From Patescibacteria group bacterium (lineage in GTDB: Bacteria > Patescibacteriota > Minisyncoccia > Minisyncoccales > Staskawiczbacteraceae), in NCBI GenBank assembly GCA_018829965.1, contig JAHJTG010000005.1, forward strand, positions 1 through 47,557: a stretch of 47,557 nt of DNA. Reading direction: 5' to 3'. Shown piece after piece: positions 1-47,557 of the stretch. Position 1 is the first letter of the stretch; each line of letters starts with the position of its first letter. The notes beneath the pieces were generated by a model. It was not told where the DNA came from. It ran no database searches and worked only from the letters and a program-made list of their open reading frames with translations. A program made the translations under genes and the position numbers.

Positions 1-41
1 ACAATTACTAAAATACTCGCTACTAAAATTTTGCTTTTCAT
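1..41 (-). CDS. 5' end of a probable secreted/membrane protein, truncated by the window edge
   Basis: ATG at 41 reads MKSKILVASILVIV (signal-peptide-like), downstream of the cassette hairpin/promoter at 84-126. Confidence 0.45.
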   Translation of the reverse strand, partial: MKSKILVASILVI

Positions 42-83
42 ATTTTTATAATTATTTTATTAATATAATAATATAATGACCTT

Positions 84-126
84 TTTTTTATCTTATCAAA
101 GAACCACCTCAATTGAAAGGTGGTTC
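84..126 (-). terminator. Cassette hairpin repeat, copy 1 (terminator plus extended -10 TGATAAGAT)
   Basis: GAACCACCT-caattgaa-AGGTGGTTC stem-loop; near-identical copies at 2100, 29607 and 31838. Confidence 0.75.
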
Positions 127-143
127 TTGACACGACTTGATGA

Positions 144-170
144 CTCCGCGGATGGGACGATTTTCGAACT
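144..170. repeat. att-like junction containing the tRNA-Asn 3' end fragment
   Basis: CTCCGCGG-atg-GGAC aligns with CTCCGCGG-cca-GGAC at 23117-23131; reads LRGWDDFRT in frame with ORF 171..359. Confidence 0.75.
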
Positions 171-251
171 TTGAGATGGGTGGATTTTATTGAAAAACCT
201 GAAAAGTTATTAGATAATGCTAAGATTGTTCTGACACAAATAACCTTAAGT

Positions 252-1220
252 TCAGACTTCACTAATCACGTCAAATCCTTTAAAACTACCGGTGATAGAT
301 ATCCCTATAACATTTTTTGCAATTTTTTTATCTTTCACTTGTTTGGCTACCTGATTTAAGGTTGCCCCGGAACCTACGGCATCATCAATAAGAAGTAAAT
401 TGTTATATTTACCACTTTCTGTTAGGACTAAAGTCTTTCCCGCATTTTCAATACGATCTTCCAATTTTGATAGAGTTTTCTGCGGAACAATGATCTCCGT
501 TTTAATTTTCTCAATTTTAATACTCTTAACATTAAGATTGAGTTGCTTTTCAAGCTCACGAATAAATTGAACCTCTCTCTTTACTGTCCAAGGTATAAAA
601 CCGACTGCATCGATACGGAACTTTTTAATCAACGAATCAATTTTAGGTTTTATCTCTGCAACTATTTGTTTAATTATTACCTTATTCCCACTTTGTTTAC
701 CATAAAGAAGAAGCTGTCCAAGCCTTGTCTTACCAAATCTTTCTATACTATAAAAATCTAAGTAGAATATTTTATCAATATACACCCTACTGAATGTACT
801 ATTAAATTTTTGCAACCCGTCAATCAAACCGCCCCTCTTAAATTTATCGTATTTATTTAAAACTTTTATATATTCATCCGCAGTTTTACTAACGTCTAGA
901 TTATTTTTATTGCACCAGTAATTAAAACCAGCGAATCCATCTTTTTTTTCTCCGCTAGGAGTAATAATGAGGTAGTTCTTTTCAATTATTTCCTTTCTCT
1001 TTTTATTTATGACTACATCTTCCTTTTCTTCTACTGAGCTTTTCAATAAATAAAAAACCTTAGGGGGTCTTCCAATCTTATCTATTTCCCCATTTCTTAA
1101 AAGATTCGCTAATTGTTTTCTTACAGCACGATTACCTATTCCTAAATAATTCGATAACTCACTTCCAGTCACCCTATTTTTTTCTTTTAAATATTTCTTT
1201 ATTTTAATACTTGTTTTCAT
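252..1220 (-). CDS. Winged-HTH plus ComF-like phosphoribosyltransferase domain protein
   Basis: N-terminal HTH (VTGSELSNYLGIGNRAVRKQL); PRPP-binding motif LLIDDAVGSGATL. Confidence 0.75.
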   Translation of the reverse strand: MKTSIKIKKYLKEKNRVTGSELSNYLGIGNRAVRKQLANLLRNGEIDKIGRPPKVFYLLKSSVEEKEDVVINKKRKEIIEKNYLIITPSGEKKDGFAGFNYWCNKNNLDVSKTADEYIKVLNKYDKFKRGGLIDGLQKFNSTFSRVYIDKIFYLDFYSIERFGKTRLGQLLLYGKQSGNKVIIKQIVAEIKPKIDSLIKKFRIDAVGFIPWTVKREVQFIRELEKQLNLNVKSIKIEKIKTEIIVPQKTLSKLEDRIENAGKTLVLTESGKYNNLLLIDDAVGSGATLNQVAKQVKDKKIAKNVIGISITGSFKGFDVISEV

Positions 1221-1317
1221 GGCTCTACTATAACATAAAAGGTTCCTAGTTCCTATTTTATTAGGAACTTTTTATATTAGGGGGATTTAAATTAAGAAAT
1301 CTATTTCTAGAAATTAG

Positions 1318-1344
1318 CTCTGCATCGTGGACGTTGTTGGAACT
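1318..1344. repeat. Degenerate att-like junction
   Basis: CTC TGC ATC GTG GAC GTT GTT GGA ACT has the same spacing as the 144 and 31884 sites (CTC-N8-GGAC-N7-GAAC). Confidence 0.55.
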
Positions 1345-1372
1345 AGGATAAGAGAGAAGGAGGAGTTTGTGC

Positions 1373-2071
1373 CTATCCCTTGTCTACCCCCTCCGGCTTC
1401 CCTTTTTCATAACCGGAATCGGCATCTCTAATATATTCCGAATATTCCTCAAATAGTTTTTGGCTGTTCATTCTTACTACTTCTGCCCATTTTTGAGCGG
1501 TTTTAATTTCTTCCCGCCAATTCTCTTTTGACACCCTAAACATAATGAAGGGATAAAAATCGCTCTGCTTAACGTCTGCTGGCAGCTCCCAACGCATAAA
1601 ACTATGCTCCATTGGTCTTACATACACCCTCACCGCTGTTTCCGGATAACCATATGCTTTGCCAAATTCAATTTGATTTTTTGCTTGCAAAATATTTTTA
1701 AGACTTTGTTCATCTTTGCCGATGGCAAAATCTTTTACTTCCCTTCTTTCTCCTTGTTCGGCGTTGTCAGTAGACGTCTGCACATCCGTACGTACCCTTT
1801 TCTTTTTATAAGGCAAGCTCAAGACAGATAAAAGATCTTCAACCGATTTTACATCTTCCTCCCTAAGGTGCTTTTTTTCTTTCCCTTGCGACCACCATTC
1901 TCCACCAACAGTAATATCTGTGACGGGCTTGTCTCCTGTTTTTAAAAGCAGGAGTCCTACCTTCTCGTCCACATATATTGAGGCGGCTTCTATTTTTTCA
2001 ACGGTTTCTTTGTCTAATATTTCTGGCCCGTTTTCTTGGGATGATGTAAATTTTTCAATTGATTCTGTCAT
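1373..2071 (-). CDS. Hypothetical protein (single-gene cassette)
   Basis: 232-aa ORF with FGKAYGYPETAV motif, bounded by att-like sites at 1318 and 2142. Confidence 0.7.
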   Translation of the reverse strand: MTESIEKFTSSQENGPEILDKETVEKIEAASIYVDEKVGLLLLKTGDKPVTDITVGGEWWSQGKEKKHLREEDVKSVEDLLSVLSLPYKKKRVRTDVQTSTDNAEQGERREVKDFAIGKDEQSLKNILQAKNQIEFGKAYGYPETAVRVYVRPMEHSFMRWELPADVKQSDFYPFIMFRVSKENWREEIKTAQKWAEVVRMNSQKLFEEYSEYIRDADSGYEKGKPEGVDKG

Positions 2072-2099
2072 AATTCTAATTAATTTAATTATTCCATCG

Positions 2100-2133
2100 T
2101 ATCAAAAAACCACCTCAGTTAAAAGGTAGTTTT
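2100..2133 (-). terminator. Cassette hairpin repeat, copy 2
   Basis: TATCAAAAAACCACCTCAGTTAAAAGGTAGTTTT. Confidence 0.7.
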
Positions 2134-2141
2134 AGTAAAAG

Positions 2142-2168
2142 CTCTCCGTGATACGCGAGTTTAGAACC
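2142..2168. repeat. Degenerate att-like junction followed by an orphan LSR-tail-like reading frame
   Basis: CTC TCC GTG ATA CGC GAG TTT AGA ACC = LSVIREFRT, 8 nt after the hairpin repeat. Confidence 0.5.
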
Positions 2169-2232
2169 GCAATTAAAGAGCATCGTAGCTACTGGAAATT
2201 CTACACTGTCCGCGAATGGCCTGAAGTTCTGG

Positions 2233-2709
2233 CTAATTCAAATACCAGATAAAGTAGTTAAGAACACTGGCAAAACTAACCCAGAGCAAGTATGGAATTA
2301 AGAGATAGGTCGCCCATCGATTGATCTTCCAGAATTTAATCATTAAAGCGATGATTAAGAGCCAGATAATGATGATGTTTATAAAAGCCAGGCCAGGGTT
2401 TTGAAGCCCGAAAAATATTATTGACCAGATAGCGTTGAAAAACAAATGAATCCAAAACAGCCACATCGCGCCTCTGGCTGTTTTGTTTTTCTCAACTTTC
2501 TGCCAAATAAGATAAATACTGATACCCATTAGGATATAAAGCATAATCCAAACCGGGCCAAACAGCCAATTGGGAGGGCTAAAACTCGGCCTCTGTAAAG
2601 TCGCATACCAAGTAGGGATGGCTGAAGTGGTAAAAAGCGAGCCGACAATCCCGGCCAGTTCACAAACGCCGACAGCAATAATCAATTTTACAAAATTATT
2701 CAGCTTCAT
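2233..2709 (-). CDS. tspO: TspO/MBR family tryptophan-rich sensory protein
   Basis: WYATLQRPSFSPPNWLFGPVW and LLIPYLLWVSFASVLN motifs; about 5 TM segments. Confidence 0.92.
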   Translation of the reverse strand: MKLNNFVKLIIAVGVCELAGIVGSLFTTSAIPTWYATLQRPSFSPPNWLFGPVWIMLYILMGISIYLIWQKVEKNKTARGAMWLFWIHLFFNAIWSIIFFGLQNPGLAFINIIIIWLLIIALMIKFWKINRWATYLLIPYLLWVSFASVLNYFIWYLN

Positions 2710-2718
2710 AAGTTTATT

Positions 2719-3123
2719 TTACCACCTTTCGGGACTATAATACCACTTCATGTTCGGATCTTTTAGTTTTTTCTCGATACCGATTAAACACTCGTCGCAT
2801 CCTTCCGGGCAGGTATCACAGCCATTGATACAAACCGCGCAGGGATTCTCTACTGCCGCAAGTTCAGGATATAATATCTTGCCCCAAAATGTCACATAGT
2901 AGCCGCCCTCGCAACTTGCCACCCACCTGCCAAAAGGCGCCCACATCACATTATAATCGCAAATCAGCTCGCCGGTGTATTTATCAATCGTGCCGTCAAT
3001 TTCAGCTCGTTCCTCAAATACCTTATTGTGCAAACTCTGATTATCCAGCCAGGGTGCCCGAGCGAATATAACAACGACAGCAGTAATTATTGCAATGATA
3101 ATGAGTTTTTTATTTCTGGTCAT
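2719..3123 (-). CDS. Hypothetical membrane-anchored Cys-rich protein
   Basis: N-terminal hydrophobic helix; CAVCINGCDTCPEGCDEC motif. Confidence 0.6.
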   Translation of the reverse strand: MTRNKKLIIIAIITAVVVIFARAPWLDNQSLHNKVFEERAEIDGTIDKYTGELICDYNVMWAPFGRWVASCEGGYYVTFWGKILYPELAAVENPCAVCINGCDTCPEGCDECLIGIEKKLKDPNMKWYYSPERW

Positions 3124-3544
3124 ATACCTGATTGAATTTCTCTTTAACTATTTTTATAACTCTATCAAGCTCTGCTTTGTCTACATTTTTGCAATCATAT
3201 TCATCAACAAATTTCACCCATTCATCGTTCCGGGGAGTGAAAAATCGTATCTCATCTATTGAATACGCGCTTTCGTCGGGCTTCAACACCTCCATTCTTC
3301 CGCCGGCCCAACCCTTATATTTAGGATCCTGAATAATTTCCTCAATAAATGAAATAGTATACTCCTTGTCTCTTTTCTTTTCAGAATCAACAATTTTCTC
3401 TACCTCTTTGTTGGTAATTTTTGAACCAGAAAGCCGCATTGAGGCGCCAGTGCTCTCAATTAATGTTTTTCTTTTCTGTTCCTTCCAAAACTCGGTGTTA
3501 AACCGATTGCCAGAAGGACGCTTTTTTGTTTTTTTCTTTGTCAT
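3110..3544 (-). CDS. Hypothetical protein with a Fic-N-terminus-like segment
   Basis: LIESTGASMRLSGSKITNKEVEKI resembles the N-terminal helix of Fic proteins; no HPFxxGNGR motif. Confidence 0.55.
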   Translation of the reverse strand: MTKKKTKKRPSGNRFNTEFWKEQKRKTLIESTGASMRLSGSKITNKEVEKIVDSEKKRDKEYTISFIEEIIQDPKYKGWAGGRMEVLKPDESAYSIDEIRFFTPRNDEWVKFVDEYDCKNVDKAELDRVIKIVKEKFNQVYDQK

Positions 3545-3640
3545 GTTTTGGATATACCAAATATGTCCAATCCGCTATATCCACTATAACGAACTGTAGC
3601 GAATTGGATAGAGGCTAATTGCCTCCCTATACAGAAAGAC

Positions 3641-6600
3641 TTATAAATTCTTTATAAACTGATCCAGTAGTCTCACTTCAATAAAATTAACTTCGGTCTT
3701 AACTGGCGGAAATTTTGTCCACCAAAATCCCATCTTCGTTGCAAAAACAGAAATGACCTTGGGATCCAAAGTTGGAGTATCCCAACCCAATTTTGTCACC
3801 AAATCCCTACCTTTAGTTTTTAAGTGATTTGCTCTTTTTTCAACTCGTTGGAGATAACCCCCCTTAAAGATGGTATCCCTTTTCATCTCTCCAAATATTT
3901 TTCGTTGCATTCTCCCAGAATCTTTATTGCTATACGGCGGGTCAATAATCTTTGATTCAATGTTGAGTAAAACATTTTTATTTTTCAAATATGCGAGCAC
4001 ATCGTAATCACCGATATCGGTAATTGTTTCATCATACTTGTGGGGGTATACACCTTTTTCTACATTGTTCGTATGCCGCAAAGCAATTTCTTTTATCTTC
4101 TCCACCAAACAATTTCTTAGATTTTCATGTCCCCTATTTAAAACTGCCTTTACCGTAGGTGCATCTAGATCAGATGGCAATTTATGCTTACTAGATATGC
4201 CCATCCAAATATGACTAGTCCGATCAATAGAGTGAGGACCCCAATAATAATGACCATCGATTTTTATGAGCGGTCTAATATCAAAACGCATTGGGCGTTT
4301 AGTATGCTCCCAGACAGGAATATCCTCTGCGGGTTCTTGTTCACCTTTAATGGTTAATATCCCTTCTGGCTTAAGAGCCAAGAAATTCAGAATAGCGTCC
4401 GTCTCTGATATATCGTAGCCTTTTATTTGTTTAGCGCACGCAGAGGCTATTTCTTTTGAAGTAGCATAATAGTAAGTACCCTCGCCTTTTTCAGTGTCAA
4501 CAGCCCATAATGCCAGCACCTGTTGCACATTCACAAAATTCTTAAGACCGAAAGCAAAATCTTTTTTAAAAGCTCTATCTAATTCATCCAAATAATCCTC
4601 AATAGGAATATTTGAATCGGCTGTATCCTCCTTCTTGCCAATGATTCCGAGGTTAATTTTTGCTTGTTCCTTGCCATATTCCTTTTCCATCGAAGCAATG
4701 TCGTTTTTTTCATCACTTGTTGAAACGATATAATCTCTGTCAATGTTCACATTTACCGGGTAAAGTTCGTAATTAATAAAATCACTTGCAACATATATAT
4801 CAATGAGCCGATCTGCAAATACAAGCAACTCTTTTAAATGCTGGTTGCTAAATTTTGTATTACCTCCGGGTTGCAACTGAACAAACTTTTCGATTAGATA
4901 TCTATAAACCTTATACCAATGGAGAAACTTTTTTTCGTTTTCTGACGATTTTCCTTCTCTTTCATAATCAACCTCATGGTCGCGGGAAGCTTTGATTTCT
5001 TCTTCAGCATGCCACGAATCATGTATTAACGCATTACTTTTTTCTAGCAATACAGGAATAGCATCGCCCAAGTTATGCCCCTGAATTTTAATGTTTAAGA
5101 ATTGGACTAGTTTATTCCTAAGATTATTTAATTTTCTCTTGCCTTCATCAGCCGAATAACTTCCGGGTTGTATATTTAACCCTAGGGCTATTTTTGCTAT
5201 CTCTTTATCCGCCAACTTATATTCTTTCTGATCTGGCAATAGAGTTCTGATTCCTTCTGGGAAAGAAACTTTTTTCTCGACCATAAATGTTTTAAATCGA
5301 GCCTTTTTGTTTTTTTCCTTTTCTAGCTCGCTTCTTATATTTGCCAAATCTGGTTCCGCCACCAAGGTGTTAAGTTGTTCAAGCACATCAACCAATAACT
5401 GGATTTGGATAGACCTATCAGCGACTATCCTAAGCGCTTCCATCATTTTTTCTAGGTTATATACAACTCTTACTCCGTAATCCATTGATTGTAGTCGCGC
5501 ACAATCCATAGCCCAAAGATTAGTATTTTGCACGAGATGTCTCACATGAGCAAGCTCATCCTCTTTAAGTGCTATCGATGATGGGCAAAAGAATATCTGA
5601 ACTTTATTGTGAGATTTAGTAAAATTGAGCTTCTCAATAATATTCGGATAGATATCGATTGCATCAAATAAACTTTGCATTATTGAATCATTAATTCCTC
5701 CTTCATCTAATTCCATCCGATGAACAGGTGCATTAATAAAAAACGAAGCTTGTCCTATTTTCTGATAATAAGCATATCCAAAAAAAGTCCGTGAATTGAG
5801 AATAAAACCGGTCTTTGTTTTCCTGTCGGCAGGTATAGTCCAACCCCTAGGATGACCAAAGAAATTCTCTTCTGGAAAAATTTCCCAGAATTTTGATAAT
5901 GAACGATAACGAAAATCTGTTCCCCAGTGTGGATCAAGCACAACGAGGTTGGGCGTGTTGGCGCCAGGAATCAATACGCTGTGAGAATCTCTAAATGATC
6001 CAAATCGATCCAAATAAGAAGTCATTGGCGACAAACTAAATGAATCTTGCATACTTTCAACATATTCAAAAAAATCAGCTATCTCGTGTAAGTCTTCTAT
6101 TTCATCTATAATTCCCAAAAACTGATCGAGCCCAATAATTTCTCCGACTAAGTCCTTTGGCTGTCCAATCATGCCGAAATCGGTAGTAATATGCGGGATG
6201 ACAGTAATAATTAACGGTTCAAGGGCCGTTCTGCCTTCTCCTTTTGTAGATTCAAATTGAACCATTTTCTCCTCACCGTGTAAACCTAATCTTGTAGGTG
6301 ATTTAGTAAAAAAATTTTGGGCTTCTTGAAGTTCGGGAATAAGAGACTCGAGCATTTTTTGTTGTGTAGTACCAGCAGTCGGTGGAGGTAAGACATGAAC
6401 CAATATAAGTTTATTTTTTGAGCGAAACGCCGTAGTGAATATCGTTTTATGAGGTTTTAGATCGTCCTGTATTGCGCTACAAATAAAAAATAATTCTTCC
6501 TCTCGCACCCGTTGCTTTATAAAGTGATACAGTTCAACTCCTATTTTAATTTCATAATGTTTTATCTCTTTTACGGTTGATGGATAATGTTCTGATAAAA

Positions 6601-7390
6601 TTTTCCCCCACTTATCAAACAATACTGCGAAATATTTTCGTGGAAGTACCGGGAAAAATCTGCCAGATTTTTTAAGAAAGAAATAAAAACAATTTTTTCC
6701 ATCATGAGCACGGCTCAAAAAGTCTTCTTCGGGAGGGACTTCAATGGGGCGAGCGGAATCTAAATCCTTTGTATATTCTTTAATTAGATCGGGGCTAAAA
6801 TTTGAAGTAGGATCAAAATTGTCTAAAAACCCCACCGCGGCTTGCCAAAATTCTTCTGAGGGCAAACTAAAGCCCCCCAACTCCACATCTCGTTTATCTT
6901 GCGCCTTAACATCGATTCCGTTGATTATTTTGTCTTGGACAGTCAAACAGAATTCAAACTCTTTTATCGGAGACCGTCCAAGTTTCTCTAAATAATATTC
7001 TTCAAAACCCCTATGGATTACCTCAAACGAATAACAAAAGTCGTAAGGATTAGATAGGTCGCCACCATAAAGCGTCCTGTAGAATTTTTTATTCAAAAAG
7101 TATTTAATTTCACCCCAATCGTTCTCTGGAAGATAATCTTCCATCATTGGGAAAGAGGGAACAATCAGAAGTAATTCTTGCACAAATTTTTTAAAGTGAT
7201 TGTATTCAGTAATTTTATTTTCTTTAGGGAGCTTGTCAAAAATGGACTCAAAAATGACATAAAGATATTGAGACTTTATGGGGCTAGCGACATTAGGAAG
7301 CCATAAATTCAATACGAAAAAAGACTTCAATAGATCCTCGATGCTATAATCCAAAAGAAAGTTTTTTAATTTTACATTATTTTCGTCCAT
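3641..7390 (-). CDS. Large hypothetical protein with a C-terminal PD-(D/E)xK/NERD-like nuclease domain (candidate defence gene)
   Basis: 1249-aa ORF; GDYDVLAY...LLNIESK motif near the C-terminus. Confidence 0.6.
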   Translation of the reverse strand: MDENNVKLKNFLLDYSIEDLLKSFFVLNLWLPNVASPIKSQYLYVIFESIFDKLPKENKITEYNHFKKFVQELLLIVPSFPMMEDYLPENDWGEIKYFLNKKFYRTLYGGDLSNPYDFCYSFEVIHRGFEEYYLEKLGRSPIKEFEFCLTVQDKIINGIDVKAQDKRDVELGGFSLPSEEFWQAAVGFLDNFDPTSNFSPDLIKEYTKDLDSARPIEVPPEEDFLSRAHDGKNCFYFFLKKSGRFFPVLPRKYFAVLFDKWGKILSEHYPSTVKEIKHYEIKIGVELYHFIKQRVREEELFFICSAIQDDLKPHKTIFTTAFRSKNKLILVHVLPPPTAGTTQQKMLESLIPELQEAQNFFTKSPTRLGLHGEEKMVQFESTKGEGRTALEPLIITVIPHITTDFGMIGQPKDLVGEIIGLDQFLGIIDEIEDLHEIADFFEYVESMQDSFSLSPMTSYLDRFGSFRDSHSVLIPGANTPNLVVLDPHWGTDFRYRSLSKFWEIFPEENFFGHPRGWTIPADRKTKTGFILNSRTFFGYAYYQKIGQASFFINAPVHRMELDEGGINDSIMQSLFDAIDIYPNIIEKLNFTKSHNKVQIFFCPSSIALKEDELAHVRHLVQNTNLWAMDCARLQSMDYGVRVVYNLEKMMEALRIVADRSIQIQLLVDVLEQLNTLVAEPDLANIRSELEKEKNKKARFKTFMVEKKVSFPEGIRTLLPDQKEYKLADKEIAKIALGLNIQPGSYSADEGKRKLNNLRNKLVQFLNIKIQGHNLGDAIPVLLEKSNALIHDSWHAEEEIKASRDHEVDYEREGKSSENEKKFLHWYKVYRYLIEKFVQLQPGGNTKFSNQHLKELLVFADRLIDIYVASDFINYELYPVNVNIDRDYIVSTSDEKNDIASMEKEYGKEQAKINLGIIGKKEDTADSNIPIEDYLDELDRAFKKDFAFGLKNFVNVQQVLALWAVDTEKGEGTYYYATSKEIASACAKQIKGYDISETDAILNFLALKPEGILTIKGEQEPAEDIPVWEHTKRPMRFDIRPLIKIDGHYYWGPHSIDRTSHIWMGISSKHKLPSDLDAPTVKAVLNRGHENLRNCLVEKIKEIALRHTNNVEKGVYPHKYDETITDIGDYDVLAYLKNKNVLLNIESKIIDPPYSNKDSGRMQRKIFGEMKRDTIFKGGYLQRVEKRANHLKTKGRDLVTKLGWDTPTLDPKVISVFATKMGFWWTKFPPVKTEVNFIEVRLLDQFIKNL

Positions 7391-7409
7391 TTTTGTTGAA
7401 TTGAAAGCC

Positions 7410-7418
7410 TGTGGATAA
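7410..7418 (-). promoter_or_regulatory. Consensus DnaA box
   Basis: TGTGGATAA is the reverse complement of TTATCCACA; intergenic. Confidence 0.45.
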
Positions 7419-7487
7419 GTAATTTGGCTTTCTATTTATTTTCTATTATACTATAAGTATAGAAGTAAACCAAACCAGTGTCAAACT

Positions 7488-9026
7488 ATGCTTACTAAAA
7501 GAAGAAAAGAAGTCTTGGACTTCATAAAAAAATATAAGGCTAAGAAAAAATATGCTCCCTCGCTTGAGGAAATACGGAAGCATTTTCGGCTTGCCTCCGT
7601 CTCAACCGCCCATTTTCATGTAAAGAAATTACAAGAAGACGGCTATCTGCAAAAAGAATACAATCAACCACGAGGCATTGATGTAATCAAACGCGATGAA
7701 ATAATAAAAATTCCAATAATGGGAACTATTACTGCGGGCCAACCGATTGAAGCAATAGAAGTCCCAGATTCAATGGTCGCAATTTCTAAAAAAGAAATAA
7801 CTGCGAACCAAAAACATTATGCTTTACGGGTCCGAGGCGATAGCATGATCAATGATGGTATATTTGATGGCGATGTTGTTGTAATTCGCAAGCAAGAGAC
7901 CGCCGACGATGGCCAAACAGTCGTAGCAATTATTGATGATAATGAGGCTACTCTCAAAAAAATTTACACAGAAAAATCGCGCATTAGATTACAACCAGCA
8001 AATCAAGAAATGTTGCCTTTCTACCGAAAAGAAGTAGAGGTGCGAGGTGTTGTAGTCAAAATCATAAGAAATTTAGAAAATGGCACCCAGGATAATACAC
8101 TCGCTTATAAGAAAAAAGTCTTTTTGGATCGCATAAAAAGCTCTAACCCCAAAAGTCAAAATAAATATAAAAGGGTTGTCCTTTCCCCTATTAGATATGC
8201 CGGGGGGAAAACTTTAGCAGTTGGGCATGTTATTGAATTATTGCCCGATAATACAAAAAGAGTTGTTTCACCTTTCTTCGGCGGTGGTTCAATTGAAATA
8301 GCTATGAGCAAAGAGTTAGATTTAGAAGTAATCGGTTATGACATTTTTGATATTCTTTGCAATTATTGGAAATTTCAAATAGAAAAACCAGAACTTCTTT
8401 ATAATAAATTAAAGGAATTAAAACCAAACAAAAAAACCTTTGAAAAAATAAGGTTAATTTTAAACGATGTGTGGAAGAAAAAGATTAAGTTAGACCCGCT
8501 AACACTCGCAGTTTATTATGTCTATAACTTTAATCTCTCCTATGGTCCCGGATTTATGGGCTGGTCGTCTGAGATTTACTTGGATGATAAAAGATACAAA
8601 AGAATGATAGAAAACATTCGGGATTTTAACCCCAAAAATCTAAGGGTGGAATGTGCGGACTTTCAAGAAGTAATTAAAAATCATCCTAATGACTTTCTAT
8701 ATTGCGACCCTCCATATTATATCGGAAAAGACTCAAAAATGTTTAAAGGGATCTATCCGATGAGAAATATACCTGTTCATCACAACGGATTCCCACATGA
8801 AGCCCTAAGAGATCTATTAAAAAATCATAAAGGCGGTTTTGTGCTTTCTTATAATAATTGCCCAACAATAAGAGAATATTATAAAGATTTCCAGCAATTC
8901 TTCCCCAGTTGGCAATATACAATGGGCCAAGGAGAAACAAGAATTGGCTTAAATAGAAAAAATGGCAACGGTAGCCATGTAAAAGAATCTCATGAGATAA
9001 TTGTTTTTGGTCCGCCTAAAAAATAG
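7488..9026 (+). CDS. LexA repressor fused to a Dam/D12-class N6-adenine DNA methyltransferase
   Basis: LexA HTH (YAPSLEEI...SVSTAHFHV), Ala-Gly site (TAGQP), GDSM and TLKK catalytic motifs; then YAGGK, SPFFGGGS, DPPY. Confidence 0.9.
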   Translation: MLTKRRKEVLDFIKKYKAKKKYAPSLEEIRKHFRLASVSTAHFHVKKLQEDGYLQKEYNQPRGIDVIKRDEIIKIPIMGTITAGQPIEAIEVPDSMVAISKKEITANQKHYALRVRGDSMINDGIFDGDVVVIRKQETADDGQTVVAIIDDNEATLKKIYTEKSRIRLQPANQEMLPFYRKEVEVRGVVVKIIRNLENGTQDNTLAYKKKVFLDRIKSSNPKSQNKYKRVVLSPIRYAGGKTLAVGHVIELLPDNTKRVVSPFFGGGSIEIAMSKELDLEVIGYDIFDILCNYWKFQIEKPELLYNKLKELKPNKKTFEKIRLILNDVWKKKIKLDPLTLAVYYVYNFNLSYGPGFMGWSSEIYLDDKRYKRMIENIRDFNPKNLRVECADFQEVIKNHPNDFLYCDPPYYIGKDSKMFKGIYPMRNIPVHHNGFPHEALRDLLKNHKGGFVLSYNNCPTIREYYKDFQQFFPSWQYTMGQGETRIGLNRKNGNGSHVKESHEIIVFGPPKK

Positions 9027-9028
9027 AG

Positions 9029-9568
9029 CTATTTTCTATTCAATCTCTTTCGATGGTACAAATTATGTTTTTTGGCTAAATCTGGTGGATACGGCTTATG
9101 ATTCTCTTGGAAATTCCAATCGGGATATTTCTTCTCTCTTAAAAAATAGTCAGATTTACACAAATCTTCCATCTCTTTAAAGCTTGCGATTTCTACTTTT
9201 TTAGGACCAAACAACCCGTTAACCGTAGCCAATGTTCTAGGAGAAGTTATCATAAATAGTTCTACCTTTGATTTGCTTTTAAGAGCTCTTTCAATAAGTA
9301 AATGAGCAACAAACCGAGGGACGCCCGGACTGCCCGTCATAGCGGATACATAAAAAATCATAGTTGCTTTAATCCCTCCTTTTGAAGTAGAGCCGCCAAT
9401 TTTTTTAATAATCCCGTCTTGAACTATTAAATAAATCCTTGCCGAATTATCAGTAAGCACCTTCTTATCAAGGGTAGGCAGATATTTAATATCTATCTTA
9501 TTTCTATGATGTTTTTTTAATATAAAATCGCCTACTTTAATTGCTGTTTTTACATCTTTAATATTCAT
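9029..9568 (-). CDS. GIY-YIG (Hpy188I-like) restriction endonuclease
   Basis: RIYLIV...IKKIG motif, conserved E, C-terminal P-x-W-N-x-Q; convergent with the MTase. Confidence 0.7.
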   Translation of the reverse strand: MNIKDVKTAIKVGDFILKKHHRNKIDIKYLPTLDKKVLTDNSARIYLIVQDGIIKKIGGSTSKGGIKATMIFYVSAMTGSPGVPRFVAHLLIERALKSKSKVELFMITSPRTLATVNGLFGPKKVEIASFKEMEDLCKSDYFLREKKYPDWNFQENHKPYPPDLAKKHNLYHRKRLNRK

Positions 9569-9685
9569 AAAAATTATGTGTTAAAATCACGATTTATACT
9601 TTTAGGATAGCACCTCGAATAAAAATTGGCAATCTTTTAATGGTGAAATCCGACAAAATATGTCAGAATAGAAGATAGATGAAAA

Positions 9686-10414
9686 ATGAGTATGGAAAAT
9701 AATATGACACCAGAAGAAAAATTTAATCAAAAAATGTGGTGGCTTTTACAGCAAATCAAAGAAGCTGATCTTTTGAGATCTCCCGAGGAACCATTTGAAT
9801 TTTTAATCCAGCAACAAAAAGACGCACCCCCCAAAGACGACCAAAGAAAACTCGTTTATAAATTAGAAAACTTAAAAGCCATAAAGATTAGTAAACAATT
9901 TACCTATATAGACTCCGGCCTTACTAAAGTTATATTTAAAGAAAATGCTTCAGAAAGTGAAGCAAATGGCTTTCATTTAAAAATCCTGCCGAAATTTGAT
10001 GAAGTTTATGGGGAATTTAGAGAAAAAGCCGAATTGTTAAAAGAGAACACAACTAAAAAAGAATTAAAACAAAAGAGTGGCACAATTGATAAAATCATTA
10101 TTGTAAAACCGAAAGACGGTAATAGATTCAAAATAATAATCAATGATGATTATCACCAAAGGCCGCTTGATGGCGACATGGCCAAGCCAAGCTGGAATTT
10201 ATTATTCAGAGTGGCCGATGGTGATCTTATCGAAGATCAAGAATATAAATCATCATTTGATTTTTTTAATAGTAATGAAAAATGCAGATTATATACACAA
10301 ACGGGCTATCCAAAAACAAAAATACTAAAAAGAGAAAGCGGGTATATCAAACCGGCTGTTAAAATGGAAATCATCACCGAGAAAGCATACAAACAAAGAT
10401 GTAAAAAGGGCTGA
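9686..10414 (+). CDS. Hypothetical protein; C-terminal domain paralogous to 15498..16667 (putative regulator)
   Basis: Shared KSG.I.KI.I, NDDY, FN.N.KC..Y and EII.E..Y..R pattern. Confidence 0.7.
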   Translation: MSMENNMTPEEKFNQKMWWLLQQIKEADLLRSPEEPFEFLIQQQKDAPPKDDQRKLVYKLENLKAIKISKQFTYIDSGLTKVIFKENASESEANGFHLKILPKFDEVYGEFREKAELLKENTTKKELKQKSGTIDKIIIVKPKDGNRFKIIINDDYHQRPLDGDMAKPSWNLLFRVADGDLIEDQEYKSSFDFFNSNEKCRLYTQTGYPKTKILKRESGYIKPAVKMEIITEKAYKQRCKKG

Positions 10415-10452
10415 AATACGGCTTAAAAAAACTTAAAATGTGGATAACTTCG

Positions 10453-10480
10453 GCACCGCTTCAAAAAAGCGGTGTTTTTT
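10453..10480 (+). terminator. Intrinsic terminator
   Basis: GCACCGCTT-caaa-AAGCGGTGT followed by a T-run. Confidence 0.7.
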
Positions 10481-10567
10481 AATTACGCTTAAAAGTTTTC
10501 GGCATTTTTTAAGCGTTTTGTAATTGATAAATTTTAGATAGAGATAAAATTACTAACTTTTGTGAAC

Positions 10568-10735
10568 ATGTCGAACAAAAACGCACAACTGAATATCAAG
10601 CAAATTGAGGAAATGGTGGCCGAACGGCTGGCCGAGATTTTAGTTCAGCAATTGGAATGGCAGAGAGAACAGCAAGAAAAAATTAAAGAGAAAAATAAGT
10701 ATGGAAAAGATAAAAGAAAAATTCATAACCAGTGA
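10568..10735 (+). CDS. Small hypothetical protein (55 aa, absent from the ORF track)
   Basis: MSNKNAQLNIKQIEEMVAERLAEILVQQLEWQ...; first gene of the element core operon. Confidence 0.55.
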   Translation: MSNKNAQLNIKQIEEMVAERLAEILVQQLEWQREQQEKIKEKNKYGKDKRKIHNQ

Positions 10736-10949
10736 TTTCTATACCGCTGTCTTTTTAATGGCCAGCGGATATAAGCTATTCGGAATCAACAAAACCGAGC
10801 CTCGGCGCTATCGCTTTATTTTTGAGGACGATAAAAATAGAGCGAAACTGCTCGAGGATTTTTTTAATAACAAAACAAAGGTTGAAGCAAGAAAGTTTAT
10901 TGGCGCCATAAAAGAGCTGAAGTCGCTGATGTATAACGACGCTATTTAA
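10701..10949 (+). CDS. DUF5659-like small protein
   Basis: TSDFYTAVFL..GYKL..I...F.F pattern typical of this small phage/MGE family. Confidence 0.6.
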   Translation: MEKIKEKFITSDFYTAVFLMASGYKLFGINKTEPRRYRFIFEDDKNRAKLLEDFFNNKTKVEARKFIGAIKELKSLMYNDAI

Positions 10950-10963
10950 GCCGGCAAATCAAT

Positions 10964-11779
10964 ATGGAAAATGTAAAACCAACAATTGATAATAATGACT
11001 TCATCCGGCTACCAAGAAGCATAAAGGAATTTTATCTGGACAGATTTTTACTGCTCGAGGAATTTATTGTCTTGGTTTGGCTCTGGTTCGGCGCCAATCC
11101 CAAAACCGGCAGGATTAATGTCAGCTACGAAGGATTGAGTAAAGATTTTCAGGAAAGATACTCAAAAAATCAGATTAACAAGATAATGCTCGAGCTTAAG
11201 CGGAAGAAGCTGATATGGTATCCCAGACAGCAAGGCCGCAGAAGTTCTTTTAATGTGGATATCCAGAATTATCCGCTAAGTAAAGGCAAGCCCAGAGATA
11301 TTACTGAATTGTTTAATGGCAACTCTGGCAGAAGTTCCAGCAGAAGTGAAAGTGATAATCCAGCAGAAGCGCCGGCAGAAGTTAAAACATCTTGGCAGAA
11401 GTTAAAAACCGAAAAAAAGAGCTTAATAAAGCGATTTTCTACACCCTTCAATAATGACTCTGGCAGAAGTTACAATAACGATAACGAGAAAGAAAATTAT
11501 AATAAAAATCGATCGTCTTTTAATAAAATTTATGATCGGGTCGGTTTAATGGACTTTACTCCTAAGAGCTACGAGGAAGAAAGGTGCTGGCACATAGCAA
11601 GATATCTGGACGAAAAAGATATGAGGTTTATGCGCTCAGCTCTTAAGAAATACGGATTTCACGCCATAGAGAGCGCCTATAACGAAATTAAGGAAAGACC
11701 GCCGGGATCAATTCAAAATAAAGGCGCCTATTTCAATGAATTATCAAAGAGGTCTACAGATAAAAACAAATCTACTTAA
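10964..11779 (+). CDS. Putative replication initiator (phage O/RepO-like)
   Basis: N-terminal wHTH-like region, low-complexity linker encoded by DNA repeats, C-terminal IQNKGAYF motif. Confidence 0.65.
   Translation: MENVKPTIDNNDFIRLPRSIKEFYLDRFLLLEEFIVLVWLWFGANPKTGRINVSYEGLSKDFQERYSKNQINKIMLELKRKKLIWYPRQQGRRSSFNVDIQNYPLSKGKPRDITELFNGNSGRSSSRSESDNPAEAPAEVKTSWQKLKTEKKSLIKRFSTPFNNDSGRSYNNDNEKENYNKNRSSFNKIYDRVGLMDFTPKSYEEERCWHIARYLDEKDMRFMRSALKKYGFHAIESAYNEIKERPPGSIQNKGAYFNELSKRSTDKNKST
11235..11471 (+). repeat. Iteron-like repeats (7 x GCAGAAG[T/C]), putative origin
   Basis: Copies near 11235, 11323, 11337, 11360, 11372, 11392 and 11458; CTCTGGCAGAAGTT occurs twice exactly. Confidence 0.7.
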
Positions 11780-11790
11780 CGCTACTTTTT

Positions 11791-12294
11791 ATGCCTAAAT
11801 TGAAGCGCTTAACTGAATATCACAAAAGAGCGATGGAGCTGAAATATAAAGGTAATTCTTATCAAGAAATTGCCGATTTTCTCAATGAAAAGTTTAAAAA
11901 AAGTAGAAAAACAAAAAGCGGCCTTTCTTTTACAGAACAGACCATCAAGGATTGGTTTAAGGAATCCGGCACGCTCTGCGAGGATCATCGCCTCTATGAG
12001 GAAGAAATGGATGAAATTCACAAAGAGACAATAGATGTAATCCGTAAAGCCGGCATCCAGATTCGAGAACAAAACTTTCGCTTAGCCAACGAAATGCTGA
12101 TCGCCCTAATGGGAAGCGATAATGACAGCATCAAGCTCGCCGCAATTAAAGAATTGCTAAATCGAGTGGAAGGCCAACCAAGACAATTTTTGGATGTCAA
12201 AAAAGACGAGGAGGGACTTCTTGTTTATGAATCAATTATTAGAAAGATTGAACAAGAAAAAGAAGAACAAGAACAAACTGGAAAACAAGAATAA
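11791..12294 (+). CDS. HTH protein, terminase small subunit-like
   Basis: N-terminal HTH (GNSYQEIADFL); C-terminal IKLAAIKELLNRVEGQPRQ. Confidence 0.5.
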   Translation: MPKLKRLTEYHKRAMELKYKGNSYQEIADFLNEKFKKSRKTKSGLSFTEQTIKDWFKESGTLCEDHRLYEEEMDEIHKETIDVIRKAGIQIREQNFRLANEMLIALMGSDNDSIKLAAIKELLNRVEGQPRQFLDVKKDEEGLLVYESIIRKIEQEKEEQEQTGKQE

Positions 12295-12362
12295 CCAGCT
12301 GTGGGTAACTCGCTTGGCTTGTGCCAAGGGTAAGCACATAATGGGGGTTGCCAAAAAACAAT

Positions 12363-14063
12363 ATGAAAAATGCATTAATTTACTGCCGAGTATCAACCGA
12401 AGAACAAGTTAAAGAAGGCTACTCTTTAGACGCGCAGGAAAAATTCTGCGCTAAATTTGCTGAAAACGATGACTACCGAATCGTGGAAGTATTTAGAGAT
12501 GAAGGCAAAAGCGCCACCACCCTTGATAGACCAGCCCTTCAGGATCTTTTAGCCAAATGCCAGCAGGATGACTCTGTTGACGCTGTATTCGTTCAGGAAA
12601 CAGACCGGCTGGCCAGAAACACCAAAGATCATCTGACCATCAGGGCTGTGCTCCAAAAAGCAGGAGTTAAGCTCGTTTCTGTTGCCCAGCCAATGCTTGA
12701 TGACAGCCCGGAAGGCAATATGATTGATACGATTTTGGCCAGTGTTAATCAATTTCAATCTGACCTTAACAGCCGAAAGACCAAAAAAGGCCTGCAGGAA
12801 AGATTTGACCAGGGCTGGTGGCCGGGCTGGGTGCCGCTCGGTTATCTTAATGTGGGTGTGGGCGGCAACGCTGACGGCCGCAAAGCCAAAAAGATTATTA
12901 AAAAAGACCCGAAAAGATTTGATCTGATTAGAAAAATGTTTGATATGGTTTTGAGCGGAAACTACTCTGTCCCTCAAACTCACACTATCGCAGTTACCGA
13001 GTAGGGTTTTAGAATGCCCAACGGAACTAAAATGTCCCGAAGCACTTTTTACTCTGTTATTGGCAATCCTTTTTATTATGGCTATTACGAATATCCAAAA
13101 AAGTCTGGCATCTGGCATAAAGGAAAACACCCGGCCATGATCACCAAAGACGAATACGATCAAATTCAAAATATGATCAGGCCAGACAATATCAAGCCAA
13201 TGAAGCACGTATTCGCTTTTACGGGTTTAATTAAATGCGGTGAGTGCGAAGCCACGATCACAGCCGAACATAAAACCAAAAGACAAATAAATGGCAATGT
13301 CCATTATTACACTTACTACCACTGCACTAAACGAATAAACAAAAACTGTTCTCAAAGAGTAATTCAGGTGCAAGATTTAGAAAAAGAGATCGCTGAGATA
13401 TTGGGAGGTTTGACCATACCGCCAGAATTCAATGAATGGGCAATGAGCTGGCTTAAAGACGAAAACCACAAAGAAGCTGATGATAGAAACGATATTTTAG
13501 ATACTCAACAAAAATCATACAATGAATGCATTAAGAAAATTGACAATCTGATTGATATGCGAGCTGGCGGTGAGATTAGCGAACAGCAGTTCAAAGACAA
13601 GAAAGCCAAAATTGTTAAAGAAAAAATGCACTTGCAGGAATTATTAAAAGATACAGACAAACGAGTAGACAATTGGCTGGAACGAGCAGAGGAAGCGTTG
13701 ATATTTGCCCAAAACGCCAAACTTGCCTTTGAAAATGGAACATTACAGAGAAAAAGAGAGATACTAAACACCTTAGGTTCGAACCTCCTGTTAAAAGACA
13801 GAAAACTGCGTATTAACTTGGAAAATTGCCTTTTGCCCATGCAAAAAGTCGATACTGGGTCCGGCAACAAAAAAAGCGGGTTCGAACCGCTTGATTTGTG
13901 CGTAGATAAAAGGAAAAACACCGCTTCAGGCGGTGTTCGTCCAGATTGGCTCCCCTTCAAGAACGCACTTACTCGGTTTGATTGGAGAGCATTTAGGGTT
14001 GAGCTGGACGCCTTTGTCTCAACTTATAATATCTCTTTGGGCGGAAATTGGGGCGGAGTATAA
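12363..14063 (+). pseudogene. Large serine recombinase interrupted by an in-frame TAG (13002-13004)
   Basis: YCRVST, DRLAR and Zn ribbon CGEC...YYHC; ORFs 12348..13004 and 13014..14063 are in the same frame. Confidence 0.85.
13917..13976. repeat. Hairpin plus att-like junction inside the 3' end of the LSR
   Basis: AACACCGC-ttcag-GCGGTGTT then TGG CTC CCC TTC AAG AAC (WLPFKN), positionally equivalent to LLRGQD in the other LSR. Confidence 0.55.
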
Positions 14064-14770
14064 CAACTTCCAGAAACATTTGTATCAGCAGGGATAGCTT
14101 GAGTATTGGTGGTAATTGTGGTGCTTTCTTGGTTTATATTTTTGAGAATACCCGTCTGCAATTTCCAAGTCCATTCTAAAATAAACTTCTGTTTTTCTGC
14201 AAATTGTTGAGCCTTATTTTTATCGGCTTCTAACTCTTGATATATGTTTTCTATTGCCTTTTTGGTATCCTCAAAAAAACAACTTACACTTAACCAGACG
14301 TGAGGCGTTTCCGAGCTTTTATCCTGAATTTGCAAGTGTCTGCCATCGGGGAGAGTGGTAATGAAGTTGTGAACGAAAAAACTATGGCTAAGTCTGTGCC
14401 TAATTAAATTAAATAAAAAACTGATAAAATCCTTATTCTTATAATTGCCGCTCATTTTAGAGAGATAATTAACACAGAAAAACTCAAAATCATCTGCCTT
14501 ACCAACCCTCTCAAACTCATTATTTTTTTCTCTTGCTTCTGAGGGAACACTCCAATTAGTATCAAAATTTATGCAATAACCAAAAAAGGCTACGATATTT
14601 AACAAATATAAAATAGAGGGATAACCTACCTGTTCTTTTATCATTCGGTTCATATCGTATAAAAAATAAGAGCTTACATTCTGTTGATGTCTTTTGGCGT
14701 GAGCTTCATTCCATTCTTTGCCGTCATAACCAACATATAACTCAAAAAATTTCTGTATATCTTTGTCCAT
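14024..14770 (-). CDS. Hypothetical protein with a HEPN-like Rx4H motif
   Basis: NLIRHRLSHSF. Confidence 0.55.
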   Translation of the reverse strand: MDKDIQKFFELYVGYDGKEWNEAHAKRHQQNVSSYFLYDMNRMIKEQVGYPSILYLLNIVAFFGYCINFDTNWSVPSEAREKNNEFERVGKADDFEFFCVNYLSKMSGNYKNKDFISFLFNLIRHRLSHSFFVHNFITTLPDGRHLQIQDKSSETPHVWLSVSCFFEDTKKAIENIYQELEADKNKAQQFAEKQKFILEWTWKLQTGILKNINQESTTITTNTQAIPADTNVSGSCYTPPQFPPKEIL

Positions 14771-14835
14771 TTATTTAACAATGGTTTACTTTTATATTAA
14801 GTTATTCTAAACTAATCTAATAAAATAGTAAACGA

Positions 14836-15501
14836 ATGGTTTTAGACAATTATAAAAATATAATTAACGAAATAGTAATCTACAAAGATAAGGAGAAAGA
14901 CCCCGAAAAAAAGAAAAGTTGGGAGGCTTTTGAGCTTAACACCAGACGACTTGATAGAACTATTGAAATCCAAAATAGAATAAAATTACTATATAAACAA
15001 AATAGGTTTATTGAATGTATTTGCTTTATAAGTCAGTTTGCTGAATTTAAGTTAAAAGAGCTTATTAAATTGTATGTTGATTTATCCTTACTGCTTAATA
15101 AGAAAATAAAAATTGGGGAGAATTGGCAAGAGAAACCATTGGGGACACTAACCAATACAGCAAAAAAATTGTTAACCGATGACAACTTAATGAAAAGATT
15201 GAAAGATTTTAACAATTTGAGAATAAAATCAATACATAAAATCTTTGATGTTAATTATCAAATAGCAGAAGTTGAGGAAGAGATAAATCAATATCTGAAA
15301 ACTAATGATTATTACGAGAACATTATAAACCCCATACAAAGATACTCCACGATAATAACAAAGGAAATTTTTGATTACAAAACTAATCTTGAACCCGTGC
15401 CAGAAGAAAGCAAAATTATCGTTTCTAATCTGTTGCGAGAAATGGAAAAAATTGACCCATTGCTTAAAAATCAAGAGCTGAAAAAACAAATAAAATTATG
15501 A
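14836..15501 (+). CDS. Hypothetical protein with a HEPN-like Rx4H motif
   Basis: QFAEFKL...KPLGTL...FNNLRIKSIHK. Confidence 0.55.
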   Translation: MVLDNYKNIINEIVIYKDKEKDPEKKKSWEAFELNTRRLDRTIEIQNRIKLLYKQNRFIECICFISQFAEFKLKELIKLYVDLSLLLNKKIKIGENWQEKPLGTLTNTAKKLLTDDNLMKRLKDFNNLRIKSIHKIFDVNYQIAEVEEEINQYLKTNDYYENIINPIQRYSTIITKEIFDYKTNLEPVPEESKIIVSNLLREMEKIDPLLKNQELKKQIKL

Positions 15502-16667
15502 GTAGCGTAGCCGAAAACTTAGAGCGACATTATAGAGCTTTTATAGACCAGCAAAATGAGTGGGGGTTTTTCTTGGGACTGGCTTATTATGTAAACTTTA
15601 TTTTAGAAACACCAGAGACCGATAAAATTACCGATTTACTGCTTAAAGAGAGAAGAAATGAAGAGAAGAAGATAAAAGACTTAGGAGATGAAGTGTTGAA
15701 GGAAGTAGAACCAGTAATAAAAGATTTAATTAGAAAAATACAAAATGCAAAAATATCTTATCCTGCCCTTGATAATGAGATAAAAGACTACGAAGGATAT
15801 AAAAATAAAACAATCAAAGGAAGCGAACCTCCTCCCGTTTGCTTTGGCAGGATTTTACATAACACAATAAGAAGCCTTTCTGAAAATGGGCATAAAGAAT
15901 TAGTAAAAGATTATATTAGAGAAGAAAGGGGCATTCTTTATACAGACAAACACAAATTTTCAAAAAAATTATACGCTTATAATTTAGCAAGGAAGAAATA
16001 TGATGAAAAATTAGAAATTACTTTCTGGGGGTTTTGGGATTATATCTCTTTTGCCTATCTTGCGGTTTTGAAAGCGGACGAAACGCTTGAAAATCTAAGA
16101 AGAGAAAAGGCAGACTGGTTTACTATCAGTAATTTGGTCGGATATTTCGGTGAAATGAAAACGATTAAAGATGGCGATATTAGAGACTTAATAGTTGAAT
16201 TTAAGAGAGAGAAATACGAACCCTATGCGACAAACCTACATAATTATTTGCTTAAAGAATTGAGCACTAATAATAAAAAGGCAAAGCAAAAAGTTGAAAT
16301 CGGGAAGAGTGGTAAAATTAAAAAAATAACTATAATAGAATTGAAAGACAGAAAACACCTGCTCGCCGTTAATGACGACTATAAGAATGTTAAAAAAATA
16401 AGGAAATCAAAATACTACCCTATTTTTATTGAGGAAATTGCAAAAAGAGAAGTTCTTAATAGAACTGATAATAACAAAATTTCTAATGAAATGGCGGAAT
16501 ATTTTAATAATAATAAAAAATGTCTTGCTTATATGAATGGTAAATATGGATTAACTGCCATTTTTACTGGCGACGAAGAGGAGAGGGAGATTAACTGGGA
16601 GATAAAAACAGAAATAATCAACGAAGATGATTACTTGAAACGCCTTAGAAAAATAACAAAAAAATAG
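15498..16667 (+). CDS. Hypothetical protein; C-terminal domain paralogous to 9686..10414
   Basis: KSGKIKKITII...NDDY...YFNNNKKCLAY...EIINEDDYLKR. Confidence 0.7.
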   Translation: MSSVAENLERHYRAFIDQQNEWGFFLGLAYYVNFILETPETDKITDLLLKERRNEEKKIKDLGDEVLKEVEPVIKDLIRKIQNAKISYPALDNEIKDYEGYKNKTIKGSEPPPVCFGRILHNTIRSLSENGHKELVKDYIREERGILYTDKHKFSKKLYAYNLARKKYDEKLEITFWGFWDYISFAYLAVLKADETLENLRREKADWFTISNLVGYFGEMKTIKDGDIRDLIVEFKREKYEPYATNLHNYLLKELSTNNKKAKQKVEIGKSGKIKKITIIELKDRKHLLAVNDDYKNVKKIRKSKYYPIFIEEIAKREVLNRTDNNKISNEMAEYFNNNKKCLAYMNGKYGLTAIFTGDEEEREINWEIKTEIINEDDYLKRLRKITKK

Positions 16668-16695
16668 CTTACCAAGCTTACCAAGACTTACCAAG
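16668..16695 (+). repeat. Three direct repeats CTTACCAAG
   Basis: At 16668, 16677 and 16687; inverted half-copies GGTAAG/CTTGGT at 16757-16771. Confidence 0.85.
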
Positions 16696-16708
16696 CATTT
16701 TAGAAAGT

Positions 16709-16736
16709 AAAAAGCCGAACAAAATCGGCTTTTTTT
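16709..16736 (+). terminator. Intrinsic terminator
   Basis: AAAAGCCGA-acaaaa-TCGGCTTTT followed by a T-run. Confidence 0.75.
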
Positions 16737-16802
16737 GTTTGTGTTCGCAAGGTTGAGGTAAGCTTCTTGGTTGTGAAATAATTGGGGCAGAAGCTAAAAA
16801 GT

Positions 16803-16976
16803 ATGAAGTTAGAAAGCCCCAACGAAAATCAAATAAAGAAAGACGAAGCATACTGGAAAGCGAGGCAAAACCTTTTCGGATTTTTTAGTTTGCTTTTAGA
16901 AGTTGATATGAGAGTTAATCCGCACCTTTACAAAAATAAAGAAACTAAAGAACCGAAAAAAGAAACTGAAAAATAA
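16803..16976 (+). CDS. Small hypothetical protein
   Basis: ARQNLFGFFSLLLEVDMRVNP; ATG at 16803 preferred over TTG at 16782. Confidence 0.6.
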   Translation: MKLESPNENQIKKDEAYWKARQNLFGFFSLLLEVDMRVNPHLYKNKETKEPKKETEK

Positions 16977-16980
16977 TCCT

Positions 16981-17361
16981 ATGCCTAAATATAATATCAA
17001 CTTAATTACGGCAAGGAGGAGCTACTACATAAACGAGATAGTGTTTCTTTTGAAAATAACCAGAAAAACCTGCGGACTTTGGATAAAACAGGAGGGATTA
17101 AAAACCATTGAGGGTATAACTCCTTTTGTGATTAAGGGTTATGATTTGATAGATTTTATAAAAGAAAAACGGGCGAAAGGAAAAATCCCAGTAAAAGAAA
17201 ACGAGTTTTTATGTATGAAGTGCCGACAAGGGGTTAAGCCAAAAACTGGGAGTGAGCAAATACTAAAAACGGGCAAAAGGATAGGGAAAGATAACCACGA
17301 GCAGTTAAGAAAAACAGGGATTTGCGAGAAATGCGGGACACGGCTCTATAAATTTTTATAG
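16981..17361 (+). CDS. HTH plus Zn-ribbon DNA-binding protein (possible directionality factor)
   Basis: SYYINEIVFLLKITRKT..WIK.GL HTH; CMKC...CEKC; directly upstream of the integrase. Confidence 0.65.
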   Translation: MPKYNINLITARRSYYINEIVFLLKITRKTCGLWIKQEGLKTIEGITPFVIKGYDLIDFIKEKRAKGKIPVKENEFLCMKCRQGVKPKTGSEQILKTGKRIGKDNHEQLRKTGICEKCGTRLYKFL

Positions 17362-17443
17362 GTATGCCAATGGGATTATAGTGTTATTTGCTATTACTCG
17401 TAAATGTTATATCTAAACTATTAAATAATAAACAAAAAAAATT

Positions 17444-18574
17444 ATGAAAATAACTTACAAAAATGAGCGATTAAAAAAGGAATTTTATAAGTGGCTCAAA
17501 AATTCAAAACAATTTTCAGAAGAAACGATTAAATGCTACGAAAAGGCAGTTTGGCTGTGGGAGGATTTTTCAAACAAAGACGATTTTGGCAGTTTCAACG
17601 AAACAACGGCGGAGGCATTTCGGGAATGGGTAAAAAATAAAAGAAAGCATAACTCCCAAGAAATAATTAGCATTACTTATTGTTATCATAATTTACGATT
17701 TCTAAAAACCTTTTTTGTATGGCTATCTAAACAAAAGGGCTATAAATTAAGAATAAAAGAGCCAGCTATTGATTGCCTTAATTTATCAAAAAATGAAGTT
17801 AGGGAGGCTAAGCAGGTTAAGAGCATTAAAAATCCAACACTGGACGAGATAAAAATGGTTATAGAAACCATTAAGGGAAAAACCGAAATTAAAATGAGAG
17901 ATAAAGCCATTTTTTCTTTGGCTTTCTTGACTGGGGCAAGAATTTCGGCGATTAGGACGCTCCCAATGAAAAGTTTTGATAAAAAAGAATTGATTATTTA
18001 CCAAGACCCTGCGTTTGGAGTTGAAACGAAAGGCAATAAAAGGATTGTTTCTGTTTTAATCCCTTTTGGTTATGAAGAGGCAAAGGACTATTTTATTGAA
18101 TGGTTTGACTATCTAACAAATCAGAAAGGGTTTGAGCCAGACGACCCCATATTCCCCGCCACTAAAATTGAAAATGGAAAAGATAACATAAATTTTTACA
18201 ATACGCAGGAGGTTGAAAATAGAAAGATAAAAAGCTCTGGCTCATTAAGGAAGATATTTCAGAAAAGATTTGAGCAAGCAGGGCTTAATTATTATCACCC
18301 CCACACTTTTAGGCATTGGCTTGTTAAAAGAATGGCAGAGTTTTCATTAACAGAAGAGCAGAGAAAAGCGTTTAGCCAATGTTTAGGACACGAAGATGTC
18401 GGGACAACTTTCGGCTCTCGGGGCTATGGGAGAATTGACGAGAGCAGACAAATAGATGTTATGAAAAGCATTGATTTTGAGGGATTAAAAGGAGGGAAAA
18501 AGCAGACAATAAGCGACGAGGATATAAGCCGAATTGCAAAACAAGTTAGCGAGAGTATTAAAAATAATACTTAA
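17444..18574 (+). CDS. Tyrosine recombinase/integrase
   Basis: TGARISAI, TK, HTFRH, LGH and catalytic Y (RGYG). Confidence 0.9.
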   Translation: MKITYKNERLKKEFYKWLKNSKQFSEETIKCYEKAVWLWEDFSNKDDFGSFNETTAEAFREWVKNKRKHNSQEIISITYCYHNLRFLKTFFVWLSKQKGYKLRIKEPAIDCLNLSKNEVREAKQVKSIKNPTLDEIKMVIETIKGKTEIKMRDKAIFSLAFLTGARISAIRTLPMKSFDKKELIIYQDPAFGVETKGNKRIVSVLIPFGYEEAKDYFIEWFDYLTNQKGFEPDDPIFPATKIENGKDNINFYNTQEVENRKIKSSGSLRKIFQKRFEQAGLNYYHPHTFRHWLVKRMAEFSLTEEQRKAFSQCLGHEDVGTTFGSRGYGRIDESRQIDVMKSIDFEGLKGGKKQTISDEDISRIAKQVSESIKNNT

Positions 18575-18633
18575 TCCACACTTGCCGTTGTCAACTATTG
18601 TCAAATGAAATATAATGATAATATAATATAAAA

Positions 18634-19398
18634 ATGAAAGATTTCAAATCATCAGCTTACAAAGTATTAGAAGGGGCTAAAAAGCCGTTGCATAGTAAAG
18701 ATATAACTAATAGGGCTATTAAGGCTGGCTACTTAAAAACGACTGGCAAAACTCCCGAAGCCACAATGAATGCCCTTTTAATTACTGATATAAACGAAAA
18801 AAAGAACAAGTCGGCTTTTATTAAAACAGACCCCTCAACATTTAATATAAATCCCAAGTTTAATAAAAGCGCAATCAGAACTGCCCTTAAAGAAAAGGAC
18901 TATCCCATATCAAAAACAATTTCCTCAAAACAAAAAGGCGACATAGGAGAGGCGAGAATAGCTGAGTTAATAATGTTGTATGGAGAAAACCTGTCTTGCT
19001 ACAAACCCATATCAGACGATGAGGGTATTGATTTAATTATAAAACAAAGAAGTAGTTTCAAAACTTTTCATTTACAAGTAAAAACTCGGTATGGGACAAG
19101 TTCCAATACTTCTTTAATAGCAGTCGCTAAAGAAAAGTGCGTAAAGAAAGATACTGCACTTGGTTTGGTATTTTGTTTTTTTGATACAGAGGACGGCGAT
19201 ATTTGGGATTATATATGGTTTGTGCCAGCAATAGAATTTATTAAACTTGCAAAAAAATCTTATAATAAGAAACTTGGCTCTATCTATAAGTTTATAGCTG
19301 GGAGAAGCCAAAAAGATACAAATAAATGGGCTAAATTTCTTATAGACAAAAGAGATTTGGGCAATAAAATAATAAAACAATTAGAAACATTAAAATAA
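18634..19398 (+). CDS. HARE-HTH plus PD-(D/E)xK endonuclease
   Basis: KPLHSKDIT...GKTPEATMNA HARE-HTH; KGDIGE...DDEGID...LQVK. Confidence 0.75.
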   Translation: MKDFKSSAYKVLEGAKKPLHSKDITNRAIKAGYLKTTGKTPEATMNALLITDINEKKNKSAFIKTDPSTFNINPKFNKSAIRTALKEKDYPISKTISSKQKGDIGEARIAELIMLYGENLSCYKPISDDEGIDLIIKQRSSFKTFHLQVKTRYGTSSNTSLIAVAKEKCVKKDTALGLVFCFFDTEDGDIWDYIWFVPAIEFIKLAKKSYNKKLGSIYKFIAGRSQKDTNKWAKFLIDKRDLGNKIIKQLETLK

Positions 19399-19399
19399 T

Positions 19400-19579
19400 A
19401 TGACACAAGAAAAAGAGTTTTATCTCGTTGAAGAATTGGCTGAGAAGCTAAGAATTTCTAATATGACGATTTACCGCTACATAAAAGCAAAAAAGGTTAA
19501 GGCCTATAAAATAGGCAAGGCGTTTCGCATAGACCAAAAAGAATTTAATAATTTTCTTAATAAAGTTAAAAATAAATAA
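19400..19579 (+). CDS. Excisionase-like HTH_17 protein (59 aa, absent from the ORF track); possible R-M controller
   Basis: MTQEKEFYLVEELAEKLRISNMTIYRYIKAKKVKAYKIGKAFRI. Confidence 0.85.
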   Translation: MTQEKEFYLVEELAEKLRISNMTIYRYIKAKKVKAYKIGKAFRIDQKEFNNFLNKVKNK

Positions 19580-19581
19580 AT

Positions 19582-20433
19582 ATGAACGCATATAAAGATT
19601 TTCAAAACAGGTTCAAGGTATTAGCAAGCAAACACAGAAATTTAGTCGTGAATACCCTATCAAATATATTTACGATGAGGTTGATTGGTAATAAAACACA
19701 CGGAGATTTGGCGGAAATAGGTATAGCCGAGTTTATCAATCAATTTATGTATGATTTTAAGAGTATACACGTCGGCAAAGACCTTTTCCGAGCTAAAGAG
19801 CACGAGGAAGATATTGTTATCATCAACGAGATAACAAACTCAAAATTTCCAGTTAGCTTAAAGGCGTATGGAGATGGTCCATTACAACTTTCAACTGATA
19901 GCGACCAAAAAATGTTTCCTTATCTTGAAAAGCAAGGGAGAGAAATTACAGACAAAAGAAAGATAGCGGAAATATTTTCTTCTACAGCTTTCTCAGAATT
20001 TAATAATATCAATGTGATGCCACTTATCTATAATGAAAAGAAGAAGCAGTGTAATATAATGATTTTTGACCACGAAAAAGCTATTAAAAATACTGCAAGA
20101 ATTTTATATATAGATAAAGGAGAAAGTCTCGCTGGCAAGAGTAAGGGTAAGAGCAGAAAGCACCCGATTTTTATGTTTTTAGATAAAGATAATAATTATA
20201 TTTGCGAGGTTCGTTATGGCGGTGCGTCGGCGAACGCACTGCAAAGGGGGCTTTGGACACAAACAAAAAATGCTACAAGCTATTTTGATAGCATTACAAA
20301 TGGCTGGATTGATTACTCACACAACCACGCATTAGTAAAATTATTTAGCCTTGCGTTAAATAGCACAGAAGCGGGACATAAAGAAGCAAATAAAATCTTG
20401 CAGGAAGATATTGATAAATTAATAAAGACGTAA
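19582..20433 (+). CDS. Putative type II restriction endonuclease
   Basis: HGDLAE...EEDI...VSLK PD-(D/E)xK-like pattern; 1 nt from the MTase gene. Confidence 0.65.
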   Translation: MNAYKDFQNRFKVLASKHRNLVVNTLSNIFTMRLIGNKTHGDLAEIGIAEFINQFMYDFKSIHVGKDLFRAKEHEEDIVIINEITNSKFPVSLKAYGDGPLQLSTDSDQKMFPYLEKQGREITDKRKIAEIFSSTAFSEFNNINVMPLIYNEKKKQCNIMIFDHEKAIKNTARILYIDKGESLAGKSKGKSRKHPIFMFLDKDNNYICEVRYGGASANALQRGLWTQTKNATSYFDSITNGWIDYSHNHALVKLFSLALNSTEAGHKEANKILQEDIDKLIKT

Positions 20434-20434
20434 T

Positions 20435-21643
20435 ATGTCAAAAGAGCTTAGTATATCAAAAAAGCTAAATCTATTTAACGAAAGAGATTTTTCTCATATA
20501 AAAACTCAGGGCATAAAATATGCTGGGTCTAAGTTAAAGATAATTCCCTATATTTTAGAAAGCATAAAAGACTTAGAGATTAAAACGATTTTAGACGGAT
20601 TTAGTGGGTCAACCAGAGTAAGCCAAGCATTGGCTCAAGCAGGTTATAATGTTGTTTCCAATGATACTGCTTGCTGGTCTGAAGTATGTGCAAAATGTTT
20701 TTTGTTGAGTAAGAAAGATAAAAAATACTATCAAAATATACTTGATGAACTCAATTCTCTAAAAGGACGTAATGGCTGGTTCACCAAACATTACGGCGGA
20801 GACAAAGCAATGAAAGTAAAAATGCCCTTTCAAATAAAAAACACAAGGAAATTAGATGCTATAAGAGACAGAATTGACGAACTAAAATTAAATGATATTG
20901 ACAAGTCTGTTGTTCTAACAAGTTTGCTGTTTGCGTTAGACGCAGTAGATAGCACACTTGGACACTTCGTATCATATCTCTCTAAGTGGTCTAAGCGTTC
21001 CCATAATGATTTAATGCTTAAAGTCCCCGAATTAAAAAAAACTAACGGCAAACACAAGGTTCTTAGAGAAGACATTTTTGATGTGATAAAAAATAATACT
21101 TTTGACCTTGCGTATTTTGACCCTCCGTATGGGTCAAATAATGAAAAAATGCCTCCAAGTAGAGTAAGATATTCTTCCTATTATCATATTTGGACATCTG
21201 TTGTTAAAAATGACAAACCAACTCTATTTGGAAAAGTGAACCGAAGAGAGGATACGAGGGATTTAATTTCAGCCTCCATATTTGAAGAATTTAGAAAAAA
21301 CGAAAGCGGAAATTTTATTGCAATGGAAGCAATAAAAAGAATGGTTCAAGAGACTAAGGCAAGGTATATTTTACTTTCTTATAGCTCTGGAGGAAGGGCG
21401 ACTAAAAAAGAACTTGAGCAGATTTTTGAAGGAACGGGAAAAATTCTTAAAATTATTGAGATAGACTACAAAAAAAATATTATGGCAACTATGAGTTGGA
21501 CGAATGAGTGGATAAACTCAGATGGAGAACATAAAGAATACCTCTTCTTAATGGAAAAATCCGCAAATAAGTGCAATGCCCTCACGGAAAATAATAAACG
21601 AAAAGTTCTACTTGATAACATCACCCCGCCCTTAACAGCATAA
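20435..21643 (+). CDS. D12-class N6-adenine DNA methyltransferase
   Basis: YAGSK, DGFSGS and DPPY motifs. Confidence 0.9.
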   Translation: MSKELSISKKLNLFNERDFSHIKTQGIKYAGSKLKIIPYILESIKDLEIKTILDGFSGSTRVSQALAQAGYNVVSNDTACWSEVCAKCFLLSKKDKKYYQNILDELNSLKGRNGWFTKHYGGDKAMKVKMPFQIKNTRKLDAIRDRIDELKLNDIDKSVVLTSLLFALDAVDSTLGHFVSYLSKWSKRSHNDLMLKVPELKKTNGKHKVLREDIFDVIKNNTFDLAYFDPPYGSNNEKMPPSRVRYSSYYHIWTSVVKNDKPTLFGKVNRREDTRDLISASIFEEFRKNESGNFIAMEAIKRMVQETKARYILLSYSSGGRATKKELEQIFEGTGKILKIIEIDYKKNIMATMSWTNEWINSDGEHKEYLFLMEKSANKCNALTENNKRKVLLDNITPPLTA

Positions 21644-21646
21644 AAT

Positions 21647-23155
21647 ATGAAAGCAGTAATACTCGCAAGAGTTTCAACAACAAGGCAAGAAGAGGAGGGG
21701 CACTCGCTCCCCGCTCAAATAAGGAGGTTGCAGGAATACGCAAAGAAAAAAGGCTTTGAAATAGCCGAGACTTTTTCTTTTTCTGAAAGTGCGGGAGGCA
21801 AAATTAGAAAGAAATTTGAAGAAGTTATGACCTATATCAAAACTCATAAAGATGTTAAAGTTTTGCTTTGCGAGAATGTTGACCGAGCGACAAGGAACTT
21901 TAAGGACGCTGTTGATTTAGACGAAATGAGAAAAAACGAGGGTTTAGAAATTCATTTCGTCCAAGACGGATTTTTCATAAATAAAAATGCTACTGGCAAC
22001 CAAATGTTTATGTGGGAGGCAAAGGTATTTATTGCCAAGCAATACTTAAACCGATTATCTGATGATGTCAAAAGAAGCAACGAGCAGAAGCTACAAAATG
22101 GCGAATGGATAAACAAGCCCCCGATAGGATACATTGGCACGATAGACCCTAAGGGCAACAAAGGAATGATACCAGACCCGTTAAAAAGCCACCTTGTCGT
22201 TAAAATCTTTGAAATCTATGCTACTGGGAGCTCCTCAATTCTAAAGATTAAAGAAACAATGGACGCTCTGGGTTTAAGAGGCAATACAAGGGACAATAAG
22301 CCCCTCTGTAAGAGCCAAATACACTATATCCTTAATAATCCCTATTACTACGGCTTAATGCGTGTTAACGGGCAATTATACGAACATAAATATGAACCCT
22401 TAATAACCAAACAACTTTTTGATAGAGTGCAGGAAGTATTTAGTGGTTATGATAAAAAACCTTTCAGATATGGTTGTAAGCCTTTTGTATTTAGGGCTAT
22501 GGTAAGATGTTCAGAGTGCGGGTGCTTGATTGGCGGAGAGCTTAAAAAAGGACACTATGTTTATTATTCTTGCAATAATTATAAGAAAGTCCACAAGCAA
22601 AGGGTTTATGTTAAAGAGATTGATATGCTTGAACCAGTTCGCAGGGTTTTAGAAAAGATAAAATTAACAGACCAACAAAAAAACGAACTGATAGAAGATT
22701 TTAAGAAATCAGACAAAAGTAAGAATAAGTTTGTAAGTGCCAAGCTCCCAGAGCTAACGGCAGAGTTTGATTTATACGAAACGAGAAAAAGCGAAACTTG
22801 GAATAAATATGTGGATAAGGAAATAAGTAAGGAGATGTATGACAAAAAATACAAAGAATATGACGACAAGCAGAACGCTATAAAAACCCAAATGGGAAAA
22901 TTCCAAGTAGCTGATGTAGAATTTTACACAACAATAAATATGATTGTGGCTCTCTCTCAAAGAGCCGAAGAAATCTTTGAAAGTTCTGAACCTCACGAGA
23001 AAAGGGCTTTTGCCAATTTCTTACTTCAGAACTGCCAATTAGAAGGCGAAAAGCTGAAATTTGAACTTAAAAGCCCCTTTGACGGGGCTTTATCTGCACA
23101 CGACTGTTCTAACTTGCTCCGCGGCCAGGACTCGAACCTGGAACCTTCTCGTTAA
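21647..23155 (+). CDS. Large serine recombinase whose 3' end overlaps tRNA-Asn
   Basis: ARVST, DRATR, CSEC...YYSC; final codons LRGQDSNLEPSR are antisense tRNA sequence. Confidence 0.93.
   Translation: MKAVILARVSTTRQEEEGHSLPAQIRRLQEYAKKKGFEIAETFSFSESAGGKIRKKFEEVMTYIKTHKDVKVLLCENVDRATRNFKDAVDLDEMRKNEGLEIHFVQDGFFINKNATGNQMFMWEAKVFIAKQYLNRLSDDVKRSNEQKLQNGEWINKPPIGYIGTIDPKGNKGMIPDPLKSHLVVKIFEIYATGSSSILKIKETMDALGLRGNTRDNKPLCKSQIHYILNNPYYYGLMRVNGQLYEHKYEPLITKQLFDRVQEVFSGYDKKPFRYGCKPFVFRAMVRCSECGCLIGGELKKGHYVYYSCNNYKKVHKQRVYVKEIDMLEPVRRVLEKIKLTDQQKNELIEDFKKSDKSKNKFVSAKLPELTAEFDLYETRKSETWNKYVDKEISKEMYDKKYKEYDDKQNAIKTQMGKFQVADVEFYTTINMIVALSQRAEEIFESSEPHEKRAFANFLLQNCQLEGEKLKFELKSPFDGALSAHDCSNLLRGQDSNLEPSR
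23070..23091 (-). terminator. Probable tRNA-Asn terminator encoded inside the LSR gene
   Basis: AAAGCCCC-tttgac-GGGGCTTT, 25 nt past the tRNA 3' end. Confidence 0.6.
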
Positions 23156-23188
23156 CAGCGAGTTGCACTACCATTGTGCTACCGCGGA
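23117..23188 (-). tRNA. tRNA-Asn(GTT)
   Basis: TCCGCGG/CCGCGGA acceptor stem, CT-GTT-AA anticodon loop, GGTTCGAGTCC T-arm; CCA not encoded. Confidence 0.97.
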
Positions 23189-23264
23189 ATAATTATTTTT
23201 ATATAAATAAATTATTTACTGGTTATAATATAACCATTGCTAAGAAACAAATCAAGAAAAACCT

Positions 23265-23396
23265 TTAAAAAAACGAGAAGAAAGAAATTACTAAAATAAC
23301 TACAACAGTCACAACGAGCAAAATTATCCAAAAGGAATTATTTCTCTCTGGCGGATTTTCCTTTTTTTCTTCTTCGTATGATAGTATATTGTTCAT
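23265..23396 (-). CDS. Small single-pass membrane protein (43 aa)
   Basis: MNNILSYEEEKKENPPERNNSFWIILLVVTVVVILVISFFSFF. Confidence 0.4.
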   Translation of the reverse strand: MNNILSYEEEKKENPPERNNSFWIILLVVTVVVILVISFFSFF

Positions 23397-23462
23397 ATTT
23401 TTAATTGATTAAACTATAAAAATACGACCTTTATATACTTACTACCTACTATTTTCTACTTT

Positions 23463-24914
23463 CTAATAGTAATCCTTCACCTTCTTTAATTCATCGTGCT
23501 TTCTTAGTTTTTCAAGAGATTTTGCCTGAATCTGACGAATTCTCTCGCGAGTTACACCGAAGTCAACGCCAGTTTCTTCAAGGGTGTGCATAATACCATC
23601 TTCTAAACCAAATCTCATTGCTAAAATTTTTAATTCTCTCGGGCTTAATTCGCTCGAAAGTTCTTTTAATCGTCTCTTCAAAAGTTTATGAGCAGCCTCC
23701 ATTGATGGCGAAAGAGCCTTGTCGTCTTTAATAAATTCGGCTAAAACGCTCTCCTGTTTATCCTTGTCCTCGCCTACTGGCGTTTCTAAAGATACTGCCT
23801 TTTGAGCAATCTTTTTTATATGATGAACTTTATCAACTTCCAAGCCCATTTCAGATGCAACTTCCTCCGCTAAAGGTTCTCTGCCTAATTCCTGCAAAAG
23901 ATTTTTCCTGACTTTAGTATACTTTGAAATCGTCTCAATCATGTGAACGGGAATTCTAATAGTTCTTGCCTGGTCTGCTAAAGCGCGGGTAATTGCCTGT
24001 CTTATCCACCAAGTAGCATAAGTTGAAAACTTATAGCCTCTCCTCCAATCAAATTTTTTGACTGCCTTAAACAGACCCAAATTTCCTTCCTGAATTAAAT
24101 CAAGCATGGTTAAATTCGGGGACCTGCCGACATATTTTTTGGCGATAGAAACCACTAACCTTAAATTGGCTAAAGCCAGCCTGTTTTTTGCTTCTTCATC
24201 CCCTTTTTCTATCCTTTTAGATAATTCTTTTTCTTCTCTGGCAGTTAAAAAACTTACCTTCCCTATTTCCTTTAAATACATTTGGATAGGGTCAATTTTA
24301 CCTCCAATAAGTATTTTTTTCTTTTTCTCTTTCTTGCCTATTTTTGTTTTAATCTCTAAAAATTCTCGTGATTCTTTAATTTCAACGCCGTTTTCCTGTA
24401 AGGTTTCGTAGATTCTTTCCAACTCTTGGATGTTCTGCTCTATATCGGGGAAAGTATATAAAATTTCAGAGGTGGTAACAAAGCCTCTTTCACGCCCTTT
24501 TCTTACAATATTTTCTATCTGTTCTGGCGTTGCAACTATTTTTTTCCTCTTTACTACTATTTTCTGCTTTTTTACTTTTCTTTTTTTGCGCTTCTTTACT
24601 AACTTGCGAATCCTCTTTTTAATAATCTTTTTCTTCCCGCCTGCACCGCTTGTGGCGAAGCCACTACGGGCAGGTTTCTTTTTTAAAACCTTCGCTTTGC
24701 GGGATTTAACACGACGAATTTTTTTCTTTACCGACCTACGAGCTCTTTTTTTAGCGACTTTTTTCTTTTTCTTCTTTGCCAGTTTGCGAACCGTTTTTTT
24801 AATGGTTTTCCCGCCTGCATCGCTATGCCAGCCAGCAGTAGATACAGCGTTTCTGGCGGGCGAAGCATTGCGGGCAAGTTTCTTTTTTCGACGACTAATT
24901 ATTTTTTTCTTCAT
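23463..24914 (-). CDS. rpoD: Primary RNA polymerase sigma-70 factor with a Lys/Arg-rich N-terminal extension
   Basis: [37 protein letters not shown] and VTRERIRQI; downstream of dnaG. Confidence 0.95.
24636..24674. repeat. In-frame GC-rich palindromic element in rpoD ([13 protein letters not shown])
   Basis: CCCGCCTGCA...CGGGCAGG, 39 nt. Confidence 0.7.
24810..24878. repeat. Nested in-frame palindromic elements in rpoD
   Basis: 36-nt outer copy (LARNAS|HSDAGG) interrupted by a 33-nt inner copy at 24828-24860 ([11 protein letters not shown]). Confidence 0.7.
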
Positions 24915-24919
24915 AGCAT

Positions 24920-26746
24920 TTAAAGCTCTTTTGTTAATTTATTGAATTGTTCCATTAAATTATTAATTTTTCCAGAATCTTTTTCTGATTCTGCGAGCTT
25001 AATCTGGGCAGAGAGAGCTTTCAATTTATCCTTAACTTCGATGGATTTTAACCCTAAAAGACAAAGTTGAATTTCTTCTTCTACATCTTCATCATATTCC
25101 ACCTCTGCTCTTAAAGAAAGCACCCCAAGAAAATCCTTCAATTCTTCATCAGAGTCTGACTTGTTATATTTTACCGATAAATTATCAATAACCTCTTTTA
25201 AGTCTTTTTTATTGTTTTCTTTATCCCCTAATGATAATTTTTCTTGCTTTAATTTTTCTAAAATGTTCTTTATTTTTTCTGAAAAAAGAGGCAGATGCTG
25301 AATATCAATTAGATTTAAACTATCAGGCTCTTTCAGAATTAAAGATATTATTTTTTCTTCAAGTATTTTTTTTCTGCTAATAGGTTCAGAAAATTCTTTA
25401 ACTATTTTGCTTTTTTCTTCTACCCCCCTAACTAATTCTTGTAAAAAACTTTGTTCAACCTTTACTTTCTTTAATTCTTCTAAAACATCTTGGTCCTTTA
25501 CCGATAAAACTGTTGCCAATTTTTGGACCCAAAACGATTGCTCAATTTTATTTGGTATCTTTTTAATCACAGGCAATACTATTTTCCCAATTTCTTTCTT
25601 TCCTTCGGGCGTATTTTTATCGTATTTTGTAGTTGCAGAATCAAAATAAAAATCTAATATTGAACGCGCCCCAATTAAAGATTTCCCCCACCCTTTCGGG
25701 TCTTTTAATATAACGTCGGCTGGGTCAGAATCAGCTTCGGTCTGTTTTATAATTTTAATATTAAAACCTGCTTCTTGGGCCAAACCAATCCCTCTTTTTG
25801 TTGCGCTATCTCCGGCAACATCCATATCAAAAGCCAAAAGCAGATTCTCGGTGTATCGTTTTAAAATAATAAGGTGAGAAGAGGTTAAAGCTGTGCCCGA
25901 AACAGCAATTGTATTTTCAAACCCTGCCTGATGAGCCATAATTGTATCCGTGTAGCCCTCTGTAACTACGCAACAATTTTCTTTTCTTGCTGCTAATTTT
26001 GCAAAATTTAAACCATAGAGGGTATGGCTTTTATCATAAAGGAGAGTTTGAGGAGTATTAATATATTTTGCAACTTCTTCCTCCTCTGAAACTTTTTCAA
26101 AAACCCTAGCCCCAAACCCGATAACTTGGGAATTTAAATCAAAGACAGGGAATATAATTCTACCGCGGAACCTATCATAAAAGTTTTGTTTGTTTTCAGA
26201 TTTTATTGCCAAACCAGCTTTTTCTATTTCTTCCCTTTGATAACCTTTACCAACTAAAAAATCTGAGAGACCCTGCCAAGTGTTTGGTGAATACCCCAAA
26301 CGCCATTTTTTTATTGTTTCTGCTTTTATTCCTCTGTTTAAAAGATATTCCTGCGCTTTTTTCCCACCTGTGCTCCCATCAAGTTGTTTTTCAAAAAAAT
26401 TACAGGATGATTCGCAAATTTCATAAAGACGTTCTCTGGCAGTTGTTAATTGTGGGTCTTGACGCTTCAATTCTACCCCAGCTTTTTGAGCTAAAATCCG
26501 CAAAGCATCTCCGAATTCAACTCCTTCAATTTTCATTATAAAGTCAAAGATACTACTACCCTCTCCACATCCAAAACAATGCCACATCTGACGAGCCGGC
26601 GAAACAAAAAAAGAGGGTTTTTTTTCTGAATGAAATGGACAAACGCCCCTATAGTTGGCTCCAGTTTTCTTTAGCTTTACATAACTGCCAACTACTTCTA
26701 CTACGTCTAATTTATTTTTAATTTCTTCTATTTGAGAGGTGAACAT
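24920..26746 (-). CDS. dnaG: DNA primase
   Basis: [11 protein letters not shown]...WHCFGC zinc finger, [16 protein letters not shown] and EGYTD toprim; likely ATG start at 26746. Confidence 0.97.
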
Positions 26747-26810
26747 TAAAATTAATTTTACCACAAAATATTTAAAATTCAACCCATTCCACCTTATTTA
26801 ATAAAAACAT

Positions 26811-26838
26811 TTGACAGAACTTTTTATATTGTTATTAT
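26811..26838 (+). promoter_or_regulatory. Sigma-70 promoter with no downstream CDS
   Basis: TTGACA-N16-TATTAT with TG extension. Confidence 0.55.
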
Positions 26839-26900
26839 TATATTAATCTGAATTGTAATTTTAAAATTACGATTTATATATGATTTTGCTCTTTTATTCT

Positions 26901-27077
26901 TTAATCTGCTGAAAAACAAACTTAAATTAAGAACGATATTGTCACGATTGTAAGTATCGATTTACGATATACGTCAGATTATGATTGTGACAAAGGGTGA
27001 GCCGTAACTCAAAGTTTTGATTTCAGCTCACAAGGTTAAAACTGCGGTACATCGCCACGGCGTATCGCAGTTTTTTT
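26901..27077 (+). ncRNA. Structured ncRNA candidate (6S RNA-like rod with central bubble)
   Basis: 26908-26923 pairs with 27012-27027; 26939-26953 pairs with 26979-26993; terminator at 27038-27077. Confidence 0.45.
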
Positions 27078-27125
27078 ATTCTAAAAAAACCAGACTGTTA
27101 AGTCTGGCTTTTTAGTTTCGTCTTA

Positions 27126-27575
27126 TTAATTCGCTTTCTTTATTTCTTCTGCCAACTTCTTTAATTCTGAAATATCTGCTTGAGGTCCTAATTGAGTAGA
27201 AATATATCCTATATATTTATCAAAGAATATCCTGTCTTTTGCCCATGTTTCTTGAAATTTTTCTTCTAATCCATATAAAGGATAAAGCTTAAGATGAACA
27301 TGATTCACGCCCATTCCCTCTAACACCATAGCAACTCTTTTTACGCTTAATCCTTTTTCTAAAATCTTGGCAACTTTTTTAGATGCCTGCATTAATTCTT
27401 GATAAGCATCGTCTGACATATCAAAAGCATAAGAATCATAATGCTCCTTAGGCATAACCAAAGTCATGCCGCGAGTATTGGGATTAACATCTAAAATCGC
27501 TAGAAAATCTTGGTCTTCCCAAATTTTTTCAGAATCAATTTCCCCTTTTGCTATTTTACAAAATATGCAGTCCAT
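27126..27575 (-). CDS. HIT family hydrolase
   Basis: MDCIFCKI; VNHVHLKL histidine-triad variant. Confidence 0.9.
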   Translation of the reverse strand: MDCIFCKIAKGEIDSEKIWEDQDFLAILDVNPNTRGMTLVMPKEHYDSYAFDMSDDAYQELMQASKKVAKILEKGLSVKRVAMVLEGMGVNHVHLKLYPLYGLEEKFQETWAKDRIFFDKYIGYISTQLGPQADISELKKLAEEIKKAN

Positions 27576-27576
27576 T

Positions 27577-28338
27577 TTATTTTACACGGTAAATAAGGAT
27601 TACCGTTGAATCAACTTCTTGCTGTCCAGATTGTATTTGTGGAGTAGGAACAACGCCTCCTCCTAACTGCGCAACTTCGCTCTTGTATACTGAATCGTAA
27701 TAACGTGGAGAATAACTATCCTGAACATTTATCAGTTTGCCTAATTTTATTCCAGAGGACTTAGCAATATCTTCTGCTTTTTGTTTTGCCTTTTTTATAG
27801 CTTGTATTCTTGCTTCCTGTTGCGCTTTTTCCAGGTATTCAATAGAAAAACTAATATTGCCGATTAAATTTGTCCCCCTATCGTTTGCTTTAGCTAAAAC
27901 ATCTCCTATTTTTGTAAAATCTCTTATTGATACCAGAATTGTATTGGTTAATTTATAACCAATAAATATCTGACCCTTATCTTCTGTCCAATTGTATTGA
28001 GGAGCTAAATTATATTGGGTTGTCTTGATGTCTTTTTCATCAATCCCCAGCCCCTTTATATCCCCGATTAGCCCATTCATCGCTTCCGTATTCTTCTTAA
28101 TGATATCCTGTATGTCTTTTCCCTCGTTGACCATACTCAAATCTATTGTCGCTAAATCAGGAATGACATAGACTTTTCCCTCTCCGGAAACTGACAGTTC
28201 TTGAGGCGTGTTCCCCGGAATGGTTTTAAACTTATACACTAATCCGCCAATAACTGATAAAACCACGATCAAAATAATAACTACTGCTAAATTGAATAAA
28301 CGATTTGATAATTCTATTTTTTTTGTTTCTTCTTCCAT
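27577..28338 (-). CDS. SIMPL/DUF541 domain protein
   Basis: N-terminal TM; VSGEGKV..PD.A and AI..AK.KA..IA...G..LG motifs. Confidence 0.9.
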   Translation of the reverse strand: MEEETKKIELSNRLFNLAVVIILIVVLSVIGGLVYKFKTIPGNTPQELSVSGEGKVYVIPDLATIDLSMVNEGKDIQDIIKKNTEAMNGLIGDIKGLGIDEKDIKTTQYNLAPQYNWTEDKGQIFIGYKLTNTILVSIRDFTKIGDVLAKANDRGTNLIGNISFSIEYLEKAQQEARIQAIKKAKQKAEDIAKSSGIKLGKLINVQDSYSPRYYDSVYKSEVAQLGGGVVPTPQIQSGQQEVDSTVILIYRVK

Positions 28339-28417
28339 TGTATTTTCTTGCCCGCCTCAATATAAAAGCTTTGGGGCGAGTAAATTTGATTATTAATTTT
28401 AAGCGACCTTTTTTAAA

Positions 28418-29566
28418 TTAATTAGTAGTTGGCGTTAAGATTTTCTTATACAAGGCAATCGTTTTCTCAATCATAACATCAGACCTAAATTGTTCCGCAG
28501 TTTCTTTCGCATTCAAAGATAAACGGCGCCGTAAAACAGCGTCTTTAATCAAAAGGCTTATCTTTTCCTCGGCCTCAGCAAGGGTGCGAACAATAAACCC
28601 ATTTTCTCCATCGCGAATAATCTCAGGAGCTACACCGACAGGAAAACTAATGGGAACCAAACGCTGTGACATTGCTTCAATCAAGCTTAAAGAAAATCCC
28701 TCATAGCGAGAAGTTAAAAGAACAACCCCTCCCGCATATCTGTTAAGCATATCGGGGATAGTATCTTTAACCGCATTTACAATAACGGAATGATTTGGAA
28801 TATTGTCTTTCATCCATCGAGTTAATTTTTTATTCCGCGACATTAACACCGAAAATTTATCAACTTCTGGAAACTTCTCAAAAAGACATATAAGACGATC
28901 AACTCCTTTCAATTTTAGCGTAAATGAGTCTTCCCCAATTCTACCTAAGAAAATAAGGGATGGCTTATTATTAAAATCTGCATCTAGGGTTTCAAACCAA
29001 TAATCCTCTATTGCATTATGAATAACTTCAATTTTCTCAATTGCGATACCTACTCCAACAAGATCATCTTTCACTATATTAGACGTAGCTATAACATAAT
29101 TTGTATGTTCTGCTGCATATTTTTCAATGGAAGCAATATCATTTAACGGACGACGTGTCTTTATATTAAGCTCACGAATCGCACCAGATTGTTTTAAACG
29201 GAGAAAAACATCATTACATTCCTTCTCTAAAAGACCTGTTTTCGGAACAGCTCGTAGAAAACCTGTGGTGGTTGAACCAAAATGCGACACTACTGGTTTA
29301 GAAAAACGAAGAAAAGCAAGTGGCGTATAAGTTGTTCCTTGAATAATATCGTGACGCAATACTTCGTCACGTCTTTCTAATAGAGAATAGAAGAAAAGAA
29401 TATTGTTAATACCTTTGAAATGAGTAGGAGTATCATTGAGTAAGAATTGCGGGTAGAAATTATTCACCTCTACTTCTTTCTCTCTCAATTTACCGGCGAT
29501 AAGATCGTTAATAAAGTGGGCACCGGAACCTATCTTTTTATCACTATGAATAAATGCTATTTTCAT
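28418..29566 (-). CDS. Glycosyltransferase family 4 (cassette gene)
   Basis: TSRYEGFSLSLIEAM and EIIRDGENG; true start probably MKIAFIH at 29566. Confidence 0.9.
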   Translation of the reverse strand: MKIAFIHSDKKIGSGAHFINDLIAGKLREKEVEVNNFYPQFLLNDTPTHFKGINNILFFYSLLERRDEVLRHDIIQGTTYTPLAFLRFSKPVVSHFGSTTTGFLRAVPKTGLLEKECNDVFLRLKQSGAIRELNIKTRRPLNDIASIEKYAAEHTNYVIATSNIVKDDLVGVGIAIEKIEVIHNAIEDYWFETLDADFNNKPSLIFLGRIGEDSFTLKLKGVDRLICLFEKFPEVDKFSVLMSRNKKLTRWMKDNIPNHSVIVNAVKDTIPDMLNRYAGGVVLLTSRYEGFSLSLIEAMSQRLVPISFPVGVAPEIIRDGENGFIVRTLAEAEEKISLLIKDAVLRRRLSLNAKETAEQFRSDVMIEKTIALYKKILTPTTN

Positions 29567-29606
29567 AAATTTACTACGTGATGAATAGCCTAGGACCTCT
29601 TTCTTA

Positions 29607-29649
29607 TTTTTTATCTTATCAAAAAACCACCTCAATTAAAAGGCTGGTG
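29607..29649 (-). terminator. Cassette hairpin repeat, copy 3
   Basis: TTTTTTATCTTATCAAAAAACCACCTCAATTAAAAGG, nearly identical to 84-120. Confidence 0.75.
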
Positions 29650-29701
29650 AGGTGGGACGTCCGCCAAAGGACGGATCTCGCCTAAGGCGGAAACTTAAAA
29701 C
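29642..29701. repeat. att-like repeat with a 32-bp palindromic insertion (29660-29691)
   Basis: GTGGGACG[TCCGCCAAAGGACGGATCTCGCCTAAGGCGGA]AACTTAAAAC. Confidence 0.8.
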
Positions 29702-29723
29702 TTTTACCATAAAATCGTGTCCG

Positions 29724-30692
29724 TTATTTTAAAAAGTCTTCTACTTTTTGCCTTGCTTCAGACGAATTTTTGACTTTCATAAGACTCTCTCTAAGATCTT
29801 TAGCGCCTTTAAATCCCTTTGCATATTCATGGAAATGTTTTTTCATGCTATCAAACTGCTTACAACAGCCATCTTTTCCAATATCTTTTTTATAAAAATC
29901 GTCAAAAATTTCAGCGTGTTCAATAATAGCATTCAGTCGTTCTAAAATAGACGGGTAATGTCCGGAAAAAAACCAAGGATTTCCTAAAACGCCTCTTCCG
30001 ATCATAATACCGTCTAATCCTGTTTTTTCTACTAATTGACGAGCTTCTGCAATCGACCTTACATCACCGTTTCCTAAAATTAACGTCTCGGGCGCATAGC
30101 GGTCCCTGAGCCTTACAATCTCCTCTGCTAATTCCCAATTGGCAGGAACCCTATACTTTTCATTCCTAGTACGAAAATGTACAGTCAATGCAGCGATATT
30201 TTCCTTAAGAAGGGTAGGAATCCATTCGTCAATTTGTTTCTTCGCATATCCAATGCGCGTTTTTACCGAAACAGGAAGTTTCCCCGCCTCTTTTTTTGTC
30301 GCCCTAATAATCTCTTTTGCTAAACCAGGGCTTTTAATTAATGCTGCACCCCCTCCCTTTTTTTCTATATCTCTATTGGGACAACCCATATTAATATCAA
30401 TGCCATCAAACCCAAGCCCTGCGATCATCTCCGCTGCTTTTTCAAACTGAAGAGGATTTGACCCAAAGACTTGAACGACTATGGGGTGTTCTGCTGGAAA
30501 AAACTTTAAAATTTTTAGGCAGTGTTCTCTACCCTTAGAAAACAAACCGTCTGTTGAGACAAATTCCGTCCAAAAAACACTAGGCCTGCCATATTTCAAA
30601 AACATCAACCGAAACGCTTCGTCAGTTATGCCTGACATAGGCGCCACAACCATAATCGGTTTTTTTAACTTTTTCCAAAAACCAAGTTTCAT
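29724..30692 (-). CDS. tRNA-dihydrouridine synthase (DusB-like; cassette gene)
   Basis: APMSGITD, DINMGCP, SVKTRIG, GNGDV and MIGRG motifs. Confidence 0.92.
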   Translation of the reverse strand: MKLGFWKKLKKPIMVVAPMSGITDEAFRLMFLKYGRPSVFWTEFVSTDGLFSKGREHCLKILKFFPAEHPIVVQVFGSNPLQFEKAAEMIAGLGFDGIDINMGCPNRDIEKKGGGAALIKSPGLAKEIIRATKKEAGKLPVSVKTRIGYAKKQIDEWIPTLLKENIAALTVHFRTRNEKYRVPANWELAEEIVRLRDRYAPETLILGNGDVRSIAEARQLVEKTGLDGIMIGRGVLGNPWFFSGHYPSILERLNAIIEHAEIFDDFYKKDIGKDGCCKQFDSMKKHFHEYAKGFKGAKDLRESLMKVKNSSEARQKVEDFLK

Positions 30693-30746
30693 AATTCTAA
30701 ACACTTTTTAAAAAAGAACGCCCAGTCTTTCAAATGGACGCTCAAC

Positions 30747-30808
30747 CAGCGGGCCAAGTGGGACGTCCGCCAAAGGACGGATCTCGCCCAAGGCGGAAAC
30801 TTGGAACC
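30747..30808. repeat. att-like repeat with a 32-bp palindromic insertion (30766-30797)
   Basis: CAGCGGGCCAAGTGGGACG[insert]AACTTGGAACC. Confidence 0.85.
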
Positions 30809-30836
30809 TTTTTCCTAAAATTCAAACTATCTGAGA

Positions 30837-31280
30837 CTATACAGAATAAAACTTATTAGACAAATAATTATTCAAAACTTCTTGAGATGGTTGAAAAATT
30901 GGTTTTGGCAAACTACTTAATTCAAACCAACGCCATTCAGTGATTTCATCTGGTTCTTTTATCTCTGGCTCGCCACTAAAATCTTCGCATAAAAATCCGA
31001 CAGTAATGAAATGGGCATCAGAAACAATATTATTAGACAAACTGATAACTTCCATTTTATTAACTTGCATCCCCGTTTCTTCTAAAACTTCCCTTTCCGC
31101 TCCCTGTTCAAAGGTTTCTCCAAAGTGGAGTTTTCCACCAGGCATAGTCCATGTTCCCTCACCATGCAAAGCGCTTGATGCTTTCTCTGGGTCATCATGC
31201 CTTTTTCCTAAAAGAATCTTTTTATCTTTTAGAAGCATAACTCCAAACCCAACACCTACTTTTTTATTTTGTTGATCCAT
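30837..31280 (-). CDS. Nudix hydrolase (cassette gene)
   Basis: Nudix box GGKLHFGETFEQGAEREVLEETG. Confidence 0.92.
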   Translation of the reverse strand: MDQQNKKVGVGFGVMLLKDKKILLGKRHDDPEKASSALHGEGTWTMPGGKLHFGETFEQGAEREVLEETGMQVNKMEVISLSNNIVSDAHFITVGFLCEDFSGEPEIKEPDEITEWRWFELSSLPKPIFQPSQEVLNNYLSNKFYSV

Positions 31281-31353
31281 ATAGTTTAATTTAAAAAATA
31301 ATAATTTGGTGGGGCTTCGTTATTATAACAATAAAATTTATAAATAATTCCTT

Positions 31354-31382
31354 AGTGGGGCAAGTGGGACGAACTTGGAACC
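31354..31382. repeat. att-like repeat
   Basis: AGTGGGGCAAGTGGGACGAACTTGGAACC. Confidence 0.85.
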
Positions 31383-31410
31383 TTTTTTCTAAAATCTTGC
31401 TCGGATAATT

Positions 31411-31827
31411 TTATTTCATATAATCCCTCATTTTTTTAACTATATCTTTAACTTCCAAAAATACCTCATCGTTAACCATGTTTTCCTTTGCGTGGTTAAT
31501 TATCGGCCTAATTGATTCAACTTTATTACCAAATTTATTCATCCATTCATATCTTGGAAAAATCCATAAGTGGAAACCATGTCGTGACCCTTCGTCTTGA
31601 TAAAGACAAACTGTTTTGATACCCAACACATCTTTCATCCCCTTTCTTAACTTCCTAGTTAAATAAAGAAATTCATTCGCTTCTTTTTCATCAAATTCAT
31701 CTAAAGATACTCTATTTTTTATTGAGGCAACAATAAAAAAACCGGGGATAGGAACTTCCCAATCTTGATGAATATCAAAATAATCAGTGACAATTATTTT
31801 TTCATTTGGAAAAAATTGTTCTTCCAT
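31411..31827 (-). CDS. HIT-like protein (cassette gene)
   Basis: QDWEVPIPGFFIV and HGFHLWIFPRY. Confidence 0.75.
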   Translation of the reverse strand: MEEQFFPNEKIIVTDYFDIHQDWEVPIPGFFIVASIKNRVSLDEFDEKEANEFLYLTRKLRKGMKDVLGIKTVCLYQDEGSRHGFHLWIFPRYEWMNKFGNKVESIRPIINHAKENMVNDEVFLEVKDIVKKMRDYMK

Positions 31828-31837
31828 ATTTCAATTC

Positions 31838-31870
31838 TATCAAAAAACCACCTCAATTAAAAGGTGGTTC
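31838..31870 (-). terminator. Cassette hairpin repeat, copy 4, abutting extended -10 TGATAGAAT
   Basis: TATCAAAAAACCACCTCAATTAAAAGGTGGTTC. Confidence 0.8.
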
Positions 31871-31883
31871 CATAATCTTTAAA

Positions 31884-31913
31884 AAGCGGGCAAGATGGGA
31901 CGAACTTGGAACC
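31884..31913. repeat. att-like repeat
   Basis: AAGCGGGCAAGATGGGACGAACTTGGAACC versus tRNA-Ser end AAGCGGAGAGAGTGGGACTCGAACC. Confidence 0.85.
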
Positions 31914-32002
31914 TTTTTCCTAAAGCCTTACACTGATATCCCAAACTTAAGTCCCGCAAATATGGATTAAATATATCAAATTTTAGATTATTTCACAATT
32001 AT

Positions 32003-33028
32003 TTAATTTTTTATTATTTTCTCTAAATTATTCTTAAATTTCTTATGTGATAACAGTCTTATAACCGTTGAAAAGAACAGCCCCTTTAAAAATGGACTTC
32101 TTAGGAAAAACATATATTTTTCCTGATTTCTCTTTTTTGTAGTCCATTTTTCTATTAAATTTGACCCTCTTATACTGATACTGAGAATATCTTTTGCTAC
32201 CTGTTTCCCAGATAAAAAGGCGGAATTTATCCCCTTGCCCAAAATGCCAGAAGTTAGCCCAGAGGCATCCCCTACTAAAAAGATATTTCCAAACTTATAA
32301 CCCCTGTAATCATAGTTAATCAAAGCTCCCTCAAATTTAGCTCCTGTCATATCAAAATTATTATTCTTTAGCCAAAGGTCAAAATTATCTTTTAGCATCG
32401 GCGGTTTTATAAACCTCAAATCGCTCCCGCAACCGATAGAGGTATAATCAACATTAGGGAATATCCACAAATAGCCCGTGCCAAAAAGTTTGGCATCTAA
32501 ATAAACCTTAAACCCGTCTAATCTCTTTGGAATAATATATTGAATTGCAATTTCCATTTTTTTTATCGTTAACCCAAGAAATCTTCTAACCATAGAGTCC
32601 GAACCGTCTGCACCAACCAAAAATTTGAATTGAAGTTTCTCTCCGCTATTTAGCTTTAACGAATTATCAGAAAATATCTCCGAAACCGATGAACCGAATA
32701 AGAAACTGACATTTGGAAATTTTTTAAGACTTTCTAATCGGTGATTTAATATTTTTTCTCTGTTAACGGTTGAAATAATTCCACCATTATTTGGGAATGA
32801 TACCACTTTATTTTTATAATGAATTTTAACTTTTTGAAAATCAAAGTTTATAAGGTCTTTGGATATATAATCTAAGTCATTAATGATAACTCCCTCTGCA
32901 CATATTTTCCTTGAGATTTGTTTCTTCCTTTCAATTACAAGAATAGTTAAACCTGAATCCGCTAAATTTTTGGCGCATTCTAAACCAGCAATTCCAGAAC
33001 CAACAATAATTACATCATAATTTTTCAT
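32003..33028 (-). CDS. FAD-dependent oxidoreductase, geranylgeranyl reductase-like (cassette gene)
   Basis: GSGIAG, GADG, GYLWIFP and LVGDASG motifs. Confidence 0.88.
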   Translation of the reverse strand: MKNYDVIIVGSGIAGLECAKNLADSGLTILVIERKKQISRKICAEGVIINDLDYISKDLINFDFQKVKIHYKNKVVSFPNNGGIISTVNREKILNHRLESLKKFPNVSFLFGSSVSEIFSDNSLKLNSGEKLQFKFLVGADGSDSMVRRFLGLTIKKMEIAIQYIIPKRLDGFKVYLDAKLFGTGYLWIFPNVDYTSIGCGSDLRFIKPPMLKDNFDLWLKNNNFDMTGAKFEGALINYDYRGYKFGNIFLVGDASGLTSGILGKGINSAFLSGKQVAKDILSISIRGSNLIEKWTTKKRNQEKYMFFLRSPFLKGLFFSTVIRLLSHKKFKNNLEKIIKN

Positions 33029-33075
33029 ATTCTATAATTCTAACTAAAAATCGCCGAAAAGGCGATTTTAAAAAG

Positions 33076-33159
33076 CGGAGAGAGTGGGACTCGAACCCAC
33101 AAGCCCTTACGGGCGCACGCTTTCCAAGCGTGTTCCTTACCAATTCGGAGCATCTCTCC
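33076..33159 (-). tRNA. tRNA-Ser(GGA)
   Basis: GGAGAGA/TCTCTCC stem, CACGC-TT-GGA-AA-GCGTG, long variable arm, GGTTCGAGTCC. Confidence 0.96.
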
Positions 33160-34179
33160 TTAATTATATTTCTGCTTTAAAAAACTCTTTAATCTATGTT
33201 TATGATATAGGTTACTAAATCCCACTTCTTCGGCATAACGATAAACTTCTGATTCCCTGTAAAGATTTACTCCTTTGAAAAAAATTTTGGGATGAAAATT
33301 TAATGTTTTTAATGCTTTATATACAAATTTCAAAATTGGCGTTGAACGATTTGAAAAATTAAGCCCAATATTTAAACAATCACATCCATTAATTCTATGT
33401 TTATGAAGATAGACGCAACCGTCTGTATCTATTAAACCACGAAGGCAATGTTTAGAAAAATTCTTATTTACTTTAATCCAACGTGGGACATCAACTTGTT
33501 GTCTTACCTTATTGCCTATCTTAAGCCCTTTAGCCAATAAAAAATCAATAAAGGATGTACTGAAAATAGTTATGCGTCCAACATTTTTATGACTTCCGTG
33601 ATCGCTGTAATAAACCACCGGACTTATTGAAAACAAATTTTTAATTAAATCACATACAAATAGTATATATTCTTTAGAATCTTCTTTGTGTAAGGTTATC
33701 GCCGCCTGCGTCTTACTGCTAACACCACCATCTCCGAGCATGATACCAATAAACTCCGCTAAATTAATGCTATTTTTAGGCTCAGAAATGATCTTAGGCA
33801 AATTACAATTAGGATAAAGCTTAGGATAAAGCCTTCTTTTCTCCTGCGAGACTAATCCGCCTTTTCTCCGACCCATCGGCGTACCGGGACCTCCATATTT
33901 TTTTGCAACAATAAGTCCTCCCTTTTTACCAGCTTTAACTGTGCTCCAAAAATCAGGCAAAAGTTTATATTCAGGAACTTTGATTTTGTCTTTTGCTAAT
34001 TTCAAAAAAATCCTAAAAGCGTCTTCCGAAATAGTGGATTTTGCTTTTCGCCAATCTAAAATAGTTCTAGAACAAACTTTCGCTTGTTCGCCTAAAGTCG
34101 CCCAGCTCAATTCTGCCTTATGATAGAGATCGTAAAAAAATTCAACTTGACCTTTCTTTTTAATCTTTACTCGTGGCAT
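33160..34179 (-). CDS. Free-standing LAGLIDADG-family protein with N-terminal HTH and KGG repeats
   Basis: LAEFIGIMLGDG and CLRGLIDTDG motifs. Confidence 0.85.
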   Translation of the reverse strand: MPRVKIKKKGQVEFFYDLYHKAELSWATLGEQAKVCSRTILDWRKAKSTISEDAFRIFLKLAKDKIKVPEYKLLPDFWSTVKAGKKGGLIVAKKYGGPGTPMGRRKGGLVSQEKRRLYPKLYPNCNLPKIISEPKNSINLAEFIGIMLGDGGVSSKTQAAITLHKEDSKEYILFVCDLIKNLFSISPVVYYSDHGSHKNVGRITIFSTSFIDFLLAKGLKIGNKVRQQVDVPRWIKVNKNFSKHCLRGLIDTDGCVYLHKHRINGCDCLNIGLNFSNRSTPILKFVYKALKTLNFHPKIFFKGVNLYRESEVYRYAEEVGFSNLYHKHRLKSFLKQKYN

Positions 34180-34231
34180 ATGCTCTTATTATAGCATATT
34201 TTAATTAGCCACTCAAACACCCCTCCAAACC

Positions 34232-35131
34232 TTAAACTCTCATATCACGTAACGCCTTTATTCTCTCCTCTATTGGAGGATGCGTTGAAAACATTCTTAC
34301 AAACCAATCTCTTGCCTGCTTTCCTTTGAACGGCGAGGATATAAAAAGATGGTTAGTAGAATTACTAGCTACTCTTAATGGAACAGAATCTTGAGAAATC
34401 TTTTCTAAAGCTTTAGCTAATCCTTCAGGATACCTTGTTAAAAGCGCGCCTGATGCATCAGCTAAGAACTCTCTTTTACGAGAAATAGCTAATTTTATCA
34501 AATTAGCAGCAATTGGAGCTAAAATAGCAGCGAGCACTGTTAATACTAATAACGCAGAACCTCCTTTGTTATTATTAGAACTACCACGCCTGCTTCTAAA
34601 CCCTATCCTTAAAAACATATTAGACAACATTGCAATAATACCAACCAAAATTACTATTACTGTTCCCAACAGCATATCTCTATTACCAATATGAGCAAGC
34701 TCGTGAGCAATAACACCTTCTAATTCTATCTTTTCTAATTTATTTAAAAGCCCTCTTGTCACAACCACAACAGCATGTTTTGCATCCCGGCCAGTAGTAA
34801 AAGCGTTTATTTGCTGTTCCTCAATAATAAATATTCTAGGGATAGGCAAACCTGCTGTAATGCATAGGTTTTCTACTATATGGTAAAGCCCTGGATTATC
34901 ATCGTGTTTTATAAGAACAGCTTTTGTCATTGCTAAAACAATTTTGTCAGAATACCAATAGCTGCTAATGCTAGTAATAAAACTAAAAATTACAGCGAAT
35001 ATCAAAATCGCTGGGTTGTCCCAGACATAACTAAAAAGCCAACCCAAACCAATTATAAAGATCAAAAAGCCAGTTATCAAAAACCATGTCTTCCTTATAT
35101 TGGAATCCGCTTGCGTATATAGTGTAGCCAT
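34232..35131 (-). CDS. htpX: HtpX family M48 zinc metalloprotease
   Basis: AHELAH, SRKREFLAD and STHPP; adjacent to lemA. Confidence 0.93.
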   Translation of the reverse strand: MATLYTQADSNIRKTWFLITGFLIFIIGLGWLFSYVWDNPAILIFAVIFSFITSISSYWYSDKIVLAMTKAVLIKHDDNPGLYHIVENLCITAGLPIPRIFIIEEQQINAFTTGRDAKHAVVVVTRGLLNKLEKIELEGVIAHELAHIGNRDMLLGTVIVILVGIIAMLSNMFLRIGFRSRRGSSNNNKGGSALLVLTVLAAILAPIAANLIKLAISRKREFLADASGALLTRYPEGLAKALEKISQDSVPLRVASNSTNHLFISSPFKGKQARDWFVRMFSTHPPIEERIKALRDMRV

Positions 35132-35140
35132 TGATAGAAA

Positions 35141-35695
35141 TTAAAACTTTACGTTGACCGCCTCTCTTTGAGACGCTTCTGCTATTTCAAATAATTCCAT
35201 TTGTTTGAAACTAAAAGCAGACGCAAGAATATTTGTCGGAAAACTTTCTATCTTAGTGTTTAATCCCATAACATTTGTGTTATAGAATCTTCGAGCTGCT
35301 TGAATTTTATCTTCTGTATCTGTGAGTTCTTTTTGTAATTCTAAAAAATTAACTGACGCTTTTAAATCAGGATAATTTTCTGATACAGCAAACAAGCTTT
35401 TTAGAGTGCTTGACAAAGCATTCTCGGCAGAAGCTTTTTCTTTCATTCCTTGAGCTCCGATTGCATTAGCTCTGGCCTGGGTAACCTTTTCAAAAAGCTC
35501 TCTTTCGTGCGACGCATAACCTTTTACCGCCTCCACTAAATTAGGAATTAAATCATATCTTCTTTTTAATTGGACATCAATATCAGCCCAAGCTTCTTTT
35601 GTTCTGTTTCTTGAACGGATTAAACCATTATATATCGCTATTACCCATAGGATTAGAACGACTATAATGATTAAGATAATGTATAGATAGTTCAT
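35141..35695 (-). CDS. lemA: LemA family protein
   Basis: IDVQLKRRYDLIPNLV and ENYPDLKA. Confidence 0.95.
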   Translation of the reverse strand: MNYLYIILIIIVVLILWVIAIYNGLIRSRNRTKEAWADIDVQLKRRYDLIPNLVEAVKGYASHERELFEKVTQARANAIGAQGMKEKASAENALSSTLKSLFAVSENYPDLKASVNFLELQKELTDTEDKIQAARRFYNTNVMGLNTKIESFPTNILASAFSFKQMELFEIAEASQREAVNVKF

Positions 35696-35766
35696 GCTTT
35701 TTAATACTGCTAATTATTAAATCTTGCTCAGCAAAAGATAATAATTAAACAATAAATTAATTAATT

Positions 35767-36300
35767 TTATTTAAAAACCGCTGACCTTATTGTTTCTGCT
35801 ATGTATGGATGTTGGGTATATAGTTTATATCTAAGCATTTCTAAAAGAGTTAAGAAATCTAAAACCTCACTTCTTAATTTTTCCGGACCAAAAAAAATTT
35901 CGCCAAATTCCGTGGCTAAGTTTTTAGAAAAGTTATATAGGATTTCATAATCTGATTTCGCTTTTAGATATTTTATTATTTTTTTAAATTCTCCCCTATC
36001 TAACCAAATTCCTTTACACAAATTACAAAGGTCTACTCTGACTTTTGAATTATCATATTGAACCTCATAAAGAGGCATCCTGCATTGGGGACAAAGTATA
36101 TAGCCGCGAGAAATATCAAATTTCTTTATATCACGCCATAAATCAACATCTAACCAATTTAGCTTTGGGTCTTTCTTATCCTTTATTTGCCTTAATTCAT
36201 CATCATTAAACCAAGTACCAAAACATTTTGGACAGTAGTCCACTTCTATATTTGATAAAATGGCTTTTTCTAATGTTTTTTTACATTTAGGACAATCCAT
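35767..36300 (-). CDS. Tandem zf-TFIIB-like Zn-ribbon protein
   Basis: CPKC..VDYCPKCFGTWF..DEL and CPQC..VDLCNLCKGIWLDRGE. Confidence 0.85.
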   Translation of the reverse strand: MDCPKCKKTLEKAILSNIEVDYCPKCFGTWFNDDELRQIKDKKDPKLNWLDVDLWRDIKKFDISRGYILCPQCRMPLYEVQYDNSKVRVDLCNLCKGIWLDRGEFKKIIKYLKAKSDYEILYNFSKNLATEFGEIFFGPEKLRSEVLDFLTLLEMLRYKLYTQHPYIAETIRSAVFK

Positions 36301-36301
36301 A

Positions 36302-37078
36302 TTATTTTATTTCTTCAATAAATTCTTTTAATAATAAAGCGCTGAAAGCATTTTTCTTAAACTTTTTTATTGTTTTGTGCATATATGTATTACTTTCAAA
36401 CCAGACAATGCCGTCTATCACGGCAACGCCAACACAATTTTTATTATTTATCTGCGTAATCCTTAAAGCTCCGTCAAATTGATTATTTTGAGTTCCACCA
36501 TTATCAGTTAAAAATTTTGCCTCACCTAAAATAAACTTGTTTTTTACTTTTAATATAAAATCTGGGCGTCTGTTTAATCTTTTTATCCCTATTTCATTTT
36601 TTGCAAAATCTTTTAATTGGCTATCACTTCCTTTCAAAAAAGACACACTATTATATTTTTTAAATTCTTGCTTTGCTAAAAAAGGGATTTTTAGAGACGG
36701 CAACCAATTTTGGAAAATATTTCCAAATTGACGCGATGATGATTTTGGCTCTATAGCCATTTCAAAAATATCATCTATGCCTATCGATAATAACCTACTA
36801 CCGATACGTTGTATAGTTTTAGGATTTTTCTCCAATAAATTATGATATTTTCTTAAAGAGGCTATGTAGGGATCATTTATAGGAAACCTTGGAAGTTCTA
36901 ATAATTTTTTTATTAATTCTTTTTTATTTTTACTTTTAAAAGCACTCTCTATTTTTATCTTTAAGTCATTTGGAATATCGCGCTTTAAATTTAAACTCAC
37001 AGGATAAACCCTGAAAAGATCGTCTAAATATCCACGAGAATTAGCTAAGGTTATGCTTTTTTCAATCCATTTATTCAT
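36302..37078 (-). CDS. Type II restriction endonuclease (Tsp45I-like N-terminus)
   Basis: MNKWIEKSITLAN..YLD.LFRVYP; RPD...GEAKFLTD.GG.QN.Q. Confidence 0.7.
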   Translation of the reverse strand: MNKWIEKSITLANSRGYLDDLFRVYPVSLNLKRDIPNDLKIKIESAFKSKNKKELIKKLLELPRFPINDPYIASLRKYHNLLEKNPKTIQRIGSRLLSIGIDDIFEMAIEPKSSSRQFGNIFQNWLPSLKIPFLAKQEFKKYNSVSFLKGSDSQLKDFAKNEIGIKRLNRRPDFILKVKNKFILGEAKFLTDNGGTQNNQFDGALRITQINNKNCVGVAVIDGIVWFESNTYMHKTIKKFKKNAFSALLLKEFIEEIK

Positions 37079-37104
37079 ATTTTTTAACAAATTAATTTTC
37101 CCTG

Positions 37105-38232
37105 CTACAAACAAGCTACTTTATTAAAATAGATATAATTTAAAAACTTATAAGCAAGGTCGAAAGAAATTCTTTTTCTGTTATTATCACGGAAATTTGT
37201 AAGAAAGAAAGAAGAATACTTTTCGCGCTCTTGATTTAGCTCTTTATTAAAATTTTCCATCAACGCTTCCTGTTCTCTGATTGGGATTTCTTTTTTAAAA
37301 ATTAAATGTGCCATATTACGGGAAGTATTCTTCCCTACTAATCCATGTATATTATAATTTCTTATATCTTCTAATTGAATTTTTTTGCCATTCTTGCTGT
37401 CAATTGCTCTCAAAAATAAAATATTTTTTCCCAGCGCTTTTTTTATGTTTTGGTTTATTTTAAAAACCCTTTTATCTTTTATATTCTGCAAAGCCATCTC
37501 TATTTCATACTCTCCTGATTGCAAATAATCTTCGGTTAGACGAAAAATTCCTAAATAGTTTTTTGTGCTCTTTATTTTATCTATAAAATCGCCTCCGAAT
37601 TGCCACCCGAATTTTCTTTCAAGAATAAAATTAATGTTTTTGTTGTCAGGGATAATAGTCGCTGGAATTTCGTTCTTGCCACTAATTTTATTTTTCTTTT
37701 TATAATAAAAAGAGACAACATTATAGGTCGTATCTTCAAAGACTTGCTCAGAAAAAATATTCAATTTTACAATTTCAAATTTATCAAAAAATAGATTTCT
37801 GATTTTTTTTGAATTTTCCGCACAAAGGAAATTTAGTGGAACTATTAAAATACCTTCCTTACAATTCAATATTGAAAATATTGAAACTTGATATAAGTCA
37901 TCAAAATTCGAACAAATGCCGGAAAAAAATCTTTCTTTCGTTTTTTGGTCAGCTTTGTTTTTATGCAAATACGGGGGGTTCGTACAGATAAATTTGGATT
38001 TTTTAGAATAATTTATTGAATCATTATAAAAAACATTTTTATTGTCAACGTATCTTTTATCGCAATCAAAACCAATTACTTTCTTGCAATTATTTTTTTG
38101 AGCCCACTTCAGTAAATCTTGATTGCCAGCAAAAGGGTCAACAACTTCTTTGTTTTTTACAAATTTTTCTAATCCTTGTAAAATATAATCTGAGTTAGTC
38201 GTAAAAAATTGACCGGATTGTTGTTTATTCAT
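37105..38232 (-). CDS. N6-adenine DNA methyltransferase (gamma-type motif order)
   Basis: GQFFT, DPFAG and NPPY motifs. Confidence 0.85.
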   Translation of the reverse strand: MNKQQSGQFFTTNSDYILQGLEKFVKNKEVVDPFAGNQDLLKWAQKNNCKKVIGFDCDKRYVDNKNVFYNDSINYSKKSKFICTNPPYLHKNKADQKTKERFFSGICSNFDDLYQVSIFSILNCKEGILIVPLNFLCAENSKKIRNLFFDKFEIVKLNIFSEQVFEDTTYNVVSFYYKKKNKISGKNEIPATIIPDNKNINFILERKFGWQFGGDFIDKIKSTKNYLGIFRLTEDYLQSGEYEIEMALQNIKDKRVFKINQNIKKALGKNILFLRAIDSKNGKKIQLEDIRNYNIHGLVGKNTSRNMAHLIFKKEIPIREQEALMENFNKELNQEREKYSSFFLTNFRDNNRKRISFDLAYKFLNYIYFNKVACL

Positions 38233-38329
38233 CTTTGTTTATTCATCTTTATAAATTTCTTTTATTCTAACAAAAAATCCTCCGGATTTCAACAAGAGGA
38301 TTTTTTATATCTATACCCTATACCCTATA

Positions 38330-39973
<1,644 letters not shown>

Positions 39974-40058
39974 TCAGTATAAATCCGTGGATTGTAGCTT
40001 GAAGACTATTAACCACTGATTTATACGGATTAAAACGGATTTATGCGGATTTTTGTGT

Positions 40059-40346
40059 TTATTCAATAATTGCGAGAATATCTTCTTCTTTAGCAATTAA
40101 ATATTCTTTGCCATCAACCTTTATTTCGCTTGGTCCGTATTTAGTAAAGATAACTTTATCTCCGGGTTTAACTTCCAAAGGGAATATCTTTCCGTCAATA
40201 TTTTTACCACAACCCACGGCAATCACCTTGCCTTGTTCTGGTCTTTCTTTTTCAACCGTATCAGGAAGCAAAATACCGCTTTTGGTTTTTTCTTCCTCTT
40301 TAATCGGTTCAATTAAAACGTGATCTGATAATGGTTTTATGTTCAT
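40059..40346 (-). CDS. groS: Co-chaperonin GroES
   Basis: IKPLSDHV, TKSGILLP and EEDILA. Confidence 0.97.
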   Translation of the reverse strand: MNIKPLSDHVLIEPIKEEEKTKSGILLPDTVEKERPEQGKVIAVGCGKNIDGKIFPLEVKPGDKVIFTKYGPSEIKVDGKEYLIAKEEDILAIIE

Positions 40347-40438
40347 AAAATGTGAAACATAAAACATGAAACATGAAACAAAATAAAAAAGGTTTCAAGC
40401 TTCAGGTTTTAACGTTCAGAATTTTTTTCTAATAATTT

Positions 40439-40467
40439 AATCTATAGGATAAAAAATCTATTGTCAA
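40439..40467 (-). promoter_or_regulatory. groESL sigma-70 promoter
   Basis: TTGACA-N17-TAGATT on the minus strand. Confidence 0.55.
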
Positions 40468-40473
40468 GGACAA

Positions 40474-40513
40474 TACAGCCCCTTGTCCGCCGAACGGCGG
40501 ACAAGGGGCTGTA
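40474..40513. repeat. Perfect 19-bp-arm palindrome with a TCCGCC..GGCGGA core (terminator/REP-like)
   Basis: TACAGCCCCTTGTCCGCCG-aa-CGGCGGACAAGGGGCTGTA. Confidence 0.8.
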
Positions 40514-40529
40514 CGTTTTAAAATTTTTC

Positions 40530-40928
40530 TTATTGTATTTTGATTTTATCCACTAACAGCTCTAACAAGTTTTTAACGTTTTCTTGGGCGTCACTTTCGG
40601 TCTTACTCTCTATAAATTTATTCCATCGCCCTAAAATTTCCTCATCGCCTAAATTTTTCACCGCATTTTCTAATTTTAATCTTGTTTCAAAATCAACTTC
40701 GGTTTCGGCTTTTAACACCTTTTCAATAAATAGTTTAGCAAACTCTAAAACTTTTTCATTGGTTCGCTGGATTTTCAAAGCCACTTTTGTCGTTTCTAAC
40801 TCCTTCTGTAAAACAAAATATTTATAGCCGAAAAAGACAACGCAAACCAATAGAATTAAAACCGGAATAATCCAAAATAGATTTGACGAGGCGATGGGTT
40901 TGTTTAATGGATTTTTTGAATTCAGCAT
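40530..40928 (-). CDS. Hypothetical membrane-anchored protein
   Basis: N-terminal TM; FETRLKLENAV motif. Confidence 0.7.
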   Translation of the reverse strand: MLNSKNPLNKPIASSNLFWIIPVLILLVCVVFFGYKYFVLQKELETTKVALKIQRTNEKVLEFAKLFIEKVLKAETEVDFETRLKLENAVKNLGDEEILGRWNKFIESKTESDAQENVKNLLELLVDKIKIQ

Positions 40929-40967
40929 ATTTTTGAATTATGAATTATGAATTACGAAAAACAATTA

Positions 40968-43900
40968 TTAATTTTTTATTCTATCACGAATTTTATCCCG
41001 ATAAAAATTGTACCCTATTAATAAAATCAGAATAATCAAAAGAGCGGTTTTCCAGTCAATAACTCTCAGCCACCAGTATTTGGTTTTCAATTCAATATTA
41101 ATATGAACTCCGCTGCCTTCTTTAATTTGAAATGGTTTGCCGTCATAAAAAAGGTAACCGGGCGCCTCAACTTTAAGATAATAAAAGCCCTCTGGCACCA
41201 AAAAGAAATAAGTGCCTCTGACGTCGGTAGTTTGGGGATTTTCCTGCTGATATTCTTTGGCCGACCATAACTCATATTGCTTGGTTTCCGGATTTAGCCA
41301 GAAAAGAGATATAATAGCTCCGGGGATGCGGGTTTCTTTAACGCCGTCTTTCTCATAGACATAGCCTTCGGGATCAACTACTGTAATTAATCTGGTTTCT
41401 TTTGTCGCTAATTTCGGATCGTCGTAATCCATCACCGTGATAATCTCGTATTCGCCTTCAACAATTGGCGCTTGAACTTCAGCCGTATAAATACCATCCC
41501 CATCCGGGTCAGTATATTCAAATTCCAGCAAGACCAACTTGGTTCCTTGAAGCTTGGAACTTGAAGCTTGAAGCTTGTTTTCTGGAATACTACCTCCTTC
41601 TAAAGCAATATAATGACTCGGCTCAGCGGGGCTAACAAATATCGGAGTAGCGAAAATTAAGGAAGCGGTTAGGTCTTGAAACTTAAAACTTGGAACTTGG
41701 AACTTTTGGATTTCGGGTTTCAAATTATAAGTTACAGGTTTTTTAGATTTGAAAATAATATATCCTTTAACGCTTTTTACCGACTTGTCCGGTTTAACCA
41801 TTAATTGTAATGGCTTGTCGGAGATGGTGGTGATTTTCTGTTGGGGTTCACCTTTTTCCGTAATAGACAAAGCAATATTAAAATCAATCAGCTGACCGCC
41901 AGTTTTAGCAAAAACGATTTCGGTGGGTATCTGTTTTTTTATTTTCGACGATAACTCAGCGAGTGGTATACCCCGCGGTAAAGCGAATTTTCCCAGCTCA
42001 ACTTTCGCAGTCGGTAAACCGACTCTTTCTGTTAATCCCGGCAGAGTTAATTTTACGGTTTTTAACTTCTCAATATCAGTGATTTTTGTTATTCCGATTT
42101 TTTTCAAAGTTTCTCCAAGTTCCGGAAATTTTTCGGCTAAATCTCTGATTTCTTTTGGTAGAGGAGTTAAAACAAATTCATTAATCGGCTTTGGCGGCAA
42201 TAATTGCCATTTTCCCCGCATTGTCAGGGGCGCCTCTTTTAATACTATTTCTTCTACTGGCGGCAGTTTTGGTTTTTCTTCTATTTCTTTTGGTTTAATT
42301 ATTTCTTTGATTTTCTCAGAAATCTTTTTGATTTCTTCAATTGTTTTTTTCGGTATTTCTTTGAGTTCTTCTACTATTGATTTTTTTTCTTCGTAAACAA
42401 TTGTGCTAGAAATAATTTCCGAAGATTGCCCGTATTGAGTGTAAAATTTAACATAGACTGCCTTTATTCCTTCTCCTTTTGATAAGGTCCATTGTCCGGC
42501 TGATTGAAAAGGTTCTTGAATAGCATCGCGGAAATCGGAAAAATTAGAAATAGCCATTCTGACTGTGTCTGAACCAGCTGTAAAATTTAAAGTAATTATC
42601 AGATTATTGGTAGATTCGTCTCCGTTATTGATTAACACCTTAAAACCACCTTGAGGGTTTCCAAAAGTTGGAGTAGGCGAAGAGGGCGGATTGTAAGCCA
42701 CTACTGGCAAACCTCCTCCGCCGCAGCCGGAAGTGTCAACGCTATTTGTATCAGTCCATTCTGTTTCTGTGCTGTCTCCGTTTTTAGCTTTAACTCGGAA
42801 AGAGTAAGTTTTTCCGCAGCTTAAACCAGCAGAACTCCAGGAAACATCTGTTACCCAGTCGGAATTAGTGCCAGCAGTAGTGTTTTCAATATAGTAGGAG
42901 GTGTCGGTAGGATTGGAATTGGCTGACCAGGAAGCAGTGACCTGGGAGCCCGAATCAGCGGTCAAACTAAGACTGGAAGGAACATTGGCTAAAGTGTATT
43001 TGGAGGAAGTGGAGGAATAATCAGATTCATTGCTATTTGCGTCTTTAGCTCTAACTTTGTAGGTGTATTGAGTGTTAGATGATAACCCAACATCTGTATA
43101 GGAAGGCAACTCTTGATAACCAGAGGAAGTAGCTCCTGTGTTGCCTGTTGTTTCTTGGAATTGATAAGGGGTAGCATGAAGACCCGAGCCAGAATCGGTT
43201 GCTGTATCAGCAATTATGGTTAATTGAGTAGATGAGTCAGCTATGATTGAGGATATTTCTACATTAGTGGGAGAAATTGCGTCCATATAACCGACCACAA
43301 CTCTTATGTCTGCCGAGGTAGTTCCGCCATTTTGATACGTCGATGTTATCAGCAATGGAATCTGCTCAGACGCGTTGCCAGTCATCTGTGTATATAAGTG
43401 GTTGTATCCACTCTCGGATGTTATATCTTCAACTTTGCTCCAAGTATCGCCAGCATCACTACTACGATATCTTTGCAACTCAACGACGCCGTTAACATCA
43501 TAAGTGCTTATTAGGTCAATAAGAGTATTGCTGTAAGCGAAAATCTTATAGACGGTATTATACCAAAAAGTTGTGCCTGGCGAGGGGATAGTCTGGTTAT
43601 CAAACGGTGTTATGCTTTTTTCAACCCACGACGCTCCGTCATAGTAGCGCAATTTTGTGTTCTTTGTCCACGGATAAGCTATTGTGGCTTGCGGGTTTTC
43701 TCTGATAACAAAAAAGACCCGTCCCTCAGGCGACAGGGAAGCGGTTTCTACACCGTTGATTATATCGTATGTACCGGAGTCCCTTAACACGTAATTAGCG
43801 TCAAGTATGACCTTTGTTAATGCCCCATTAACAGAAACATTATGCGAATAAGAGCCGTCAATATTTGTAAATATGTTGCCATCTACACTCTCAAGATAAT

Positions 43901-45842
43901 AAATTATTTTATAAGTGCCGCTTACGCTTTCCTGCGTTTTGTCAGCCATATTTATTACAATGCGTATTTTGTCATTGACTGCCTGCTGAACAAAACCAGT
44001 ATAAGCCCAGTAACTGCCACTTCCAAAATCAACAATAGTTACAGGCGTTGACCAACTTGTTCCTGAATTATCGGTATAACTTAAATCAAGTTTTGAGACA
44101 AGATTTCTGCCGGTTAAAAATATTCTGTCACCAATTCTGTAAAAATGAGGATAGCTTAGTTCAGACCCAACGCTCGCAACCTGTTCAAAAGAACTGATAT
44201 CTTCCGGGTTGACAGAACGTTTAATTAAAAACGGACTTTGGTGATTACTTGGACCGTTAAGTTTCTCGTGTGCCACCAAGATATAACCATCGCTTGTAAC
44301 CATAATATTACCGTGCCCATGAACATCTCTGGCATCCGGATAAAATGCGCCCACACTTACCGATGGAGAAAATATCTCTGTTTCGTGGTCATAATAAGCT
44401 ACAAAATTATCAATGCCGTATTGCCCGCTGGAATAAATTCTTTGCATCCACAGGAAATAAGTTTTTCCGTTGTAATACCATAACTGCGGACTAAAGTTAT
44501 CTCCCGTAATTGCCTGATTTGGGTCGCCCCTTAAATTGGTAGGATAAATTTGATTTTGAGCAACAATATTGAACGCGGACGAAGTTATGCCCGTGAGAGC
44601 AGGATTGGAAGTAAAACTAAGAGTGTAGCTTGTGCCAACCTTATCAATGATTAAATTGCTAAAAGTAACCACGCCGTTTACCGCAGTAACCGTGGTGGTG
44701 CCGGAGAGGGTTCCTCCGCCGGGGTTGGCGCCGATAGTTGCGGTTACTTGGGTGGAATTATCATTAGTAACAGTAATACCATTAGCATCTTGAATATATA
44801 ACTCAGGCTGGGCTACCCAGCTAGTAATACCTTCAATCATAGTAACAGTACCTTCTCTGGGTTGGGTTTTCATCCCGAGTTTGGTAGCTGCTCCAAAGAT
44901 TACAACTACACCACTGGTACCGGTTTTGCTATCTGCGCTTGTGGCCGTAAATGTATGACTTCCTGTTGTCCCGGTAAATTTCATTCCCAAACTTGTTAAA
45001 TCGGCTATTCCGTTTACAAAATCTCCTGCCTGATTCAGCACATTGTTACTACCTGAACCTAATCCGCTGATTGTTCCGTCTGCTGGATCTGAGGTTAAAG
45101 TTACATTATTTTCTGAAGCATTAAATGCGATTATTGTCTTGTTGCCGGCAGCCTGAGCGATTAGAGTGTTTGTTCCGCTAAATGCTACGTCATTTTGCTG
45201 AGAACTTGCCAAACTGAGAGCAAAATGGTCTAACGGACTATAATAAACAGTTATCTGGATGTGGTCAATGAAGGTATAAAAATAATCTTGATCTTGATAC
45301 TCTTCTATCTCTACTTTAATTCCATTTATTACAGAATTTGTAGGGATAGAAAATCCAAAATTACTTGCATTAAGATAATGTGAGCAGCCATTCTCTCCGC
45401 ATACTCCAAAAATAACTCCAAAATTAGAAGCATTTATTTGTTCGGCTGTTGGATCACTTATTCCCGGTAAATACGAAGAATCCCCGAAAGATATATACGC
45501 TTCCGACAATGGCACAGATGTATTTTCTAACCACCCTGCCCAATTAGCTTCGGAAATTCCTCCGCCGTACACAATTACCTCGGAATTATACCAAGCTGCT
45601 TGCCAAGGATCGTAAACTACTGCATAAGCATTATCACTTAATTCTGCATTTTCGGGATTTGTCCATTGAAAGGTTCCTCCTGATGAATCATCATCTATCA
45701 CTTCGGTCGGACTCCTGGTAGAACTGTCAGCATAGCAGACCCGAATATTACCGCACAAACCAAAGACAACCACGCCTATCAATACGGCTAAAAAAACAAG
45801 CGCTAATTTTTTGGTTTCTAGAAAAGATATTTTTTTCAGCAT
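40968..45842 (-). CDS. Large surface protein: Ig-like, BNR/Asp-box propeller, FN3 and carboxypeptidase-regulatory-like domains, C-terminal TM
   Basis: Signal peptide; YTDNSGTSW and RSSDAGDTW Asp boxes; LSSNTQYTYKVRA FN3 motif; hydrophobic C-tail. Confidence 0.8.
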   Translation of the reverse strand: MLKKISFLETKKLALVFLAVLIGVVVFGLCGNIRVCYADSSTRSPTEVIDDDSSGGTFQWTNPENAELSDNAYAVVYDPWQAAWYNSEVIVYGGGISEANWAGWLENTSVPLSEAYISFGDSSYLPGISDPTAEQINASNFGVIFGVCGENGCSHYLNASNFGFSIPTNSVINGIKVEIEEYQDQDYFYTFIDHIQITVYYSPLDHFALSLASSQQNDVAFSGTNTLIAQAAGNKTIIAFNASENNVTLTSDPADGTISGLGSGSNNVLNQAGDFVNGIADLTSLGMKFTGTTGSHTFTATSADSKTGTSGVVVIFGAATKLGMKTQPREGTVTMIEGITSWVAQPELYIQDANGITVTNDNSTQVTATIGANPGGGTLSGTTTVTAVNGVVTFSNLIIDKVGTSYTLSFTSNPALTGITSSAFNIVAQNQIYPTNLRGDPNQAITGDNFSPQLWYYNGKTYFLWMQRIYSSGQYGIDNFVAYYDHETEIFSPSVSVGAFYPDARDVHGHGNIMVTSDGYILVAHEKLNGPSNHQSPFLIKRSVNPEDISSFEQVASVGSELSYPHFYRIGDRIFLTGRNLVSKLDLSYTDNSGTSWSTPVTIVDFGSGSYWAYTGFVQQAVNDKIRIVINMADKTQESVSGTYKIIYYLESVDGNIFTNIDGSYSHNVSVNGALTKVILDANYVLRDSGTYDIINGVETASLSPEGRVFFVIRENPQATIAYPWTKNTKLRYYDGASWVEKSITPFDNQTIPSPGTTFWYNTVYKIFAYSNTLIDLISTYDVNGVVELQRYRSSDAGDTWSKVEDITSESGYNHLYTQMTGNASEQIPLLITSTYQNGGTTSADIRVVVGYMDAISPTNVEISSIIADSSTQLTIIADTATDSGSGLHATPYQFQETTGNTGATSSGYQELPSYTDVGLSSNTQYTYKVRAKDANSNESDYSSTSSKYTLANVPSSLSLTADSGSQVTASWSANSNPTDTSYYIENTTAGTNSDWVTDVSWSSAGLSCGKTYSFRVKAKNGDSTETEWTDTNSVDTSGCGGGGLPVVAYNPPSSPTPTFGNPQGGFKVLINNGDESTNNLIITLNFTAGSDTVRMAISNFSDFRDAIQEPFQSAGQWTLSKGEGIKAVYVKFYTQYGQSSEIISSTIVYEEKKSIVEELKEIPKKTIEEIKKISEKIKEIIKPKEIEEKPKLPPVEEIVLKEAPLTMRGKWQLLPPKPINEFVLTPLPKEIRDLAEKFPELGETLKKIGITKITDIEKLKTVKLTLPGLTERVGLPTAKVELGKFALPRGIPLAELSSKIKKQIPTEIVFAKTGGQLIDFNIALSITEKGEPQQKITTISDKPLQLMVKPDKSVKSVKGYIIFKSKKPVTYNLKPEIQKFQVPSFKFQDLTASLIFATPIFVSPAEPSHYIALEGGSIPENKLQASSSKLQGTKLVLLEFEYTDPDGDGIYTAEVQAPIVEGEYEIITVMDYDDPKLATKETRLITVVDPEGYVYEKDGVKETRIPGAIISLFWLNPETKQYELWSAKEYQQENPQTTDVRGTYFFLVPEGFYYLKVEAPGYLFYDGKPFQIKEGSGVHINIELKTKYWWLRVIDWKTALLIILILLIGYNFYRDKIRDRIKN

Positions 45843-45886
45843 CTTTTTAATTATAATACTATAAAAAACGAGCGGTGTAAAGGGAA

Positions 45887-45916
45887 TGTACTAGACGGGT
45901 ACATAGGTAACACTTT
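45887..45916 (+). mobile_element. Possible orphan IS481-family terminal inverted repeat
   Basis: TGTACTAGACGGGTACATAGGTAACAC resembles IS481-type TGT ends; no partner end or transposase seen. Confidence 0.35.
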
Positions 45917-45980
45917 TAGGTATTTAACCTGAAAGTTAATTGGTGATATATATCCCAGTGTTTGGTGCGGCCTTCTGAAG

Positions 45981-46008
45981 TTAACATTGGGACGTCATAC
46001 GTCCCAAT
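45981..46008. repeat. REP-like palindrome (left flank of RAYT)
   Basis: ATTGGGACGT-cat-ACGTCCCAAT. Confidence 0.85.
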
Positions 46009-46021
46009 AACTTGTTAATTA

Positions 46022-46753
46022 TTATTCTGAAATAATATCACCAAGGTCTTTTAACTCTTTTTTGTATTTTATCCAGTTATTAATAAACTCTCGGCAACCT
46101 TCGGCACCATTCATTATATCTAACAAAAACTCTCTTTCTGTGACTGACGGGAAGTTTTTCTTTCCTAAATAATCTGGGTAACTATGCCATTTGTCATTTT
46201 CCAAAAATTCTATTACTTTTTCTGGATTTTTAATTCCCGCCTCTTTCCAGCCAGGTTCTATTATAGAAATCCGGTTTGTATGAATATATGTGAATACATT
46301 TTTAAGTTGTTCGTCGGTTTTAATGTGGACTACTTGGAATCTGCTAAAAAGATGGCCCTTGCGACTATATTTATCATTAAAATATTTAGCATAGCCACCA
46401 CCAACTTTTTTCATAAATTGAGTGATGCCATTATCTTTTAATTGTTTTAGTAATAAATGCAAATGGTTGGACATAAAGGAGAAAGCAAAAACTTCAACTG
46501 TCTTTTCTCTTTTATCTAAACATTGGGACGTATGACGTCCTAATGTTTGTCCCGATGATTCTAATAACTTTTCTTTTTTACGCTGTTGTCGCCGTAACCA
46601 TATCTCTACAGAATTGCTGTTATTAAATTCATAAATTGAAAAAATTCCTCGATAAAAATCTCTTTCATTTTTAAAAACTACGGTGTCGCCCACTGCCCGG
46701 ATAACAACATGATAAATTTCATTATTAATTAGTTCGGGTCTTTTTATCGGCAT
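46022..46753 (-). CDS. REP-associated tyrosine transposase (IS200/Y1 HUH family)
   Basis: YHVVIRA, MSNHLHLLL, YFNDKY.R.GHLF and YIHTN motifs; flanking palindromes. Confidence 0.9.
   Translation of the reverse strand: MPIKRPELINNEIYHVVIRAVGDTVVFKNERDFYRGIFSIYEFNNSNSVEIWLRRQQRKKEKLLESSGQTLGRHTSQCLDKREKTVEVFAFSFMSNHLHLLLKQLKDNGITQFMKKVGGGYAKYFNDKYSRKGHLFSRFQVVHIKTDEQLKNVFTYIHTNRISIIEPGWKEAGIKNPEKVIEFLENDKWHSYPDYLGKKNFPSVTEREFLLDIMNGAEGCREFINNWIKYKKELKDLGDIISE
46518..46548. repeat. REP-like palindrome inside the RAYT gene
   Basis: AAACATTGGGACGT-atg-ACGTCCTAATGTTT, opposite orientation to the flanking copies. Confidence 0.85.
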
Positions 46754-46821
46754 AAAAACATAGATTAAAATATTTAAATCTCCCTTTTATTCTACCAAAT
46801 AAAAACTATACTACAAAATAG

Positions 46822-46858
46822 AATTAACATTGGGACGTCATACGTCCCAATGTTAATT
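46822..46858. repeat. REP-like palindrome (right flank of RAYT)
   Basis: AATTAACATTGGGACGT-cat-ACGTCCCAATGTTAATT. Confidence 0.9.
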
Positions 46859-46993
46859 TATCTCTACTATGAATGGCAGAGTTTGATGTTAGAGAAAATT
46901 GAGAAGAAAGGTAAAGTATTGATCCTATCACCTTTCTGGAAAAGGTGAAGGGTTGATATTCTTTTAAAATCTGGTATCATTGATATAACAATA

Positions 46994-47392
46994 ATGAGAA
47001 AATTAATTTCTCAAATTTTAGCAGGTATTTTAGGCCTATGGTTAGCTGTTTCTTTTGTGCCTAAAATTAATATTAAGATTTTACCCAACTCAAACTTTTT
47101 TGGGTTTCCGTTGGCTACAAATTGGCACATTATAATTCTTTTAGGGGTTATTTTAGGAATAATTAATGTATTCTTAAAACCAATTTTAAAAACAATCACC
47201 CTACCTTTAAGGATTATCACTCTTGGATTCTTTAATTTGGTAATAAATTTAATTTTAATCTGGGCAGTTGATTTAATTTTTGAAGAAATAACTATTCCTT
47301 GGTTCTTGCCTCTTTTTTGGACAACGCTCATTATCTGGGCGTTAGGCATTATTTTCGCAATATTATTAAAGAAAAAAGAAGGAGAACTATAA
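46994..47392 (+). CDS. Four-TM membrane protein, phage holin family IV (YvlD-like)
   Basis: LGIINVFLKPIL..ITLPL.IITLGFF.LVIN. Confidence 0.88.
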   Translation: MRKLISQILAGILGLWLAVSFVPKINIKILPNSNFFGFPLATNWHIIILLGVILGIINVFLKPILKTITLPLRIITLGFFNLVINLILIWAVDLIFEEITIPWFLPLFWTTLIIWALGIIFAILLKKKEGEL

Positions 47393-47557
47393 CGCGATAC
47401 CAATATACGAATGGCATACTAATGAAACGAATACTTCAATAAATCCAGCATAAGTAATTAGTATTAGTATAATTAGTATGTTAATTAGTGTCATTAGTAT
47501 CGCATAATAGCGAAGCGTATATGCAACAATATTTATTGATCTTACAAATAATAGTTT

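Follow-up and report, generated by a model that had tools for sequence, protein, structure and literature searches.

What does a short hairpin do that recurs on one contig beside tRNA-like sites and in front of unrelated genes? CPR bacteria have tiny genomes with few recognised mobile elements, and the acquisition and shuffling of their accessory genes are consequently poorly understood. The window considered here is the whole 47,557-nt stretch of contig JAHJTG010000005.1 (assembly GCA_018829965.1), from a host described as a tiny groundwater bacterium. Judged from its sequence, the hairpin most likely heads small gene cassettes that form stacks behind tRNA genes, where it would end one transcript and start another.

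Copies of the hairpin in the window and the genome

A sequence-only reading of the window had reported four occurrences of a 32-mer. With up to three mismatches allowed, four plus-strand matches are found, at 94–125 (2 mismatches), 2100–2131 (2), 29617–29648 (3) and 31838–31869 (0), compared with none in 100 dinucleotide shuffles; the last copy alone is exact. The positions given for the second and fourth copies stand, while those for the other two (84 and 29607) lie 10 nt to the left of the 32-mer, inside a 47-nt repeat (family D1) that spans all four copies (80–126, 2086–2132, 29603–29649 and 31824–31870). Listed in this order on the minus strand, the copies read AACCACCTTTCAATTGAGGTGGTT-CTTTGATAAGAT; AACTACCTTTTAACTGAGGTGGTT-TTTTGATACGAT; (A)CCAGCCTTTTAATTGAGGTGGTT-TTTTGATAAGAT; and AACCACCTTTTAATTGAGGTGGTT-TTTTGATAGAAT. 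All four have a stem of 8 bp and a loop of 8 nt, and their T-tract leads straight into TGATAnnAT, a junction that had been claimed; the three quoted −10 strings are present; in the 32-mer itself the stem is AACCACCT/AGGTGGTT and the loop TTTAATTG, with the T-tract after it. Each copy lies 3′ of an att-like, tRNA-3′-end-like site (ATT) at a gap of about 16, 9, 0 (overlapping) and 16 nt, within the 0–20 nt proposed, and the four downstream genes are indeed unrelated: an open reading frame (ORF) running from 42 off the window edge, a 232-aa protein of no known family, a GT4 glycosyltransferase and a 138-aa protein, likewise without a family match. The whole genome holds eight copies, seven of them distinct, since the copy at C8:104, at a contig end, shares its 141-mer with the first copy in the window.

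All features that follow are on the minus strand unless stated. Copy 1 (90–125) has its stem-loop at 125–102, followed by the T-tract and by TGATAAGAT at 98–90. A spacer of the TCATCAAGTCGTGTCAAG type (126–141), in which TCAAG is repeated at 10-nt spacing, separates it from ATT(e) (142–172; AAAGTTCGAAAATCGTCCCATCCGCGGAGTC), whose acceptor part, CCGCGGAG, is that of tRNA-Asn and in which an 18-mer is found exactly in three genera. Next comes a cassette gene for a 322-aa HTH/PRTase-like protein (252–1220), with a 79% identical homologue in G002 that is also ATT-flanked and has different neighbours. Between this gene and the 232-aa gene (1373–2071) lies an additional ATT of the type GGTTCCAACAAC..CACGATGCAGAGC (1317–1358), which is absent from the earlier list of sites. 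Copy 2 (2096–2131; stem-loop 2131–2108, TGATACGAT at 2104–2096) is preceded on its strand by the degenerate ATT(f) (2141–2170; GCGGTTCTAAACTCGCGTATCACGGAGAGC). Both copies are tied to tRNA-Asn(GTT) (23116–23188) through a 23-kb composite island, by an 8-nt acceptor match only, and a second copy of the tRNA-Asn 3′ 24-mer was not found in the window. The 3′ half of this tRNA gene is overlapped by a large serine recombinase gene on the plus strand (21647–23155).

The other two copies belong to an array anchored on tRNA-Ser(GGA) (33075–33159). Directly after the tRNA stands a second recurrent terminator type, AAAATCGCC-TTTT-GGCGATTTTT (33046–33072); a near-identical module follows an ATT on contig C7, and this type is thus common to a true tRNA-Ser flank and an ATT flank. 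A gene for a FAD-dependent protein of the geranylgeranyl-reductase family (32003–33028) is followed by ATT(a) (31885–31925, a D12 repeat) and by copy 4 (31834–31869; stem-loop 31869–31846, TGATAGAAT at 31842–31834). The 138-aa gene (31411–31827) has its ATG 6 nt downstream of the copy 4 −10, and its mRNA is accordingly predicted to be leaderless. ATT(b) (31354–31395, also D12) is followed by TGTTATAAT without a hairpin and then by a NUDIX hydrolase gene (30837–31280). ATT(c) (30749–30821), followed by a different hairpin and TTTAGAAT, precedes a tRNA-dihydrouridine synthase gene (29724–30704); in relatives the NUDIX and dihydrouridine synthase genes are found at other loci. ATT(d) (29643–29715) is a D3 repeat, 85% identical to ATT(c), with which it shares a 31-nt GC-rich insert. 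Its end takes the place of the 5′ arm in copy 3 (29613–29648; TGATAAGAT at 29621–29613), which folds through an alternative stem, CCACCUCA/UGAGGUGG. The GT4 glycosyltransferase gene (28418–29566) begins at the ATG at 29566, in favour of which a TTG start at 29635 was set aside.

Terminator features

The 8-bp stem contains four G-C pairs, and in six copies from genome G000 the folding energy of the 36 nt before the T-tract ranges from −10.4 to −15.2 kcal/mol. Hairpin regions fold better than their shuffles, with z-scores of −2.94 for copy 4 and −3.55 for the region 85–225 around copy 1. The conserved stem covaries: positions 3 and 18 in 50 public copies are A-T in 34, G-C in seven, G-T in six and A-C in three; independence of the two positions would give 2.6 G-C and 7.4 A-C. 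The first 6 nt after the stem hold at least four T in 38 of 42 public copies, and in the window the tract is TTTTTT in three copies and TTCTTT in one. A simple consensus scan for terminators listed none of the four window hairpins as terminator-like, an omission suspected to arise from a G-T extension of the stem that consumes the T-tract. Rfam 15 covariance models matched neither the hairpin nor the ATT sites at E values up to 1 (8 loci), the tRNA model giving no match to ATT sites at this level; two tRNAs only reach the Rfam gathering score in the window.

The arrangement of neighbouring genes bears on what the hairpin might terminate. Among 45 copies with ORFs on both sides, the downstream gene is co-oriented with the hairpin in 40 and both neighbours are in 31. 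The upstream ORF lies on the opposite strand in nine, so that no protein gene is there to be terminated.

Promoter elements and predicted leaderless starts

The reading of the element after the hairpin as a promoter is well supported by the sequence statistics. TGnTAnnnT occurs within 22 nt after the hairpin in 21 of 42 copies, against 2.4% of random positions, and TTGAC in seven of 42, against 1.7%; one or the other is found in 28 of 42 (random positions, 4.1%). The extended −10 is present in all four window copies and in 50 of 83 distinct copies. A consensus promoter scan listed none of the four window −10s, because it requires a −35. TTGATA has two alternative readings: a −35, or one half of the inverted repeat TATCAAG...CTTGATA on either side of the stem.

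The distance from the −10 to the start codon is exactly 6 nt in seven, and 6–8 nt in 11, of the 46 −10-bearing copies with a downstream ORF. The same −10 occurs in G000 within 100 nt upstream of 617 ORFs 107 times in the sense and 35 times in the antisense orientation, with a genome-wide spike of 15 genes in which it lies exactly 6 nt before the ATG. Such a peak implies leaderless mRNAs, and points to leaderless translation that may be widespread in the lineage.

Distribution and the tie to tRNA genes

The hairpin motif is lineage-specific. Of the 79 family genomes in a census, 27 contain it, with 114 matches altogether; they cover seven of 16 genera of the family at 1–12 copies per genome, and the titles of public records with the motif are mostly Ca. 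Staskawiczbacteria. Since the copies are related by descent, the copy counts given throughout are not independent. In several genera, units of one or two genes form stacks 3′ of tRNA genes for Asp, Asn, Arg, Lys, Glu, Gly, Leu and Ser, with the hairpin at the 5′ edge of the unit. The order within a unit is tRNA or ATT, spacer, hairpin with promoter, gene or genes, and ATT. In G013, two tRNA-Met genes and tRNA-Asp are followed by six hairpins and at least eight ATT sites over 12 kb; G005 has the same anchor and three hairpins. One-gene units in the order tRNA, hairpin, ORF and ATT are found behind tRNA-Arg, Asn, Lys and Glu. Use at more than one tRNA, as first proposed, is thus borne out by eight tRNA types, while the weak point is the link of window copies 1 and 2 to tRNA-Asn described above.

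It is unlikely that the hairpin is an ordinary terminator-promoter motif of the family, unconnected with cassettes in particular. In compact genomes a terminator often stands against the next promoter; the hairpin would then be no more than a frequent variant, and its link to att sites would be apparent only, tRNA-proximal regions being rich in short independent genes. Consistent with this, neither a tRNA nor a T-loop-like motif precedes 29 of 50 public copies, and C3:140691, one of the genome's seven distinct copies, comes after an ordinary gene. In G000 the hairpin stands directly behind none of the 41 called tRNAs; at 17 sites in this genome TTTTGnTAnn[AT]T is joined to a stable hairpin, and only six of these are the 32-mer hairpin. 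The window tRNA-Ser array uses the hairpin at only two of about five junctions, with other hairpins elsewhere. The proposal of a standard cassette end is partly supported, by the position at the 5′ edge of tRNA-stacked units and by breakpoints between alternative arrangements at ATT ends; the hairpin is not att-specific. Against the ordinary motif, the remaining 21 of the 50 copies do have tRNA-like sequence upstream: six directly follow a called tRNA within 120 nt, and 15 more have the T-loop-like GTTCNNA at 8–75 nt, about ten times the frequency at random positions (3.6%). Moreover, different genera have clustered copies in arrays that share their anchor tRNAs, and a plain terminator leaves the near-invariant loop across genera and the compensatory stem changes unexplained.

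Recombination signatures and recombinases

The reading of the units as cassettes is supported by comparison, through the arrays described above, a flanking repeat and assembly breakpoints. A 1.27-kb insert of one gene in G013 has on both sides an exact 26-nt repeat of the tRNA-Ser 3′ end (tRNA positions 60–85), and its distal flank is a homologue of the G001 native flank. Two assembly forks, C3/C8 and C6/C13, part exactly at ATT 3′ ends, contigs C3 and C8 being identical as far as base 141. The window array sits in a backbone of M48, tRNA-Ser, a variable segment, SIMPL, HIT, DnaG and RpoD that is conserved in four relatives, and the ORFs between tRNA-Ser and SIMPL have no homologue among array ORFs of the other genomes compared. 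No clear presence/absence variants were seen in contigs of four runs. Acceptor parts of ATT sites often differ from those of the local tRNA; long inverted pairing among ATT sites is seen in ATT(a) only, and nine type-II ATT sites give a weak consensus structure in RNAalifold (−5.25 kcal/mol).

The idea that a common chassis captures different genes was overstated, as integrase families are represented in none of 51 array ORFs from five genomes. Matches to PF00589 occur only at C16:7247–7729 and at 17444–18574 in the window, and neither adjoins an array. A tRNA-proximal integrase is found only in the tRNA-Asn island, as the large serine recombinase described above; none was found in the window tRNA-Ser array or in the tRNA-Asp arrays. 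In G087, G058 and G081, hairpins do have large serine recombinase genes no more than about 1.5 kb away, and in G087 and G081 the gene is transcribed divergently from the array.

These genes would also fit a hairpin that belongs to the recombination site itself, for instance as an accessory or arm-type element of the att region that binds protein, and whose transcriptional role is secondary. The constant short distance of 0–27 nt between the hairpin and the 3′ end of the tRNA or ATT, the 10-nt period of the spacer TCAAG repeats and the inverted TATCAAG/CTTGATA around the stem point the same way. This explanation is nevertheless improbable: both assembly forks and the G013 repeat put the crossover where the tRNA or ATT ends and not at the hairpin, many junctions at ATT sites show another hairpin or lack one, many hairpins stand without an ATT, and G086, with six hairpins, gives no match to PF07508, the domain that marks large serine recombinases.

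A selfish miniature repeat of the REP or MITE kind, spreading by itself and intergenic by chance, would account for a multi-copy palindrome confined to one lineage, and the genome does have another REP-like palindrome family (D9) beside an IS200-like Y1 transposase. REP/BIME palindromes are repeated intergenic hairpins at gene ends; the present hairpin, in contrast, is low in copy number, fixed in orientation to the downstream gene and fused to a promoter in fixed register with −10 and start codon, D9 is a different palindrome, and terminal repeats or target duplications were not seen, all of which makes such an origin very doubtful. Equally hard to credit is an operator for a DNA-binding regulator with the downstream genes as its regulon, the hairpin being no more than its palindromic target, as the conserved loop and flanking TATCAAG/CTTGATA and the overlap with the promoter would allow, since those genes are functionally unrelated and compensatory changes fit pairing of the stem and not a fixed DNA sequence.

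A model for tRNA-anchored cassette arrays

On balance, the 32-mer is probably a lineage-specific intrinsic terminator with a fused extended −10 (TGnTAnnAT) at the 5′ end of units stacked on tRNA genes or ATT sites. In this model, the hairpin would block read-through from the tRNA or the preceding unit, and the fused promoter would switch on the gene that follows, some units then giving a leaderless mRNA. Units with a shared 5′ module may enter by site-specific recombination at a tRNA or ATT 3′ end, and the hairpin is proposed to be multi-copy for this reason. The sequences themselves show the anatomy with its covarying stem, the enriched promoter elements, the arrays in several genera and the breakpoints at ATT 3′ ends; we infer that the units are mobile cassettes and that transcripts would indeed end and begin at the module.

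A broader proposal, which we hold only tentatively, is that Staskawiczbacteria-like CPR bacteria have an integron-like capture system, with docking at the 3′ end of ordinary tRNA genes, a conserved ATT site on each cassette that mimics such an end, the cassette's own terminator and often leaderless promoter, and a recombinase acting in trans. The 32-mer would then be the commonest type of cassette terminator-promoter, and the best lead for the recombinase may be the large serine recombinase family that overlaps or abuts anchor tRNAs. If the model is true, much of the flexible gene content of CPR bacteria would consist of self-expressing one-gene units behind tRNA genes, with a simple portable architecture of insulator, promoter, gene and docking site. 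Hairpin and ATT together would provide a sequence handle on the accessory genome in CPR metagenome bins, would explain why assemblies break at these places, and could supply minimal parts, as candidate promoters and terminators, for organisms not yet open to engineering.

Comparison with known systems

The module resembles an intrinsic terminator abutting an extended −10 in its G+C-rich stem-loop, its T-tract and a TGn plus TAnnnT element that lacks a good −35, and a subset of copies resembles leaderless-promoter systems in having the ATG 6–8 nt after the −10. Unlike in ordinary terminator-promoter pairs, one hairpin sequence recurs, loop included, with the promoter in fixed register; its function is predicted.

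We rate the arrays as a new form of tRNA-anchored islands with an integron-like organisation. Integrons comprise attI, attC and IntI, with head-to-tail, mostly single-gene cassettes and variable-length sites on one platform under a common Pc promoter. The arrays share the head-to-tail, mostly single-gene units, each ending in a variable-length element like a recombination site, and the single platform; the divergent recombinase gene in G087 and G081 is a further likeness. In contrast to integrons, no IntI-type tyrosine recombinase adjoins any array examined, the platform is a tRNA gene, cassettes have their own promoters, and no attC-like inverted-repeat architecture is established for the ATT sites.

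Tycheposons of Prochlorococcus, as outlined in their description, use few tRNA targets in a streamlined host; successive integrations push older ones inward and leave partial tRNAs between them, and the elements carry tyrosine and large serine recombinases and accessory metabolic cargo (bioRxiv 10.1101/2020.12.28.424599). The present arrays match that outline in streamlined genome, tRNA sites, stacked insertions, both kinds of recombinase and accessory cargo. They differ from it in that units are mostly of one or two genes without integrase or replication module, separators are a conserved tRNA-3′-like family and not plain copies of the local tRNA, and each unit has its own terminator-promoter module. 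An integrase at the tRNA-proximal end of each element was not found here; flanking by a full tRNA and a partial 3′ copy is seen in G013, while the window ATT sites are only tRNA-like. Dehalococcoides, another streamlined genome, is described as having tandem islands linked to ssrA (PMC3146451); these resemble the arrays in site-specific insertion at a small RNA gene and differ, by that description, in being multi-gene.

Anatomy and setting of the hairpin

On the sequence evidence assembled here, the hairpin probably, if with some reserve, represents the terminator–promoter front end of cassettes docked at tRNA genes. The corresponding 32-mer matches the plus strand of the window four times, at 94 (two mismatches), 2100 (two), 29617 (three) and 31838 (exact), and is not matched in 100 shuffles. 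Four copies had been claimed in the sequence-only reading and four there are, but two of its starts, 84 and 29607, sit 10 nt to the left of the 32-mer, within a repeat family whose members are longer (47 nt). The minus-strand sequence of each copy is AACCACCT-TTTAATTG-AGGTGGTT followed by four to six T. As had been described, this T-tract continues into an extended −10 (TGATAAGAT, TGATACGAT, TGATAAGAT or TGATAGAAT across the four copies), and the genes downstream of the four copies are indeed unrelated.

Upstream of each copy on the minus strand, at a distance of 0–16 nt, lies a tRNA-like site (here ATT) that resembles the T-loop and the 3′ acceptor strand of tRNAs: ATT(e) (142–172), ATT(f) (2141–2170), ATT(d) (29643–29715) and ATT(a) (31885–31925) precede copies 1, 2, 3 and 4, respectively. 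Further ATT sites occur at 30749–30821, 31354–31395 and about 1317–1358. The spacer between tRNA or ATT and hairpin (window 126–141; public loci L033, L075 and L101) often contains TCAAG or TCAAT two to three times at 10-nt spacing. Inverted TATCAAG...CTTGATA sequences bracket the hairpin stem, which pairs part of the −10 with the spacer; together with the spacer repeats they may constitute a protein-binding site.

The array containing copies 3 and 4 is anchored at tRNA-Ser(GGA) (33159..33075, minus strand). Reading from this tRNA along the minus strand, it comprises a different terminator-like hairpin, a gene of the FAD/geranylgeranyl-reductase family, ATT(a), copy 4, a 138-aa gene, ATT(b), a NUDIX gene, ATT(c), another hairpin, a dihydrouridine synthase gene, ATT(d), copy 3 and a glycosyltransferase gene, beyond which lie SIMPL, HIT, DnaG, RpoD and tRNA-Asn. 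Copies 1 and 2 are found at the far end of the stretch following the tRNA-Asn island. This island is headed by a large serine recombinase gene (21647–23155, plus strand) that runs antisense through the terminator and 3′ half of tRNA-Asn (23116–23188, minus strand), and it also carries a resolvase, a tyrosine recombinase and methyltransferases. The acceptor part of ATT(e), 8 nt long (CCGCGGAG), is the same as that of tRNA-Asn; nowhere else in the window is the tRNA-Asn 3′ end repeated in near-exact form.

Distribution of the hairpin

The source genome, G000 (739,551 bases in 18 contigs), contains eight copies of the hairpin, one of which lies where contig C8 begins, within a 141-mer identical to that of copy 1. 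Across the family, a 20-nt core allowing up to two mismatches gave 114 matches, spread over 27 of 79 genomes and 7 of 16 genera, against a single match for the reversed pattern used as control. Sixteen genomes, each from a different other family of the order, had no match. An exact degenerate scan over GTDB species, with one genome for each, returned 54 copies at 53 loci, nearly all in records titled Candidatus Staskawiczbacteria, with a few Nealsonbacteria or Patescibacteria. Four of the 54, in non-CPR records (L085, L116, L120 and L131), were excluded as chance, leaving 50. Two exact matches to viral contigs in IMG/VR (41–42% G+C, unrelated context) were likewise judged to be chance. Rfam holds no family for the hairpin. 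The tRNA-like end on C8 is not that of a tmRNA (ssrA), as the tmRNA gene lies at C3:128062–128483 and Rfam finds nothing in C8:1–1620.

Terminator and promoter signals

As a signal, the hairpin is a predicted intrinsic terminator fused to a predicted extended −10 promoter, both of known kinds. Stem pair 3/18 covaries among the 50 public copies (A-T 34, G-C 7, G-T 6, A-C 3), where independence would give 2.6 G-C and 7.4 A-C. T-tract and promoter motifs were counted in 42 of the 54 copies, eight further copies being dropped whose loci exceed a G+C of 0.40, some Staskawiczbacteria among them. At least four T fall within the first 6 nt past the stem in 38 of these 42. TGnTAnnnT follows within 22 nt of the hairpin in 21 of 42 (2.4% at random, as sampled at 20,000 positions of these loci), a TTGAC −35 in 7 of 42 (1.7% at random), and one or the other in 28 of 42 (4.1% at random). 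A simple consensus scan called none of the four window hairpins, nor their −10s.

Counting distinct hairpin copies across all the DNA analysed, 50 of 83 have the −10. Where such a copy is followed by an ORF (46 cases), the ATG stands exactly 6 nt past the −10 in seven and 6–8 nt past it in 11. The same spacing recurs in the source genome at large: within 100 nt upstream of its 617 ORFs the −10 occurs 107 times in sense and 35 times in antisense orientation, and TGnTAnn[AG]T shows a sharp peak exactly 6 nt upstream of the ATG (15 of 617 ORFs; 0–5 at neighbouring distances). This suggests that many mRNAs of this organism may be leaderless; since 6 nt is the spacing expected of leaderless mRNAs, the peak argues that the predicted −10 would work as a promoter here. 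Of 45 copies, 40 have a downstream gene co-oriented with the hairpin and 31 have both neighbours co-oriented. Fusion of a hairpin to a predicted promoter is a general design in the source genome, which has 17 sites at which a stable hairpin directly precedes TTTTGnTAnn[AT]T, six of them being this hairpin.

Association with tRNAs and tRNA-like ends

The sequence-only reading had placed each of its four copies close to an att-like site. Among the 50 public copies this link stands for six located at most 120 nt past a called tRNA (Asn, Arg, Asp twice, Lys and Gly) and for 15 more with a T-loop-like GTTCNNA 8–75 nt upstream, a motif found at 3.6% of random positions, but it does not extend to the other 29, which have neither. 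The link to tRNA-like sequence is strong but not exclusive. In the source genome, five of the seven distinct copies come directly after an ATT site or tRNA-like end. The copy at C16:119378 has no tRNA-like sequence directly upstream, lying 7.8 kb behind tRNA-Asp in a stretch with tRNA-Asp remnants, and the copy at C3:140691 is preceded by an ordinary gene. None of the 41 called tRNAs of this genome has the hairpin directly after it.

Arrays of the same kind occur in relatives. In G013, tRNA-Met, tRNA-Met and tRNA-Asp are followed by six hairpins and at least eight ATT sites, all on one strand within 12 kb, and G005 has the same tRNA-Met/Met/Asp anchor with three hairpins. One-gene units (tRNA, hairpin, ORF, ATT) are found behind tRNA-Arg, tRNA-Asn, tRNA-Lys and tRNA-Glu in other genomes. 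The cargo is of mixed accessory function, including NUDIX, CorA, a TrpRS/TyrRS-class synthetase, PfkB, TspO, methyltransferases, an ArsR-permease set and a P-type ATPase; integrase families matched none of 51 array ORFs tested.

Simple displacement of a local tRNA copy does not account for the ATT sites. The Rfam tRNA model fails to match them at E up to 1, and their acceptor parts are often unlike the neighbouring tRNA. They fall into several types, some with a GC-rich insert at one fixed place. One type has an exact 18-mer, AAGTTCGAAAATCGTCCC, common to three genera and present in 11 of 79 genomes and four genera at two mismatches or fewer. The junctions that tRNA-Asp and an Asp-type ATT form with spacer and hairpin are almost alike, and a second terminator type is found both beside the true tRNA-Ser of the window and beside an ATT on C7. 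A reading of the sites as structured RNA was rejected: RNAalifold on nine type-II copies gave a weak stem only and no convincing structure. We infer that they are cassette-borne mimics of tRNA 3′ ends and putative recombination sites. A 31-nt GC-rich, hairpin-forming insert, TCCGCCTTRGGCGAGATCCGTCCTTTGGCGGA (minus strand), interrupts four of them at the T-loop-like position (window 29660–29692 and 30766–30798; C7 about 2575–2610 and 3480–3515), and that position is taken by different inserts in ATT sites on C13, C6 and in G013.

Evidence for site-specific insertion

Four lines of evidence place the unit boundary at the 3′ end of ATT. Firstly, in G013 an exact 26-nt repeat, corresponding to tRNA-Ser positions 60–85, stands on either side of a 1.27-kb insert with one ORF, and past the distal repeat the DNA has its homologue in the native flank of tRNA-Ser in another relative, G001. 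Secondly, the assembly (k = 141) forks at such sites, the contig ends C3/C8 and C6/C13 sharing exact 141-mers. C3 and C8 have spacer, hairpin and gene start in common and split exactly where the tRNA-like end begins. C6 and C13 have a gene end and ATT in common, with few substitutions and a 59-nt indel, and diverge completely right after ATT, one path continuing with spacer and hairpin and the other with a different terminator. The forks could be due to strain heterogeneity or to duplicated units. The 59 nt, a palindromic insertion in C6 relative to C13, lies just upstream of the fork. Thirdly, the backbone of M48, tRNA-Ser, a variable segment, SIMPL, HIT, DnaG and RpoD is kept in G002, G005, G013 and G022, and no ORF between tRNA-Ser and SIMPL is homologous to an array ORF in any other genome compared. 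Finally, the HTH gene at 252–1220 has a 79% identical homologue in G002, with ATT on both sides in both genomes and different neighbours; no more than 4 of the 79 family genomes contain it, and its contexts in genus g6 are ordinary, without ATT or hairpin. A palindrome upstream of this gene, GTTCCTAATAAAATAGGAACTAGGAAC (window 1221–1300, minus strand), is conserved with the g6 homologue (L165) and is probably the gene's own operator. A boundary at the ATT 3′ end makes the hairpin part of the unit's 5′ end, in agreement with the cassette end proposed in the sequence-only reading.

Contigs from four DNA runs over 20500–36500 break at the ATT(c)/(d) repeats, and the arrangement across copy 3 was also found in a run from another study. 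Joints from 24880 to 31833 and from 30821 to 33046 carry no more than 29–32 letters on one side and could not be distinguished from repeat artefacts. The tRNA-Glu contexts of G000 and G001 are too dissimilar for an empty-site comparison.

Candidate recombinases and related systems

The window, C8, C14, G002 and G013 all have large serine recombinase genes overlapping or abutting anchor tRNAs, and G087 and G081 have one transcribed divergently from an array. On both C8 and C14 the antisense arrangement recurs over tRNA-Gln, and the recombinase of G002 and of G013 lies just downstream of rpoD. The large serine recombinase domain PF07508 is found in 58 of 79 family genomes, hairpin-free genera included, as against 27 of 79 for the hairpin, and G086 has six hairpins and no PF07508 match; their co-occurrence carries no specific signal. 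Tyrosine recombinase matches in the source genome are confined to C16:7247–7729 and window 17444–18574.

The arrays recall the organisation of integron arrays, but the integrase that defines integrons is absent here: no IntI-like gene lies near them, and the integron reading was rejected. The closest described case is the tRNA-anchored island assembled by serial integration, as exemplified by the tycheposons (10.1101/2020.12.28.424599). The accessible parts of the literature on CPR islands, cassettes and tycheposons yielded no account of cassette arrays anchored at tRNAs in CPR bacteria.

Other features of the window

A free-standing LAGLIDADG endonuclease ORF (33160–34179, minus strand) stops one base before tRNA-Ser; together with that tRNA it has 78% DNA identity to G013 and is absent from G001, G002, G005 and G022. 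Another such ORF lies between tRNA-Met and tRNA-Asp in G013, G002 and G001, and LAGLIDADG coordinates were also recorded at L075:14690–15358. Homing endonucleases thus adjoin array-anchoring tRNAs.

The stretch 9029–23155, with a resolvase and split recombinase pieces (11791–14063), the tyrosine recombinase (17444–18574) and two Dam-like methyltransferases, looks like an integrated element. A single ORF (7488–9026, plus strand) combines LexA DNA-binding, S24 peptidase and D12-class adenine methyltransferase domains. The palindrome TTAACATTGGGACGTCATACGTCCCAATGTTAA, perfect or near-perfect, occurs three times (45981–46008, 46517–46544 and 46824–46851) around and inside an IS200-like Y1 transposase gene (46022–46753, minus strand), and more copies lie at C6:13010, C8:18437, C16:46890 and C16:234058; palindrome and transposase look like a REP/RAYT-type pair.

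Follow-up and report, generated by a model that had tools for sequence, protein, structure and literature searches.

The distal end (positions 84 to 3650) of a tRNA-Asn island, lying in the 47,557-nt stretch of DNA analysed here (the window), carries accessory genes set between short junctions, and comparison with intact genes identifies these junctions as displaced 3' ends of genes for large serine recombinases (LSRs), not as simple tRNA fragments. Stepwise LSR accretion at tRNA-Asn has good support, and we consider it likely that successive integrations by an LSR clade targeting tRNA 3' ends built the array, with the sites at 144, 1318 and probably 2142 as scars. The initial annotation had proposed att-like junctions at 144, 1318, 2142 and 3623: the first two are firm (ranks 2 and 1 in a position weight matrix (PWM) scan), the third is moderately supported and the fourth (6.0 bits) is dropped. 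An origin of the sites from LSR attachment was borne out, since the stubs match intact LSR gene ends and hold the two top matrix ranks; the att-like reading stands as to LSR attP but not as to plain att or tRNA copies, the sites being recombinase-gene stubs, at which the translations in the initial annotation hinted without naming them as such.

The host is a Patescibacteria-like groundwater bacterium with a genome of 740 kb (0.74 Mb), and the 5' edge of the window coincides with a contig end. As the initial annotation had it, the array is distal in the tRNA-Asn island. At its other end an LSR gene (LSR1) is fused to tRNA-Asn: the tRNA gene supplies the last 13 codons of LSR1, attR consists of tRNA-Asn and the adjoining LSR1 3' end, the island abuts the 3' side of the tRNA, and the core genes rpoD and dnaG lie directly beyond it. 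LSR1 carries three Pfam domains (PF00239, 3e-19; PF07508, 4.7e-12; PF13408, 1.2e-5). Folding indicates that the terminator hairpin behind tRNA-Asn is the antisense of the LSR1 3' coding part; empty tRNA-Asn sites with a plain terminator were confined to relatives at a greater distance. rpoD and tRNA-Asn remain neighbours at 9 of the 29 relatives' loci (ARAGORN), and also in G002, a genome of the same genus, whose tRNA carries an intron. The island further contains a second recombinase gene (LSR2) with an in-frame stop, and its only tyrosine integrase (17444-18574, Pfam) inside another element 14 kb from the array; the Pfam search detected no integrase in 1-7390. The stubs account for the breaks of these genome assemblies at such units: forks fall exactly at stub-bounded units in the contig pairs C3/C8 and C6/C13, each pair having a 141-nt common start. 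C8 begins with bases 1-141 of the window, the prefix common to C3 and C8 is exactly 141 nt, and these two contigs combine one left arm with two different right arms.

Comparison of LSR1 homologues puts the attachment site of this clade within the recombinase gene itself, some 30-37 codons short of its stop. In the integrated state the recombinase frame enters the tRNA gene and ends on tRNA-encoded residues, and the original tail-coding piece is found as a stub of roughly 100 nt, as a rule preceded by a terminator hairpin. Among the 111 full-length homologues (120 listed), 40 have a T-arm-encoded ending of the D-S-N-L type, another 48 terminate at the L-L-R-G position or immediately beyond it, and at least eight have a longer tail of the stub types. 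The attP DNA of two intact genes (L158 and L170) matches junctions of G002. In the stubs of relatives the substitution pattern is that of coding sequence (pS 0.38-0.80 versus pN 0.14-0.27 in 10 of 10 pairs) and the frames close after 23-34 codons; this purifying-selection signal may predate the deposition of the stubs. The three window junctions represent three stub types, all different (Table 1).

Table 1 Features of the distal array and of the tRNA-Asn end of the island, in window coordinates.
Feature	Position	Strand	Evidence or remark
Further gene leaving the window (ATG at 40) and its upstream region	1..79	-	
Junction 1 left arm: D1 hairpin (terminator for minus-strand transcripts) and 16-nt spacer	80..142		
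Junction 1 (J144), type-I LSR tail stub	143..251	+	PWM, tail profile, BLAST-short
Cargo 1, HTH-PRTase	252..1220	-	Pfam HTH_11 and PRTase-CE, both weak
Hairpin between cargo 1 start and junction 2	1248..1269		
Junction 2 (J1318), type-II LSR tail stub, 37-codon open frame	1317..1428	+	PWM rank 1
Cargo 2, hypothetical protein, 232 aa	1373..2071	-	
Junction 3 left arm: D1 hairpin and 9-nt spacer	2086..2140		
Junction 3 (J2142), probable degenerate type-II stub, 36-codon open frame	2141..2249	+	
Cargo 3, three genes	2233..3544	-	
TspO (cargo 3)	2233..2709	-	Pfam TspO_MBR 2.8e-52
Hypothetical protein, 134 aa (cargo 3)	2719..3123	-	
Hypothetical protein, 144 aa (cargo 3)	3110..3544	-	
Intergenic, two hairpins	3545..3650		Proposed 3623 junction unsupported
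LSR1, recombinase of the tRNA-proximal element	21647..23155	+	Pfam Resolvase, Recombinase and Zn_ribbon_recom
tRNA-Asn(GTT)	23116..23188	-	Island anchor, attR side

The junctions were scored with a 28-nt matrix (matrix 1) built from the P' arms of seven intact full-tail LSR genes on metagenome contigs, none of them from the host genome or from a putative junction, and scanned over all 1,478,130 genome positions with the reversed genome as control. The site at 1318 ranked first (26.5 bits) and 144 second (23.3 bits), with a best control score of 19.8; 2142, with 17.0 bits, ranked fifth and is within the range of the controls (19.8, 17.5, 17.1), and the score at 3623 is equalled or exceeded at 333 positions. 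Matrix 2, built from six junctions of relatives, gave the same ranking, with 1318 first (32.3 bits, control maximum 15.6) and 2142 fourth (16.8 bits); 3623 scored -2.0 bits, a value equalled or exceeded at 7,097 positions, and a third PWM score for it was 1.0 bits. Of the two sites that the initial annotation asked to be weighed against background, 1318 lies above the control and 2142 inside its range. A profile of 19 tails from outside the host genome recovered 144 at E=1.3e-7 (best control 0.43), and 1318 was the top genome match (E=0.0039) only with same-genus rows in the tail profile; 2142 was neither among the 12 best matches listed for either type-II tail profile nor among the matches at E<30 with the type-I profile. 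BLAST-short matched 144 to the recombinase tail of P0090 (E=2.7e-5) and returned no recombinase tail for 1318 or 2142.

A conserved hairpin (repeat family D1) has only eight copies in the genome, six of them preceding a junction. The site at 2142 sits 9 nt 3' of one copy, which makes a chance origin unlikely; we regard it as a probable degenerate type-II stub, with moderate support. The junction 1 hairpin has a fold z of -4.3 and a U-run after the stem. That the junctions have the same spacing is only loosely true: hairpin and junction are 16 nt apart at 144 and 9 nt apart at 2142, and the hairpin some 48 nt upstream of 1318 is a different one. Folding of 3545-3640 gave two terminator-like hairpins and no junction. 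J1318 is identical to three G002 junctions at 25, 24 and 23 of 28 nt and to the attP of the intact LSR gene L191 at 22, and differs from the tRNA-Asn acceptor by one base within the common block. The best identity of J2142 is 20/28, to a junction of the relative G013, with 17-18/28 to intact-gene sites. J144 matches the tRNA-Asn acceptor end over 8 nt and then diverges into coding for a W-D-D-F-R-T tail, in a frame open to 356. The LSR1 arm and the J144 left arm have a 7-nt motif in common, whose distance to the junction is 5 nt greater in the former; this is at most suggestive of the P-type and B-type half-sites of LSR structural work, which differ in the spacing of the zinc-ribbon motif. Together, the scans and the homology identify 144 and 1318 as real LSR-derived junctions.

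The cargo is sporadic across 60 related genomes, in agreement with the proposal that these are not conserved syntenic core genes. The HTH-PRTase, present in 3 of the 60, matches PsyrT (1.3e-10) and also PRTase_III-A in PADLOC, and its PRTase domain resembles defence-system effectors; G047 has the hairpin that lies upstream of it ahead of its own PRTase gene as well. Cargo 2 belongs to no Pfam, NCBIfam, PADLOC or PHROG family and has weak relatives (27-31% identity) in six of these genomes, and TspO occurs in 29, at unrelated places. The junctions were said to separate minus-strand cargo, and they do so for the HTH-PRTase and the hypothetical gene; no right-hand junction was found for the TspO block (TspO and two small genes), whose right end is undefined because 3623 fails. 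No IntI, attC, attI or common promoter was seen with the cassettes.

The LSR clade comprises 697 database proteins at E<=1e-20 and occurs in 25 of the 60 family genomes, where a tRNA lies within 400 nt of the recombinase stop at 24 of 30 LSR loci; at 32 of 80 metagenome loci the tRNA overlaps the stop (26 Asn, 4 His, 2 Gln). One locus (L124) displays tandem accretion directly: after a full-tail LSR gene come cargo and then a second LSR gene abutting tRNA-Asn, the cargo including a module 84-86% identical to window positions 7488-9568. In the suggested comparison with relatives, G002 carries, on its contig C6, an array bounded by near-identical stubs, in which the hairpin precedes four junctions and is lacking at a fifth, immediately upstream of the PRTase gene. 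Three of these junctions are of the J1318 type, and the array holds homologues of the PRTase (79% identical) and of TspO (TspO-like, 40%), in an order and with neighbours that differ from the window. The claim that the same accretion operates at a second tRNA was supported by an array of the same kind at tRNA-Ser within the window and by another at tRNA-Asp in G013, where at least ten stubs lie upstream of the tRNA and the adjoining 19 kb contain no ORF above 364 aa, that is, an array without a recombinase.

Integration at the tRNA 3' end swaps the recombinase tail for tRNA-encoded residues, and the stub would mark the other end of the element, as attL or as the P-P' joint of two adjoining elements. 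The crossover would fall at the acceptor end or no more than a few bases into it, because stub and tRNA have only 4-9 nt in common there. Newcomers would insert between the tRNA and the resident recombinase, displacing older elements outward, as in the one observed example. An LSR normally requires an attB with two B-type half-sites, whereas an occupied tRNA site is P-B', which speaks against repeated integration beyond that one tandem locus. The three tail types among the stubs of 84-3650 imply at least three separate events. The gene or genes beside each stub would be cargo left after loss of the recombinase module, which could proceed by decay or by excision using an inner stub, the latter leaving the outer cargo and an acceptor-plus-hairpin site. 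The stub at 144 is the best kept and yet the most distal, and a strict 'oldest outside' order predicts the reverse.

How the units came to lack a recombinase may be read in two other ways. They could be decayed full-size LSR elements whose recombinase modules were lost by random deletion and which are now immobile, a possibility that we take seriously while giving it less than even chances. The degeneracy of J1318 and J2142 relative to intact attP sites is consistent with decay, as is the single-base departure of J1318 from the tRNA-Asn acceptor, and decay does occur, as the in-frame stop of LSR2 in the same island attests; however, deletion ends would have had to hit the hairpin-spacer-stub boundaries repeatedly in G000, G002 and G013, and one G002 array holds three near-identical J1318-type stubs. 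Somewhat doubtful in our view is that the units are true minimal cassettes (stub, cargo, and hairpin with spacer) moved in trans by the resident LSR, as in an integron. The units are neat, each stub abutting a cargo stop codon and a hairpin with spacer directly preceding the next stub; the stretches between cassettes hold no remnant of a recombinase pseudogene, with no match to LSR1 or LSR2 in 1-7390 or in L079; cassette order varies between same-genus genomes; C3 and C8 share a left arm and differ in the right; and the tail stubs retain open frames of native length. Decayed full elements would nevertheless give the same picture, and a site that combines one B-type with one P-type half is inactive unless a directionality factor is present; no such factor was identified here.

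Two explanations dispense with LSR integration. The junctions might be functional intergenic repeats behind accessory genes (terminators, or tRNA-like RNA processing signals) involving no recombination: read on the cargo strand, each resembles a piece of tRNA 3' end followed by a strong terminator hairpin, and this hairpin also stands behind true tRNA genes in relatives. Such an origin is very improbable, given that the stubs are homologous to intact LSR gene 3' ends at both the DNA and the protein level; in addition, the substitution pattern is that of coding sequence on the opposite strand, and the Asn-type stubs show no Rfam family and no covarying T-arm-like helix. Classical accretion by the tyrosine integrase of the island, through partial tRNA-Asn direct repeats, has an integrase gene at hand and is the textbook case for such islands; we give it almost no credence, since a search of the window with a 26-nt pattern of the tRNA-Asn 3' end (up to three mismatches) returned the tRNA alone, and the junctions follow the tRNA for only 4-8 nt before continuing as LSR tails.

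Serial LSR integration, the reading we favour, has counterparts in several known systems, although the literature searched contained no description of an attachment site inside a serine recombinase gene. LSR1 has the three domains of LSR integrative elements, and its element has hybrid attL and attR sites with short crossover identity. In the SCC elements of staphylococci and enterococci, LSRs insert at the 3' end of rlmH and form composite tandem islands, in which recombinase-less cassettes are bounded by repeated att sites that are not parts of a recombinase ORF. The present array is like SCC in LSR insertion at the 3' end of a conserved gene and in its tandem recombinase-less cassettes, and unlike it in the tRNA target and in att within the recombinase ORF, Ccr presumably belonging to a different LSR group. 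With integrons it shares mostly single-gene, co-oriented cassettes, structured sites between them and a fixed platform alongside; unlike in integrons, no IntI tyrosine recombinase lies beside the array, and the inter-cassette site consists of a hairpin, a spacer and an LSR tail stub derived from LSR attP, not of an attC, and the stubs themselves do not fold. In the integration-dependent immunity of mycobacteriophages, attP lies inside the repressor gene and integration by a tyrosine integrase changes the C-terminus of the repressor; here too attP lies in a gene, but in that of the recombinase itself.

Tycheposons of Prochlorococcus are tRNA-adjacent islands that grow by repeated site-specific integration with older elements pushed outward; 910 of 937 use tyrosine recombinases, and what they leave as scars are incomplete copies of the tRNA. 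Accessory cargo, a streamlined genome, and degenerate remnants with att scars across the island are common to both, whereas the recombinase here is an LSR and the scars are pieces of its gene with 4-9 nt in common with the tRNA. As in Islander and tycheposon islands, one flank is the 3' side of an intact tRNA gene, with core genes beyond it; the displaced partial copies of the tRNA 3' end expected between such elements were not found. According to PMC8371274, the SSV-type 'suicidal' integrases are tyrosine recombinases exclusive to archaea, whose integration partitions the integrase gene and is linked to chromosomal capture of elements. The attachment site inside the integrase gene, the tRNA target and the piece at the far element end are alike; the present enzyme is a bacterial serine recombinase that loses its last 30-37 residues instead of a large part and gains tRNA-encoded ones. 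It is conceivable, though we think it improbable, that this clade is the bacterial serine-recombinase counterpart of the 'suicidal' integrases and doubles as a cassette system with the stubs as live docking sites. The tail swap could then act as a built-in switch between an integrating and a resident form of the recombinase; excision via any stub would rebuild the full-length recombinase and remove all cassettes between stub and tRNA, excision at an inner stub would deposit the outer cassettes, and tRNA genes of Patescibacteria would serve LSRs as integron-like platforms.

Accessory genes vary among candidate-phyla-radiation bacteria despite tiny genomes and a small number of recognised mobile elements, and this locus shows one concrete route to such variation. 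The widespread LSR clade leaves recognisable stubs, so that sequence alone suffices to map islands and the boundaries inside them, and its natural pairs of full-tail and tRNA-tail proteins offer LSR engineering a test of the role of the C-terminal tail.

In G000, a genome of 739,551 bases in 18 contigs (approximately 35% G+C) whose protein relatives bear database names indicating Patescibacteria, the window is the opening 47,557 bases of contig C3. Positions 1-23155 are all island-like, with the core genes rpoD and dnaG lying to the right of tRNA-Asn and the large serine recombinase (LSR) gene LSR1 reaching 40 nt into the tRNA, its last 13 codons being tRNA sequence. Also in the island are a tyrosine integrase, two Dam-type methylases, many family-less genes and a second LSR gene that carries an in-frame stop; the array at 84-3650 forms the far end of the island. 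A classical tRNA direct repeat was searched for and none was present; Rfam (whole window, plus a relaxed threshold on 1-3800) gave nothing beyond two tRNAs and one sub-threshold miRNA match. One TAG interrupts the second LSR gene, whose tail is complete and of the F-D-W-R-A-F-R-V type; its 3' coding part contains a hairpin and an acceptor-like block. The gene therefore represents an un-recombined (attP-like) state in the island. A fusion of LexA (DNA-binding and S24 peptidase) with a Dam-type methylase adjoins a 179-aa endonuclease-like gene (PHROG 1111, 1.7e-13); the pair shows 84-86% identity to a pair in L124, a tRNA-Asn island of another metagenome, and a LexA paralogue, 52% identical across 207 residues, lies at C3:204468-205076. 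At the other end of the window, an IS200-like Y1 transposase gene is flanked by three copies of the 28-nt palindromic repeat D9.

Coordinates of features in the window, with ranks and scores under the 28-nt LSR P'-arm matrix
Feature	Position	Strand	Matrix rank	Bits
D1 hairpin repeat	80-126; 2086-2132			
Junction 144	144		2 of 1,478,130	23.3
Junction 1318	1318		1 of 1,478,130	26.5
Probable junction 2142	2142		5 of 1,478,130	17.0
Rejected site 3623	3623		333 positions as good	6.0
LexA-Dam fusion and endonuclease-like gene	7488-9568			
Second LSR gene	12348-14063			
In-frame TAG of second LSR gene	13005-13007			
LSR1 (502 aa), left of tRNA-Asn	21647-23155	plus		
Terminator-like hairpin, antisense of LSR1	23040-23115			
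tRNA-Asn(GTT)	23116-23188	minus		
tRNA-Ser(GGA) array	29603-33159			
Ser-type stubs	29643; 30749; 31354; 31885			
LAGLIDADG-type endonuclease gene	33160-34179			
D9 repeats (three copies)	45981-46851			
IS200-like Y1 transposase gene	46022-46753			

The initial annotation had proposed four att-like junctions in the array, the last of them tentatively, and the motifs are present at all four positions. The cleanest test was a 28-nt matrix built from the P' arms of seven intact LSR genes with full tails, taken from metagenome contigs; it ranked three of the sites among the top five, and the best scores in the reversed-genome control were 19.8, 17.5 and 17.1 bits. The same site order was obtained with a matrix of six junctions from relatives and with a matrix from the related genome G013 only. 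Site 144 was also recovered at the protein level (tail profile, E=1.3e-7; BLAST-short to the tail of the LSR1 homologue P0090, E=2.7e-5), and 1318 was the top genome match (E=0.0039) only with same-genus rows in the profile. The type-II tail profile without these rows left both 1318 and 2142 outside the 12 best matches, BLAST-short of the two peptides against 120 LSR proteins gave zero tail matches, and 2142 was missed by every protein-level search (profiles and BLAST-short). At the nucleotide level, three junctions in G002, a genome of the same genus, share 25, 24 and 23 of 28 nt with 1318, and the attP of L191 (an intact LSR gene) shares 22 of 28; the best identity of 2142 is 20 of 28 nt. 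Sites 144 and 1318 are regarded as certain junctions and 2142 as a probable one, because chance would rarely place a top-five matrix match 9 nt behind a copy of a hairpin that occurs eight times in the genome. The fourth site was rejected, given its weak matrix score and the presence of two terminator-like hairpins only in 3545-3640.

This strong hairpin belongs to D1, a 47-nt repeat; six of its eight genomic copies lie directly before junction-like sequence, and two are in the tRNA-Ser region of the window. Relatives hold further copies of the 16-nt core seen at site 144: six in G013 (four in one contig upstream of tRNA-Asp), four in a second relative (G001) and one each in two more genomes (61 scanned; reversed-pattern control, 0-2 matches per genome). 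The relatives' copies have a uniform orientation relative to the nearby tRNA, and their coding strand is the one opposite the cargo: they run into a conserved 23-34-residue peptide (R-G-W-(R)-D-D-F-R-T-[FL]-x-W ... P-E ... L-L) followed by a stop, in a frame closed 4-9 codons upstream in most. Differences among five copies (G013, G001) are mostly synonymous (pS 0.38-0.80 and pN 0.14-0.27 in 10 of 10 pairs). The att-like junctions of the initial annotation are pieces coding for LSR tails, displaced from the 3' end of recombinase genes (stubs).

The recombinases themselves bear on this reading. LSR1 has 697 homologues at E<=1e-20; among the 120 listed, 111 are full length, of which 40 end in a reversed reading of a tRNA T-arm (D-S-N-L and similar), 48 terminate at a conserved L-L-R-G or immediately past it, at least eight (e.g. 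P0016, P0090, P0002, P0074) have a tail approximately 30 residues longer of the exact stub types, and the remaining 15 are mixed (some deeper into the tRNA, some ending at L-L-R-G, some ambiguous). A tRNA (26 Asn, 4 His, 2 Gln) overlaps the recombinase stop in 32 of the 80 metagenome loci fetched with P0090; 11 others run off the contig and 37 are other cases, including about ten with full tails. Among the family genomes, a tRNA lies within 400 nt of the LSR stop in 24 of 30 loci (Asn, Gln, Lys, Asp, Ser, Leu, others). The homologue C-termini and the tRNA-overlapping loci together place the attachment site of the LSR1 clade inside the recombinase gene, 30-37 codons before the stop, and the integrated form has exchanged its own tail for tRNA-encoded residues.

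Other explanations were weighed against LSR tail-coding pieces. A tRNA-like fold of the stubs was ruled out, since folding was confined to the hairpins, and so was a crossover in the T-loop, as the tRNA is intact yet site 144 retains both sides of that position. Bases 1-141 may be the native flank of tRNA-Asn, though the arm is not confined to it, standing beside other tRNAs and in further genomes too. C3 and contig C8 have exactly their first 141 nt in common (gene start, hairpin, spacer) and split beside the acceptor-like block, C8 continuing into an island at tRNA-Gln that has an LSR gene of its own. Contigs C6 and C13 likewise have a common 141-nt start at a stub unit, and in relatives many LSR genes lie a few hundred bases from contig ends; stub units are repeated or variable in the sampled populations. 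Six sequencing runs contain part of window 1-4000, two of them covering more than half.

Several details accompany these forks. In C8:142-250, an 80-nt piece separates the shared left arm from a stub at C8:223, and the start of this piece resembles the tRNA-Asn 3' end of another lineage (acceptor block as in genomes G005 and G027). C6:1-480 and C13:1-480 are two copies of one stub-plus-cargo unit with differing left arms; 26-27 nt are inserted within the D-D-F-R-T codons of the stub, and the C6 copy has an additional palindromic insert of approximately 55 nt just past the tail. Within the window, the tRNA-Ser array contains Dus, NUDIX, a 138-aa protein and an FAD oxidoreductase, separated by Ser-type stubs (two with an extra hairpin insert of approximately 35 nt) whose core is nearly identical to that of the Asn-type stub at 144; the LAGLIDADG-type gene lies directly upstream of tRNA-Ser, and in contig C7 (~2576-2700) the tRNA-Ser flank hairpin is joined to a long Ser-type stub.

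The cargo does not consist of syntenic core genes. In the 60 family genomes it is sporadic: three genomes carry the phosphoribosyltransferase (PRTase; identity 79, 73 and 61%), six the 232-aa protein (27-31% identity) and 29 TspO, the last at unrelated places often close to contig ends. The PRTase domain of the HTH-PRTase resembles defence effectors (PADLOC PsyrT, 1.3e-10; retron type III-A PRTase) and TspO is a clear family member; the remaining cargo proteins received no family assignment (Pfam, NCBIfam, PADLOC, PHROG). The cargo of 84-7390 was absent from the 80 metagenome LSR loci, from earlier loci and from the rest of the G000 genome, and with the patterns used neither stub nor D1 hairpin was found at the PRTase loci of genomes G047 and G019. 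On one strand of a G002 contig (C6), four hairpin-preceded junctions and a fifth without D1, directly upstream of the PRTase gene, set apart the units [TspO-like + 113 aa], [PRTase], [125 aa] and [335 aa + 254 aa]; three of these junctions are of the 1318 type. A 1318-type stub follows the PRTase start in both G000 and G002, and past approximately 45 nt of it the cargo diverges (232-aa gene in the window versus 125-aa membrane protein in G002); at the PRTase stop stands a type I stub in the window and a type II stub in G002. The two genomes thus show mosaicism at the level of cassettes, its breakpoints falling at the junctions. An LSR gene of G002 abuts tRNA-Asn beside rpoD, and this tRNA (L080, G002:C2 ~2236-2535), missed by ARAGORN, is split in the anticodon loop by an insert of approximately 230 nt, possibly a group I intron; similar LSR read-through tails (..Y-T-x-P-K-I-T-x-R-x-G-L-Y-H..) in G013 and metagenomes suggest that such inserts are common.

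The three stubs in 84-3650 are of differing types and so record separate events. The serial accretion envisaged in the initial annotation holds, with its sites further specified as LSR tail-coding pieces; the small units, its 'minimal cassettes', may be self-moving, carried along when an LSR element excises via an outer stub, or dead remains. On the tRNA side, tandem accretion is seen in L124, where cargo, including the LexA-Dam and endonuclease module, lies between a full-tail LSR (10001-11536) and a second LSR (16246-17742) overlapping tRNA-Asn (17730-17802). Between these LSRs, a tail sequence of 60 nt or more occurs as two identical copies in inverted orientation, 4.6 kb apart, at 11476(+) and 16123(-), and the segment could be invertible or once inverted. 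Upstream of its tRNA-Asp, G013 carries at least ten stubs of three tail types, and a recombinase-sized ORF is absent from the adjoining 19 kb. At empty tRNA-Asn sites of more distant relatives a terminator hairpin stands immediately behind the tRNA; in the window, the conserved stretch of LSR1 coding for K-S-P-F-D-G gives, when read antisense, a hairpin like an intrinsic terminator, with a U-run, 25 nt behind tRNA-Asn, and the LSR1 gene seems to double as the terminator of this tRNA. Since the array hairpins form terminators as well, every inserted unit supplies a tRNA terminator.

Islands anchored at tRNAs and growing by repeated integration are already known, and SCC elements are composite islands built by LSRs, including cassettes without a recombinase. 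The tycheposon preprint describes adjacent elements separated by partial tRNAs, with older remnants present, and tyrosine recombinases in 910 of 937 elements. Archaeal tyrosine integrases of the SSV type have the att site inside the integrase gene, and a review (PMC8371274) calls these integrases 'exclusive to archaea'. In the full-text literature searched, largely outside subscription journals, neither an LSR whose own ORF contains attP nor arrays of this kind in Patescibacteria were found described.

Follow-up and report, generated by a model that had tools for sequence, protein, structure and literature searches.

The 47,557 nucleotides of Patescibacteria contig JAHJTG010000005.1 analysed here (hereafter, the window) contain a large serine recombinase (LSR) gene, LSR1, whose reading frame runs into a convergent tRNA gene. 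This raises the question of where recombination falls relative to the gene, and whether the inserted and the free element encode different forms of the enzyme that moves it. An earlier note had placed the att site within the recombinase gene and proposed that integration swaps the C-terminus of the enzyme. Our comparisons indicate that an island, E1, is very probably inserted at the 3′ end of tRNA-Asn with attP in the last codons of its integrase gene, and that the inserted and free forms have different tails.

An integrase gene that ends in a tRNA gene

A domain search found Resolvase, Recombinase and Zn_ribbon_recom domains in the LSR1 ORF, i.e., a catalytic domain at residues 3-154 (PF00239, E 3e-19), a recombinase domain (PF07508, E 4.7e-12) and a zinc ribbon (PF13408, E 1.2e-5; 26.0 bits, cut-off 25.3). 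R8, the catalytic S10 and the zinc-ribbon C288, C291 and C309 are invariant in an alignment of 23 family members, and in the AlphaFold2 model of a tailed homologue (P0016) residues 344-391 and 397-440 form long helices. Over its final 40 nt the ORF reads the 3′ end of tRNA-Asn in antisense, and no other tRNA-Asn gene was found in the 740-kb genome. The protein terminates ..CSNLLRGQDSNLEPSR*, with its TAA stop in the anticodon loop of the tRNA; residues 1-491 are encoded by the element and residues 492-502 (RGQDSNLEPSR) by the antisense tRNA, and these 11 residues are unselected. The ending in antisense tRNA, as claimed earlier, is confirmed by the translated end and by the tRNA that ARAGORN and Rfam place across it (Table 1); the earlier placement of the att site within the gene is also supported.

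Table 1 Features of the window and their positions.
Feature	Position	Strand	Basis or remark
Hairpin in left arm of the 144 junction	97..126	-	z -5.95
Outer junction: core (A)CTCC, then P′-type tail DNA reading RGWDDFRTLRWVDFIEKPEKLL..	143..359	+	open to 359
Island E2, ~13.8 kb, possibly composite	148..13953	+
LSR2, second large serine recombinase, E2 right end	12348..13952	+	in-frame TAG at 13002-13004
Two terminator-like hairpins with T-runs, inside LSR2 C-terminal coding region	13874..13938	-
GCTCC core at predicted E1 attL; left arm is the LSR2 3′ end	13949..13953	.	sequence comparison
E1 P′ arm; encodes 36-aa tail PFKNALTRFDWRAFRVELDAFVSTYNISLGGNWGGV and stop, now fused in frame to LSR2	13953..14063	+
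Island E1, ~9.2 kb	13954..23120	+	backbone conserved in L045, L046, L048
E1 tyrosine recombinase	17444..18574
E1 HARE-HTH/PD-(D/E)XK protein	18634..19398
E1 type II restriction endonuclease	19582..20433
E1 methyltransferase	20435..21643
LSR1, intact large serine recombinase, 502 aa, inserted form	21647..23155	+	ORF call, domains, alignment
Hairpin AAAGCCCC/GGGGCTTT inside LSR1 C-terminal coding region	23074..23095	-	8-bp stem
GCTCC, predicted crossover-containing interval at attR; tRNA positions 73-69, antisense	23116..23120	.	attL/attR comparison
tRNA-Asn(GTT), B′ side of attR	23116..23188	-	ARAGORN; Rfam 68.6 bits

From left to right, E1 contains tail DNA, genes without assignment, the tyrosine recombinase, the HARE-HTH/PD-(D/E)XK protein, the restriction endonuclease, the methyltransferase and LSR1; several small ORFs have no family match. 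E1 is a mobile island that carries a type II restriction-modification system, has LSR1 as its integrase and is located at the 3′ end of tRNA-Asn. Its attP lies within the last codons of LSR1, with the second half (13953..14063) 9.2 kb away and in the same register.

By position and homology, the predicted partner site of LSR1 is the junction at 13950. Tails homologous to 13953..14060 lie 7.4 kb (L048) and 8.0 kb (L045) upstream of the LSR in related elements, and in genome G017 tail DNA that is 73% identical to 13909-14038 lies ~8.7 kb upstream of a 71%-identical LSR. Three related elements with this type of tail DNA upstream of the LSR share E1 backbone genes; tail DNA was not seen at the left boundary in the close relatives L046 and L047. 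A site at 144, previously proposed as the partner of LSR1, does not fit this pairing of the LSR with a 13950-type tail 7.4-8.7 kb upstream.

Five attL/attR or attP/attR comparisons (four pairs and the L084 comparison) bound the crossover. The common core is GCTCC in the window and L044, GCTGC in L045, TTGTGCCCTC in L048 and TGGCTCCCC in the L084 group; attL and attR have only 5-10 nt in common. The 3′ end of LSR2, the recombinase gene to the left of 13950, is identical in 280 of 300 nt to an LSR directly abutting tRNA-Asn in a genome of the same genus (G001) up to GCTCC, and in 11 of 40 beyond it. Likewise, L084, a tail form, matches six tRNA-joined relatives at 242-247 of 251 nt on the left and at 9 of 40 on the right, and the left arm of L048 consists of a host gene end, a native terminator and the core. 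These alignments confine the predicted crossover to GCTCC, at the extreme 3′ end of the tRNA, and not to GGAC as the earlier note had it; a GGAC crossover would leave at 144 a T-stem half, ATGGG, that cannot pair with the CCTGG of the tRNA. The tRNA owes its discriminator and first four acceptor bases to the element. A second copy of the 26-nt tRNA end was absent from the window at ≤3 mismatches, and inverted repeats of ≥24 nt in 1-24000 were AT-rich chance pairs only.

In four of the six sites read (144, L048, L045 and L084) the P′ arm repeats the GGAC..TCGAAC of the tRNA with a 5-nt insert, and in the other two (13950 and G017) the outer TCGAAC-like motif is unrecognisable; tails of the D-V-R-T type imply a 2-nt insert, as read from protein only. 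The 5-nt insert, where present, may correspond to the 5-bp displacement of the zinc-domain motif that distinguishes attP from attB in serine integrases (PMC3783163).

Inserted and predicted free ends of one recombinase

Recombinase genes that end in tRNAs are common in the family. Among relatives of the source genome, the ORF terminates within a convergent tRNA or shortly beyond it at 16 of 23 LSR loci, and two more abut an intron-bearing tRNA-Asn. All ten LSR1-type loci from genome contigs end at a tRNA (six Asn, two Lys, one Gln and one Arg), and ARAGORN found a tRNA at the ORF end in 34 of 67 metagenome loci with a C-terminus, ~18 more having antisense T-arm tails. Tails not derived from a tRNA were detected in 12 of the 114 homologues with a C-terminus (by a classification that misfiles P0070) plus one by eye; by our own reading, a D-x-[FLIV]-R-T-like motif is recognisable in ~8 of them. 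Metagenomes contain nearly identical genes in both the tail-bearing and the tRNA-joined form. The claim of the earlier note that the encoded C-terminus differs, in frame, between the integrated and the excised state is supported. Tail reading frames are conserved across homologous elements, and the claim so passes a refutation test that the note itself had set.

Excision would rejoin the E1 tail to LSR1 and give a protein of 527 aa. We infer this form from position and from the other tail types, because a word-limited protein search (residues 305-349 of the LSR2 ORF) found no 13950-type tail fused to an LSR. BLASTP of the tail against P0060 gave no alignment. No excised circle or empty-site joint was seen in the contigs searched, and no 13953/23121 joint was reported: the main Logan contigs of four runs, searched with 4001-24000, correspond to the inserted form, but contigs drop rare variants, so this has no bearing on excision. 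A 91-nt low-depth X2 contig matches 13914-13953 only (positions 1-40 of the record, with 3 differences), and a terminal-overlap test detected no circular contigs among 34 whole metagenome contigs.

As judged from codon comparisons, the 36-residue tail is under purifying selection. Its dN/dS is 0.05-0.35 in five of six pairs (the sixth has saturated dS), and second codon positions are the least variable. In-frame stops lie 2 (L048) and 30 (G017) codons upstream of the tail, so it is untranslated there while the element is inserted. A difference in activity or stability between the tailed and tRNA-ended forms of LSR1 is probable: the tail is maintained by purifying selection, yet would be translatable only from the free circle. 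LSR1 would then 'know' whether E1 is inserted. Our preferred guess is that the tailed form is integration-proficient and that loss of the tail alters coiled-coil control of attL × attR. That the tail is a built-in directionality module, a peptide supplied in cis by the free element that sets the coiled-coil state for attP × attB, is a tentative suggestion only. If true, removal of the tail by integration would license, or alternatively block, attL × attR, and a whole clade of tRNA-targeting serine integrases would steer direction via the recombination state of its own gene and not only via a separate factor.

The overlap could also be real and the tail swap without functional effect, attP at the gene end being a matter of compactness and the tail being kept for other reasons, such as att half-site DNA or neighbouring signals. 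The P′ half-site occupies the first ~25 bp of the tail, and DNA constraint on the first ~9 tail codons, which overlap it, could explain part of the conservation; D-x-x-R-T can also be seen as a shifted-frame reading of the T-loop of the tRNA (CGA ACN) and may reflect a DNA constraint. Tails also differ widely between subfamilies, the ends of inserted forms, from 1 to ~30 residues, suggest that the enzyme tolerates many ends, and the tail of P0016 is not confidently folded (pLDDT 42-56 against a whole-model mean of 82; no contact partner indicated). However, beyond the half-site (codons 10-31) second positions are still the least variable and dN/dS is well below 1. Within the half-site, 6 of the first 9 tail codons differ between L048 and L045, with 6 synonymous and 0 non-synonymous changes, which argues that the peptide and not the DNA is kept. 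Stops (TCA, CTA and TTA codons) interrupt the antisense frame that is in phase with the tail. We consider a swap without effect unlikely.

Islands stacked at one tRNA

E1 is inserted beside an older island, E2, whose recombinase LSR2 used the same spot and register and, now broken by a TAG, reads into the E1 tail. E2 holds a PsyrT/PRTase-like gene, a 1249-aa orphan, a LexA-S24-methyltransferase fusion, an endonuclease, an LSR fragment and LSR2. The LSR2 frame spans 12348..14063, with the TAG in the middle of the recombinase domain, and reads ..RPDWLPFKNALTRFDW.. across 13950, in agreement with the earlier statement that this junction reads on. An alternative genetic code for the TAGs was rejected; the TAG in several homologues is a natural stop in the tRNA T-stem.

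The window contains a tandem array of islands in which site 144 is the outer junction, alike in kind to the others. There CTCCGCGGATGGGACGATTTTCGAAC occurs, and the frame from CTC(144) is open until a stop at 357-359, so the previously claimed register and onward reading hold; the CTC at 144, 13950 and 23117 is one codon in the frames of the tail, LSR2 and LSR1, respectively. The 8-mer at 144 has 2 copies against 0.35 expected, with at least 2 in 5 of 100 shuffles, which is within chance. The site is considered real not because of the 8-mer but because its translated tail matches C-terminal residues 496-512 of P0090 (10/17 identical, E 1e-7), a full-length member of the LSR1 family (46% identity) with its own tail and not a tRNA end. 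A reading of the contig C8 stretch beyond the shared arm as tRNA was rejected.

This match, to a genuine family tail, also bears on whether 144-23120 is a single ~23-kb element in which LSR1 joins the tRNA site to 144 at GGAC, with the 144 tail (RGWDDFRTLRW..) as its free-form tail. Site 144 and the tRNA have CTCCGCGG in common, more than 13950 shares, and ACACGACT occurs in the 144 left arm and in the LSR1 P arm, 6 and 11 nt from CTCC, a 5-nt offset like that between attB and attP. CTCC is common to the three sites, and LSR1 might also excise E2 and E1 together. Yet the LSR1 relatives that pair with 13950-type tails (64-71% identity, 7.4-8.7 kb apart) have the E1 backbone adjoining, and between 144 and 23120 there is another complete LSR that has a P arm of its own. 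The arm left of 144 is only 143 nt and is also the start of contig C8, contigs C3 and C8 forking at position 142, and the T-stem half left by a GGAC crossover would be unpaired. A single element is therefore quite improbable.

It is very improbable that 13950 is instead the intact attP (own P and P′) of an LSR2-type element carried passively in a larger island: LSR2 does read smoothly into the tail, G017 has the same left and right sequences contiguous and a weak inverted repeat (GTGTTC..GAACGCAC) was spotted by eye around the core, but G017 retains ~20 codons of an LSR2-like end yet has an LSR1-type gene 8.7 kb away, the same tail type pairs with LSR1-type genes in L048 and L045, elements without an LSR2-type gene, and the near-identical LSR2-type gene abutting tRNA-Asn in G001 is the expected state before E1 arrived.

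Hairpins just before att are present in both recombinase genes, as the earlier note reported. The one in LSR1, folded within 23050-23115, has a z of -3.0 (minus strand) or -1.9 (plus strand); it occurs at the same place in L034, L036 and L044-L048 and fails a simple T-run terminator rule, with too few T past the full stem. The LSR2 hairpin at 13916-13938 has a z of -4.9, and the one left of 144 resembles the native terminator after tRNA-Asn at empty sites. At all four of these (L025, L029, L037 and L043) the tRNA is immediately followed by a terminator made of a hairpin and a T-run. The hairpins in the recombinase genes carry an A-run before the stem on the plus strand and are read as intrinsic terminators for the convergent tRNA and not for the recombinase genes. 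We read the element hairpins as a putative replacement for the native tRNA-Asn terminator.

The arrangement accounts for the odd tRNA-derived ends annotated on many Patescibacteria integrase genes, for assembly breaks at these tRNAs and for small defence islands stacking in tandem at one tRNA, which is left intact.

Relation to known integrases

In its domain order, resolvase, recombinase domain and zinc ribbon with a long coiled coil, LSR1 resembles the integrases of Listeria A118/LI, phiC31, Bxb1 and SPbeta (SprA), and its predicted att sites may likewise be short and free of a long direct repeat, as in large serine integrases of phages and elements. Unlike A118, phiC31, Bxb1 and SprA integrases, it targets a tRNA gene at the 3′ end and has attP in its own last codons, with a C-terminus that depends on the state of the element; a terminator-like hairpin, putatively serving the tRNA, is encoded in its P arm as well. 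Serine integrases are valued as genome-engineering tools because a small separate factor sets their direction. A large natural family of enzymes that rewrite their own C-terminus by recombination would be a new kind of state-sensing control, which the two natural isoforms make directly testable. As to the sites, the target motif recurs in the P′ arm of large serine integrase sites but lies 5 bp further out (PMC3783163).

In the literature searched, the precedents for such an overlap were tyrosine integrases only, plus one passing mention of a streptococcal serine integrase. The latter, of IME_Spy2096_SNF2, has its recombination site within the integrase gene and targets the protein-coding snf2, where LSR1 targets a tRNA; the passage concerned reports no protein consequence, conserved tail or family-wide pattern (PMC5357655). 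Closest in layout is Myxococcus phage Mx8, where attP forms part of the int coding sequence and int gains a new 3′ end when the phage integrates, intP being converted to intX; the section of the review dealing with it gives changed site specificity, not inactivation, upon integration (PMC6070905). LSR1 likewise has attP inside its gene and gains a new 3′ end, but Mx8 Int is a tyrosine recombinase and LSR1 a serine recombinase, and the LSR1 swap would be of 36 against 11 residues. According to a passage of PMC8371274, SSV-type 'suicidal' integrases of archaeal viruses and plasmids also have the recombination site inside the gene; they are tyrosine recombinases, and the gene is split into two non-functional parts. 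The inserted form of LSR1, in contrast, keeps all catalytic and DNA-binding domains and changes only after residue 491. In the integration-dependent immunity of mycobacteriophage BPs and its relatives, attP reportedly lies in the repressor gene, integration altering the C-terminus and stability of the repressor, and the integrase is said to be a tyrosine enzyme. The state-dependent gene is thus the repressor in BPs and the recombinase itself in the LSR1 system.

Overlap of LSR1 with tRNA-Asn and its recurrence in relatives

The large serine recombinase (LSR) gene LSR1 encodes Resolvase (residues 3-154), Recombinase (180-265) and zinc ribbon (282-317) domains. It runs into the sole tRNA-Asn gene that ARAGORN detects in the 740-kb genome, a gene on the opposite strand, and therefore its final 40 nt are antisense tRNA, covering the acceptor 3' strand, T-arm, variable region and half of the anticodon arm. 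Translation finishes with ..CSNLL RGQDSNLEPSR at a TAA stop inside the anticodon loop. The reading of an earlier note that this gene ends in antisense tRNA is confirmed by the ORF, ARAGORN and Rfam.

Coordinates of LSR1 and of tRNA-Asn genes adjoining LSR genes
Feature	Position	Strand	Evidence
LSR1	21647..23155	+	ORF, 502 aa, three large serine recombinase domains
tRNA-Asn(GTT)	23116..23188	-	ARAGORN; Rfam 68.6 bits
Intron-bearing tRNA-Asn near rpoD, locus L032 (G002)	2282-2502		Rfam 78 bits
Intron-bearing tRNA-Asn near rpoD, locus L033 (G013)	1804-2137		Rfam 73 bits

This genome and 40 relatives supplied 23 LSR loci. The ORF stop lies inside or just beyond a convergent tRNA (Asn, Gln, Asp, Leu, Gly, Pro or Ser) in 16 of them, and two further loci, in the relatives G002 and G013, adjoin a tRNA-Asn that ARAGORN misses because a group I intron lies inside the gene. 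All 10 LSR1-type loci in genome_contigs (48-71% identity) end at a convergent tRNA (Asn in six, Lys in two, Gln and Arg in one each); they come from Saccharibacteria, Staskawiczbacteria, Berkelbacteria and Paceibacterota. A metagenome survey yielded 80 loci, 67 with the C-terminus included: ARAGORN places a tRNA at the end of the ORF in 34, ~18 more have antisense T-arm tails where the contig ends or where the tRNA bears an intron, 11 end in some other way, and in 4 the ORF runs off the contig. The overlap recurs throughout the family and is no local accident. The order LSR, tRNA-Asn, rpoD recurs in this genome (G000), G001, G002, G013 and G018, and the tRNA-Asn adjoining rpoD is a hotspot.

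In several relatives where this tRNA-Asn is intron-bearing, the integrase ORF continues into the antisense intron; the tails ..PYTYP..GLYHH.. (L057, L097, L101, L109) were listed with these cases. In relatives, the start of many LSR genes is 130-340 nt away from the end of a contig. Many metagenome contigs break off 30-100 nt past the LSR, within the tRNA, and assemblies seem to be systematically broken at LSR-tRNA junctions.

Crossover position and partner site

The crossover was bracketed by comparing junctions. In locus L048, the left junction runs from a host gene end through a native hairpin and T-run to TTGTGCCCTC and then into tail DNA, which encodes the C-terminal residues specified by the P' half of attP; at the right junction, the identical TTGTGCCCTC is followed by tRNA-Lys. 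The sequence common to both junctions is GCTCC in the window and in the relative G017, and GCTGC in L045. The 3' end of LSR2, the integrase gene of an older island (reading 12348..14063), matches the LSR of G001 (same genus), which directly abuts tRNA-Asn, at 280/300 nt up to GCTCC and at 11/40 beyond; thus G001 looks like the state before insertion of E1, the island of LSR1. In a second lineage, the tailed L084 and six tRNA-Asn-joined relatives are identical at 242-247/251 nt up to TGGCTCCCC and at 9/40 after it. All these intervals have in common tRNA positions 73-69 (23116..23120), to which these sequence comparisons assign the predicted crossover. The GGAC proposed in the earlier note lies ~10 nt further in, outside this shared interval; a crossover there would also mean that the native half of the T-stem is ATGGG, at 144, a sequence unable to pair with the CCTGG of the tRNA.

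Compared with GGAC-TCGAAC of the tRNA, the P' arms at 144, L048, L045 and L084 carry a GGAC-like motif, 5 nt and a TCGAAC-like motif; the outer, TCGAAC-like motif is unrecognisable at 13950 and in G017. Work on LI integrase showed a 5-bp shift of the zinc-domain motif between attP and attB (PMC3783163).

The partner site was identified from the company that LSR1 relatives keep. The stretch 13909-14038 shares 73% DNA and 55% protein identity with a stretch in G017, ~8.7 kb upstream of and on the same strand as an LSR 71% identical to LSR1. L048 (tRNA-Lys target) and L045 (tRNA-Gln target) also have homologous tail DNA, 7.4 and 8.0 kb upstream of their respective LSRs; in L045 it is at the extreme contig start. 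In related elements the E1 backbone adjoins tail DNA, with homologues of 15498..16667, 16981..17361 (65-67%) and 17444..18574 (55-84%). Tail DNA and backbone are common to relatives, so the island of LSR1 is E1, 13954..23120; site 144, named previously as the partner, was not borne out, since it is 13950-type tail DNA and E1 backbone that accompany LSR1 relatives. The tRNA end is not duplicated in the window, as expected of serine integrases, which leave no long direct repeat behind. An inverted second att copy is absent too: in 1-24000, the only inverted repeats of at least 24 nt are AT-rich chance pairs.

The recognisable cargo of E1 pairs a type II restriction enzyme (PADLOC REase_II, E 5e-120) with its methyltransferase (E 3e-135); no phage structural genes were recognised. 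A tyrosine recombinase (17444-18574, +) is a conserved backbone member of LSR1-type islands (55-84% identity in L045, L046 and L048); therefore these small islands keep two unrelated recombinases. Two close LSR1 relatives, L046 (1450-1650; tRNA-Lys target) and L047 (1690-1870; tRNA-Arg target), have the same sequence at their left ends, with an abrupt change to it from unrelated host genes. Tail DNA and core are absent at both left ends, and these elements may have lost the left att half.

Tail conservation and two protein forms

With the crossover in GCTCC, one codon, CTC, is shared by the sites, at 23117 (LSR1), 13950 (LSR2) and 144. Inserted LSR1 has 11 tRNA-derived residues at its end; the excised circle would encode PFKNALTRFDWRAFRVELDAFVSTYNISLGGNWGGV (36 aa, sequence taken from the LSR2 translation). 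Among four tails of the 13950 type, second codon positions are the least variable, changed in 2-5 of the 22 codons beyond the half-site, with 5-14 first and 7-13 third positions changed in the same codons. L048 and L045 differ in 6 of the first 9 tail codons, every change being synonymous, and tail dN/dS (NG86) is 0.05-0.35 in five of six pairs, dS being saturated in the sixth. The antisense frame in phase with the tail is closed. Judged by its codons, the tail is conserved as protein. In-frame stops lie 2 codons (L048) and 30 codons (G017) upstream of it, and therefore selection can act on the peptide only in its fusion to the integrase.

The best 120 homologues include 114 with a C-terminus. 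In 55 the stop comes no more than 4 residues from the crossover codon, usually as a T-stem TAG, 47 continue through a T-arm-like xSN motif (among them P0070, misfiled by the script), and 12 have other tails, several of which share a D-x-[FLIV]-R-T-like motif. Predicted proteins of the free form exist among these homologues, and the broader LSR2 family (35-52% identity) has the same two C-terminus classes. Inserted-form ends range from 1 to ~30 residues, so integration amounts to truncation with junk added. A word-limited protein search returned no LSR fused to a 13950-type tail; position, frame and selection argue for the tailed form of LSR1. With partner site and crossover corrected, the structural proposal of an att site within the LSR gene and of swapped ends is supported.

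Hairpins, stacked islands and known systems

All four empty tRNA-Asn sites (G005, G008, G009, G020) have a hairpin with a preceding A-run in the LSR orientation, which is an intrinsic terminator for the tRNA. At occupied sites, a hairpin lies at the equivalent distance inside the integrase C-terminal codons (..ELKSPFDGAL.. here, ..ELKTPFNRVL.. in relatives). The LSR2 hairpin and a second one were called terminator-like on the minus strand; the LSR1 hairpin folds with z -3.0 on the minus vs -1.9 on the plus strand and fails the T-run rule of the terminator scan. We infer that integrase-encoded hairpins replace the terminator displaced by the element.

Repeated intergenic units without an Rfam family match lie upstream of four consecutive minus-strand genes (29643-29715, 30749-30821, 31354-31407, 31885-31938), and hairpins at 80-126, 2086-2132, 29603-29649 and 31824-31870 were listed alongside. 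Each unit has a CCACCT..AGGTGG hairpin, then a ..TGGGACG(A)ACTTGGAACC.. motif resembling the P' arms of LSR elements (GACGAACTT.GAACC), and some units contain an additional, GC-rich hairpin as an insertion. A 28-nt palindromic unit (..GGGACGTCATACGTCCC..) occurs three times (45981-46008, 46517-46544, 46824-46851) around gene 46022..46753.

Translated from 147, the tail (RGWDDFRTLRWVDFIEKPE..) aligns with P0090 residues 496-512, directly past the crossover position of this 524-aa LSR1-family protein (E 1e-7). Tail-type DNA, GCTCC and a hairpin also follow the G002 homologue (79% identity) of gene 252..1220. Gene 252..1220 was detected in 3/40 relatives and the 1249-aa protein of the older island, E2, in 0/40; the gene content from 148 to 13953 is accessory. 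The order arm, P'(E2), E2, LSR2, P'(E1), E1, LSR1, tRNA-Asn is read as two islands stacked at one tRNA. The LSR2 frame, interrupted by a TAG at 13002, is now in frame with the tail of E1. CTCC is common to all three sites, so LSR1 may be able to excise E2 and E1 together.

Within E2, the 1249-aa protein (3641-7390, -) is without Pfam, PHROG or PADLOC match. An ORF at 7488-9026 (+) fuses a LexA DNA-binding domain, S24 peptidase and Dam-type methyltransferase; it and an endonuclease-like gene (phrog_1111; 9029-9568, -) stand back to back, and the fusion may be the SOS-cleavable methylase of a restriction-modification pair. Just upstream of LSR2, a short ORF (11791-12294, +) with a Recombinase-domain fragment (E 3e-4) may be what remains of a further serine recombinase, in which case E2 could be a composite.

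The arm (1-141) equals the first 141 nt of C8, another contig of this genome, with divergence at 142, two bases before the core; after it, C8 has a third LSR island, with an LSR (C8:8050-9519) overlapping tRNA-Gln. A third copy of the arm and 144-type tail DNA, with a 27-nt insert, is at C13:~220-354. The arm may represent the flank that tRNA-Asn had ancestrally or a repeated sequence; alternatively, genome variants may fork here.

In Mx8, attP lies inside int, which acquires a new 3' end on integration, with changed specificity (PMC6070905); SSV-type integrases split their own gene (PMC8371274); and integration-dependent immunity has attP within a repressor gene (PMC4557955). These systems use tyrosine recombinases, whereas LSR1 is a serine recombinase. 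The one serine-integrase precedent found, that of a streptococcal IME, is stated to have its recombination site within the integrase gene (PMC5357655). Among the papers searched on serine integrases with tRNA targets, truncated forms and Patescibacteria/CPR, which come largely from outside subscription journals, we found no tRNA-targeting serine integrase family with a swapped conserved tail. Beyond the known systems, the window shows islands in a tandem array, one integrase fused in frame to the tail of another, and a terminator-like hairpin within the integrase gene. The layout is the serine-integrase counterpart of that of Mx8, and it is widespread in ultra-small bacteria.

Follow-up and report, generated by a model that had tools for sequence, protein, structure and literature searches.

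A possible tRNA-anchored accretion array of one-gene modules in the genome of a groundwater Patescibacteria group bacterium

In contig C3 of a groundwater bacterium with a 740-kb genome (the window, i.e., the whole stretch of 47,557 nucleotides that we analyzed), we observe that the 4.7 kb located 3′ of a tRNA-Ser(GGA) gene contain five unrelated ORFs, all co-oriented on the minus strand, and that a repeat unit is present 3′ of four of these five genes. We read this row as a tRNA-anchored accretion array of one-gene modules without a recombinase of its own, a reading to which we give a probability of roughly one half. The row was probably built by site-specific insertion, since its repeat resembles the borders of the recombinase-carrying islands of the same genome. 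An earlier note on this DNA had described an array without a recombinase, and our search confirms this, in that Pfam found no recombinase domain in the five array genes or in the flanking genes scanned.

The anchor of the array, tRNA-Ser(GGA), is located at 33075..33159 on the minus strand (ARAGORN; Rfam tRNA, 50.1 bits), and insertion is proposed to have taken place at its 3′ end, ...GTCCCACTCTCTCCGC. The right flank of this gene (33040..33074, minus) consists of TTTTTAAAA, the hairpin TCGCCTTTTCGGCGA, a T-run and TAGAAT, and module 1, a FAD-binding oxidoreductase of 341 aa (32003..33028), starts directly after the tRNA gene, so the array begins at the tRNA 3′ end. It is followed, also on the minus strand, by a HIT-like protein of 138 aa (module 2, 31411..31827), a NUDIX hydrolase of 147 aa (module 3, 30837..31280), a dihydrouridine synthase, Dus (module 4, 29724..30704, with the ATG at 30692 as the likelier start), and a GT4 glycosyltransferase (module 5, 28418..29635). 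Four of these genes, as listed by the earlier note, were identified by Pfam (the oxidoreductase, NUDIX, Dus and GT4); the 138-aa ORF has no Pfam match, and is HIT-like by ESM Atlas alone (feature score 0.95, TM 0.93). The first backbone gene past the array is a SIMPL/DUF541 gene (27577..28338, minus; Pfam), and, as judged by reading, two relatives (G002 and G013) contain ORFs of SIMPL/DUF541-like size and N-terminus, then a DnaG-like ORF, downstream of tRNA-Ser(GGA).

The window contains four repeat units on the minus strand, two of a short form (41 nt) and two of a long form (73 nt) that includes a 32-nt hairpin, and two further long copies (C7a and C7b) are located one gene apart on contig C7, at 2563-2635 and 3466-3538. 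Unit U1 (31886..31926, short form, ending ...CGTCCCATCTTGCCCGC) was found by a sequence model at E 1.6e-10, U2 (31355..31395, short form, ending ...CGTCCCACTTGCCCCAC) by motif search and the model, and the long units U3 (30749..30821) and U4 (29643..29715, with degenerate arms and an intact hairpin) by alignment and the model. The 32-nt insertion is therefore present in four of the six units (U3, U4 and both C7 copies); it lies at 30766..30797 in U3 (minus), 17 nt left of the CCGC junction, and at 29660-29691 in U4 (minus), and in both it separates TGGGACG from AACTTGGAACC. The repeats reported earlier at 31884, 31354, 30747 and 29642 are real, but at the latter two positions the motif is not contiguous, being split by the hairpin, which the earlier note does not mention. 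Searching with the 23-mer of the earlier note gave exactly two matches at three mismatches or fewer (31365 and 31896; expected 0.00 from 100 shuffles), and the model built from the six units recovered all six in the genome at E 1e-10 to 1e-28. One extra weak, partial match within the genome (C16:119645-119670, model positions 2-27, 15.8 bits, E 0.009) was left out of the unit count. In agreement with the local array proposed earlier, the repeats are not scattered genome-wide: the six copies occur at two loci only, with one-gene spacing, each directly 3′ of one gene and with sharp ends, and none elsewhere in the genome.

Analysis of the sequences to the right of the units located the junction. 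The units, two tRNA-Ser genes and a second family of arms (type B, on C7 and C2) all end in CCGC, with CCAC in U2 and CAGC in U4, and to the right of CCGC the flanks are exchanged among the tRNA-Ser genes, the repeat units and the type-B arm family. For example, the flank of tRNA-Ser(TGA) is that of the type-B arm at C7:285 (20/20 nt; 87 nt at 100%), whereas their left arms match at only 11/24 positions, and the right flank of U2, TAAGGAAT.., reappears after the type-B arm at C7:2050 (15/20, with left arms at 13/24). The flank of tRNA-Ser(GGA) is homologous to that of C7a (C7:2620-2688 against window 33023-33090, 84%, E 2.3e-11), and a 20-mer from it has two perfect copies in the genome, at C3:33046 and C7:2646. 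The right flank of U4 (29601..29648, minus) contains a hairpin, GATAAGAT and an A-run, and C3:29603-29648 is 91.3% identical over 46 nt to C3:81-124, beyond the far border of an island of a large serine recombinase (LSR) at tRNA-Asn. Since the flanks are swapped to the right of CCGC, we place the crossover there and not at GGAC: the junctions coincide with the CCGC at which the tRNA-Ser genes end, 8-10 nt away from the GGAC core proposed earlier. Breakpoints away from that core were among the refuting observations named in the earlier note, although the shift touches a detail rather than the idea as a whole. The right-hand flanks have no clear common motif, though a serine recombinase should recognise both half-sites.

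The earlier note had aligned the left half of the repeat, without gaps, to the tRNA-Ser 3′ end. The last 24 nt of the units are identical to the 3′ end of tRNA-Ser(GGA) at 11-14 of 24 positions, ungapped, with GTCCCAC..CCGC common to both; local alignment of the units with tRNA-Ser scores no better than shuffles (17, null median 17-18), and the best tRNA match is tRNA-Asn (AAGGTTCCAGGTTCG, 14/15; score 25-26, where the null 95% is 22). In their pseudo-acceptor part (TTGGCCC and similar), the units differ from tRNA-Ser and could not form pairs with its 5′ strand, which rules out that the units are displaced tRNA-Ser ends. We also rejected the units as tRNA genes or pseudogenes, since neither ARAGORN nor Rfam recognised a cloverleaf or called a tRNA at the units, and relaxing the E limit to 10 yielded no tRNA match either.

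Each unit is located between a stop codon and a hairpin with a T-run, and it resembles a tRNA T-arm, with a stem that, on reading, appears compensated (CCAAG/CTTGG, against CCAGG/CCTGG in tRNA-Asn). Both features would fit 3′ untranslated RNA elements, i.e., tRNA-like tags for processing or stabilising a transcript ahead of its terminator, which we consider very improbable: folding of the short units is not stronger than that of shuffles (z +0.64 and +0.88) and Rfam gave no matching family, which together speak against an RNA element, ARAGORN gave no match, and U1 and U4 no longer have a paired stem. The hairpin after U1 (AACCACCT..AGGTGGTT, 31842..31870, minus; by reading, with the stem in the alignment) is followed by a T-run, then TAGAAT and ATG, and this type of hairpin has eight copies in the genome. 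A folding calculation gave hairpins after U3, U4 and both C7 copies, that of U1 was seen in the alignment, none is evident after U2, and a consensus scan flagged none of the hairpins after units. By our reading, a hairpin with a T-run and TAGAAT-like boxes precede most array genes, the -10 boxes being called by eye; the consensus scan did not pick these out. The earlier note had given the order att, hairpin, -10 box, gene, with no evident hairpin for the Nudix unit.

Our survey of other genomes demonstrated that the repeat is essentially private to the genome under study. The unit model gave one weak match (21 bits, in G048) in 78 other genomes of the family, a pattern search across the order (400 other genomes) gave a single match, probably due to chance, and a metagenome scan returned only the organism's own C7 contig and one chance match. 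This near confinement would also fit an intergenic repeat with a single origin, which may have been a former att scar or a tRNA 3′ half, and with later spread to the ends of six genes through duplication, gene conversion or small-scale REP/MITE-like copying, so that the five genes would be ordinary accessory chromosomal genes and the repeat no working recombination site. We regard such an origin as unlikely, if less so than the other alternatives considered here, and several observations are consistent with it: U3 is 97% identical to both C7 copies, the 32-nt hairpin alone occurs in other genera, where it is dispersed and REP-like, and in U4 the hairpin is far better preserved than the arms, with hairpin variants that do not follow arm variants, which suggests conversion or separate insertion. 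However, six copies at two loci with one-gene spacing are not the pattern of a dispersed repeat and, together with the short form's lack of a fold, led us to reject a REP/MITE-type element; reading of the aligned units and flanks revealed neither inverted ends nor target duplications. Such an origin also leaves unexplained why the units end at the terminal CCGC of tRNA-Ser genes, why tRNA-Ser genes and a second arm family exchange flanks with them at that point, and why a motif is common to the units and the putative borders of LSR islands. The sequences support a role of the repeats as putative recombination arms, and not as structured RNA or a dispersed repeat.

That motif points to the LSRs of this genome. 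CGTCCCAY occurs 18 times, and eight of these occurrences are the six units, C3:159 and C8:239; the longer arm GTTC..CGTCCCAY is present in all six units and at these two sites, which we infer to be the far borders of two LSR islands. At the first (135..185, minus), the putative far border of the LSR/tRNA-Asn island, the arm AAGTTCGAAAATCGTCCCAT is joined to the tRNA-Asn core CCGCGGAG. The LSR of the window (21647..23155, plus; Pfam) overlaps tRNA-Asn (23116-23188, minus) with its last 40 nt, and others are encoded at C8:8059 and on C14, whereas C3:12348 and C7:1-119 contain a broken copy and an N-terminal fragment, respectively; all three intact LSR ORFs terminate within a tRNA 3′ end. Phage_integrase matches were found at C16:7247, C16:8658 and C3:17840, and none beside the array. 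The LSR at 21647 had been named as a possible actor, and is a candidate helper only: its site is in tRNA-Asn, and we found no link to tRNA-Ser.

Based on these features, we propose that each module, on the minus strand, would consist of a right-hand arm, usually with a terminator hairpin and a -10 box, one accessory gene, and a left-hand arm, i.e., the repeat, of 41 nt, or of 73 nt where the 32-nt hairpin is inserted. The repeat would mimic the part of a tRNA gene from the T-loop to the terminus and stops, as the tRNA-Ser genes do, at CCGC; modules would be joined there by conservative site-specific recombination, presumably with a crossover of very few nucleotides inside CCGC. The likeliest enzyme would be one of the LSRs of the genome, acting in trans, since the repeat and the putative LSR-island borders are members of one GTTC..CGTCCCAY arm family. 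The 32-nt insertion, lying 17 nt from the junction in four of six units, might inactivate a recombinase site. No repeat unit follows GT4 in the intergenic region 28339-28417, by reading and with the six-unit model, so that the junction expected to be the oldest is absent. Cassette-by-cassette mobility is unproven, and the array may now be fixed: the earlier note had suggested looking for differences by whole units and for circular junctions, and no excision, circle, variant arrangement, junction or whole-unit presence/absence difference was seen in assembled contigs from three studies, wherever they cover the array.

In relatives, the slot that adjoins the 3′ end of tRNA-Ser(GGA) is a hotspot with variable content. 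GroEL, Zn-ribbon protein, LemA and M48 keep their order upstream, but G001, G002, G013 and G015 each have different genes downstream of this tRNA. For example, G013 contains a single 305-aa gene between tRNA-Ser(GGA) and a 3′ half copy of tRNA-Ser, i.e., an insert of one gene, without a recombinase and with tRNA-Ser 3′ copies at both bounds; the flank after this half copy is located directly 3′ of tRNA-Ser in G001 (GGA) and G006 (GCT), and is absent from the genome under study. In G015 we observe a bare tandem 3′ half copy. Among the array genes, the three that we compared across relatives are accessory: the best match of the oxidoreductase among 40 relatives has 35% identity and the others 26-31%, so that it has no close relative there, the HIT-like gene is present in 0 of 40, and Dus, single copy in this genome, is present in 20 of 79 family genomes, with a best match of 75% in another genus against 67% in its own. 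In genus g10, Dus is located 0-3 genes behind another tRNA-Ser in compact clusters without repeats, so the tRNA-Ser/Dus linkage may be old and not a fresh insertion. The earlier proposal of non-autonomous cassettes added by an LSR in trans is favored by the arm motif, the hotspot, the G013 insert and the accessory genes, and is weakened by the missing recombinase and variants and by GT4 without a unit.

These data also bear on a single acquisition or rearrangement of the entire block, which might, for example, have been the cargo end of a larger LSR element that subsequently lost its recombinase; the internal repeats would then be junctions inherited from the donor, with no module-by-module insertion at tRNA-Ser(GGA). 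We consider this improbable, although the base composition of all five genes (GC 0.30-0.39, GC3 0.25-0.32) is the same as that of their neighbors, the unit arm is nearer to tRNA-Asn and to the putative tRNA-Asn island border arm than to tRNA-Ser, there is no distal junction with the ancestral flank, and the arrangement is stable in the contigs from three studies. The flank of tRNA-Ser(GGA) is itself in the swapped set, which indicates that the first junction, at a minimum, formed at this gene; a second array on C7 has the same units with different genes, and the array genes differ in phyletic pattern. Accretion of single modules remains our preferred reading.

Integrons combine an adjacent IntI-type tyrosine recombinase with attC sites that form imperfect hairpins and with promoterless cassettes served by one common promoter. 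The array under study is "like an integron" only loosely, as a row of single, unrelated, co-oriented genes with a repeat after each unit-bearing gene and a crossover that would lie at one repeat edge, but it has a tRNA gene as its anchor, no adjoining IntI and no attC-type fold, and its genes seem to be individually equipped with -10 boxes and terminators. We rejected the integron reading on the lack of an IntI-type recombinase beside the array and on short units that fold no better than shuffles. A closer parallel is found in the Dehalococcoides ssrA islands, which, according to McMurdie et al. 2011 (PMC3146451), are tandem islands downstream of a small RNA gene, limited by short copies of its 3′ end that each adjoin a conserved element-side motif, with a large serine recombinase as integrase and insertion inferred in the T-loop region. 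Fifteen of these islands have no integration module and were proposed to be cis-mobilizable and to grow by accretion (PMC3146451), so stacks of modules without a recombinase at a t(m)RNA gene have a precedent there. The array likewise begins at a tRNA 3′ end, with a conserved element-side arm and variable slot content, but its anchor is tRNA-Ser and not tmRNA, its junction is placed at the terminal CCGC, its repeats are not exact copies of the anchor 3′ end, its modules are single genes of 0.4-1.2 kb and not multi-gene, no integrase-bearing member is located at tRNA-Ser(GGA), and its host is a 0.74-Mb groundwater bacterium. The tycheposons of Prochlorococcus (bioRxiv 10.1101/2020.12.28.424599) also integrate at tRNA genes, where successive integrations stack elements with partial tRNA copies between them and leave islands with decayed remnants and scattered extra partial tRNAs; they are defined by their own integrase, often with replication genes, and those with a large serine recombinase are a minority (27/937). 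Stacked units anchored at a tRNA gene are common to both, whereas no module here carries such an integrase or replication genes, and the separating repeat is a tRNA mimic and not a local tRNA copy. Cis-mobilizable elements related to streptococcal ICEs are att-flanked, have no integrase and need a relative's recombinase (Pavlovic et al. 2004, as cited in PMC3146451; review, PMC5704250). The modules have neither integrase nor transfer genes and show att-like putative sites at their bounds. The streptococcal units derive from and adjoin a tyrosine-recombinase ICE that occupies the same site, and tRNA-Ser(GGA) has no such autonomous partner. The array is thus probably a variant of the known tRNA/tmRNA island systems, and not an integron.

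Five co-oriented open reading frames follow the 3′ end of tRNA-Ser(GGA) (33075-33159, minus strand), the anchor of the array in this 740-kb genome (18 contigs, 35% GC), in which the window makes up the first 47.6 kb of contig C3. They encode an FAD-binding oxidoreductase, a 138-aa protein without a Pfam match that is HIT-like by protein atlas alone, a NUDIX hydrolase, Dus, which is present as a single copy in the genome, and a GT4 glycosyltransferase. None of the five contains a recombinase domain, which bears out the earlier note, made from the sequence alone, in that the array lacks a recombinase. The 23-mer that note had described is exact at 31365 and 31896, and a search of the rest of the window allowing up to three mismatches returned no further copy (chance expectation, none). 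At the other two of the four repeat sites it had counted, the motif is present but is split by a 32-nt hairpin, giving 73-nt units. The four units, all on the minus strand, are located at 31886-31926 (U1), 31355-31395 (U2), 30749-30821 (U3) and 29643-29715 (U4), and two further long units with 97% identity to U3 are present on another contig, C7 (2563-2635 and 3466-3538; C7a and C7b), one gene apart, one following a NADAR-domain gene and the other a 244-aa ORF without family. A sequence model of these six units recovers them in the genome, together with one weak partial match on contig C16 (15.8 bits, E 0.009) that we left out of the unit count. On the minus strand, units start a few to ~75 nt past a stop codon and end sharply at ...CCCGC, with CCAC in U2 and CAGC in U4. 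Neither our reading of the sequence nor the model identified a unit after the array's last gene, GT4, and we found no ancestral flank marking the array's far end.

A hairpin with a T-run is present after U1, U3, U4 and both C7 copies, with none after U2, and by our own reading of the sequence TAGAAT-like boxes are located ahead of the start codons. A consensus scan flagged neither the hairpins nor these boxes, which were part of the order (att, terminator, -10 box, gene) proposed previously. A terminator-like hairpin with a conserved AACCACCTTTTAATTGAGGTGGTT loop has eight copies in this genome (window 98-126, 2104-2126, 29621-29643 and 31842-31864; C3:140685, on the window's own contig; C8:98; C13:322; C16:119372) and many in relatives, frequently followed by the same GATAAGAT/TAGAAT box. 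The motif TGGTGTGGGGGCAAG is present in seven copies (C3:196559, C8:74199, C8:74884, C8:76988, C8:80290, C9:4822 and C16:92289), in one case 7 nt ahead of a start codon, and a related motif, GCGGGCAAG, is located at window 28347-28355, ahead of the start of a SIMPL gene. The 32-nt insertion, found in four of the six units (window 30766-30797 and 29660-29691; C7:2587-2618 and 3490-3521), is a double hairpin of the pattern TCCGCC-NNN-GGCGRR-TCCGTCCTTTGGCGGA, and resembles a small REP-like element. Paired changes are seen in its first stem (TCCGCC/GGCGGA, TTCGCC/GGCGAA and CTCGCC/GGCGAG), and in two other genera, g14 and g10 (loci L012-L022), it occurs alone, beside tRNA genes and between 5S-like copies; one 32-nt hairpin sits at the T-loop-like junction of a tRNA-Gln-like fragment.

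We aligned all sites in the genome that end like a tRNA-Ser gene, i.e., three tRNA-Ser genes, the six units, and the type-B arms, a second arm family on C7 and C2. In this alignment, differing left arms have swapped the sequences found on the right-hand side of CCGC. For example, the 87 nt past tRNA-Ser(TGA) on C17 are identical to those past the type-B arm at C7:285, with the left arms being unrelated, and the type-B arm at C7:2050 is followed by a match to the U2 flank (TAAGGAAT..) with 15 of 20 positions in common. Past tRNA-Ser(GGA), the flank, consisting of TTTTTAAAA, a hairpin, a T-run and a -10 box, recurs after C7a (84% over 68 nt) and includes a 20-mer with only these two perfect copies in the genome. 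Finally, the U4 flank shows a 91% match over 46 nt to the sequence lying outside the far border of the large serine recombinase (LSR)/tRNA-Asn island. Since the identity between partners starts or stops at CCGC in each case, we place the putative crossover inside these four bases, tRNA positions 71-74; the GGAC core proposed previously, 8-10 nt off, is wrong. So short a shared core is more in keeping with serine than with tyrosine recombinases. No half-site common to the right flanks is evident. C7 also contains a perfect 112-nt inverted repeat (C7:282-393 and C7:1939-2050), each copy ending in a type-B arm and CCGC, which flanks an HTH gene, an HNH endonuclease gene and part of a 149-aa ORF; the same layout is present on an independent metagenome contig (L037).

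The units might instead be RNA genes or remnants of tRNAs. Neither Rfam nor ARAGORN gave a match at the units, with Rfam returning two tRNAs, three sub-threshold chance matches and nothing more from the window at gathering thresholds and from 29550-32000 at E <=10, and shuffled sequences fold at least as well as the short units (z +0.64 and +0.88). Of the 41 tRNAs in the genome, tRNA-Asn gives the best local match, with 14 of 15 bases agreeing across the variable loop and T-stem (score 25-26; null 95%, 22). tRNA-Ser(GGA) scores at the null median, so the alignment to the tRNA-Ser 3′ end drawn previously, which can indeed be read in the last 24 nt of the units (11-14 positions match, ungapped), is not significant by itself. 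Furthermore, the 5′ strand of tRNA-Ser would find no pairing partner in the pseudo-acceptor segment (TTGGCCC or similar), and the units are therefore not displaced tRNA-Ser ends. A tmRNA origin was rejected, as the 3′ end of the tmRNA (C3:128062-128483) is unlike the units. Elsewhere, copies of a T-arm plus acceptor, uncalled as tRNAs, are located just past true tRNA genes for Gly, Ala and Thr (C8:80247, C9:4778, C3:202658, C3:202810, C16:179 and C8:78583), and could represent additional att scars or half-tRNA elements.

The genome contains three intact LSR genes, one broken gene, and one N-terminal fragment at the start of C7 (1-119). All three intact ORFs are convergent with a tRNA gene and stop in its 3′ part, namely tRNA-Asn in the window (LSR at 21647-23155, plus strand; 40 nt overlap), tRNA-Gln on C8 (LSR at C8:8059) and tRNA-Gln on C14; the window and C8 LSRs are mutual closest relatives within the genome, at 30% identity. 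Some 23 kb from the window LSR, a pseudo-end at 135-185 comprises AAGTTCGAAAATCGTCCCAT and then CCGCGGAG, the tRNA-Asn terminus, and we read this as the probable far border of the LSR/tRNA-Asn island. Of 18 genome copies of CGTCCCAY, the units account for six, with one more at this border and another in a similar arm at C8:239 that is a candidate for the far border of the C8 island. The motif is common to the units and the inferred borders, and the unit would thus belong to the element-side arm family of these LSR islands. The likeness previously noted between the repeat read as protein (WDELGTFF) and the LSR-tail junction (LRGWDDFRT) is this common motif as it appears in the protein frame. 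The LSR frames run across their own attachment sites (window 23091-23155 and 135-200; C8:9480-9519 and C8:225-262), so integration replaces the last codons; the excised-form tails, continued through the far-border arms, would read LRGWDDFRT.. (C3) and LRLWDDVRT.. (C8), with several synonymous codon differences and despite the low identity of the two LSRs, which suggests that the circular form may encode a different, conserved C-terminus. The region from ~150 to 23155 is a composite island, bounded by tRNA-Asn and the pseudo tRNA-Asn end, that also contains a second LSR with a TAG break (12348-14063) and a tyrosine recombinase (17444-18574) in addition to the intact LSR. C3 and C8 share their first 158 nt (98%; window 1-158 and C8:1-158) and diverge at a tRNA-end-like site, and the assembly therefore branches where one flank joins two different arms.

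In four relatives (G001, G002, G013 and G015), the order upstream of tRNA-Ser(GGA) is kept, with GroES/GroEL, a Zn-ribbon protein, LemA and M48 (named by likeness to the window genes), and the genes downstream differ in each. In G013, the tRNA is followed by 190 nt that terminate in a GGTTCTAAC...GTCCCAC..CCGC pseudo-end, then by a single 305-aa gene and a copy of the tRNA-Ser 3′ half, past which is a flank found directly after a tRNA-Ser gene in G001 (GGA) and in another relative, G006 (GCT); another genus thus contains an insert of one gene without a recombinase. At the slot in G015, the tRNA 3′ half is repeated once in tandem, with no gene added. The three array genes we examined are, by their distribution, accessory. 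Among 79 family genomes in 16 genera, Dus is present in 20, which represent 3 genera, with its best match at 75% in genus g10 versus 67% in the same genus; the closest match to the oxidoreductase among 40 relatives is 35%, and the HIT-like gene is found in none of the 40. In eight g10 genomes, Dus is located 0-3 genes behind tRNA-Ser(CGA), in tight clusters without the repeat, and because of these clusters the tRNA-Ser/Dus linkage may be older than the array. The genes between tRNA-Ser(CGA) and Dus vary by g10 genome, one overlapping the tRNA 3′ end in two genomes, and by our reading Dus lies upstream of a gene with an IF-2-like N-terminus (L038-L045). We rejected the oxidoreductase, HIT-like gene and Dus as a block conserved with g10 (G080), the proteins being homologous only in a dinucleotide-binding motif. 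In three genera (window 33160-34179; L031:7490-8533; L041:2158-3198), an ORF of LAGLIDADG type directly adjoins the 5′ end of a tRNA-Ser gene or overlaps it, with 78% identity between this genome and G013 and 39% to G077, and a fragment (C17:31189-31317) lies upstream of tRNA-Ser(TGA). A homing endonuclease linked in this way to tRNA-Ser could by its own action promote exchange at the locus.

As judged by sequence searches, the unit seems essentially private to this genome. A search of the 78 other family genomes with the long unit as DNA query recovered only the inner hairpin, in five of them; with the sequence model, a single weak match resembling the unit emerged, in G048, past a gene ~1.1 kb behind tRNA-Glu, and most of the remaining weak matches were over the hairpin region. 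A 17-18-nt unit pattern gave one probable chance match in 400 other genomes of the order, and a 22-nt pattern found none in genome contigs and, in metagenome contigs, the organism's own C7 contig and one chance match. In viral contigs, one of two unit patterns gave nine chance matches in high-GC coding DNA and the other none. Run data were Logan assembled contigs, which break at repeats, and the absence of variants there proves little; where the array was covered, contigs of runs from three studies showed the same arrangement and no variant array. Two of these studies are possible sources of the genome, and the run of the further study contained parts of the array in this arrangement. A single apparent joint of 30821 to 33046 is not a deletion, since it corresponds to a 912-nt contig of the C7 paralogue.

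The repeats noted previously are thus real, with the corrections given above. We put the probability that the array behind tRNA-Ser(GGA) was built by recombination at about 0.5; the mechanism proposed previously is plausible in outline, but with the putative exchange at CCGC and not at GGAC. A stronger reading, an active tRNA-anchored gene-cassette system in this bacterium and perhaps its relatives, using LSRs in trans and the CCGC terminus of tRNA-Ser genes, is in our judgment unlikely. On that reading, LSRs supplied from islands elsewhere in the genome would insert, excise and reshuffle single promoter-bearing genes at CCGC, each gene being tagged with a tRNA-end mimic of ~40 nt. Against it are the missing recombinase in the array, the lack of a unit after GT4 and of an ancestral flank at the far end, the insertion in four of six units, right flanks without an evident half-site, the near-privacy of the unit, and the unchanged arrangement in assembled contigs from three studies.

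To our knowledge, reduced, host-dependent bacteria of this kind have few recognized routes of gene gain. If a 40-nt tag and a borrowed serine recombinase suffice to add single genes behind tRNA-Ser, the turnover of strain-specific accessory genes in 0.7-Mb genomes would be explained, and this would be a minimal cassette system on serine recombinases, the enzyme class used in genome engineering. Were the array to be fixed by now, the junction map would still offer a putative crossover point (CCGC, tRNA positions 71-74) as well as candidate sites of these uncharacterized recombinases.

With no IntI beside it and short units that do not fold as attC sites would, the array is not an integron, to which it was previously likened in function; an active system would be a functional counterpart, from entirely different parts. 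Our literature search found nothing joining LSRs, tRNA targets and Patescibacteria, and the work it returned on the Candidate Phyla Radiation together with serine recombinases, integrative elements and tRNA concerns inoviruses. The closest described case is the Dehalococcoides ssrA islands, which are arranged in tandem downstream of tmRNA, with 20-bp copies of the tmRNA 3′ end as their boundaries, and have a conserved 15-bp element-side motif, a large serine recombinase and a T-loop insertion point, with 15 islands lacking an integration module and proposed to be cis-mobilizable (PMC3146451). Prochlorococcus tycheposons are also stacked at tRNA genes with partial tRNA copies between and degraded remnants nearby, and carry their own integrase (bioRxiv 10.1101/2020.12.28.424599). 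Compared with both systems, the array has single genes as its modules, carries mimics of a tRNA end in place of copies of its anchor, occupies a site without an autonomous element, and has its inferred junction at the very terminus of the tRNA.
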